Part shown: one piece after another, positions 1 through 30,441 of the stretch
Position numbering within the stretch: the stretch's first letter is position 1
Layout of the letters: each line of letters begins with the position of its first letter
Virus record (IMG/VR): IMGVR_UViG_3300007352_000398
Length of the DNA stretch: 30,441 nucleotides
Reading direction: 5' to 3' (one strand)
From: a virus
Notes under the pieces: generated by a model
What the model was told of the DNA's origin: nothing
The model's input: the letters and a program-made list of their open reading frames with translations, nothing else
The model's database searches: none
Translations under genes and position numbers: made by a program

Positions 1-152
1 TCAGACCGTTCCCATTGTTGGATGAGAGGTAACAAATTCTGTACTACATTTTGAGTGACCCCAGGATGTCCTTGGACTGATTGCATCTGCCCAACCATGT
101 TAGCTATTTGCTGGAGTGCCGCAACTTTTTGGTGTTCTGCTGCTGTTAACAT
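1..152 (-). CDS. Hypothetical protein, 5' part only (runs off the left edge): MLTAAEHQKVAALQQIANMVGQMQSVQGHPG...
   Basis: Not in the ORF track. ATG at 152 on the minus strand, frame open to the window edge, preceded by AAATGTTACAAT (170-159) 6 nt upstream. Confidence 0.6.
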   Translation of the reverse strand, partial: MLTAAEHQKVAALQQIANMVGQMQSVQGHPGVTQNVVQNLLPLIQQWERS

Positions 153-174
153 AGTTGTATTGTAACATTTAGAA

Positions 175-203
175 TTGAAACAAATTTATCTGACTCATAT
201 CAT
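175..203 (+). promoter_or_regulatory. Sigma70-like promoter predicted to give a leaderless Thg1 mRNA
   Basis: TTGAAA (175-180), 17-nt spacer, TATCAT (198-203), then 6 nt to ATG 210. Confidence 0.6.
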
Positions 204-209
204 AGCACT

Positions 210-998
210 ATGAGTGCAGATAATCTTGGCGATAGAATGAAGTCTTACGAAGCGGCTTTTGATTTTACGCTTCCTCAGCAATTACCATTGATTCTCAGAT
301 TAGATGGTAGGGCGTTTCACAGTTTTACGCGCAGAATTAAATTAGCACGACCTGTCGATGAAATTTTTCACCAGGCAATGGTAAAAACTACAATTACTTT
401 GTGCGAAGAAATCTCAAATGCTCGATTTGGGTATACACAAAGTGATGAAATTTCTATCCTTATTTATCCAAAGTACTTTACTTCTGATCCCTGGTTTGGA
501 AATCGTTTACAGAAAATGATTTCAGCTAGTGCCAGTCTAGCTAGCATAACTTTTGTGCAAGAATTACTGGCGGGCCCCTATGCTGACCGCCTTAAACAAA
601 TTAACAATATACCAACGTTCGATTCACGAATATTCATTGTACCTGCGCATGATGTAAACAACGTATTTTTGTGGCGACAACGCGATGCTTCAAAAAATTC
701 TGTAAGTATGTTTGCTGAACATCATTTAAACAGAACCACTATAGAAAATAAAAATACAACTGAAAGAATACAAATGCTATTGGACATTGGAGTAGACTGG
801 AATGCACTGCCATCATGGCAGCGAATAGGAACGGGAGTTATTAAAGAATTCTTTTCTACCGAAATCGCTGAAAACGATGGCTCTGTTAAAACTGTTATTC
901 GGACCAGATGGTCACCAATTGAGTTAAAAGATTTTTATCAAGATTCCTCACAAATTAATAAATTTTTAACTATACCCACAATGAAAACTGACAGTTAG
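210..998 (+). CDS. tRNA(His) guanylyltransferase Thg1 / Thg1-like protein (3'-5' nucleotidyltransferase)
   Basis: Family motifs LGDRMKSYE, RLDGRAFHSFT, YTQSDEISI, FDSR, WRQRDA..NS. Confidence 0.93.
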   Translation: MSADNLGDRMKSYEAAFDFTLPQQLPLILRLDGRAFHSFTRRIKLARPVDEIFHQAMVKTTITLCEEISNARFGYTQSDEISILIYPKYFTSDPWFGNRLQKMISASASLASITFVQELLAGPYADRLKQINNIPTFDSRIFIVPAHDVNNVFLWRQRDASKNSVSMFAEHHLNRTTIENKNTTERIQMLLDIGVDWNALPSWQRIGTGVIKEFFSTEIAENDGSVKTVIRTRWSPIELKDFYQDSSQINKFLTIPTMKTDS

Positions 999-1067
999 CC
1001 TTGCACTCCCTAGTTAACCTGTTACAGTCCATGTAGGAGTTAAAATCGGTCAACGGTTAGAGGTTTT

Positions 1068-1454
1068 ATGGAAACTACTATTAGCGTTATTCCTCAGGAA
1101 ACAATCGAAATCGCGGTTTCCGCCCCTCCCACTAAAACTGTATCATTTGAAATTGGTAGTACCTATTATCGAAGTAATACTTACTATATAGGAATCGGAG
1201 CTAATAAAGTATTAACTGTTCGGAAGCAAAAAGAATATTGTGTTAAACCGCGGGTTAATTATCGCTCTGTATGGATCAGTGTTGAAGACCTCTGTAAACT
1301 GTGGAAACTTTCAATCGAAGAATTTGACGCATTACTCGAAAAGTATATTAAACCCATTCGGCTACCCAATACTCGGTTAGGTAGCCGGAAAAAAGCAATC
1401 GACCCGCAGGAGTTTATTCGTGCGGTTCGATTACACCGTTTAGCTCAGATTTAA
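1068..1454 (+). CDS. Hypothetical protein
   Basis: 128-aa ORF with GAGGT Shine-Dalgarno (SD). The stop overlaps the convergent gene's stop. Confidence 0.7.
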   Translation: METTISVIPQETIEIAVSAPPTKTVSFEIGSTYYRSNTYYIGIGANKVLTVRKQKEYCVKPRVNYRSVWISVEDLCKLWKLSIEEFDALLEKYIKPIRLPNTRLGSRKKAIDPQEFIRAVRLHRLAQI

Positions 1455-1768
1455 CGACGGCGGGCGCGACGATTACGGCGAGCCTTGCGGCCTCTACGAG
1501 CTTTACGGGATTTTCTTGCTAGACGCTTCAGTTTGCGCGCGGCCTTCCGAACAATGCCGGGGAGCCTAACGCGGCCTGTAGAAACGAGCCAACTAGCTGC
1601 GGCTCCGGCGACGCCTGCGCCAAGAACCCACTTCCACGGCACTGCACCAAGACCCTCGCCATAATCAGCGAAGCTGCTCCCACAGGGTGAACAACCGCGC
1701 ATATCTTGCGGCTGCTTTAAGGCGACACGTTGAATAAAAGCCGCCAACTGACGAGTAGATAGATCCAT
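1451..1768 (-). CDS. Small membrane-associated protein with a protamine-like Arg/Lys C-terminal tail
   Basis: ATG 1768 follows a GAGGT SD and is preferred over TTG 1780. Hydrophobic stretch WKWVLGAGVAGAAASWLV, then RKARRGRKARRNRRARRR. Confidence 0.75.
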   Translation of the reverse strand: MDLSTRQLAAFIQRVALKQPQDMRGCSPCGSSFADYGEGLGAVPWKWVLGAGVAGAAASWLVSTGRVRLPGIVRKAARKLKRLARKSRKARRGRKARRNRRARRR

Positions 1769-1806
1769 AATTAACCTCAAAAATATTGTAACAAAAAAAG
1801 AGATAA

Positions 1807-2076
1807 TTAATTCAAATCTCGTTTATCAAAAATTTGCAATGCTTCATACTTGGGATACCAATAATAACTAAGACAAACCAAATATTTAGAATACAAAGAA
1901 TCCCATGCGGTTTTAATATATGGAATCTCTATATAATAGGTTGCATCGATCAAATACTCAATTCGCTCACTAAGCTTTAAAAGCTCAGCTGCTATGTAAG
2001 ATAGTCCAATACAGTCATTTTGGAAATACCCCTCAATTCGCATAAAGTCAGCTAACAAGGACTTATAGACATCCAC
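1807..2076 (-). CDS. Hypothetical protein
   Basis: 89-aa ORF with a GTG start 6 nt after TAAGAT. Confidence 0.6.
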   Translation of the reverse strand: MDVYKSLLADFMRIEGYFQNDCIGLSYIAAELLKLSERIEYLIDATYYIEIPYIKTAWDSLYSKYLVCLSYYWYPKYEALQIFDKRDLN

Positions 2077-2131
2077 GACTAAATCTTACATAGTTTTTTA
2101 ACAAACACAACAGTTTTGTTAAAATGCATGA

Positions 2132-2596
2132 ATGGATAAAAGACTGTATTCACATCTTTATCAGGCAATTAATATGAATAAGTTTCCTGGTGAAACGCCA
2201 TTGCCCGGCAAAACTGTGGCTCAACAGGCAAAAGCAGTCGATTATCAAGACATCCCACGAGATATTCAAGCTATGCGGGAAGCAACCTACAATCGTGAAG
2301 TTAAGAGAGGAGAATTTGTGCCAGAATTTTCAGGGACTAAGAAGTCAAGTCTAGGATCTTACTTAGGAGACGCAGCTAAGAAGACTATGCCTGGAGTGTT
2401 ACTCGTTGCAACGCTTTTTGCAGCTTACTATCTATTTTTCCGTAAGAATCCCGATGAAGAGGTTGAAAGCATTGAAGAAGTCGAAATTGAAGACGATTTA
2501 GAGCCAGAGGACACTAGCGAGGAGTTTGATGGGGCTGGAGATGTGGAACCAGAACCAATAGTTACATCGAGCTATCGGCGTCGTCGGCACTTTTAA
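2132..2596 (+). CDS. Single-pass membrane protein with an acidic tail ending RRRRHF
   Basis: Hydrophobic GVLLVATLFAAYYLFF followed by RK, then an E/D-rich region. TTTTGTTAAAAT lies 6 nt upstream of the ATG. Confidence 0.75.
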   Translation: MDKRLYSHLYQAINMNKFPGETPLPGKTVAQQAKAVDYQDIPRDIQAMREATYNREVKRGEFVPEFSGTKKSSLGSYLGDAAKKTMPGVLLVATLFAAYYLFFRKNPDEEVESIEEVEIEDDLEPEDTSEEFDGAGDVEPEPIVTSSYRRRRHF

Positions 2597-2634
2597 ATAA
2601 TTGACTTATAATTTCTAATCACTACACTTAGTGA

Positions 2635-3804
2635 ATGCGATTATTATTTGCTTCACTTTTATGTCATCGCGATGTTAAAGTCTGGACTTTTAACTGGTTT
2701 TGTGGTCGAATTCATTTAGACCACGGATTTGATATCCCACATTTGATTCTAAACGATGGATCACTGACGACTGAAGATATTGAATTTTTAAATTCTTTAC
2801 CCAAAGTTTGGGTGGATAAAGACCCAATTCATCTATATAATGTTCCAAAACCGCAACTGTTTGGAAAACTTCAATGTTTAGAACGTGGTTTTAAAAAGTA
2901 TGGTGCAGATCGGGTGGTCGTCTTTGATGGTGATATCTTTTTTTATAAAAACTGGGATTCAGAAGTAAGAAAAATTTGCACATCAGAAGCTATTGCTATG
3001 CGCGATTGGGGGAGTAGTCTAGGCCCACACCCCCGTGAATATAAACAATTATTCGGGGTCTACGAAGACAACATCACTCATAACTGCAACACGGGAATTT
3101 TTTCTATTGTCAAAGAAAAATGGTCGCAATTAGAAGCCATTATGCACAAATATATAAACACTCCGTTTAATATTATGGATGACCAAGGTTGTCTATTTGC
3201 AGCATTCTACGGTGAATTGCAGTACATAAATAACATCAAATGTATTGTAAATGGGGCCGAATTTATCCCTGAATTATGGCAGTGGGTACTAAGACAAAAA
3301 GGTTCTCATCTTCAAGGTATGCGTGTCAGACAACATGGCTTTAACTCGCTTGTTCAGCACTCCCTAGAAAATTTGCCGGATAAACTAATGTTACAGCAAA
3401 TAGAACCTCATAAGAAGCACATTAGTTTTGGATTAATGGAACACGACACCTACAATTTTGACTCTCCTTGGCACACATATCCCACACGATGTAAAGGAGT
3501 TTATATAACTGACGCAATTTATATGCACGGAGGATCGTGGGCGGAGTGGCATCTTGATAAACGTTTTACAAAATTCACGGCGCGGGTTGATTGCATGGAT
3601 ACTGGCATCAGAGAAAATGCAAAACCAGTGACTATTAATGGAAAGACATTCCCGATGGGAGAACAGATAGAAACTCTCCTAGAAGGTAAACTATTGATAG
3701 AAACTCAAGATGGCCCTGGCGCGCATATTGTATTTATAGAACCGCGCCTATTTATCAGTAAGCATCTACCGGATGTGGGAGATCTGTTTGTCAACCCCAA
3801 TTAA
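2635..3804 (+). CDS. GT-A fold glycosyltransferase (GT8-like) with an extra C-terminal beta-rich domain
   Basis: DxD motif VVVFDGDIFF, NCNTGIF and DDQG motifs typical of GT8-like enzymes. The C-terminal domain is unassigned. Confidence 0.65.
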   Translation: MRLLFASLLCHRDVKVWTFNWFCGRIHLDHGFDIPHLILNDGSLTTEDIEFLNSLPKVWVDKDPIHLYNVPKPQLFGKLQCLERGFKKYGADRVVVFDGDIFFYKNWDSEVRKICTSEAIAMRDWGSSLGPHPREYKQLFGVYEDNITHNCNTGIFSIVKEKWSQLEAIMHKYINTPFNIMDDQGCLFAAFYGELQYINNIKCIVNGAEFIPELWQWVLRQKGSHLQGMRVRQHGFNSLVQHSLENLPDKLMLQQIEPHKKHISFGLMEHDTYNFDSPWHTYPTRCKGVYITDAIYMHGGSWAEWHLDKRFTKFTARVDCMDTGIRENAKPVTINGKTFPMGEQIETLLEGKLLIETQDGPGAHIVFIEPRLFISKHLPDVGDLFVNPN

Positions 3805-4672
3805 AATTGCCGCAATCTGGAGCACACACAAAAACGACCCTACTTTTTCTACTCATCACAGTTTCTGGGAAGAGACTATAAAGGATAGAACTGATTGTGT
3901 ATTTGATAGGTATACCTGGCTTGATTTTCATCAAATGCCACATGGATATGATTTATATCTATTCATTGATTTTCATCCATCACTCTACAGTCTAGACACA
4001 CTTAACTATCATCCACGAGTATTTTACTGGTGGGATTGTTTCCATCAACCGTTTTCATTTGTGTCACAAGTTACAGAACTCTTTGATATGAGCTATTTTG
4101 CTGAATATCAAACGGCTAATTATTTAGCTAATCAAGGATACAAAGTTAAATGGCTTCCACCCGCTTTTTATCCAAAATTATACAGACCAATAGAAGCAGA
4201 CAATCTTTATCATTATGCCTTTGTGGGTCAACTTGATACAACAATCAAACGAAAAGGGTTAACTAGATTAGATTTTATATCGCAGCTTGCAAGAACGCCG
4301 AGCATAAACGGATACATTGGTAGAAATGTGTTTGGCGAACAAGTTAACCTAATTTATAATCAATCTCGCATACTGTTTGATCGAACAATATTTAACAACA
4401 TCGGAACTAGATTCTTTGAAACAATTGGTAGTGGTAAGTTTACACTCGCCAATCGAACTAAAGGACCAAATGGTGCTGATCTATTAGCAGTAGATGGGGT
4501 TCATTATGTGAGTTATGACGATACATTTCAAGACTTCATTTTTAAACTTAGGTATTATTTGGAACACGAAAATGAGAGAGTTAAAATACAGAAGCAAGGA
4601 GCCGAACACTTTTTAAATAATCATACATACAACCATAGACTAAATCAGATACTTATAGATATGCATCTATAG
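3773..4672 (+). CDS. GT-B glycosyltransferase (CgeB / Glyco_trans_1_2-like)
   Basis: YAFVG, RFFETIGSG, ERVKI..G..H....HTYNHRL C-terminal signature. The true start may be TTG 3788 after GGGAG. Confidence 0.75.
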   Translation: MWEICLSTPIKIAAIWSTHKNDPTFSTHHSFWEETIKDRTDCVFDRYTWLDFHQMPHGYDLYLFIDFHPSLYSLDTLNYHPRVFYWWDCFHQPFSFVSQVTELFDMSYFAEYQTANYLANQGYKVKWLPPAFYPKLYRPIEADNLYHYAFVGQLDTTIKRKGLTRLDFISQLARTPSINGYIGRNVFGEQVNLIYNQSRILFDRTIFNNIGTRFFETIGSGKFTLANRTKGPNGADLLAVDGVHYVSYDDTFQDFIFKLRYYLEHENERVKIQKQGAEHFLNNHTYNHRLNQILIDMHL

Positions 4673-4764
4673 TGCTATCTTCATAATGGAAAATAGCTAC
4701 TCGCCAAAATTTTTAACAATCTTCATACAATTGCAGAAAAGACTTCGCAAGTTATACTTTTGTC

Positions 4765-5505
4765 ATGAAAAAACGAATTAAACGTTCAATAATTTGGAAA
4801 CTCCCTTTGAACGAATTTAAAAGGCTTGTCATAGATTCCAAAACATTTACAGAAATCTTACAATTTTTTGACCTACCAGCAAAAGGCGGTAACATCAACA
4901 CCCTTAAACGTCGCATAATAGAAGAAGGCATAGATTTCTCTCACATTGCGTCTGGTTTAAATGCGAATAAAGGAAAAAAATTAAATAAGCTTCCAACCAT
5001 CACTGAAGCACTAGTCAATGGCAGTAAAATTAAAAATAGCACGCTTAAAAAGATACTACTTACCAATGGATTACTAAGTGAAAAGTGCTACATATCTGGC
5101 TGTCCGGTTCAATCTCCGATTTGGAATGGTAAACCAATAACATTGATACTTGATCACATTAATGGAATACGTGACGATAATCGTCTTGAAAATTTAAGAT
5201 TAGTTTGTCGTAATTGTGACGGTCAATTACCGACATTTGCAGGAAGGAATAAGCGCAATCCACGCAAAAATTGTGTAATATGTGGTCGCACAATTAATCA
5301 ACACAATAAAACTAATCATTGCAAACCATGTCAAAATAAACAACCACGTCCTGAGCGACGCAAAACTGTGCATCCTGCAGCTGAAGTGCTTAAGGCAGAA
5401 ATAGATTCCTTAGGTTATTCTGCTGTTGGTCGTAAATATAATGTATCGGACAATGCAGTTCGAAAATGGATTAATCAGGACTCGAATATTGACCATCCTC
5501 ATTAG
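4765..5505 (+). CDS. HNH endonuclease with C-terminal Zn-ribbon and HTH (tRNA-adjacent, homing-endonuclease-like)
   Basis: LILDHINGIRDDNRLENLRLVCRNCDGQ, CxxC...CxxC, YSAVGRKYNVSDNAVRKW. Confidence 0.88.
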   Translation: MKKRIKRSIIWKLPLNEFKRLVIDSKTFTEILQFFDLPAKGGNINTLKRRIIEEGIDFSHIASGLNANKGKKLNKLPTITEALVNGSKIKNSTLKKILLTNGLLSEKCYISGCPVQSPIWNGKPITLILDHINGIRDDNRLENLRLVCRNCDGQLPTFAGRNKRNPRKNCVICGRTINQHNKTNHCKPCQNKQPRPERRKTVHPAAEVLKAEIDSLGYSAVGRKYNVSDNAVRKWINQDSNIDHPH

Positions 5506-5543
5506 AATTTCTATTGATCCATCAATTAAATATAGTAATTTAC

Positions 5544-5571
5544 TTGACATATACAAAATATTGTATATAAT
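5544..5571 (+). promoter_or_regulatory. Consensus sigma70-type promoter of the tRNA cluster
   Basis: TTGACA (5544-5549), 16 nt, TATAAT (5566-5571), 12 nt upstream of tRNA-Glu. Confidence 0.75.
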
Positions 5572-5583
5572 AGCCTTCACAAA

Positions 5584-5656
5584 GGCCCCGTCGTCTAACG
5601 GCTTAGGACGCCAGGTTTTCAACCTGAAGATGGGAGTTCGATTCTCCTCGGGGTCA
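5584..5656 (+). tRNA. tRNA-Glu (anticodon TTC), CCA not encoded
   Basis: Cloverleaf: acceptor GGCCCCG/CGGGGTC, anticodon arm CAGG-TTTTCAA-CCTG, T arm GGGAG-TTCGATT-CTCCT. Confidence 0.93.
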
Positions 5657-5678
5657 GTAAAAATCGCGCAATGCGCGT

Positions 5679-5808
5679 CAGGCCAGTGAATAGTGATGTT
5701 GTCGCCTATTCATGATGCCTGGGTTGGAGGGGGCGGCCCACACATCGCCTTGTGTGAGAGTGGGCTAAGCATACCTAAAAGCTCACCAGGCCGCCCCCTC
5801 CCGTAACC
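5679..5808. ncRNA. Candidate structured non-coding RNA (hairpin plus three-way junction)
   Basis: Perfect 13-bp stem GGAGGGGGCGGCC (5726-5738)/GGCCGCCCCCTCC (5789-5801) enclosing CACACA/TGTGTG and TGGGCT/AGCTCA hairpins. Upstream hairpin CAGGC..TGAATAG/CTATTCA..GCCTG. Confidence 0.55.
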
Positions 5809-5817
5809 GATTAAAAT

Positions 5818-6006
5818 ATGATGAGTAAAGTTCCTAATGTTGGTGATAAAGCGATTGTTGATGATAATGAGGTTCGTGTGATTCGCATTATCAAAAACAA
5901 TCAAAATGAACCAGTGGTTTGTTGGGGGATGCACGAGACTGTGATTGGTGCGTGCATACCGAGTTTATGGGGCGAATGGTTAGAACGAAAACAATCAAGA
6001 ACTTGA
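5818..6006 (+). CDS. Small hypothetical protein
   Basis: 62-aa ORF filling the gap between the structured RNA and tRNA-Arg, with plausible composition. Confidence 0.55.
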   Translation: MMSKVPNVGDKAIVDDNEVRVIRIIKNNQNEPVVCWGMHETVIGACIPSLWGEWLERKQSRT

Positions 6007-6018
6007 TATAAGTTCTTT

Positions 6019-6091
6019 GCCCCCATGGCTCAATGGATAGAGCAACAGATTTCTAATCTGTAGGTTCCAGGTTCGAATCCTGGTGGGGGTA
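6019..6091 (+). tRNA. tRNA-Arg (anticodon TCT), CCA not encoded
   Basis: Acceptor GCCCCCA/TGGGGGT, D arm GCTC/GAGC, anticodon arm ACAGA-TTTCTAA-TCTGT, T arm CCAGG-TTCGAAT-CCTGG. Confidence 0.95.
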
Positions 6092-6682
6092 TTGACAATT
6101 AAAATTATATCTACCTTGGATGGTTTGATTACATATGACAGTAACTTTATCAGGCTCAATGAGATTCCTGATTATCTAGAAAAAACTAAAACTCTGCCCC
6201 TCAAACAACATAAAGTTATTATTCAAGGGATGGAATTCCGAGAAGCGCGTTTAACTTATTTTGCCGGCGACGCTGGTCTTAGCTACACTTATTCGGGTGT
6301 TTTGCGTCACGCCGAACCGTGGTCCCCAGAACTAATAGAATTTAGGAACAAGCTTAAAGACCGAACCGGCTATGATTTCAATAGCTGCTTAATTAACTAC
6401 TATCGTGATGGCACAGATTCAATATCTGCACATTCTGATAATGAACAAGGGTTGGGACCAAACAGAGATAATATCGTCATCGCTTCCATTTCACTAGGTG
6501 GCCCCCGCAGAATGATCTTTAAGCACCGCCCAACAAAAGAAGTTATCGAACTTAATCTTGAATCAGGCAGTTTATTACTAATGGAGGGCAAAACACAACG
6601 ATTTTGGTCTCACGAAATTCCTAAAACAAAGACAAATGTTAAGGAGAGAATCTCTCTAACATACCGATTAATACTGTCATAG
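6092..6682 (+). CDS. alkB: AlkB-family 2OG-Fe(II) dioxygenase (ALKBH2/3-like alkylation repair)
   Basis: FNSCLINYYRDG.DSISAHSD (HxD), IASISLG, WSHEIPK, RISLTYR. The track start at 6083 lies inside the tRNA, so TTG 6092 or 6116 is more likely. Confidence 0.9.
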   Translation: MTIKIISTLDGLITYDSNFIRLNEIPDYLEKTKTLPLKQHKVIIQGMEFREARLTYFAGDAGLSYTYSGVLRHAEPWSPELIEFRNKLKDRTGYDFNSCLINYYRDGTDSISAHSDNEQGLGPNRDNIVIASISLGGPRRMIFKHRPTKEVIELNLESGSLLLMEGKTQRFWSHEIPKTKTNVKERISLTYRLILS

Positions 6683-6686
6683 TAAT

Positions 6687-7526
6687 CTATTTAAGCCACC
6701 TACGAAAATCCATTGCCAGCTCTAATGCTAATTGCCTCCGCATTTCCGCAACTGAAGATATGGCCAATGGATCGTAGTCAATTTCACCGGCTCCATATTG
6801 ATGTCTAAAATCAAATGCGACCTGGGCCAATCCCATAGGATCGGTCAAAGCCTCGCGAATAGTATTTTCGGCAATAACTGGGTGTGACCCTCGCAAAGAT
6901 TCAACTATTGAATCTATGATTTCATCATCGACGTTATCTGCAGTGAAACCCCGATAAATGTGTCCTTGGTACTCAATTAACCGATCCCCTTCATTAGACA
7001 TCTCAGCTTGATAAATCAAGTCAACCAAGTCCACACTAAACTGATTTGTGTTAAACTCTTTTGTATTCAAATCTTCATATGCAATGAAAATCTCAACAAA
7101 CTCCTCTGCTCTGTGGCTAAAACTATAGCTCAGTGGATCACACACTTCGTCTAAACCCTCCCCACCAGGACCCCAAACACCAATAGGAAGATCATATCTC
7201 TCATAACTTAGGAGTAATTTCAAATCTTCTTGGGGAAGTCCTCCATATACAGCTCTAGCTAATAAACGTTTTAACTTGTATGTGTTTTTAGCTTCCTGCC
7301 ACTGAGGAAAGTGAGTATAAAACGCCGAATCGTCATGTCTTAACCGTTCAGCAACTACGTGCGTCATCGCTGCTGTCCTCATCATCTTTATGTACCGACG
7401 GTCAGCATGTTGCTGTATAGAAAACATACCGGATCTTATTGCTTCGGCTATATAACTGGTAATGTTTTCATCGGAAGGCTCCGCTAGCATTCTTCGATGT
7501 GCATCACGCAGATTAATATCAGCCAT
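6687..7526 (-). CDS. Hypothetical protein
   Basis: 279-aa ORF starting 3 nt after the recombinase stop. Confidence 0.75.
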   Translation of the reverse strand: MADINLRDAHRRMLAEPSDENITSYIAEAIRSGMFSIQQHADRRYIKMMRTAAMTHVVAERLRHDDSAFYTHFPQWQEAKNTYKLKRLLARAVYGGLPQEDLKLLLSYERYDLPIGVWGPGGEGLDEVCDPLSYSFSHRAEEFVEIFIAYEDLNTKEFNTNQFSVDLVDLIYQAEMSNEGDRLIEYQGHIYRGFTADNVDDEIIDSIVESLRGSHPVIAENTIREALTDPMGLAQVAFDFRHQYGAGEIDYDPLAISSVAEMRRQLALELAMDFRRWLK

Positions 7527-7529
7527 ACT

Positions 7530-8639
7530 CTATTCTGCCAAATCTATATCGTATGAATTAAGCATTTCATCTAATTGTGCCGCAAGTCTATTAGCTTCGT
7601 TGGTCATAGACGACATATAACGTTGAGTCGTCGCCAAAGATTGATGTCCCAATCGAGCGCGGATCTCCTCAGCAGAGGCTCCTGCTTTCAAGTAAGACTC
7701 AGCATGCAAATGGCGTAAAGAGTGGACAGAAATTTTAGTTGGATCTAATCCTGCTTTTTTAGCTAACTTTTTCATTATTCTAAGCATTGATCGTTGTGCT
7801 AAAGGTTGGTTAGGATCGACTAATTGTCGTGCCCCTCCCTTCCCCGGGATTGCAGTAAATAGATAAGTTTCAGGTAAAATTTTTTTATTAAAGTCAGCCC
7901 CCCATCGTTTTGTCAAATAAGCGATTAAATGCTCTTGTAACTTTTCTGGTAACTCATCGTTCATCTCTTTTTGACCTTTTCTAATAAATGAGTATGTTGG
8001 TGGGTTTCTATTAAAGTTAAGATTTTTCCATTGTAACTGTAACCACTCCGAATTTCGGCGTCCTGTAACAAAGTATCCATATATCAGACAAAAATCCCTC
8101 AATCCGTTTAATGTTTTAGTGTTAATTTGAGCTAATATTTTATTTAACGACTCAATACTTATTTTTTTTGATCGACTATATTTTTCTACAGCCACACGTT
8201 GATGTAATGCATCGACTGGATTAATTGCAACCAACGGAGGACTGCCGTCCAAGCCAGGTTTTTGCAAAAACTTATAAAAAGCAGAAATAATACTTATCTT
8301 ATTTTGGAGTGAAGCCTTTTCATGCGGAACGCACGCTTGGGTTGACCCTCCTGGAAGAACACCTCCGACACCTCCGGTCAATTCTAAATCAGTTTTCCAC
8401 AACAAAATGTCGGCACCAATTGCATTTAAAGGAGTTATTTGAGTTACATTGCGTAAAAATCTAACAAAGTGATCGATGACAATTTTATAATGGCGTTTAG
8501 TGTTTTCGTTACTAAGTGATAACAAGTAATAACAGTAGGCAGTTAAAAAGAGATCCTCTGGTTTAAAACTCTTGTCTAATCGGGAGGGATGCAGATTCCT
8601 TGCGTACAGTTGTTGAGCTATTTGCATATGATTTGGCAT
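7530..8639 (-). CDS. Tyrosine recombinase/integrase (XerC/D-like)
   Basis: LRD...TGRRNSE (Arg I), RKG, HSLRH, LGHQSLATTQRY catalytic residues, with an N-terminal SAM-like region. Confidence 0.92.
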   Translation of the reverse strand: MPNHMQIAQQLYARNLHPSRLDKSFKPEDLFLTAYCYYLLSLSNENTKRHYKIVIDHFVRFLRNVTQITPLNAIGADILLWKTDLELTGGVGGVLPGGSTQACVPHEKASLQNKISIISAFYKFLQKPGLDGSPPLVAINPVDALHQRVAVEKYSRSKKISIESLNKILAQINTKTLNGLRDFCLIYGYFVTGRRNSEWLQLQWKNLNFNRNPPTYSFIRKGQKEMNDELPEKLQEHLIAYLTKRWGADFNKKILPETYLFTAIPGKGGARQLVDPNQPLAQRSMLRIMKKLAKKAGLDPTKISVHSLRHLHAESYLKAGASAEEIRARLGHQSLATTQRYMSSMTNEANRLAAQLDEMLNSYDIDLAE

Positions 8640-8713
8640 GCAGTAATTTTATCACGTCCCGTTCAAGAGTTGCAGATTGAAACTTATTAACTAATATTCA
8701 ATTAGGAATAAAA

Positions 8714-10036
8714 ATGAGTATTGATGTCATGTACCGTCTCAGTCCCGAAGAAGTTGAACGTCAGTTAACAGAAATCATCGGTAACGCAAATTTAGATGAA
8801 ATTTTACTCGACAGAGAGCGGGTAAAACGTTTAAATTTTGAAGTTGGTGAGTTCGTGCAAGGACGCGTTGTTATCATTAGAAACGATCATGTTTATGTAG
8901 ACCTCAGTGCAAAGGAGGAAGGCCGTCTTAACTACTTTGAAGACGGATTCGTCAATGATGACCTTGATGTGGGGGACGAAGCCACATTTTTAGTTACAGC
9001 CGTTTCACCAGAAGGCACTATTCAATTATCAAGAAAAAATGTTGAAACACTCTTGCATGAGCGTGAAATATTAGCAACCCTCCAAACTGGAGACGTTGTA
9101 ACTGGCACCCTGATTCAAAACAGTAAAAATGGGTGGATTGTTGATATAAACGGACTTAAAGCATTTCTGCCGTCGAGTCAAGAATTTTTAGTCATTCCAA
9201 ACGAGGGTGTAGAAACTTTAATTGGAACAATTATTGAAGCTGAGGTAGATTCAATTGAGAATAATTCTGTTACATTGACAAGAAAAGCATTTGCTTCACA
9301 AATTAAACGCGCAACCAAAGCCAATTTTATAGCTCAACTACAAGTGGCTGACATTGTTCCTGGTACTATTAAAAACTTAACAGATTTTGGTGTATTCATT
9401 CAAATAGCCCCCGGAATAATCGGTTTTTGTCATGTTTCCGACGCCGGCAAACAACAACTAGAACCTGGACAACAAGTTAAGTGCCGTATACTAAAAATTG
9501 ATCGCGAAAAGAATAGAATTTCATTGGGACTAAAACAGGTGACAGAACCTACTTGGACTGAAATTATCAGTAAGTACAATATTGATGATAAAGTTGTTGC
9601 GACTGTTAAATCGATAGTTCCATATGGTGCATTTTTAGAGATTGAACCCGGCATTAGTGGTTTAGTACATGTCAGTGATTTGAGCTGGTCTGACCACATT
9701 AAACACCCCAAAGAAGTGTTGAAGGAGGGCGAAAAAGTCGAGGTAGTCATTTTAAGTATTGATCCAGATAAACAACATCTATCCCTGGGTTTGAAGCAGG
9801 TCAGCGCAGATCCATGGGAAGGTGTAACAAATAAATACTTTATTGGTCAATCCCTGCCGGGCCGAGTTGTAAGTAAATTAAAATTTGGAATTTTTATCGA
9901 ACTTGAAAAGGGATTAGAGGGTTTAGCCCATCACACTGTTAAATCAAAAAATTTGAAGATTAATGATTTGACTGATGTGACGATTCTAAGAATCGATGTT
10001 GGTCGTAAGAAAATATCGTTAGCCATTGAGGATTAA
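8714..10036 (+). CDS. rpsA: 30S ribosomal protein bS1 homolog with five S1 repeats
   Basis: Repeats with AFLPSSQ, GTIKNLTDFGVF, RISLGLKQ, YGAFLEIEPGISGLVHVSDLSW, DPWE..KY, FGIFIELEKGLEGL. AGGA SD upstream. Confidence 0.92.
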   Translation: MSIDVMYRLSPEEVERQLTEIIGNANLDEILLDRERVKRLNFEVGEFVQGRVVIIRNDHVYVDLSAKEEGRLNYFEDGFVNDDLDVGDEATFLVTAVSPEGTIQLSRKNVETLLHEREILATLQTGDVVTGTLIQNSKNGWIVDINGLKAFLPSSQEFLVIPNEGVETLIGTIIEAEVDSIENNSVTLTRKAFASQIKRATKANFIAQLQVADIVPGTIKNLTDFGVFIQIAPGIIGFCHVSDAGKQQLEPGQQVKCRILKIDREKNRISLGLKQVTEPTWTEIISKYNIDDKVVATVKSIVPYGAFLEIEPGISGLVHVSDLSWSDHIKHPKEVLKEGEKVEVVILSIDPDKQHLSLGLKQVSADPWEGVTNKYFIGQSLPGRVVSKLKFGIFIELEKGLEGLAHHTVKSKNLKINDLTDVTILRIDVGRKKISLAIED

Positions 10037-10056
10037 ACTTTTGCTACAATTAAGCC

Positions 10057-10686
10057 ATGTTTGGATTTTTTGGAAAAGGTGCAATGGTTCCAGCCCCGGT
10101 GGCTTTAGTAGATCAAGCGCAACCTATGCCAACAGAAATGCCTCTTCTACCAGAGGAACCAGAATTAGAACCACTGCCTCCCGAGCCTCTTTTAACTGAA
10201 ACAGATATAATTCAAGAACAAATAGCCAAACTGCGCGCAGCAGTTGAAGCGAAGAAAGCTTCTAAAGAAGCGCAAATTAAAGCCGTACAAGATACGCAGA
10301 AAAAGCAGGCGGCTTATGGCCGAGATGTTCTTCAATTACGCCCGGAAAAGTCGGGTTATGCAACCGAATCAGAAAAAATAATGGGCGGACAAACTGGTTA
10401 TTCCAAATCTTTAGGTTCAGTTTCCGATGAAGAACTTACATCCGTCGCAACTGATGTACACCAAGCAACTTTGTTAGTGCAGCAACTTACAAAGGACGTT
10501 AAAGCCGGGGTTGCATCGAAATCAGAACTCAAGCGTGCTTTACAAGCTCTGCAGGAAAAATCAGATCAAGCTAAACAATTGGCCTCAGAATTAAGTGGTT
10601 TTGACTTAAGTAATTGGAAACACAAACTAATTGTTTTAATTATGTCTGCGACTGTAATTTATTTAGTCTTTAGACACTTCCGCTAA
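10057..10686 (+). CDS. Coiled-coil protein with a C-terminal membrane anchor
   Basis: Pro-rich N-terminus, helical Q/K/A core, LIVLIMSATVIYLVF-RHFR terminus. TTTTGCTACAAT lies 6 nt upstream. Confidence 0.78.
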   Translation: MFGFFGKGAMVPAPVALVDQAQPMPTEMPLLPEEPELEPLPPEPLLTETDIIQEQIAKLRAAVEAKKASKEAQIKAVQDTQKKQAAYGRDVLQLRPEKSGYATESEKIMGGQTGYSKSLGSVSDEELTSVATDVHQATLLVQQLTKDVKAGVASKSELKRALQALQEKSDQAKQLASELSGFDLSNWKHKLIVLIMSATVIYLVFRHFR

Positions 10687-10705
10687 CTTTGTTAGAATAA
10701 CAGCG

Positions 10706-11059
10706 ATGACTAAAAAGGTCTCACCTCTCGAACTACTTGTGGCTGCACATGCAGCAGATCCGCTACCTCCAGTCAAAATAATCCCAAAAAACAGATTTCC
10801 TTCAGAAATCACTTTGATTGAAGATTACCCCGAATCCTCTATTCAACCGACAGCAGTTACAAATAATTTAACAATTAATGTCAGTATGAACTTCGATAAA
10901 GAAACTCTTAATCAAGCCCTTCAAAAATCAGCCGAGGTAGCAAAAAATATCGCGGCGGTGGGTGCCGCATTTATTGGAACAGCGATGATGCTCAGTGGAA
11001 AAAAATTAGAAAAAGTTAAAATCCCACTTACCCCAAAAATAAAGGTCCCGCGAATTTAA
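10706..11059 (+). CDS. Hypothetical protein with a hydrophobic segment and basic tail
   Basis: IAAVGAAFIGTAMMLSG followed by a K-rich end. CTTTGTTAGAAT lies 7 nt upstream. Confidence 0.7.
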   Translation: MTKKVSPLELLVAAHAADPLPPVKIIPKNRFPSEITLIEDYPESSIQPTAVTNNLTINVSMNFDKETLNQALQKSAEVAKNIAAVGAAFIGTAMMLSGKKLEKVKIPLTPKIKVPRI

Positions 11060-11511
11060 ATCAAAGCCAATAAAAGCGGTAGCAGCTGTCTGGCTGTTGT
11101 AATAGCTATATCCTTTATTAATGTCCAGGCATCTGCATAAAATTCATCTAATTTTCTCTTAGCATCTATTAATGCTAAAGTTCCTTTATCCATCGCATCA
11201 ATTATATCGTCTGCCGTTCCTACCGCTCTCAAGTATGTGTCAGCAGCGGCTTGCTGCTTTCCAATTGCTAATTGTTGAATAAACAAAACAAAAGCATCAG
11301 CACCCATGCCTACAATACGATTTTTATTTGCCTCAATTACCCGAATCGCCTGAATAGATGACGTTTTAACAGGGGTTTCCCAAGTTGCGACTTCTACATG
11401 AGAATAAAGCTCTTCAATAAGAGAATCGAACCAAGCACCATCGGTTACGGCCTTTGAATTTTTCTCTAGCTGCTTAGCGGCGCGTTCTAAAATGAAATCT
11501 GAAAATGGCAT
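11056..11511 (-). CDS. Hypothetical helical protein with a hydrophobic C-terminus
   Basis: 151-aa ORF immediately downstream of the lipoprotein gene. Confidence 0.75.
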   Translation of the reverse strand: MPFSDFILERAAKQLEKNSKAVTDGAWFDSLIEELYSHVEVATWETPVKTSSIQAIRVIEANKNRIVGMGADAFVLFIQQLAIGKQQAAADTYLRAVGTADDIIDAMDKGTLALIDAKRKLDEFYADAWTLIKDIAITTARQLLPLLLALI

Positions 11512-11514
11512 AAA

Positions 11515-11868
11515 TCACCGAGGAGGGGTTCCAGTGTCACCGGAGTCACTTGGATTTATTATTAGCCGGCTTCCAGTTTCTTCTGTTGAGAGTCCCATTT
11601 TCTTTTTGGCCTCCCAAGCTTCAACGTCTGGTGGCAATGGCTCGTTATTTAAAGCAAAGTTCTGTGCGTGCCACGCTCGTCTACATGCCCTAATAAAATT
11701 CTGTTCCTGTTCACGCGTGCTAATGCCAGCATTCATTAACGTTAAAAAATTATCGCATAACTGAGCGTTATTAGCAGCGTTTGTTTTAGCCTCTTCTGGA
11801 ACTGTAAAAAAGGCACAGCCACTAACAGATAATGTTAGCACTAAAACAAGAATTTGAAGAAATTTCAT
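11515..11868 (-). CDS. Putative lipoprotein
   Basis: Signal peptide MKFLQILVLVLTLSVSG|C with a lipobox Cys. Confidence 0.75.
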   Translation of the reverse strand: MKFLQILVLVLTLSVSGCAFFTVPEEAKTNAANNAQLCDNFLTLMNAGISTREQEQNFIRACRRAWHAQNFALNNEPLPPDVEAWEAKKKMGLSTEETGSRLIINPSDSGDTGTPPR

Positions 11869-11932
11869 AAATTAATGATAGTCAATTGTTAATAGCGATG
11901 TCAAACAAAGGAATTTTGTTAAACTAATGTAT

Positions 11933-12682
11933 ATGTTCCGGCACTATAATCCTACCGTTAACTGGAATCCGACCATAACAGATTTCTCTGTTCAAAATCT
12001 TAACAAAGTATCCTTTTTTGACTCAGTCGCCAAAGCACGAGCTTTCCTGCTACAAGTCTCTTGTTTATCCAAGCAGCAATTAAACGAACCATCTTTGCAA
12101 GCGAAGATATCAGCTGCAGAAAAAATTATAGCACGCGCCGATAAACGAAATGCGCGACGCCGCCGCCGCAGGCAAGAAAAACGCGGCCTTTCTGCCTCTG
12201 GAGCCGAGTGCTTAGATGCAATTGCTGAGGCGAGGCAAGCATGTGGGCCTAACGTTGTTTGTTATTCAGAGACAAACAATAAAAAAGTATTAACACCTCC
12301 AACCCCGCAGTACTTCGGCCCAAACTGGGAAGAAGTTCTCGGCCCTAAAGGTGAGGTTATAAAGTTTAAGATAGAATACTACAAAACTGGTCCTGATCAA
12401 GGAACTATTAAAAACAGAACCCGCTCAAAAGCCTCCCCAAAACCAGGGGACATAATTCTTGATTTAACTTCTGGGCTTAAAGCGTGGAAAGTTACCACAA
12501 GTGGTAAGCGGACTCCGATTACTCCGACGCGTACGATGGAAGATGAATATAAAAATTCATATTTGTACAAAGTCCGGCAATTGGCTGCGGGTCAAATATC
12601 AACAGCGCAATTTGCTGATTTCCTTAAACAACCAGTCGCTGCAAAAAAGAGAAACCTTAAGCGTCATAAAAAGAAAAAATGA
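11933..12682 (+). CDS. Basic hypothetical protein
   Basis: RRRRR tract and KKRNLKRHKKKK terminus. ATG 11933 (7 nt after TTTTGTTAAACT) is preferred over 11927. Confidence 0.72.
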   Translation: MFRHYNPTVNWNPTITDFSVQNLNKVSFFDSVAKARAFLLQVSCLSKQQLNEPSLQAKISAAEKIIARADKRNARRRRRRQEKRGLSASGAECLDAIAEARQACGPNVVCYSETNNKKVLTPPTPQYFGPNWEEVLGPKGEVIKFKIEYYKTGPDQGTIKNRTRSKASPKPGDIILDLTSGLKAWKVTTSGKRTPITPTRTMEDEYKNSYLYKVRQLAAGQISTAQFADFLKQPVAAKKRNLKRHKKKK

Positions 12683-12728
12683 TGAAAAATACCAAAAAAT
12701 GTTATACTAATTGCGAGGAGTCTATATA

Positions 12729-13532
12729 ATGGCACGTAGAAAACGTAAAGTTCGTGGTAATTATCGCAAGCCAACTCCAAAAGTGGCTAAAAGATACTTA
12801 GCTTATTGGGCTAAGAAAGGTATTAAACGCGCCCAAGATATTCCTGAGGGCAAATCAAAAGAGCAAACTCACATTCAGCGTGTACGCTTCCAAGAAGCAG
12901 CGGACGTAATGCGTAAATGGGGGCTTTCCAAGCGCGGTCAAAAGCACAGTGCTCAAGAAGATGCTCTCGACAATTACAAGAAACAACTGAAGAAATTTAA
13001 AGCTTTGAAAAAGAAAAAGGCGTTCAAGCATGCAGGATTGCCAGCAAAGTATGTCGCGCCTAAAAAGCCAAAAATAGGAAAACTACCTGGTCCCAAATCG
13101 TGGCGTGGTGGTAACTTCTTCCGCACTAACAAAACTAAGGCTCGTCGCTATCTTTCGGGTGTTTGGAATCGCGGCAAGCACCCCCTTTCTGAACTAGCAG
13201 GTAATGTTGGTGTTTGGAATCAATTTACCCCTCGTGTTCAGGAAGCTATGATGCTACTAGGGCAAGAAGAAAGCCTAAAGCTGTGGAATCGCGCTAAAGC
13301 AAACCGTGTTAAACGTGCAGAGAAAGAAGCAAAGAAACAAAAAGAAGCGGAAGCTCGTAAGAAGAAAGCCGATACCAAAAAGCTAGCTAAACTTAATGCA
13401 GTTATTGAAAAGGCTCAAAAGGCTAAGGCTGACCTCAAAAAGTCGAAAAAGGCGGTTGCAACCGTTGCTAGAATGTTCCGTAGCAAGCGCAAGAGTCGTC
13501 GCACCCGTAGGACACGCAGAGGCCGCCGCTAA
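12729..13532 (+). CDS. Extremely Lys/Arg-rich, histone/protamine-like protein
   Basis: ATG 12729 after GAGGAG. MARRKRKVRG...RSKRKSRRTRRTRRGRR. Confidence 0.8.
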   Translation: MARRKRKVRGNYRKPTPKVAKRYLAYWAKKGIKRAQDIPEGKSKEQTHIQRVRFQEAADVMRKWGLSKRGQKHSAQEDALDNYKKQLKKFKALKKKKAFKHAGLPAKYVAPKKPKIGKLPGPKSWRGGNFFRTNKTKARRYLSGVWNRGKHPLSELAGNVGVWNQFTPRVQEAMMLLGQEESLKLWNRAKANRVKRAEKEAKKQKEAEARKKKADTKKLAKLNAVIEKAQKAKADLKKSKKAVATVARMFRSKRKSRRTRRTRRGRR

Positions 13533-13556
13533 CATCCGTTAAGTTATACTTCTCAC

Positions 13557-13584
13557 AAAATAGCTGCCGCTGGCAGCTATTTTT
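13557..13584. terminator. Bidirectional intrinsic terminator between convergent genes
   Basis: AAAATAGCTGCC-GCT-GGCAGCTATTTT hairpin with A/T tracts on both sides. Confidence 0.75.
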
Positions 13585-14320
13585 GTTTATTTGGTAGTGT
13601 TTTTTGATTTGGGCTCAAATTCAACTCGGAGGCTGCTACAATCCCAGCTTTATACCCATCGCTACTAGACTTCTCGACAATGAAATCTTTAACTTTAGTT
13701 TTCATATTTTGAGAAACCCAGTTTTTAGCATCCTCAACACGTGTATCCAATTTTTGGAGAGCATAAGAAATGTCCTCAATATCTTTTGCCGATTTTGCAT
13801 TTTTAATTTCTGATTCCCTTACCTGTTTATTTACTAATGCCAGCCGAAAATCAATAGCTTCAATTGCTCCCAAATAAAAGCTTTCAATATATGTTTTAGG
13901 AGGATATGCATTACGTTTCTCCTTATAGCTAACAATCTCTGTTAAGCACAGTCGATTCAACTCATTAACCAAATAAGTATACAGTGCCTGCACTGAAGAT
14001 ATGTCTGATTCTTCACCAACAAGGAGTAATTGGTTATCTGTTGTATAATTTTCACTGACGACAACATAACAACCGTTATGCTTAGTAATAGTGGCAATTA
14101 AACAAATTTTCCAGTTACTCGGCAACCCGCTATCGTTGAGATAATGAGAACCCACCTGTGACTCTAAATTAAGAAGTACTTTCTCAATTCGATGTTTTTC
14201 CATCAAAGACTGTGCTTTCCCAGCGGCAGCAGCAGCCTCTTCAACATTTGAGTTTTTCTTTGTATCAGCGAGCAGTAATAGTTTTTTTATCTTTTCAATA
14301 ATTTTTTTGCGTTCATCCAC
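13577..14320 (-). CDS. DUF2786-domain protein
   Basis: N-terminal IIEKIKKLLLLA...EAAAAAGKAQSLMEKH signature and a GYKAG C-terminal motif. Confidence 0.8.
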   Translation of the reverse strand: MDERKKIIEKIKKLLLLADTKKNSNVEEAAAAAGKAQSLMEKHRIEKVLLNLESQVGSHYLNDSGLPSNWKICLIATITKHNGCYVVVSENYTTDNQLLLVGEESDISSVQALYTYLVNELNRLCLTEIVSYKEKRNAYPPKTYIESFYLGAIEAIDFRLALVNKQVRESEIKNAKSAKDIEDISYALQKLDTRVEDAKNWVSQNMKTKVKDFIVEKSSSDGYKAGIVAASELNLSPNQKTLPNKQK

Positions 14321-14535
14321 TATTCATCTTCTTTTTTGAATCCAGACTTTCGTCGATTGCGCTGTGCCTTTCGCAATTCACGCCGTTTAACATCACTAGG
14401 TTTTTCATATCGCTCACGTGCACGGCACTCTTTTCTAATTCCCGCTTTCTCACACATTTTTTTAAAGCGACGTAATGCCTTTTCAATGTTTTCGTCTTTC
14501 CCTACAACAACTTTAACTCGTGCTTCGCGTGCCAT
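14320..14535 (-). CDS. rpsU: 30S ribosomal protein bS21
   Basis: ENIEKALRRFKK..EKAGI..E.R.RERYEKPS..RR. AAGGAG SD, and the start is coupled to the upstream stop (TAATG). Confidence 0.93.
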   Translation of the reverse strand: MAREARVKVVVGKDENIEKALRRFKKMCEKAGIRKECRARERYEKPSDVKRRELRKAQRNRRKSGFKKEDE

Positions 14536-15137
14536 TAACTCTCCTTCGGTAAAAGGATATCATTTTTTTCTAATCTTTCAACACCAGCGGGAGTAAGTCG
14601 GTACCCGGTGTCATGTCCCCAACAGTCCCAACCAGCCCTTTCTCGCGTAGCAAAAATTTCTAAATAAGGACCACTAAAATTAATTTCTAGCCAATCTTGA
14701 ATATTTTCAGGCTTCTTTGAGTGCTTCTTCCTCGCGGGTGCATAAAAAATACGATCATCCCCAATTAATAATCCAAGATGTTTACTCTTCTTGGGAGGGC
14801 TGACTTTTCCTTTTCGCCCTATTAAAATAAACTCCGAGGTTGCTTGCGCCCAAAACCCCATTCCTGTCACAATCTCTCCTGAAGAAGGAACTGTTTTAAT
14901 CCAAGGCCACCCTGTAACATATTCAAAACCCCACTCCTTTAGCAACTCTACACCTTGATCCAAACAAGACCAAATACACCACATCACTAGGAGACAATTC
15001 TTATCAGCCCACGTTTCTACCGGAAGTCTTTGGAGTTCATCATAAGTCATTTTAGGATACTGTGGAGCCCCGTGTGCAGGTTTTGAATAATTATTCAATT
15101 TCCACGGCGGATCAGCGACTATTACTTTATATTTCAT
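14535..15137 (-). CDS. MT-A70 family N6-adenine methyltransferase
   Basis: YKVIVADPPW, WGFEY, WIKT, HSKKPE, YLEIFATR, GWDCWG. Confidence 0.9.
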   Translation of the reverse strand: MKYKVIVADPPWKLNNYSKPAHGAPQYPKMTYDELQRLPVETWADKNCLLVMWCIWSCLDQGVELLKEWGFEYVTGWPWIKTVPSSGEIVTGMGFWAQATSEFILIGRKGKVSPPKKSKHLGLLIGDDRIFYAPARKKHSKKPENIQDWLEINFSGPYLEIFATRERAGWDCWGHDTGYRLTPAGVERLEKNDILLPKES

Positions 15138-15189
15138 CTCAATATGGTCTCACATCAATTTTGATCCACAAATGCTAAAATGAAAAGAT

Positions 15190-15363
15190 ATGTCCTATTA
15201 TTTCGGCCAAATAAGCATTCCGCTCACCGCAACCTTTAATATCCCATCGAACGCGTCCGGAAATTACATATATACATATAATACGAATGATCCCCTATAT
15301 CCCTATGTTGGACAAAAACCACCACCTCCTCTATTCAAGCAATTATGGGAAAAATTATTTTAA
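15190..15363 (+). CDS. Small hypothetical protein (57 aa, MSYYFGQISIPLTATFN...KQLWEKLF)
   Basis: Below the ORF-track cutoff. Fills the intergenic gap, with AAATGCTAAAAT 8 nt upstream. Confidence 0.45.
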   Translation: MSYYFGQISIPLTATFNIPSNASGNYIYTYNTNDPLYPYVGQKPPPPLFKQLWEKLF

Positions 15364-15873
15364 TGATTTGACTTCTGAGATCATCTGTATTACTTCAAAT
15401 AAATCGTCTATGGTAAGATCATCAAAATTAAATTCTGGTAATGAATCATGTAATTGATAATAATACTCAGAATAAATACGCATAAAAGATTCATAAAAGG
15501 TAATATGAAATCCATTAGCTACAGGGTAAACATACATAGCGTCACAATGGGGAAAATTATCCAAAAAGGAATATTGACTTTCGGTTCGAGCTAATGAGTT
15601 CATGTGCTGAATAATTTTTTCGAAATCAATACTTCTTGCTTTAATCTCCGACCGCAACTTGTCAAGTAATTTGTTTTCATACTCTAATATTTGCTCGTCA
15701 GTTGGCCTTTGTTTAAATTGTTCTTCGTAATCTTTAACCCAATCTTGCACTAGTTCAAATATTTCAGTATGTGCCTCGTTAGTTGGATTACCATCCTCGA
15801 TGTAATCATTTTCAATTTCAAGTGCGGCATTTAAGGAGTCTGCTGGTACAAATATTGTTATTGATCTACTCAT
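15355..15873 (-). CDS. Acidic hypothetical protein
   Basis: 172-aa ORF with AAGGAG SD, overlapping the end of the upstream gene. Confidence 0.75.
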   Translation of the reverse strand: MSRSITIFVPADSLNAALEIENDYIEDGNPTNEAHTEIFELVQDWVKDYEEQFKQRPTDEQILEYENKLLDKLRSEIKARSIDFEKIIQHMNSLARTESQYSFLDNFPHCDAMYVYPVANGFHITFYESFMRIYSEYYYQLHDSLPEFNFDDLTIDDLFEVIQMISEVKSLK

Positions 15874-16591
15874 TTATCTCCTTATCCATCTCTTCAATAC
15901 TTTCATCTAAATTGACTGAAGTTTCACTGTCCTCACTATTAAACTCAAATTCAGTAATATTTACTACGCCTGCGTCATACTCCGCAATATACATGTTGCG
16001 AAGGTTTCGAAGATGCTGTAATACAATATCTCTATAACACATGTCGCATAAAACCCCTATTTCTTTTGGTGCAACAGTAGAGAAACAGATTTGTTTGTAA
16101 AGACTTGGCCCATGATTTACCAACTTTTTTGATAAATCTAATGAAACAAATCTTAACTTTTCAGTGTTATCAATATCGCAATTATTACATTTCGCACCGT
16201 ATCGCTGTAAGGCATCATATTTTGTAAATACTACGCGATCCAAACAAACCTGACAGATAACTCCCAAAGTATCGATATCTTTATCACAAACTCGACATCG
16301 TTGATTTTGTATATTAATTTGCAGTGAATTATTTTTTAATTTTGATCGAACGTCATTATTTTTAGTTCGACAATCGTTACAGTATTTACTATTTCCAATT
16401 AGTGAGTTAACCCCACACTGAACACATAAACTTGCACTTACGCGCTCGTCTTGCTTTGCACGCTTTTGTTCTAAAAATTTGTAATGGCAATCACCACATC
16501 TAACTTCAGAGGGGCTATCTCCTCGGGGCTGTCCGCATTTTACACACATGCCCTGAGATTTTAGTTCATAATACTTATCTTTAGATACCAC
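15866..16591 (-). CDS. Multi-CxxC zinc-ribbon protein
   Basis: Eight CxxC pairs. GTG 16591 (6 nt after TATACT) is preferred over ATG 16612. Confidence 0.75.
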   Translation of the reverse strand: MVSKDKYYELKSQGMCVKCGQPRGDSPSEVRCGDCHYKFLEQKRAKQDERVSASLCVQCGVNSLIGNSKYCNDCRTKNNDVRSKLKNNSLQINIQNQRCRVCDKDIDTLGVICQVCLDRVVFTKYDALQRYGAKCNNCDIDNTEKLRFVSLDLSKKLVNHGPSLYKQICFSTVAPKEIGVLCDMCYRDIVLQHLRNLRNMYIAEYDAGVVNITEFEFNSEDSETSVNLDESIEEMDKEINE

Positions 16592-16647
16592 ATGCACAGT
16601 ATAAAGAATCATCTAGACACTACAATCAAGTGGACTAAACTAATATA

Positions 16648-17223
16648 ATGGCACTTTTTGCTGGTATCGACAATGAAATTGCATATAAAACGACTTTATA
16701 TATATTACATACGTATGCACAAGTAATATTCTCCGAAGACCCGCCGACTATCCTTCCTAAAATCAGATTTAAAAAGTTAAAATCAACTTTAATTAACATT
16801 TCTAAAACGTTGCAATCCTTCTCAAAGGATAAAGATCCTCCTCGATACGAACTATTAACAAAGGTGAAGTTACAATTATCGGAGTGGCAGTCTTATCTCA
16901 CATCATTAGTTCCCTTCTGTTCAATCGTTCAAACCCTTCACACCATATCGTCTTATCAACATTTAATAGACTCTTACCTTCACATTATTTTGCGCATGTC
17001 AAGGATGAACTGTGAGTGGTGTCACACCAAACTAGTTGATCTGTCATGGCCTTCAATGCTAGAAAATATCCTCTATATAAGAGTACCAGCCGCCTTCGTC
17101 CAACACCTACTTAGTCAAGAAACAGTTCCGGACTTAACATCCGAACACTTAGACATACTAGAAGCTAGCTACAATGCAGTATGGCGGACGTTAGATGCGA
17201 GTCAAAAAAATAATCCATCTTGA
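16648..17223 (+). CDS. Hypothetical protein
   Basis: 191-aa ORF overlapping the dinB start. TAAACT lies 6 nt upstream. Confidence 0.65.
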   Translation: MALFAGIDNEIAYKTTLYILHTYAQVIFSEDPPTILPKIRFKKLKSTLINISKTLQSFSKDKDPPRYELLTKVKLQLSEWQSYLTSLVPFCSIVQTLHTISSYQHLIDSYLHIILRMSRMNCEWCHTKLVDLSWPSMLENILYIRVPAAFVQHLLSQETVPDLTSEHLDILEASYNAVWRTLDASQKNNPS

Positions 17224-18274
17224 TATCGATGCATTTTTCGCAGCTGTCGAACAAAGAGATAACCCCCACCTCAAAAATAAGCCAGTTATTGTTGGAGGAG
17301 TTAGTAGTGGAAGAGGAGTTGTTTCAACGGCCTCCTATGAAGCCAGAAGCTTTGGAATTCATTCTGGAATGCCTACGTATCGAGCTAAAAAACTTTGTCC
17401 TCACGGTTACTTTGTTGAACCAAATTTCGATAAGTACCAGCAGACTAGTAATACTGTTTATGACATATTTTACAGTTATACTGACACTGTTGAGGCAGCA
17501 GGTCTTGATGAAGCCTATTTAGATGTCACAGTTAATAAAAAAGGTATACCAAGTGCAACGTGGATAGCGCAAGACATCCGCTATGACGTTTATAAGCAAA
17601 CTGGTCTAACCATATCGGCTGGTATTAGTAGTAACAAACTAATATCTAAGATAGCAAGTGACTTTTGTAAGCCGAATAATTTTCTAACCATACCCCCAGA
17701 AAATGCACAAGCATTTTTGGCCGATCTGCCTGTGAGGAAAATCCCAGGGATAGGTCCGGTCACAGAAAGTAATTGTTTTCGCTATAACATTAGAAAAATT
17801 AGTGATTTTCTTAAGATTGACTTTGGTATCCTATCGGCGTGGTTCGGAACTTCTGCTGAATATTTTGTTACGTGTGCACTGGGAATAGATACGCGCGAAC
17901 TTTCTACAGAGAATGTGCCAAAAAGTTATAGTATTGAAGACACTCTTCCTCACGATATTGTAGGTGTGGAGCCGGCAAAAGAAATTTTATGTGATCTATC
18001 AAATCGTTTAGTAAAAAAATTACGGTTAGATAATATTTTTGGAAAAACCATAACACTAAAAGTAAAATATCACGACTTTCAATCAATAACAAGACGGTTA
18101 ACTCTAGAAGCACCTACACAAGATTTTCAAACAATATTTGACACAGCTTGTAGTCTTTTGAATACAACCGAAATTACTACCACGCCTGTCAGATTACTTG
18201 GTATTGGAGTCACACAGTTATTTTTCTATGATCAAGACGAATTACCACCCTTTCAGCCAAAGCTATTTGATTGA
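17195..18274 (+). CDS. dinB: DNA polymerase IV (Y family)
   Basis: IIHLDIDAFFAAVE, RGVVSTASYEAR.FG, GLDEAYLDVT, KIASD..KP, IPGIG, VRLLGIGV. Confidence 0.96.
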   Translation: MRVKKIIHLDIDAFFAAVEQRDNPHLKNKPVIVGGVSSGRGVVSTASYEARSFGIHSGMPTYRAKKLCPHGYFVEPNFDKYQQTSNTVYDIFYSYTDTVEAAGLDEAYLDVTVNKKGIPSATWIAQDIRYDVYKQTGLTISAGISSNKLISKIASDFCKPNNFLTIPPENAQAFLADLPVRKIPGIGPVTESNCFRYNIRKISDFLKIDFGILSAWFGTSAEYFVTCALGIDTRELSTENVPKSYSIEDTLPHDIVGVEPAKEILCDLSNRLVKKLRLDNIFGKTITLKVKYHDFQSITRRLTLEAPTQDFQTIFDTACSLLNTTEITTTPVRLLGIGVTQLFFYDQDELPPFQPKLFD

Positions 18275-18286
18275 TATAATAGTTCT

Positions 18287-18481
18287 ATGAGTTATCAATG
18301 GTGGGCACTACTTATTTTTGGAATATATGCAGGGTACCACCTCAAGGTCTTAGCTAGTAAGGATCCAAAAAGCACACTCGTCGGCCTCGATAGTGGAGTG
18401 ATTATTGGATCCCTTCTTTATTTTATCGGTCGTATTATTCAATTAAATCAAGAAGCGTCTAAATCATTAGAAAAAAAGTAG
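18287..18481 (+). CDS. Small two-helix membrane protein
   Basis: Two hydrophobic segments. TATAAT lies 6 nt upstream of the ATG. Confidence 0.6.
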   Translation: MSYQWWALLIFGIYAGYHLKVLASKDPKSTLVGLDSGVIIGSLLYFIGRIIQLNQEASKSLEKK

Positions 18482-19398
18482 TCTGCTTCGTAAAATTTAA
18501 ACCCACACCGCTCAGCAAAAGTTCGGTCAGTTGTCATATCACCAACAAAAATTGTTTCCGAAGGATTCAGTTTATATTTTTCGATGAACTCAATGCCGAA
18601 ACCAGGCATAGGTTTACGACAGAAGCAACTTATAGGAAAAGAACCGTGTGGGCAAAATCGATAATCAATTTCTACACCCAATAGTGCATTAGTTCTTTCG
18701 AAACAAGCGTCCGCAATTTCACGAGTGAGTTTCTTTTTTGCGATGCCAGATTGATTACTAATACCTAACAACAGATATCCATTTTGTTTATATCTCTGAA
18801 TTACTTCTCGCCGACCGTCTATAACTTGAATATCGTCGGGACTAGCTGGATAAATTTCCCCACTTTTAGTTTTACGAAGTGTGCCATCGTAATCTAAGAT
18901 TAATGCTTTCTTTGAATATGATTCATCATATTTCCGAATAAACGGAACTGTAACCAAGGTATCAAACCCCTCGTCAATTGAAGGCTCCTCAAAAGCTTTT
19001 CTATAAGTAAAAATAACTGTTGCTGGAAAACAGTTTGGATCTGTTTTAGGCATCTCGTCTGGAGAAAGCACTCTCCCATACTTACTAATCATACGCTTGC
19101 ATGCATTTACTTGAGCGTCTTCAGCAGTAGCTTGAAGCCAATGACAAATAATTTTAAATTTGTACTTTTTAGCGATATCAATAAAAGGCTTTCGCTGAGC
19201 CGCAGTTGCAAAGGTGTTATCCAATACGAAGTTGTTGCAACCTTCTTGAATTTTTTTCTCAATATAAGGAACTAAATCCACGATTCTTCCACCGAGAATA
19301 TCTCGGTTCACACGATAATAAGAAGGAAACTCTCTAAGCGCATACGTCGTCTTAGACGATGCAGGAAAACCAATGACTAGCACAATCTCATTAATCAC
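18448..19398 (-). CDS. Polynucleotide kinase/3'-phosphatase-like protein (P-loop kinase plus HAD-IIIA phosphatase)
   Basis: GFPASSKTT P-loop, VNRD, LDNT. HAD motifs DYDGT, SNQSG, RKPMPG, FVGD...D. Confidence 0.85.
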   Translation of the reverse strand: MINEIVLVIGFPASSKTTYALREFPSYYRVNRDILGGRIVDLVPYIEKKIQEGCNNFVLDNTFATAAQRKPFIDIAKKYKFKIICHWLQATAEDAQVNACKRMISKYGRVLSPDEMPKTDPNCFPATVIFTYRKAFEEPSIDEGFDTLVTVPFIRKYDESYSKKALILDYDGTLRKTKSGEIYPASPDDIQVIDGRREVIQRYKQNGYLLLGISNQSGIAKKKLTREIADACFERTNALLGVEIDYRFCPHGSFPISCFCRKPMPGFGIEFIEKYKLNPSETIFVGDMTTDRTFAERCGFKFYEADYFFSNDLDAS

Positions 19399-19514
19399 GC
19401 GTACTTCTCCAAATAAAGTTTTTCGTATCTCTCTGTAAACACAATCGTTTTATTATCGTGTAATTCCTTAATTTGGATTCGATCTAATTAAAAACAAAAT
19501 ACTACTTCGCTCAT
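19395..19514 (-). pseudogene. Possible small gene with a premature TAA (MSEVVFCF*LDRIQ...LEKYA)
   Basis: 40-codon frame whose ATG overlaps the upstream TAA and whose TGA overlaps the downstream GTG. One in-frame TAA at 19490-19488. Confidence 0.35.
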
Positions 19515-20233
19515 TAAAACAACTTCGGAAGCTTCTTACCAAGTTCAATCAACTTACCAAGTAAACTTTCATCCTTTTCTTTCATTTCGGATTTTGACTC
19601 CGCAGTAAGAGTTTGATTCCACGCCCTCAAATAATCTGGATGATCTACGGGCTTCCCTGTTGGCTTAAATGTTTTATCAGGAGCCAAAGTAAGAACAGGC
19701 TGTGGAGGAGGGGTTGGTATAGGACCTGGGGGCGGTGGGACAGAAACAGACGTGCTCACTACTATAGGAGTTACACTATCAGTCTTGGCGTCTTCTTCAG
19801 GAAGATCCTCGAACGCACTACCCAGATGCTGATTATCTTCCTCAGAAGAATCATCTTCGTCACAAGAATAATCTGAATCTACCACATCTTCAGAATCATT
19901 GATTATTGGAGTTACTACCACCGTAGTCTTTGCTACTGCGTCTGGCGAATAATTGTTAGCGTCGCCGCCAGGTGGCACATATAACTGCGCTGTAACCCAT
20001 TGCTGGTTCTCGGTATTCACAAAACTGTGATTCATCCGGGTAAATCCAGGTAAAAACCCGTCAGTGTACAACTGATGCACAACTGCACGCACGTCATCAT
20101 GCCGAATACGGTCTTTGCCAAGACTACGCGTTAATTTAGTAACATCATAAGCAGTAAAACACCGCCCTGGATCCGCCATTAATGATTTGAGAGCACGAAG
20201 CACTAGGGTAACAGCATCATTACTGAGGGGCAT
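19514..20233 (-). CDS. Hypothetical protein with acidic and Pro-rich low-complexity C-terminal half
   Basis: 239-aa ORF with AAGGAG SD and a globular-looking N-terminus (FTAYDVT). Confidence 0.78.
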   Translation of the reverse strand: MPLSNDAVTLVLRALKSLMADPGRCFTAYDVTKLTRSLGKDRIRHDDVRAVVHQLYTDGFLPGFTRMNHSFVNTENQQWVTAQLYVPPGGDANNYSPDAVAKTTVVVTPIINDSEDVVDSDYSCDEDDSSEEDNQHLGSAFEDLPEEDAKTDSVTPIVVSTSVSVPPPPGPIPTPPPQPVLTLAPDKTFKPTGKPVDHPDYLRAWNQTLTAESKSEMKEKDESLLGKLIELGKKLPKLF

Positions 20234-20257
20234 TTGAAACTCCTTTTTAAGTTTAAG

Positions 20258-21532
20258 TTACGATTTAAATTCAACAAGCCATTTCAAATTACACTGGCTA
20301 ATTCTATAGACAATCATTTCATTATTCACGACACTCGACTGTCCGGCTTTGGCAAAACATGAATCGTAGCCTTTAGGAATAGATTGCACTGAATGAGATG
20401 GGATATAATACTTGCCCATTCCAACATCTGCTAAGAACATGTAGCATATATTATCCCGCGACCCACCGTCCCAATATCCATAAGAATAATTCAAACTTTT
20501 CGTACTTTGATCAGAAAAATAGGCTCCGTTACCAAACATTCTACCGGTTACATGCGCAGCATTGGCAGAAGGAATTACTAACCCAGACTTTAAAATTGAA
20601 AGTAGATTAGCGGCTCGGGTGCCATGCCAGAGTTCCCAAATGTTGGAAAGTTTCGCTCCATCATTTTCAAATGCATTTCGCATTGTTTTGATATCGACTG
20701 CGTAGACATTTGCAACACGAAGGTGACTTGAAGCATGCCTATTTTGCAGTGTAGCGCGATAAAGATCGTTTATTCGTGAAATTTGTTTTTTATCATCAAG
20801 CAAAACTAGTTCGACGTTAAAGACTTCCTCTTCATGACCTGCGTCATCGACAACCGGTCTCGAAGCGATTGTTTTAAGAGTAGACTCCATTGAATCAATT
20901 AATGCAGCTTGTCGTTGAATATCGCTATCAGATGTAATAAAAGATTTTTCCCAACCACGACGAGCACCGACTTTTTGGGGAACACACATCAAATATTCAT
21001 TGATATTCTGAATAAATATCTGGGAGTCAATATCCTTCTTATTAATGCAAGTAGAAATAAGAACTAGATGTTTACGTGCGCGATCAAGTGTTTCTTGTGT
21101 TACAGCAACCCCCAAGTCGGTCTTGATAAGACCGCTGGAATCAACAGTAAGCCTGCCTCCGGAGGCAGTAGTAATGTCGTGCCGATTAACTTTGACAAGA
21201 AAATCAATCAACTGATCAACGAGAGGTGAGTTATGTTTAATTTGTTTTTTAGCAACAGTTTTTAATGCAGACCCGTCTACTTTAGAAGTAACAGCACATG
21301 GAGCATCAACAACCTGCATCTCCTTATACCCTTTTTTCTGTTTCTCACGAATTTTGCTATCGATATACTTTTGTCCGACACCAGGAAATGTTTTTGATTG
21401 TCCATCTGCTCCGACTCTCCCCCATCTACAAAGGACATCATTTGTGTCGAACAGTGTAGCCTCCCAAAATTTGTTATTGTTATCCTCGACAGAGGTGAGA
21501 ACTAACATCCGCTTGCTGACTATGGTGGCCAT
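20258..21532 (-). CDS. Poly(ADP-ribose) polymerase-like protein (WGR, helical region and PARP catalytic domain)
   Basis: NNNKFW..WGRVG..KGY WGR domain. Catalytic H-Y-E in LWHGTR, GRMFGNGAYF, NNEMIVY. ATG 21532 lies 6 nt after TATAAT. Confidence 0.92.
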   Translation of the reverse strand: MATIVSKRMLVLTSVEDNNNKFWEATLFDTNDVLCRWGRVGADGQSKTFPGVGQKYIDSKIREKQKKGYKEMQVVDAPCAVTSKVDGSALKTVAKKQIKHNSPLVDQLIDFLVKVNRHDITTASGGRLTVDSSGLIKTDLGVAVTQETLDRARKHLVLISTCINKKDIDSQIFIQNINEYLMCVPQKVGARRGWEKSFITSDSDIQRQAALIDSMESTLKTIASRPVVDDAGHEEEVFNVELVLLDDKKQISRINDLYRATLQNRHASSHLRVANVYAVDIKTMRNAFENDGAKLSNIWELWHGTRAANLLSILKSGLVIPSANAAHVTGRMFGNGAYFSDQSTKSLNYSYGYWDGGSRDNICYMFLADVGMGKYYIPSHSVQSIPKGYDSCFAKAGQSSVVNNEMIVYRISQCNLKWLVEFKS

Positions 21533-21607
21533 TCCTTCATTATAGGCGTATGGCCAAACTAGCAATAGTAAATGCAATTAATGCATCATGTTATGTATAA
21601 TATCATC

Positions 21608-21778
21608 ATGCGTCACACATTTGCCGATCCAGCCACAGTCACATCAACCTCTCCGTCAGTCTCCCCCTCGGACAAAGCGTCAGCAATATTAAATGAAGCA
21701 ACGAGTAAACTTAAAAAGCTGATACTAATTATCGTCCTACTGAGTGCGGGCCTAATACTTTACAAAAAAATGTCCTAA
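21608..21778 (+). CDS. Small C-terminally anchored membrane protein
   Basis: KLKKLILIIVLLSAGLILYKK. ATG 21608 lies 6 nt after TATAAT. Confidence 0.62.
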   Translation: MRHTFADPATVTSTSPSVSPSDKASAILNEATSKLKKLILIIVLLSAGLILYKKMS

Positions 21779-23040
21779 AAATAAACCTCTACGCGCTTCT
21801 TAATTATTTGTTTACGTTCAGGGCCAATAGATAACCAAGTAATAGGAGTGCATAACTCATCTTCTACGAAAGAAACATATTCTTTAATCTCATTTGGAAA
21901 ATCGTCCCATGTTTTAATACTTTGAGAGCTAATTTTAGGGAAAGGCGCAAATTCCTTATAAACCGGTGTTACACAACTCCAATCAAAGAATCGCGAATCC
22001 CTCTGATAATCAATTGCTATCTTCAATGGCTCTATCTCGAATAAAGAATCAAGCTTAGTCATTACTAATTCATCGGTTTCAGTCAAAGCAACAGCATGTT
22101 TTAGTTGATACAAATCTAACCAACCACAACGTCTTGGACGACCAGTGGTTGCGCCGTACTCACTTGCTTGCTCACGTAACCGTGCCGCAAGATCTGTTGG
22201 CATTTCTGTGGGAAAAGGACCAGTGCCTATTCTTGTGGTATAGGCTTTAACCACTCCAACAACATTTTCTACTTCAGAAAGTGGTACGCCCATACTTTGG
22301 GTAATTGCAGTGGTTAAAGTGCTAGTAGACGTAACATAAGGATATGTACCCTGATTAATATCGAGCATCACCCCTTGGGCACCCTCAAATAATATTCTCT
22401 TGCCACTGCCGTATAACTCCCTTTCAACGTCAACCACATATGGATCAAGACGTTCTTTAAACGACATCAGCTCCTTGAATATTTCATCGGGACACAACTT
22501 AGTTGACTCTTGATACCCACTGATGATTGCTTGCTTTTCAATTACATTTACTTCGATGAGTTCGCGTAACCGTTTTTCGTTATACAAATCAACTATTCTT
22601 ATTCCAAATCGGGAAACAAAATCAGCATAACATGGGCCAATCCCACGCTTTGTTGTCCCTATTTTTTCAGTCTTAGCTTCACGAATAGTGTCGATTATTT
22701 TGTGATAAGGCAAAATAAGATGGCATAGATGACTTATCTTAAGATGCGAACAATCAACACCAAGAGTAGTTAACTCATCTATTTCTTTAAATAAAGAGGG
22801 TAGATCAACAATTACTCCGCTACCTATTATGGGAATAACCGTTTTTGTTAAAATACTTGAGGGAATTATGTGTAATACATATTTATGCCCATCAACAATA
22901 ACTGTGTGTCCCGCATTAGGGCCACCATTAAATCGCGCAACGCAATCAAAGTTGGGCGCAAATATATCTAATATCTTCCCTTTGCCCTCATCCCCCCACT
23001 GTAATCCGATAACAGCCGCATGATTTGTTGGTATTCGCAT
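21775..23040 (-). CDS. purA: Adenylosuccinate synthetase
   Basis: GLQWGDEGKGK, GGPNAGHT, IGTTKRGIGP, FEGAQG, GTYPYVTS, EYGATTGRPRRCGWLD. Confidence 0.97.
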   Translation of the reverse strand: MRIPTNHAAVIGLQWGDEGKGKILDIFAPNFDCVARFNGGPNAGHTVIVDGHKYVLHIIPSSILTKTVIPIIGSGVIVDLPSLFKEIDELTTLGVDCSHLKISHLCHLILPYHKIIDTIREAKTEKIGTTKRGIGPCYADFVSRFGIRIVDLYNEKRLRELIEVNVIEKQAIISGYQESTKLCPDEIFKELMSFKERLDPYVVDVERELYGSGKRILFEGAQGVMLDINQGTYPYVTSTSTLTTAITQSMGVPLSEVENVVGVVKAYTTRIGTGPFPTEMPTDLAARLREQASEYGATTGRPRRCGWLDLYQLKHAVALTETDELVMTKLDSLFEIEPLKIAIDYQRDSRFFDWSCVTPVYKEFAPFPKISSQSIKTWDDFPNEIKEYVSFVEDELCTPITWLSIGPERKQIIKKRVEVYF

Positions 23041-23066
23041 GTCTGCATGGTAAACAGCAAGCTTAT

Positions 23067-23726
23067 TCAGTCAACTAAGACTAGTTTAACTTTTTTAATA
23101 CCGGCCATCCACGGCTTGTCTATATCACCTAACCAATCGCTTAGTGTAGGAATTTTTTGGTATGTTCTTAGCACATGCTGCTCCGCAACCTCTCTAGTTG
23201 CAACTACACGCCCGCTGTTATTTAAAATAGATACACCAAAAATATCCTCAACAACATAGATACCAAAAGCATTGTGAAATATAACTCGACCGACACTGCC
23301 ATATTTAAGGGGGTCGTTCATTAACCGATGAATTTCTAAATAATCCTCGACCTTACCCCCAAAATTTTTTGCGCTAATTTCGGCATGTCGTTCACAATTT
23401 AATCCAGGGCGGGTTATCAGTTCATTATCGTGCTTAAATTCTGCTAACCAATCTGTTAATTTAGGCAAAAATCCCAAATCTTCTAAAATATGCTGCTTGG
23501 CCACATCCGTAGTTTCTACCTTCTTACCCTCAATATTTATAAGTTGCTTATCAAATATCCTACAAATAAGCTCAACTCCATAGTCAGAATGATAAATAAT
23601 ACGATGAGACATCTTAGGATGTGCGCTCTTTGATTGATCTATCTTGCAATGAATTTTTTGATAATCGGAAATAGCCCCGCCGAAGTGTCTAACACTGTTT
23701 TCAGCATGATAAACTGGTTTAGCCAT
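23067..23726 (-). CDS. Protein made of two tandem His-rich domains (DUF6915-like)
   Basis: Repeated HAE.S...FGG...DY..IH ... H...G ... VA.QH.L ... P.L.DWL units. Confidence 0.75.
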   Translation of the reverse strand: MAKPVYHAENSVRHFGGAISDYQKIHCKIDQSKSAHPKMSHRIIYHSDYGVELICRIFDKQLINIEGKKVETTDVAKQHILEDLGFLPKLTDWLAEFKHDNELITRPGLNCERHAEISAKNFGGKVEDYLEIHRLMNDPLKYGSVGRVIFHNAFGIYVVEDIFGVSILNNSGRVVATREVAEQHVLRTYQKIPTLSDWLGDIDKPWMAGIKKVKLVLVD

Positions 23727-24267
23727 GCTTTTCTTTCATTTGTGCGACCAAATTTCCTAGTTCATGAATTACGTGAAAATCAGCAGAATAAATTCTATCC
23801 AATCCCGCTGTCAAGGCTATGCATAGATCCCCGGACTCTTTTAAATACGTTGTCGTAAATTTATCAGCCATGTCAATTTCAAGCAAGTTGTCAATGCGAT
23901 CCAAAGCTTTTATGAATTTAATTGGCGTGGGTATTTGACTGAGACGATCAGCTTCTTTTGCTTTTCGCTCCTTGCGCGAAAGCGCAGGATATTTGGTTTT
24001 GGTAAATTCATTAGTCAACATTTCAACGTAAGTGGTGATCTTCTCTCCGAAAACATCAACCATTTCTTGTCGCGTAACCCCTGTATCTTCTAAGACATCA
24101 TGCATAAAGGCGGCAGCAACCAGCTCAGGAGTTGTGCATTCTAAAATCATAGTTCGTCCTGCGACTCTAGCAGGGTGGTATATATAAGGCAACGTATTAT
24201 ATTTACGCTTTTGAGTGCCATGAGCTTCTCGGGCGAAGGTTGCAGCAGTTAAAATAATATTATCCAT
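23719..24267 (-). CDS. HD-domain (p)ppGpp hydrolase-like protein (SpoT/MESH1-type small alarmone hydrolase)
   Basis: FAREAHGTQKRK, PYIYHP, AAFMHDVLEDT, IKALDRIDNL. Confidence 0.85.
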   Translation of the reverse strand: MDNIILTAATFAREAHGTQKRKYNTLPYIYHPARVAGRTMILECTTPELVAAAFMHDVLEDTGVTRQEMVDVFGEKITTYVEMLTNEFTKTKYPALSRKERKAKEADRLSQIPTPIKFIKALDRIDNLLEIDMADKFTTTYLKESGDLCIALTAGLDRIYSADFHVIHELGNLVAQMKEKHG

Positions 24268-24316
24268 AACAAGAGTATACAGTCTTAATAGCCTGTGTCA
24301 CTTTAAAAGTTTTTTA

Positions 24317-25027
24317 CTAATACGGACCAACCTGGGGCGTCGGTGTTGGAGCAAAATCTGGTGCTGGACTTTCATCTTTAGAAATGTGTGTTTGGTTACA
24401 AACCCAAGCATTTAGTAATTTAGCATCCATCAGCGTTGCATTTACAGCATTTGTACTGGCAGAAATACCAAAAAACCCAAAAGTAGCTGGATCAAGTTTA
24501 GCGTCTAAACGACTCGCCTGAGCCCCTGTGATAGCTGTGATAAATGTCGGCCCCCTATCGATTCCACCATTGAATTCTAGGTCAGAAATAACAATAATTG
24601 TCAAATCTTTAAATGCTAAGCTGGCATTCATTGATTTCAAAATTGCAGGTGCGACGTGTGTGGAACCGTTTTCTATCTCTATTGTTTCTAACCACTCCTT
24701 AATCGCCTGCACTGCTTCCTTTGACGGAAGGGCCGCCCAACCCTCAGGAAGTTTTTCATCTTTAACACCCTTCCACCGTTCACAGTTCCCTCCGAAAGCC
24801 ATTACTCCAACATTTAACTCATCCAGAGATTGAGAGGCGATGTTTACCACGGCTTGAATAGCGTCAGCGACTTGATCCGGCTTCATAGAAGCACTTTTAT
24901 CAACAACAAAGATAATATTTTTTTTAATTTGCCCTTGCTCTGGGGGAACCAACCAATTTATTTCTTGCGCTGCTCCACTAACTGAAAATCCCAATACCAT
25001 CGCCATCAAAATTAAAACAAACCGCAT
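24317..25027 (-). CDS. Secreted von Willebrand factor A domain protein
   Basis: Signal peptide, MIDAS IIFVVDKSASM, GST, IIVISD. Confidence 0.8.
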   Translation of the reverse strand: MRFVLILMAMVLGFSVSGAAQEINWLVPPEQGQIKKNIIFVVDKSASMKPDQVADAIQAVVNIASQSLDELNVGVMAFGGNCERWKGVKDEKLPEGWAALPSKEAVQAIKEWLETIEIENGSTHVAPAILKSMNASLAFKDLTIIVISDLEFNGGIDRGPTFITAITGAQASRLDAKLDPATFGFFGISASTNAVNATLMDAKLLNAWVCNQTHISKDESPAPDFAPTPTPQVGPY

Positions 25028-25084
25028 ATATTTATATTATTAAATCTGCAATGGATATTGCACTAAAATGTTATCATAATAAAT

Positions 25085-25369
25085 ATGCGATACTGGAGAG
25101 GGGTCCGAAGACCTGGCTTTTTAAGTGATTTAAGCGATACTTGGATGGATGATGCAACGACTAAGCGTCTCGCCAAACAGGACGCTAATATTCTAGAACA
25201 AGAACGAACTGATTATGTTGACACTGGCTCAGGGTCTGCTAGACCAGCACAGCTTCCTCGCCTAGCCAGCCCAGGAGCGGCTAGACTCTCATCGGAGAAC
25301 TTTTTACTCAAGCACGCAAAATGGTATGACCAATACCGTCGTAAAGTTCTATATGGAGCCGACGATTAG
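25085..25369 (+). CDS. Hypothetical protein
   Basis: 94-aa ORF with AAATGTTATCAT 7 nt upstream. Confidence 0.65.
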   Translation: MRYWRGVRRPGFLSDLSDTWMDDATTKRLAKQDANILEQERTDYVDTGSGSARPAQLPRLASPGAARLSSENFLLKHAKWYDQYRRKVLYGADD

Positions 25370-25870
25370 TTAGTCATCCAACTGCTTCGACCAATTCTTT
25401 TGATCAAATATCTTTGCTAACGACGGATTCTTCATCAAGCGTTGTTTGGGTCCAGCATACCCCCCTATCAAATTTAGCATCAAGGTGACATCCCACATCT
25501 GGGATCCATCATCCGTCACCCCTTCATACTCATCGAGGATCGTATCAACTCGGGCGGTGATGAATAACTTGTTAGGATCAGCAGGGTCACGATGAAAAAT
25601 TGCACGACCGCACGTCATTGAAGCGGCCTTTTCCATCGCCATTTGCATCTTTATACGGAGATAAGGATCTTCCTCGTCGTCGTCATCATCCTCATCACCA
25701 TCATCATTATCATCACTACCGTCGTCAGCATCATCGTCATCGGTCTCAAGATCCTCTTCAGGATCATCAGAAAGCTTTTCTGAATCAAGAGGAATTTCTT
25801 GGTCGATAGGCTCATCGCCCTTCTTAGGGGTGCTTGCCGCAGGTTCAAAACGAATGATGCGATTCATCAC
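25370..25870 (-). CDS. Hypothetical protein with a poly-Asp/Glu tract
   Basis: GAGGAG SD and a long D/E run followed by a globular-looking region. Confidence 0.72.
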   Translation of the reverse strand: MMNRIIRFEPAASTPKKGDEPIDQEIPLDSEKLSDDPEEDLETDDDDADDGSDDNDDGDEDDDDDEEDPYLRIKMQMAMEKAASMTCGRAIFHRDPADPNKLFITARVDTILDEYEGVTDDGSQMWDVTLMLNLIGGYAGPKQRLMKNPSLAKIFDQKNWSKQLDD

Positions 25871-25900
25871 AACTCCTCAGCACAAGGGTATCACGCAACC

Positions 25901-26116
25901 CTAAACATTCAAGGCAGCTAGCGACACCCTTGCATCGTTAAGAAGTCGCGATTGGTCAACATCCTTGATGCTGTGTGCAAGTCTGTAGAGGACCACATCA
26001 AGTGAATGTAGTATGTAGGCCGCCGGCACGTCGGCGTTCATCAACTGCTCTGCATACTGCTCTGCGAGAGCTTCCGCACAGGTCAATTGTTCGTAGTGCC
26101 CCATGCGGTGTTCCAT
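25901..26116 (-). CDS. Small hypothetical protein
   Basis: Starts 3 nt after the SNF2 stop on the same strand. Confidence 0.55.
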   Translation of the reverse strand: MEHRMGHYEQLTCAEALAEQYAEQLMNADVPAAYILHSLDVVLYRLAHSIKDVDQSRLLNDARVSLAALNV

Positions 26117-26119
26117 GTC

Positions 26120-28126
26120 TCAGGCCGCGTCGTTCAGGTAGCTCTGGAGCAAGGCCGCCACCATAGTCTGTCGCATCTGCCCATTACGAGGCGTGACGCG
26201 GTCCACGTATTCCTGATCGTCGATGGCGCGCTCGAAAACTTCCGCCTTCGCGTGGATGATTTCCGCCATCCGCTGGTCGATGGTGTTCTTGGCCAAGAGC
26301 TTCCAGAACTCGCAATCGCGCTCCTGGCCCAGCCGCAGCAATCGACCAGTACATTGCGTGAAGTCGGCTGGCGTCCAAGGCTGGTCGAGGAAGTAAGCGA
26401 CGTTGGCGATGGGCAGGTCAATACCATGACCACCAGCCCTCACACCGATGAGGAGCAACCCGATGCGGCCAGCTTGGAAATCATCGATGATCTTGACACG
26501 CTGCTTTTCCAGCACCGTCCCGACGATACAAGCGGCACCGGCCCACTCCTGGCCCTTATAGTTCTTGCCACTCTTCGCACGGAAATGATCCATCAACTCG
26601 AAAAGAGGCTCATTGAATGCGCAGAATACCACCACCTGTTCGCCGCTGTCCAGCGTACGGTTGATGATGTCGATGGCTGCTTCGATCTTCCCCTGCGCCG
26701 CAAGCTGTCGCAGCTTGTTCAGCTTGACGAGAGCCTGCCCACGAGTGGCGGCATCCAACTGATCCTCAGTCGCACCCTGGCGAGACAACCAGGCAATGAA
26801 ATCCTTTTCTGCCTCGGAGTAATCCTCCCGATTGCTGAGTGGAACCCACGCCTGCCGCGTCTCGCCCTTCGGGGCATCAATCCAAACTTCATGCATCAGA
26901 CGGCGCACCATGAAGGGCCGCAACTGTTCTGCGATCTGACGCTGACCCTCATCCGTGTCATACATCGACACGAAGTCGCTTTGACTAGCGTCGGTCCACA
27001 GCCGCCGCGTCATCCTCAAGAGTGGATGAAGCTCCTTGATGCGGTTGACAAGAGGAGTGGCAGTCACTACGATGGTGTGCCGTGCATGCTCAGACAGCAG
27101 CATCGTATGCTCCGTCCGATCCGCCTCGTAGTTACGAGCGTAGTGGCCCTCATCCGCCACAAGCACTCGCTTCTGTGTCGAAATGTATTCGGCCAGCGGC
27201 CACAAGCCCCTCTTCTTCAAGTAGGAGTAGGAACAGATGAGCACATCATACTTGTGGGCATCGAGGGGGCATTCCTTGCCGATGATGAAGGTACTCAGGT
27301 TGGTGAACCTGGTCAACTTCCTTTGCCACAACACGCAGAGCGATGCCGGGCATACCACCACGGCCTTGTGCTTCTGAGAAGCAAGATGCGCCCCCACTGT
27401 GATGGTCTTTCCCAACCCCATGTCATCGCAGAGAAACACGCCGCGACCATCGATGGTGCTAGCGTCGATGAACTGAAACCCCTTGGATTGCCAAGGGTAA
27501 AGGGGTTCCTTGAGAAAGTCGAACTTGACCTGTGTTCTCTCATCATCCTTGAGGAGATGCGCGTGAGCCTCCACCAAGGTTCGATTGGCTGCAATCTCCG
27601 CGTTGTACCACGCAGTGAATGCATCATCGATGATGATCTTGTAGAGCTTGCTTCCAGTGGGCAGCTTGAGGCGATGAAGTGGCTTGAGCAGAGCCAGGAT
27701 CTTCTGTGCCGCCAGCAAGTTGCACGGGATCAGTTTCTTCAACTGGCCATCGGTAAGATGCTGGATCTTACCAAGAAGATCATCCTCAGTAGCCTTGTCG
27801 TGCTTCTGCTTGAGATAATCCGTCAAGGTCTGCGCCGCAGCAGGCCACCGGATGGAGATGCGGTTCCCTCGTTCGATGCCAACCTCGATGAGACCGCGCT
27901 TTGTCTTGGTCAAGGTGCCCAGCGTGATGGCTGACCCCGGAGACCCCTTCGTCGGAACGCTTACTGGCTCCACGGGAACCTCCAACATCGTAGGGATGAT
28001 GCTCGAAACATCGACCGCTTCCTTCGGAAGCGGAAGCATCAGCGCAGGGCTCATCGACATCTTCCGATGCTTACGCAACTGTTGCAGCTTCTTTCGAAGC
28101 CGCGCCTTGAAAGGTGAACCCACCAT
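26120..28126 (-). CDS. SNF2-family (SF2) helicase/translocase
   Basis: LYPWQ, DDMGLGKT, VVCPASL, DEGH, TATPLVN, GIDL, WTPA..Q..GR..RLGQ. ATG 28126 follows a TTGGCA..TATGCT promoter and is preferred over TTG 28180. Confidence 0.92.
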   Translation of the reverse strand: MVGSPFKARLRKKLQQLRKHRKMSMSPALMLPLPKEAVDVSSIIPTMLEVPVEPVSVPTKGSPGSAITLGTLTKTKRGLIEVGIERGNRISIRWPAAAQTLTDYLKQKHDKATEDDLLGKIQHLTDGQLKKLIPCNLLAAQKILALLKPLHRLKLPTGSKLYKIIIDDAFTAWYNAEIAANRTLVEAHAHLLKDDERTQVKFDFLKEPLYPWQSKGFQFIDASTIDGRGVFLCDDMGLGKTITVGAHLASQKHKAVVVCPASLCVLWQRKLTRFTNLSTFIIGKECPLDAHKYDVLICSYSYLKKRGLWPLAEYISTQKRVLVADEGHYARNYEADRTEHTMLLSEHARHTIVVTATPLVNRIKELHPLLRMTRRLWTDASQSDFVSMYDTDEGQRQIAEQLRPFMVRRLMHEVWIDAPKGETRQAWVPLSNREDYSEAEKDFIAWLSRQGATEDQLDAATRGQALVKLNKLRQLAAQGKIEAAIDIINRTLDSGEQVVVFCAFNEPLFELMDHFRAKSGKNYKGQEWAGAACIVGTVLEKQRVKIIDDFQAGRIGLLLIGVRAGGHGIDLPIANVAYFLDQPWTPADFTQCTGRLLRLGQERDCEFWKLLAKNTIDQRMAEIIHAKAEVFERAIDDQEYVDRVTPRNGQMRQTMVAALLQSYLNDAA

Positions 28127-28414
28127 TTGCTCTCGACTTAGGGAGAAGCATACCAAACCTGGGCCTCTTGCCAAGAGCAAGCAAACTTCGTGCCACGGCC
28201 ATGGACCCTCGGGGACTTCGGCCTCATCCGATGATACCCACGATGATGTGTCTTAACAGACGACGATGGACAACGGATGATGTCGATGGCATTCTATACA
28301 TCATCGTACCCCGATACCTGGCATATCCTTTGCTTACGTTGGCTCTTGCCAACATCGATAGGTCATGCTATACTAGCCCGGCTCTGTCTGCAACCCCCTA
28401 CCATCCGAGGTCTT

Positions 28415-29128
28415 ATGGCCCCCAAGGCAACCTCCCACAAACACACTCCCCCTGTCAAGCCTGCGCTGGGAACCACCGCTCTTGGTGGTGTCCTGGGTAA
28501 GTTGGCCGCGACCAACAAACCCGAGGCCAAGAGCAAGAGTGACAAGCCAATTGTCAACATCCCGGAGTTGGCCGACCAGTTCCAGGAACTCCAGAAGGTG
28601 AACGCCAACATCAAGGCTCTCACCGGCCGCAAGGAAGAGTTGCAGGCGGAAGTTTATCCGCCCATCGAAGCGCAGCGTCGCGCCATCTGTGCCGCACATC
28701 GTGAGTACATCGGAAGTGTTCGCGTGATGGCAGGCCCCAAGGCCGGCATCGGAACCTACTTCATCACCAACCGCTTCACGGGACTGGATGCTGGAGATGC
28801 AGAACAGGTTTCAGCCGCCAAGGATGTCATCCGCGAGACCTTGAATTGTGACGAACAGACCGCCGTGGAGTGGCTCAACACAAACATGAAGGCGGCGGCC
28901 GAAGTCAAGTTCAACGAGGCGGCCCTGGAAAACCCAGAAGTTCTCAAGATCATCGAAGAGCATCTCCAGGGACATGTCACTGTCAAGGTCAAGATGGTGC
29001 CGACCAAGGATCTGGCAGAAACAGCCAGCTACGAACCGGAGAAACAGGCCGTGCTCGATGCATTGGAGGGTGCTCGTCTCGTTCAACGCTACTCGGCAAC
29101 GCTCAAGCCCGCCGGCAAAACCGACTAA
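28415..29128 (+). CDS. Hypothetical protein
   Basis: ATG 28415 after a GAGGT SD and a TTGCCA-17-TATACT promoter, with GC-rich third codon positions. Confidence 0.78.
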   Translation: MAPKATSHKHTPPVKPALGTTALGGVLGKLAATNKPEAKSKSDKPIVNIPELADQFQELQKVNANIKALTGRKEELQAEVYPPIEAQRRAICAAHREYIGSVRVMAGPKAGIGTYFITNRFTGLDAGDAEQVSAAKDVIRETLNCDEQTAVEWLNTNMKAAAEVKFNEAALENPEVLKIIEEHLQGHVTVKVKMVPTKDLAETASYEPEKQAVLDALEGARLVQRYSATLKPAGKTD

Positions 29129-29137
29129 CACATCATC

Positions 29138-29175
29138 TACGCGGCATGGATGTTATTTTTCATCCATGCCGCGTA
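29138..29175. repeat. Perfect 15-bp inverted repeat (terminator-like hairpin)
   Basis: TACGCGGCATGGATG-TTATTTTT-CATCCATGCCGCGTA. Confidence 0.85.
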
Positions 29176-29186
29176 AATGTGTACCC

Positions 29187-29831
29187 ATGATAAGCACCCT
29201 CACTCATTACCCAGATAAACCGTGGACACAGGATCCTGTTCACATCAAGGAATGGGATGCTAAAGGAACATTTATCTGCCAACAAAAGGTCGATGGTTGG
29301 CGAGTAATTGTTATCCGCACGGAGACGGGTGTTGATTATATCTCCCGCCACAACAAGCCATTAACTGCGGACATTCAAAGTGAAATCAAGCAGGAAATCG
29401 ACTCACTCGATCTTCCAGTGGGGACACAGCTAGACACTGAATGGATAGCTCGTCGGTCTTGCAGTGTCGATTATAAGCTCCGACCAAAGCTCTACTTGTT
29501 GGATGTCCTTCGTTGGGGGAAAACTTGGTTGCTAAATACCCCCTTGGTCGAACGAGTAAAGAAGATCGACGCTCTTTTTCTTACAACACAGTTTCAATAT
29601 CTAGCGCGCGTAGATGAAGCCAAGCCCGGAGAATTCTGGACTTTTTGGCTGGCGCAGCAATCCATTCCCTACAGTGAAGGGGTCGTAATCAAACACAAAT
29701 TATCAAAGATCGTAGGTAATCGCAAAGAGTGTAAAAAGAACGACTTATGGATGAAAATTAAATGGAGGGGCGGTTCGAGTGGAGGCACACCTCTAGCCAG
29801 GTACCAGCAGATGCCGAAGGATGATGATTGA
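29187..29831 (+). CDS. ATP-dependent ligase-type nucleotidyltransferase (adenylation) domain without an OB domain
   Basis: Motif I QKVDGWR, SRH, III LDTEW, IIIa LLDVL, IV EGVVIK, V WMKIK. The start is set at ATG 29187 because the longer frame overlaps the upstream gene and the hairpin. Confidence 0.82.
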   Translation: MISTLTHYPDKPWTQDPVHIKEWDAKGTFICQQKVDGWRVIVIRTETGVDYISRHNKPLTADIQSEIKQEIDSLDLPVGTQLDTEWIARRSCSVDYKLRPKLYLLDVLRWGKTWLLNTPLVERVKKIDALFLTTQFQYLARVDEAKPGEFWTFWLAQQSIPYSEGVVIKHKLSKIVGNRKECKKNDLWMKIKWRGGSSGGTPLARYQQMPKDDD

Positions 29832-30034
29832 TTTCGCTCACATGTCAGTGTTGCGGTTTTACTGAGCAGTTTGCTGACGAGCAGACAGCTTTCCAAAAAG
29901 GCTGGGATACTCCATCAAGATTCTCCATCGTAACCTGTAATTGTTGTCCTAGCAGCAATATCTTACTAGGTGTGTCTCACAAAGAAGTGCATGATTGCTG
30001 GGCGCGAGAAGGGCGACCGCATAATGACAGCTAA
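29828..30034 (+). CDS. Small Cys-rich protein
   Basis: CQCC..CNCC, with the start overlapping the ligase stop. Confidence 0.55.
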   Translation: MISLTCQCCGFTEQFADEQTAFQKGWDTPSRFSIVTCNCCPSSNILLGVSHKEVHDCWAREGRPHNDS

Positions 30035-30311
30035 GAACGAAGAGACCAAAGAACCTGTAACCTCGGGCCAATTGGCAGAGCAACTTCTCAAAGTACTTCG
30101 TCGCCATCGCGATGATCCACACCTAAGCCGACTAGTTCATCTTATTGTTCGCCGCTTAGACGAAATTGAAAATAAATTCAATAGTCATTGCCATATCACA
30201 TCTACTAACATGCGAGGCAGCGAATATGAATCCGCTGGTAGCGGAAAAACAGGGCCTCCTGCCAAACCTGGCCCATTCGGCTGTCACCAAGATATTCGCA
30301 TTGGTAGTTGA
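30024..30311 (+). CDS. Hypothetical protein
   Basis: ATG 30024 (MTAKNEE) overlaps the end of the previous ORF. Confidence 0.55.
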   Translation: MTAKNEETKEPVTSGQLAEQLLKVLRRHRDDPHLSRLVHLIVRRLDEIENKFNSHCHITSTNMRGSEYESAGSGKTGPPAKPGPFGCHQDIRIGS

Positions 30312-30341
30312 ATCTTTGAAGCTTTCGACTACCATGGGCCA

Positions 30342-30441
30342 ATGGCCACTATTCTACCGAAAAAGTCTCTTGATGACGAAATCGCCATCCTTATCAAATG
30401 GGATGACGCCTACTATAATAATACTCCTTTAATCTCTGATT
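30342..30441 (+). CDS. ligA: Probable NAD-dependent DNA ligase, N-terminus only (runs off the right edge)
   Basis: Not in the ORF track. MATILPKKSLDDEIAILIKWDDAYYNNTPLISD resembles the LigA Ia domain pattern YY...P.ISD. Promoter TTGAAT-16-TACCAT ends 6 nt upstream. Confidence 0.6.
   Translation, partial: MATILPKKSLDDEIAILIKWDDAYYNNTPLISD

Follow-up and report, generated by a model that had tools for sequence, protein, structure and literature searches.

In a 30,441-nt stretch of viral DNA (IMG/VR virus record IMGVR_UViG_3300007352_000398, hereafter the window) and in its relatives, a considerable fraction of genes have a -10 box at a sharply defined position before their start codon. The motif, TAnnnT, holds a fixed position 6 nt upstream of the start, is accompanied by further promoter elements and by the absence of Shine-Dalgarno (SD) sequences, and is conserved across the lineage. 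Genes with this box are probably transcribed as leaderless mRNAs, with a predicted leader of 0–2 nt. The predicted expression mode is a known one and not a new mechanism; what is new is the kind of genome. Leaderless transcription had been proposed in a first-pass annotation, and every sequence-level prediction of it that was tested holds, namely box make-up, position, SD absence, ATG preference and conservation.

The window is part of a very large, uncultured, AT-rich (39% G+C) virus-like element, which itself encodes S1-like and S21-like (bS21-like) proteins. Further genes in the window include those for a Thg1-like protein, an HNH protein, an integrase, DinB, a PARP, PurA, an HD protein and AlkB. 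The AlkB frame (6083 region) overlaps with tRNA-Arg, and no in-frame ATG is found nearby. The window itself lies on a contig of 115 kb. Nine related loci, whose contigs reach 859 kb in length, bring the lineage sample to 10 loci and about 180 kb in all; related contigs include Ga0315336_1000031, Ga0233415_10000003 and MDTD01135090.1. The lineage is best read as undescribed giant virus-like elements. Searching IMG/VR with the S1 and DinB proteins gave no match, and close relatives of the lineage were not found among GenBank phages, GTDB genomes or IMG/VR. None of the best 80 S1 matches in 185,579 GTDB species genomes belonged to the 440-aa S1 lineage of the element. PurA gave no host, its nearest cellular proteins (Planctomycetota, Omnitrophota and others) being about 45–47% identical. 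A literature search turned up neither a description of the lineage nor any account of CPR bacteria having leaderless mRNAs. The 476-kb huge-phage contig G001 from IMG/VR, reached via the PARP gene, was rejected as a relative: it has only PARP, PNK and HNH in common with the window and also lacks the peak described below, and it was kept as a negative control.

Each listed site was read back, and all 15 hexamer-to-start distances of the first-pass annotation proved correct: TAnnnT ends 6 nt before the starts at 210, 2076(-), 2132, 2635, 4765, 8639(-), 10057, 11868(-), 16648, 18287, 23040(-), 24267(-) and 25027(-), and 7 nt before 10706 and 25085. Of the additional starts put forward there, 16591(-), 21532(-), 21608, 152(-) and 30342 have the box at 6 nt and 11933 has it at 7 nt; 15190 falls outside the 6–7 nt rule because its box lies at 8 nt. 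We compared the distances with chance using longest-ORF starts, which were picked blind to the motif. The offset-6 box precedes 13 of 42 ORFs in the window (other offsets average 1.2 ORFs; binomial P 9e-11) and 49 of 206 starts in the nine relatives (P ~2e-27), and the pattern is present in all 10 lineage loci. The distance distribution in the relatives is sharp, with counts of 2, 49 and 5 starts at 5, 6 and 7 nt, respectively, and no peak at the in-frame offsets 0, 3, 9 and 12. A test independent of gene calls gave the same picture in the relatives: an ATG follows exactly 6 nt after TGNTANNNT in 33 of 412 occurrences versus about 7 at other offsets, with flat controls. As negative controls we used 151 ordinary bacterial loci together with G001. 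The offset-6 peak is absent from 71 metagenome bacterial loci (19/796), from 80 GTDB loci (32/1227) and from G001 (8/517), and controls of equal G+C were flat.

Among the predicted leaderless starts of the window, a -35 element accompanies the hexamer on the plus strand at 210 (Thg1-like; 175–212: TTGAAA, 17 nt, TATCAT, 6 nt, ATG), 2635 (2601–2637: TTGACT, 16 nt, TACACT, 6 nt, ATG) and 4765 (HNH protein; 4731–4767: TTGCAG, 16 nt, TATACT, 6 nt, ATG) and on the minus strand at 23040 (PurA; 23038–23074: TTGACT, 16 nt, TACCAT, 6 nt, ATG) and 24267 (HD protein; 24265–24301: gTGACA, 16 nt, TATACT, 6 nt, ATG). An extended -10 element is seen at the plus-strand starts 10057 (10023–10059: TGcTACAAT, 6 nt, ATG) and 10706 (10671–10708: TGtTAGAAT, 7 nt, ATG) and at the minus-strand start 152 (150–186: TGtTACAAT, 6 nt, ATG), which diverges from 210 at a distance of 57 nt and whose ORF runs off the window. 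At 18287 (18272–18289, plus strand) the TGA stop codon of DinB doubles as the TGn of TGATATAAT, followed by 6 nt and ATG. The integrase start 8639 (8637–8673, minus strand) shows TAAAAT, 6 nt and ATG, and the plus-strand start 30342 (30308–30344) shows TACCAT, 6 nt and ATG at a LigA-like N-terminus, the ORF again running off the window.

Bidirectional cassettes are located at 2074–2134 (2076(-): TAAGAT, 6 nt, GTG; 2132(+): TGtTAAAAT, 6 nt, ATG; start codons 55 nt apart), 16589–16650 (16591(-): TATACT, 6 nt, GTG; 16648(+): TAAACT, 6 nt, ATG; 56 nt apart) and 25025–25087 (25027(-): TAATAT, 6 nt, ATG; 25085(+): TGtTATCAT, 7 nt, ATG; 57 nt apart). Divergent pairs are also found at 11866–11935 (11868(-): TTGACA, 18 nt, TATCAT, 6 nt, ATG; 11933(+): TGtTAAACT, 7 nt, ATG) and at 21530–21610, where the PARP start 21532(-) and the start of a 56-aa ORF, 21608(+), each show TATAAT, 6 nt and ATG. 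At six divergent sites the start codons are only 54–57 nt apart, a spacing that leaves no room for leaders plus two promoters.

We determined the promoter make-up from a position matrix of 62 sites, numbered with the A of the start codon as +1. The hexamer spans -12 to -7 and follows TAtaAT as its consensus, the A at -8 being present in 46 of 62 sites; prominent positions are T-12, A-11, A-8 and T-7 as well as TTGA at -34 to -31, and G is found at -14 in 65% of sites. Either an extended -10 TGn or a -35 TTG is present in 49 of 62 sites (79%) versus 13% of other genes in the same register, the two seldom occurring together in one promoter. The TTG that had been noted 16–18 nt upstream of the hexamer for several genes is present in 6 of the 13 window genes. 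A perfect consensus promoter is found in the sequence 12 nt before tRNA-Glu (5544–5571, plus strand: TTGACA, 16 nt, TATAAT), showing the type of promoter the element uses. Judged by their composition, the hexamers behave as sigma70-type -10 boxes. At transcription starts, position -1 is preferably a pyrimidine and +1 a purine. Of the 62 sites, 48 have T or C and only 1 has G at -1 (Fisher P 3e-4), and 61 have A or G at +1, which fits a transcription start on the A of the ATG.

The first codons of the box-bearing class are ATG in 55, GTG in 6 and TTG in 1 of 62 cases, an ATG share of 89% versus 67% among other starts. These genes had been said to lack an SD, and SD tetramers indeed occur in only 1 of 62 versus 53 of 186 other genes (P 6e-7), where they peak with their 3' end at -13 to -10. 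GGAG-type sites are present in most operon-internal genes, which are without the box. The lineage thus appears to have two kinds of gene start, leaderless and Shine-Dalgarno. Predicted 5' structure and accessibility of the AUG did not differ between the leaderless class and other genes. Some SD genes have a minimal leader, predicted at 8–16 nt because their -10 box lies only 14–23 nt upstream. In the window such short leaders are predicted for the S1-like start 8714 (8680–8716, plus strand: TAATAT, then 16 nt with AGGA, then ATG; SD in 6 of 9 orthologues), for 12729 (12695–12731, plus strand: TGtTATACT, then 20 nt with GAGGAG, then ATG; kept in 6 orthologues), for the bS21-like start 14535 (14533–14565, minus strand: TGaTATCCT, then 18 nt with AAGGAG, then ATG) and for 1768 (1766–1800, minus strand: TGTTACAAT, then 16 nt with GAGG, then ATG). 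The longest-ORF TTG at 1780 was rejected in favour of ATG 1768; the alignment with the orthologue starts at residue 5.

About 25% of all ORFs in the window and the nine relatives bear the box. The proposal that most promoter-proximal genes are leaderless agrees with the curated window, where it applies to about 20 of 28 units, but does not extend to the relatives, where the share is at least one third. Under crude automatic gene calls for the whole set, 33–40 of 100 genes with a divergent neighbour fall into the leaderless class and 44 of 100 are without either signal, so that the leaderless share outside the window is uncertain. Among genes that follow closely on a neighbour in the same orientation, 21 of 76 also bear the box.

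We also assessed conservation at homology-aligned starts. The 6-nt spacing is kept in orthologues while the bases differ. In the 10706 family the box is kept at 6 nt in 6 of 6 orthologues, and in the integrase family (8639) it lies 6–7 nt before the aligned start in 7 of 9; 6 of 9 members of the 11868 family and 3 of 3 DinB orthologues are likewise assigned to the leaderless class. The internal starts 16591 and 21532 are backed independently of the motif: all four orthologues of 16591 begin at the codon aligned with it, with the box at 6 nt, and PARP homology begins at residue 16, which corresponds to 21532. The 16591/16648 cassette is kept as a whole in two of the related loci, L026 and L034. 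Some orthologues appear to have switched to a minimal SD leader of 8–16 nt. In the 10057 family four orthologues are of the leaderless type and the others combine a -10 box with a 17-nt AGGAG leader; the N-terminus encoded at 30342 is kept in L030, L031 and L033, in copies that are not leaderless.

Real promoters might start transcription a few bases off the A, giving leaders of 1–5 nt or messages that lose the first AUG and use a downstream codon. The start-site choice of sigma70 holoenzyme varies by 1–2 nt, and offsets of 5, 7 and 8 nt do exist, as at 10706, 11933, 25085 and 15190 and, at 7 nt, in several orthologues. The peak at 6 nt is nevertheless far sharper than its neighbours at 5 and 7 nt, initiation on the A agrees with the pyrimidine at -1 and the A at +1, and leaders of 1–3 nt would act as leaderless anyway; we regard such a displacement as unlikely. 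Less likely still, TAnnnT would be a translation signal in leadered mRNAs, such as a non-SD or A/U-rich ribosome or S1 site of the Bacteroidota type, and not a promoter. The S1-like and S21-like proteins of the element speak for a signal of this kind, as do the seldom identifiable SD sites of huge phages with rpS1 (PMC7162821) and the boxes of closely packed genes. Yet 18 of 19 close-packed sites carry TG or a -35 TTG, promoter features with no translation role, the spacing is rigid to the base, and most operon-internal genes have GGAG-type sites instead of the box. The bidirectional cassettes are accounted for by promoters.

It is extremely improbable that chance, a high A+T content or gene calling (such as an in-frame TAA or TAG preceding longest-ORF starts) produced the pattern. 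An in-frame TAA or TAG does begin 24 of the 62 hexamers; the stop-codon artefact is ruled out by TA[CT]nnT, which is never a stop and still peaks (8/42 in the window, P 1e-8; second P 5e-19). The other in-frame offsets, the gene-call-free test and the controls of equal G+C likewise argue against it.

Under the leaderless reading, we infer the transcription start point, the identity of polymerase and sigma factor and the mode of ribosome binding as follows. Many genes would have an individual promoter of the sigma70 type, composed of TTGAca, about 16 nt and TAnaaT or else of an extended -10 of the form TnTGnTAnaaT. With the hexamer at -12 to -7, the transcript should start on the AUG or no more than one base from it, and the holoenzyme, that of the host or one with an element-encoded sigma factor, would initiate there. 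Ribosomes would then bind the 5'-terminal AUG without Shine-Dalgarno pairing, and the remaining genes would use SD sites, some inside operons and others with minimal leaders. More speculatively, the layout could serve a takeover of translation, in which most messages would be kept independent of the Shine-Dalgarno/S1 route, the element's own S1-like and S21-like proteins would be made from strong SD leaders, and after infection ribosomes would be remodelled or leadered translation of the host shut off, favouring viral leaderless mRNAs. This scenario is unlikely; if true, no programme of this sort would have been seen before in a virus-like element of bacteria of about 0.9 Mb.

The box offers a rule for calling gene starts in the lineage, where longest-ORF or SD-based callers misplace them, as at 16591, 21532, 1768 and 12729 in the window and in several orthologues. 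Standard sigma70-type promoters, and not private polymerase signals, narrow down the expression mode and the kind of host. A gene alternating between a leaderless start and a minimal SD leader would provide a natural system for studying the evolution of leaderless translation.

GeneMarkS-2 group C genomes (the Actinobacteria Mycobacterium, Streptomyces and Corynebacterium, and Deinococcus) are defined by a Pribnow box 6–8 nt from the start, and 25–50% of their operons are leaderless (PMC6028130). The element resembles them in having a TAnnnT box at this distance in a large share of units, the rest using SD, and in the share itself, with about 25% of ORFs and no less than a third of first genes. 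Group C genomes, however, are cellular and mostly of high G+C, whereas this is a virus-like element of 39% G+C, with promoters rich in extended -10 TGn and often placed in bidirectional cassettes of 54–57 nt or within the end of the preceding gene. The lambda cI mRNA from PRM is the classic leaderless phage message (PMC10491246); it shares the sigma70-type promoter, the start at the A of the AUG, here predicted from sequence, and the origin in a virus of bacteria, but is a single regulated gene compared with about 20 genes in 25 kb kept across the lineage. Jumbo phages likewise combine very large genomes with numerous individual promoters, but the mapped starts of phiKZ included no leaderless transcript (PMC8244752) and the leaders of AR9 measure 26–491 nt (PMC5312081); those viruses use their own RNA polymerases and motifs, while this element has consensus sigma70-type boxes. 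Huge phages with rpS1 or rpS21 (Al-Shayeb et al. 2020, PMC7162821) are similar in their S1- and S21-like genes and their many genes without SD. Only the rarity of identifiable SD sites was reported there, whereas the genes without SD described here can be explained by promoters abutting the start codon.

The first-pass annotation had proposed that a -10-like TAnnnT hexamer ends 6 nt before the start codon of many genes in the window. Its coordinates and hexamers all proved correct on re-reading, with the sole exception of 15190, which was offered as a start fitting the rule and has its box 8 nt away instead. When the earliest ATG, GTG or TTG of each long ORF was taken as its start without further selection, 13 of 42 starts carried the hexamer at exactly 6 nt in comparison to a mean of 1.2 at other offsets (P 9e-11), and no peak was found at in-frame offsets other than 6. 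An in-frame TAA or TAG at -12 would force the next ATG to be called as the start of the longest ORF and could thus create such a peak artificially. This was ruled out using TA[CT]nnT, which is never a stop codon and peaks in 8/42 starts (P 1e-8).

Counted from the A of the start codon the hexamer spans exactly -12 to -7, the canonical register of the sigma70 -10 element relative to +1. A matrix of the 62 leaderless-class sites, pooled from the window and its relatives, reads T-12, A-11, a-9, A-8 and T-7. G occupies -14 in 65% and T is found at -15 and -17, giving an extended -10 element TnTGnTAnaaT. At -34 to -31 the matrix also shows a fainter TTGA, placing a 16-nt spacer between the two boxes. 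TG or a -35 TTG is present at 79% of the 62 sites compared to 13% of other genes in the same register, and the two seldom occur together, which fits either one being enough. The window's closest match to the promoter consensus (TTGACA, 16 nt, TATAAT) is located 12 nt upstream of tRNA-Glu. Position -1 is T or C at 48 sites and G at one (P 3e-4), position +1 is a purine at 61/62. The flanks of the box fit a predicted transcription start at the start codon itself.

Shine-Dalgarno tetramers precede 1/62 genes of the leaderless class versus 53/186 other genes, in which their 3’ end peaks at -13 to -10. ATG accounts for 89% of starts in the leaderless class and 67% in the others; in predicted 5’ structure the two classes were indistinguishable. 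When a gene is led by a Shine-Dalgarno site, its own -10 box is often found just 14–23 nt upstream, most frequently at 18 nt, so that predicted leaders of about 8–16 nt would barely have room for the site. This class of short Shine-Dalgarno leaders includes 1768(-), 12729, the S1-like gene (8714-10036, plus strand, 440 aa) and the S21-like gene (14320-14535, minus strand) in the window. Some gene callers set the start of the S1-like protein 5 codons later, resulting in 435 aa.

The S1 lineage supplied the relatives. These are nine loci from metagenomes (L026-L034, totalling about 150 kb, S1 identity 54–62%) that are syntenic with the window at 8.6-19.4 kb, bringing the lineage sequence examined to about 180 kb in all. 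The peak recurs in 9/9 relatives, with 49 of 206 pooled starts at offset 6 versus about 7 elsewhere (P 2e-27). Independent of gene calls, an ATG follows exactly 6 nt after TGNTANNNT in 33 of 412 occurrences in the relatives versus about 7 at other positions, while the same TGNTANNNT-ATG analysis of the controls was flat. No offset-6 peak was found in ordinary bacterial S1 loci (19/796 in 71 metagenome loci, 32/1227 in 80 GTDB loci), nor in the composition-matched negative control G001 (8/517), a huge-phage-like contig of 476 kb and 39% G+C. G001 (IMGVR_UViG_3300018080_008436) was reached through the PARP gene and has only three genes in common with the window; their products, WGR-PARP, PNK/phosphatase and HNH, are 41–46% identical. 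In L052 (Ga0163144_10000801, 74 kb, 47% G+C), an unrelated bacterial S1 locus, 4/22 starts show TAnnnT at offset 6; it may derive from a leaderless-rich bacterium.

Starts of orthologues were set by protein alignment, independent of the motif. The box was located at the aligned start in all six orthologues of 10706, all four of 16591(-), 7/9 of the integrase 8639(-), 6/9 of 11868(-) and 3/3 of DinB, whose window copy is operon-internal, unlike its three leaderless orthologues. The layout is kept, while the letters of the hexamer and the sequence of the 6-nt spacer vary. Two internal starts picked by the rule also held: all four orthologues of 16591 open with Met-Val-Ser aligned to window residue 8, which favors this GTG over the longer ORF, and homology of the PARP sets in at residue 16, corresponding to 21532(-). 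The proposed ORF at 30342 begins a conserved LigA-like N-terminus; its orthologues are not leaderless. In the 10057 and 11868 families of L026-L034 some members are leaderless and others have a -10 box followed by a 17-nt leader that contains AGGAG or GAGG, so leaderless and short Shine-Dalgarno solutions interchange in evolution.

The promoters are tightly packed. Divergent leaderless pairs with start codons 54–57 nt apart are recurrent: 152/210 (150-212), 2076/2132 (2074-2134), 16591/16648 (16589-16650) and 25027/25085 (25025-25087) in the window, with conserved cassettes at 10992/11050 in L026, 1750/1805 in L030 and 16551/16608 in L034. In these bidirectional cassettes two -35 regions stand back to back and space for leaders is absent. 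Where the promoter lies inside the 3’ end of the upstream gene, TG or a -35 TTG was found in 18/19 cases. In three of the lineage’s promoters (window 18272-18280 with the start at 18287, L030 near 5904(-), L033 near 18076(-)) the upstream stop TGA also serves as TGn in the extended -10, giving TGA, TAnnnT, 6 nt and start with an intergenic gap of exactly 12 nt.

The claim that most promoter-proximal genes are leaderless applies to the window; in the relatives the predicted share is at least one third. A curated count of 1-25.4 kb gave about 20 predicted leaderless units, of which 5 rest on starts picked by the rule (2 of these independently supported), 4 with a short Shine-Dalgarno leader and 3–4 ambiguous ones. 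Crude automatic calls for 100 genes with a divergent neighbor in the whole set gave 33–40 leaderless, 16 Shine-Dalgarno and 44 with neither signal, the latter certainly including spurious ORFs and wrong starts.

The window encodes Thg1-like, glycosyltransferase, HNH, AlkB-like, integrase, 440-aa S1-domain, MT-A70, DinB, PNK/phosphatase, WGR-PARP, PurA, HD, VWA, SNF2 and ligase proteins as well as two tRNAs, an assortment as is typical for large mobile or viral genomes. In its longest form the AlkB-like ORF overlaps tRNA-Arg (6083-6160 region) without an in-frame ATG nearby, and the gene may share a transcript with the tRNAs. At 21608-21778, a leaderless promoter precedes a 56-aa ORF that encodes a C-terminal hydrophobic helix followed by basic residues. 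G+C content is 39–41% up to about 25.4 kb and then rises to 52–57%; this segment (25370-29200), carrying SNF2 helicase and ligase-like genes amid a 39% G+C element, looks like a recent foreign insert, and no abutting promoters were found within it. About 50 proteins of 50–65% identity make up the S1 lineage, on contigs as large as 859 and 938 kb; one of these proteins is labeled ‘Candidatus Parcubacteria’ at NCBI. It was not found in IMG/VR, among GenBank phages or in a GTDB scan, where the best 80 of 595 matches were all at most 36% identical. The full-length PurA gene (21775-23040), followed by an HD-domain and a DUF6915 gene, has its closest relatives (46–49% identity) on the large contigs also carrying the S1 lineage. 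Its closest cellular matches (about 45–47%) belong to Planctomycetota and Omnitrophota, a weak hint at a possible host.

Taken together, the observation as a whole was confirmed and its leaderless interpretation is supported at the sequence level. The expression architecture is of a known kind, the kind of genome carrying it is new and unusual; a literature search found no published description of this lineage. In the group C genomes of GeneMarkS-2, mostly Actinobacteria and Deinococcus-Thermus, the Pribnow box lies 6–8 nt from the start, genes follow a dual model, and 25–50% of operons are leaderless (PMC6028130). The window lineage carries this signature. Among phages, lambda cI is the classic single leaderless gene (PMC10491246), whereas the jumbo phages with mapped starts differ: no leaderless transcripts were reported for phiKZ (PMC8244752), and leaders of AR9 measure 26–491 nt (PMC5312081). 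Al-Shayeb et al. described Shine-Dalgarno sites as rare in huge phages with rpS1 (PMC7162821); in the lineage studied here, by comparison, the Shine-Dalgarno-free genes are accounted for.

Follow-up and report, generated by a model that had tools for sequence, protein, structure and literature searches.

The window analyzed here, a 30,441-nt stretch of DNA from IMG/VR virus record IMGVR_UViG_3300007352_000398, encodes both a bS1-like protein and a bS21 (Table 1) on what is a very large, uncultured, virus-like DNA element with phage-like gene content. Both genes are SD-led, and they share one genome with a second initiation class: many of the element's genes are predicted, from promoter position, to be leaderless. 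There is, in our judgment, about an even chance that the two proteins are a matched pair supporting the element's SD-led, abundant proteins. The two genes share a single gene block in all seven related genomes examined, at S1 identities down to 50%, and no other gene of that block shows purifying selection as strong: their dN/dS values (0.012 for S1, 0.007 for S21) are the lowest among the 10 genes compared; the small genes between S1 and the basic proteins have values of 0.04-0.07.

Table 1. Features of the S1/S21 block and its surroundings (positions in the window; +, - strand;., no strand).
Feature	Position	Strand	Basis
Tyrosine recombinase	7530..8639	-	Pfam Phage_integrase
S1 promoter-like elements and short leader	8670..8713	+	Read from sequence
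bS1-like protein, 440 aa	8714..10036	+	Pfam, NCBIfam, clade profile, AlphaFold2
Gene without known function	10057..10686	+	No Pfam/PHROG match
Gene without known function	10706..11059	+	No Pfam/PHROG match
Gene without known function	11056..11511	-	No Pfam/PHROG match
Gene without known function	11515..11868	-	No Pfam/PHROG match
First basic protein	11933..12682	+	TGTTAAACT box; gene call in relative L092 agrees
Second, very basic protein (N-terminus MARRKRK)	12730..13532	+	TGTTATACT box, GAGGAG
Hairpin (12 bp, with T runs) between two converging genes, basic protein and DUF2786	13557..13583	.	Sequence
DUF2786/DUF7168 protein	13577..14320	-	Pfam, phrog_421
bS21, 71 aa, short-tail form	14320..14535	-	PF01165, TIGR00030
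MT-A70 DNA methyltransferase	14535..15137	-	Pfam
S21 leader and promoter-like site, inside the MT-A70 gene end	14541..14581	-	Sequence

The bS1 gene claimed in an earlier note on this DNA was confirmed by profile scores: Pfam S1 matched its product at 154.8 bits, and NCBIfam rpsA models scored up to 326 bits, every one under its curated cut-off (best, 326.1 bits for NF004952 versus 524; TIGR00717, 285.4 bits versus 577). The first ATG was taken as the true start because relatives have the same N-terminus. The protein comprises N-terminal helices and five OB (S1) domains (residues 47-106, 128-189, 214-272, 293-359, and 380-438) and lacks domain 6; an AlphaFold2 model likewise contains five OB barrels (pLDDT 82.5). 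A profile of its clade is colinear with E. coli S1 over residues 12-392 in one stretch (256.6 bits), matching E. coli domains 1-5 in order, ribosome-docking domains 1-2 included. In E. coli, S1 is anchored to uS2 by an N-terminal helix with Phe5/Phe9, by Lys43, and by Phe79 (PMC10123108). The residue aligned with Lys43, K67, is invariant in the clade, while the position of Phe79 is a gap in the clade alignment, the Phe5/Phe9 pattern is not recognizable there, and the predicted N-terminal helices (residues 11-22 and 27-32, at low confidence) have an aromatic spacing unlike that of E. coli. Loop deletions in domains 3 and 5 are shared by the whole clade, and conservation within the protein is highest in the RNA-binding domains.

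The bS21 gene proposed in the same note also stands, on the minus strand, which had been left unstated. PF01165 scored 69.7 bits (cut-off 27), with profile positions 1-55 of 55 covered, and TIGR00030 scored 64.1 bits, above its cut-off of 28.95. The protein matches bS21 chains from solved ribosomes; in the alignment to a 71-aa bS21 chain, its R22 falls opposite residue 17 and its K26 opposite residue 21, and these columns hold R and K/R, respectively, throughout the lineage. In E. coli bS21, Arg17 and Arg21 are the SD-contacting residues (PMC10123108). C-terminal tails vary inside the lineage, several relatives having a conserved R-N-W-I-F-T-H-P-K-L that the window copy lacks, and no named close relative of this S21 was found.

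The tyrosine recombinase adjoins S1 divergently in all relatives, a methyltransferase (MT-A70 or Dam) lies upstream of S21 in every relative examined, and the DUF2786 gene lies 3' of S21 in 7/7 genomes, immediately or after one inserted gene. Here the MT-A70 stop and the S21 start overlap (TAATG), as do the S21 stop and the GTG start of the DUF2786 gene (TAGTG); the hairpin that follows is probably a two-way terminator closing the S21 operon. Pfam and PHROG searches of the four small genes between S1 and the basic proteins returned no match.

The proposal that leaderless genes are common here was confirmed by an excess of TANNNT boxes at a fixed distance from starts: the motif stands exactly 6 nt upstream in 13 of 39 window genes versus 1.7% of 1017 control ATGs (binomial p=4e-14), and at 5-7 nt in 16 of 39. 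Among 50 start-proximal boxes from the window and five relatives, 39 (78%) had a -35 element (at least 4 of 6 positions matching) or a TG extended -10, versus 18% of other TANNNT boxes (p=7e-20). The tyrosine recombinase (TAAAAT, 6 nt, ATG) has such a leaderless-type start, as do, judging by their upstream sequences, three of the four small genes. Such a peak was absent from rpsA neighborhoods of bacteria from the phyla with the nearest S1, where the count was 54 of 821 genes and 6 nt was not a modal distance.

The S1 and S21 genes belong to the other class, as had been claimed. Upstream of S1 are TTGCAG (8670-8675), a 16-nt spacer, TAATAT (8692-8697), and AGGA (8704-8707), with the ATG 6 nt downstream. 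S21 is preceded on the minus strand by TTGAAA, 16 nt, and (TG)ATATCCT (promoter-like site 14581-14554), then GAAGGAG, in which AAGGAG (14546-14541) ends 5 nt upstream of the ATG. Both arrangements are kept in relative L092, and relatives' S21 genes have TTGACA-N16/17-TAnnnT and a GGAG leader. An SD-like motif precedes S1 in 7/7 genomes and S21 in 6-7 of 7, and no box stands 5-7 nt before either gene in the seven genomes; their -35/-10 promoter elements are like those of the leaderless genes. The strongest SD sites stand before very basic proteins. The two protamine-like genes of the window had both been described as SD-led, which holds for the second (TGTTATACT box, a leader of ~12-20 nt, and GAGGAG 8 nt before ATG 12730) and for its homologous positions in relatives, which are SD-led downstream of TGTATAAT-type boxes. 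It fails for the first, where the TGTTAAACT hexamer ends 7 nt before ATG 11933 and the gene looks leaderless.

In E. coli ribosomes, the SD/anti-SD helix is held by bS21 together with domain 2 of S1, whose domain 1 is also braced by bS21. Structural work describes bS21 as bridging S1 domain 1 and 16S rRNA and contacting the SD (PMC10123108). The element may carry its own functional, matched versions of bS1 and bS21, the two exchangeable proteins that lie together on the small subunit at the mRNA exit channel, with S1 domains 1-2 serving for ribosome docking and domains 3-5 for mRNA binding. Both would be transcribed from ordinary sigma-70-type promoters and translated via short SD leaders, an arrangement that would fit proteins required in ribosome-scale amounts. 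We infer their entry into ribosomes, and likewise any effect on mRNA choice: the viral proteins could join host 30S subunits without new ribosome assembly and there maintain or increase SD-dependent initiation. The gainers would be the minority SD-led class (very basic proteins, S1, S21, and others), whose products, judging by composition only, may be abundant or late. Leaderless genes would be translatable with or without S1 and S21, consistent with reports that leaderless translation does not require S1 or uS2 (PMC9031893) and that it improves on ribosomes without uS2, bS1, and bS21 (PMC10491246).

Cellular systems offer partial parallels. In E. coli, ribosomes without uS2/bS1/bS21 favor leaderless mRNA such as lambda cI, for which S1 and S21 are dispensable or hindering, while SD-led mRNAs need them (PMC10491246, PMC9031893); that case involves protein loss and few leaderless mRNAs, whereas here the proteins are added by a mostly leaderless element. 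Bacteroidia largely ignore SD sequences genome-wide, yet their S21 gene has a strong SD, and the presence of bS21 on the ribosome decides SD-led reading (McNutt et al. 2023, PMC9976891; Jha et al., PMC7797042). The window shares an SD-led S21 gene in a largely non-SD gene set, but the Bacteroidia mechanism is anti-SD sequestration for cellular autoregulation. Furthermore, promoters here are TTGACA/TAnnnT rather than of Bacteroidia type, and the non-SD genes are leaderless where those of Bacteroidia are leadered. As in leaderless-rich bacteria (~60% leaderless in Deinococcus deserti, 20-25% in mycobacteria; PMC9031893), a -10 box stands right before the start codon in a large share of genes, though here in a mobile or viral genome of ~40% G+C.

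Viruses were already known to encode S1 and S21, and Mizuno (2019) reportedly treated virus-encoded ribosomal proteins. Al-Shayeb et al. (2020) found S1-domain proteins with up to six domains, along with S21, in huge phages and proposed hijacking of initiation (PMC7162821). Like those phages, the present lineage consists of large uncultured virus-like genomes encoding S1 and S21; unlike them, it keeps both genes in one conserved block, is not in IMG/VR, and has S21 variants that differ C-terminally rather than via N-terminal extensions. The earlier note knew of no description of a link between leaderless genes and S1/S21 carriage, but the idea is not wholly new, since rpS1-carrying huge phages were already reported to have identifiable SD sequences only rarely (PMC7162821). 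Here, in contrast to those phages, -10 boxes standing 6 nt upstream of start codons account for the lack of SD sequences and point to leaderless mRNAs, and the S1 and S21 genes are themselves SD-led. Chen et al. (2022) described bS21 in Bacteroidetes lake phages and Pelagibacter phage HTVC008M and proposed host-ribosome substitution favoring viral transcripts late in infection (PMC9723584). That system also has a virus-encoded bS21, but the S21 proteins resemble those of the hosts, whereas the one here has no named close relative, and no S1 partner was reported. Microcystis jumbo phages PhiMa05/MaAM05 encode an S1 beside other translation genes (PMC13157829), but five further ribosomal proteins accompany it, and it clusters with Vampirovibrio proteins, unlike the S1 here, to which it is 28% identical over 74% of the latter's length.

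Alternatively, viral S1 and S21 may replace the host's and alter mRNA choice, either by reducing initiation on the host's leadered mRNAs, an effect that leaderless viral mRNAs would escape, or by switching on a schedule from leaderless early genes to SD-led late ones. We consider this selective replacement unlikely, and the re-tuning of host ribosomes it supposes is purely conjectural. It would suit an S1 clade that is far from every sampled cellular S1 (identity <=36%), monophyletic (SH-aLRT 100), and on a long stem, as well as the conserved loop deletions in S1, the differing S21 tails, and the two initiation classes side by side in one genome; bS21 can gate SD use in Bacteroidia (PMC9976891), and phage S21 expression has been linked to late infection (PMC9723584). 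However, a decoy that disfavors host mRNAs fits poorly with RNA-binding domains being the most conserved part of S1, and there is no sign of separate timing, because the S1 and S21 promoters resemble those of the leaderless genes. The coupling is also not general: three other, independent phages with S1 or S21 lack a TANNNT peak at 6 nt (LR756504; MaAM05, with the leaderless pattern in 0/39 genes; and HTVC008M, with TANNNT at 6 nt in 1/48 genes and an SD in 25/48), and members of the lineage differ in their leaderless share near S1, from 2/25 to 15/38 (8 to 39%), yet all of them retain S1 and S21. The genomes compared do not show a causal link between S1/S21 carriage and leaderless genes. A fuller version is quite unlikely in our estimation: the pair would be a ribosome-reprogramming device tied to a two-mode gene design, in which leaderless genes are read by any ribosome, including S1/S21-stripped ones, and the SD-made viral pair then shifts or filters initiation, favoring SD-led abundant genes, opposing host leadered mRNAs, or both, with the variable S21 tail tuning anti-SD access.

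A role off the ribosome seems rather improbable. Host S1 is a cofactor for Q-beta replicase, T4 RegB, and lambda Beta, and the viral S1-like protein could similarly be a free RNA chaperone or viral-enzyme cofactor, with S21 acting together with its methyltransferase and DUF2786 neighbors. Such moonlighting by S1 has been listed (PMC13157829), and the sub-threshold rpsA scores, the unrecognizable uS2-anchoring aromatics, the constant DUF2786 gene downstream of S21, and the NCBI name of one relative, merely "S1 RNA-binding domain-containing protein," would all agree with it. Yet S1 keeps the layout of domains 1-2, aligned in order, whose role in E. coli is docking and not RNA binding; S21 scores fully, as an ordinary bS21 would; and every genome retains both members of a pair that is in mutual contact on the ribosome.

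In bacteria, too, rpsA and rpsU are found away from the main ribosomal operons, so the position of S1 and S21 outside any such operon, noted earlier, carries no weight. That the pair are simply the ribosomal proteins of a small cellular genome (a symbiont of ~0.5-0.9 Mb) is nonetheless highly improbable: relatives lie on contigs of 0.5-0.94 Mb, one is filed in a "Candidatus Parcubacteria" genome bin, and the window also encodes PurA, DinB, and tRNAs, but the S1 clade has no member among 185,579 species genomes, neither rRNA nor any further ribosomal protein is present in the window or six 21-kb neighborhoods, and about half of the genes belong to no family, the others being typical phage auxiliary genes (Thg1, HNH, MT-A70, DUF2786, PARP, PNK, ligases). 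The DNA thus does not look cellular. No relatives were found in IMG/VR, and no capsid or packaging gene was seen in the window.

For the role of virus-encoded ribosomal proteins, this element offers an unusually clean natural contrast within one genome, between a large leaderless class not expected to need S1 and S21 and a small SD-led class expected to need them. If the pair enters ribosomes and shifts the choice between these classes, it would be a direct case of a virus sorting mRNAs by ribosome composition. If it merely tops up the host supply, this would confirm the simpler view that S1 and S21 are the commonest phage ribosomal proteins because they are exchangeable. In either case, the five-domain S1 clade is a marker for an uncatalogued group of very large elements.

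The element's S1 and S21 (bS1-like and bS21 proteins) look like working ribosomal proteins that have been kept as a pair, rather than decoys, to judge from their sequences. Both genes proposed in the earlier note were present as called, and S21, placed on the minus strand, also passed both curated cut-offs. S1 gave strong matches to the Pfam S1 domain and to NCBIfam rpsA models, yet scored under their curated cut-offs. The profile of the S1 clade aligned to E. coli S1 residues 12-392 in a single stretch, and an AlphaFold2 model (pLDDT 82.5) contained two N-terminal helices followed by five OB barrels; the protein therefore appears to comprise domains 1-5 of the six-domain S1. In E. coli, two domains dock S1 on the ribosome (PMC10123108), and the predicted domains 1-2 of the element's protein correspond to both of them. 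Loop deletions in domains 3 and 5 are common to the entire clade. S21 has basic residues at both positions that contact the Shine-Dalgarno (SD) sequence in E. coli.

Features of the window and of contigs of related elements (L001, L004, L087)
Feature	Location	Strand	Remarks
Thg1-like enzyme	210-998		
Two tRNAs	5584-6092		
tRNA-Arg	6018-6092		
AlkB-type, longest ORF	6083-6682		GTG at 6083
S1	8714-10036	+	440 aa
Very basic protein	starts 12730		SD-led class
DUF2786/DUF7168 protein	13577-14320	-	phrog_421
S21	14320-14535	-	71 aa
Polynucleotide kinase/phosphatase	18448-19398		
PurA, DUF6915 protein, HD_4 (RelA/SpoT-type) hydrolase	21775-24267	-	three co-oriented genes
SNF2 helicase region	25400-29100		G+C ~55%
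Ligase-type adenylation domain	28974-29831		
S21, long form	L001:20156-20437	-	
S21, long form	L004:18370-18651	-	
S21	L087:15768-15977	-	69 aa
Over-long DUF2786 ORF spanning S21	L087:15002-15977	-	merged public call
SpoU methylase	L001:15155-15670		
QueC-like gene	L001:366-965		

The upstream regions of the window's genes include two classes. A TANNNT hexamer ended exactly 6 nt before the start in 13 of 39 genes, versus 1.7% of 1017 other ATGs (p=4e-14), and lay 5-7 nt before the start in 16 of 39. Of 50 hexamers in this position, pooled from the window and five relatives, 39 were accompanied by a -35 match or an extended -10 (TG) element, versus 18% of other TANNNT hexamers (p=7e-20), which suggests that they act like sigma-70-type promoters; transcripts from these start-adjacent -10 boxes would begin at the start codon, as predicted leaderless mRNAs. 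Eighty bacterial rpsA neighbourhoods had such a box at 54 of 821 genes and no 6-nt peak in any phylum group. In the second class, a TGnTAnnnT or TGTATAAT box is followed by a short leader with a strong AGGAG-type site. S1 is preceded by TTGCAG-N16-TAATAT and then AGGA 6 nt upstream of its ATG, and S21 by GAAGGAG 5 nt upstream of its ATG; the S21 start and the methyltransferase stop overlap, with a promoter-like site directly upstream. Among seven genomes (the window and six relatives), AGGA, GGTG, AGGTGA or AGGAG preceded S1 in all seven and a GGAG-type site preceded S21 in six to seven, even where S21 had its own promoter; the 6-nt box was never found at either start. S1 and S21 are thus predicted members of the leadered class, not the leaderless one. 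The suggestion that both are SD-led amid many predicted leaderless genes was borne out. The tyrosine recombinase and S1 diverge from a short common gap in all seven genomes (window 7530-8713; 74 nt in the window); the recombinase start was leaderless-type in the four genomes where it was read (window, L092, L001 and L004), and S1 was leadered in all seven.

Protein searches returned approximately 50 clusters of 435-454-aa S1 at 50-65% identity, on contigs of up to 938 kb; the next matches below this clade were cellular S1 proteins at ~35% identity, mostly of 560-600 aa. A quick maximum-likelihood tree recovered the clade as monophyletic (SH-aLRT 100), separated by ~1.9 changes per site from 26 bacterial S1 proteins and nested in none of the sampled phyla. 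The nearest cellular S1 proteins (32-36% identical) were scattered among Acidobacteriota, Bacteroidota, Myxococcota, Thermodesulfobacteriota, Planctomycetota and others. No clade member occurred in 185,579 species genomes, neither the single S1 sequence nor the clade profile recovered a relative from IMG/VR, and a DNA search of a phage collection found nothing; protein matches in that collection were mostly unannotated fragments resembling bacterial contamination. For S21, a profile search produced 10,854 matches. Six relatives keep the gene order recombinase, divergent S1, small unknown genes, two basic proteins, DUF2786, S21 and DNA methyltransferase. Against the closest relative, dN/dS was 0.012 for S1 and 0.007 for S21, compared with 0.017-0.066 for eight neighbouring genes (leaving out the second basic protein pair, which was mis-registered), although these ratios are rough because synonymous sites are saturated.

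The S21 proteins of some relatives (those of L001 and L004, and P0132 and P0134 in alignment A2) have 92-94 aa; their conserved tail reads R-(N/S)-W-(I/M)-F-(T/N)-H-P-K-L. It is missing from the window's copy and from the S21 proteins nearest to it, and other long S21 forms end differently. The tail may reach the anti-SD or S1; on the ribosome, S1 and S21 share a small, rRNA-mediated contact. Upstream of S21 there is always a DNA methyltransferase (MT-A70 or Dam), and in the window and six relatives the DUF2786/DUF7168 protein is always encoded a short way downstream, its start overlapping the S21 stop in the window; a literature search on DUF2786 function found nothing. The loss of S21 suggested by the gene table of L087 was rejected: the public call runs a DUF2786 ORF across S21, so the gene, which lies beneath it, looks absent. 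Automated tallies of viral S21 may miss copies hidden under mis-called ORFs in this way.

The 30.4-kb window has ~40% G+C overall (~55% across 25.4-29 kb), two tRNAs and phage-style auxiliary genes; about half of all its genes lack a family. Family matches comprised a Thg1-like enzyme, HNH endonuclease, AlkB, tyrosine recombinase, MT-A70 methyltransferase, DUF2786/DUF7168, DinB, kinase/phosphatase, WGR-PARP, PurA, HD hydrolase, a vWA protein, SNF2 helicase and ligase-type domains. The neighbours of the S1/S21 block include other RNA and translation-maintenance genes (in the window the Thg1-like enzyme, both tRNAs, the polynucleotide kinase/phosphatase and the ligase-type adenylation domain), to which relatives add the SpoU methylase and QueC-like gene, and the surroundings look like a neighbourhood of tRNA repair and translation support. 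The longest AlkB-type ORF begins inside tRNA-Arg, so its true start lies further downstream; a close relative's call is 155 aa. The full-length PurA is 44-49% identical to relatives' copies and, about equally, to cellular ones; a PurZ (Z-genome) identity was rejected, since the PurZ model gave 121 bits where its cut-off is 300, compared with 476 bits for PurA models. The SNF2 helicase is 45% identical to the copy adjoining S1 in L004, itself G+C-richer (46.5%), and therefore appears inherited; recent host DNA was rejected as the source of this segment, and the match to a G+C-richer relative suggests exchange within the group, not host capture.

The earlier note had further proposed a check of whether the leaderless share tracks S1/S21 carriage. 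The signal was missing in three independent carriers: a 636-kb huge phage with S21 (3 of 47 genes with the box, against a background of 3.3), MaAM05 with S1 (0/39) and HTVC008M with S21 (1/48). Among members of the lineage, the leaderless share around S1 varied from 2 of 25 genes in the related contig L086, where genes are mostly SD-led behind TATAAT boxes, to 15 of 38, with S1 and S21 always present. There is no support for a dependency between the two, although the test is weak because it used 21-kb samples from related genomes. Our literature search found no paper tying a leaderless viral genome to S1/S21 carriage. Virus-encoded S1/S21 and the idea of redirected initiation are already published, as is the observation that huge phages carrying rpS1 seldom show a recognisable SD (PMC7162821).

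Leaderless mRNAs do not require S1 and uS2 (PMC9031893) and are better read by ribosomes without uS2, bS1 and bS21 (PMC10491246). In the E. coli ribosome, bS21 touches the SD and supports domain 1 of S1, whose domain 2 holds the SD at its 5' end (PMC10123108). In Bacteroidia, bS21 governs SD visibility, and the one strong SD is that of the bS21 gene itself (PMC9976891); in phages, S21 has been linked with the late stage of infection (PMC9723584). S1 and S21 both work in SD-led initiation, and leaderless mRNAs can do without them; on the simplest account, then, they would support the SD-led minority of the element's proteins, which are probably abundant. Alternatively, they would simply maintain the supply of two exchangeable subunit proteins. 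Less probably, the pair would act as a selective switch or as a filter against the host, for which nothing here speaks. The SD leaders of S1 and S21 themselves are in line with a requirement for high output.
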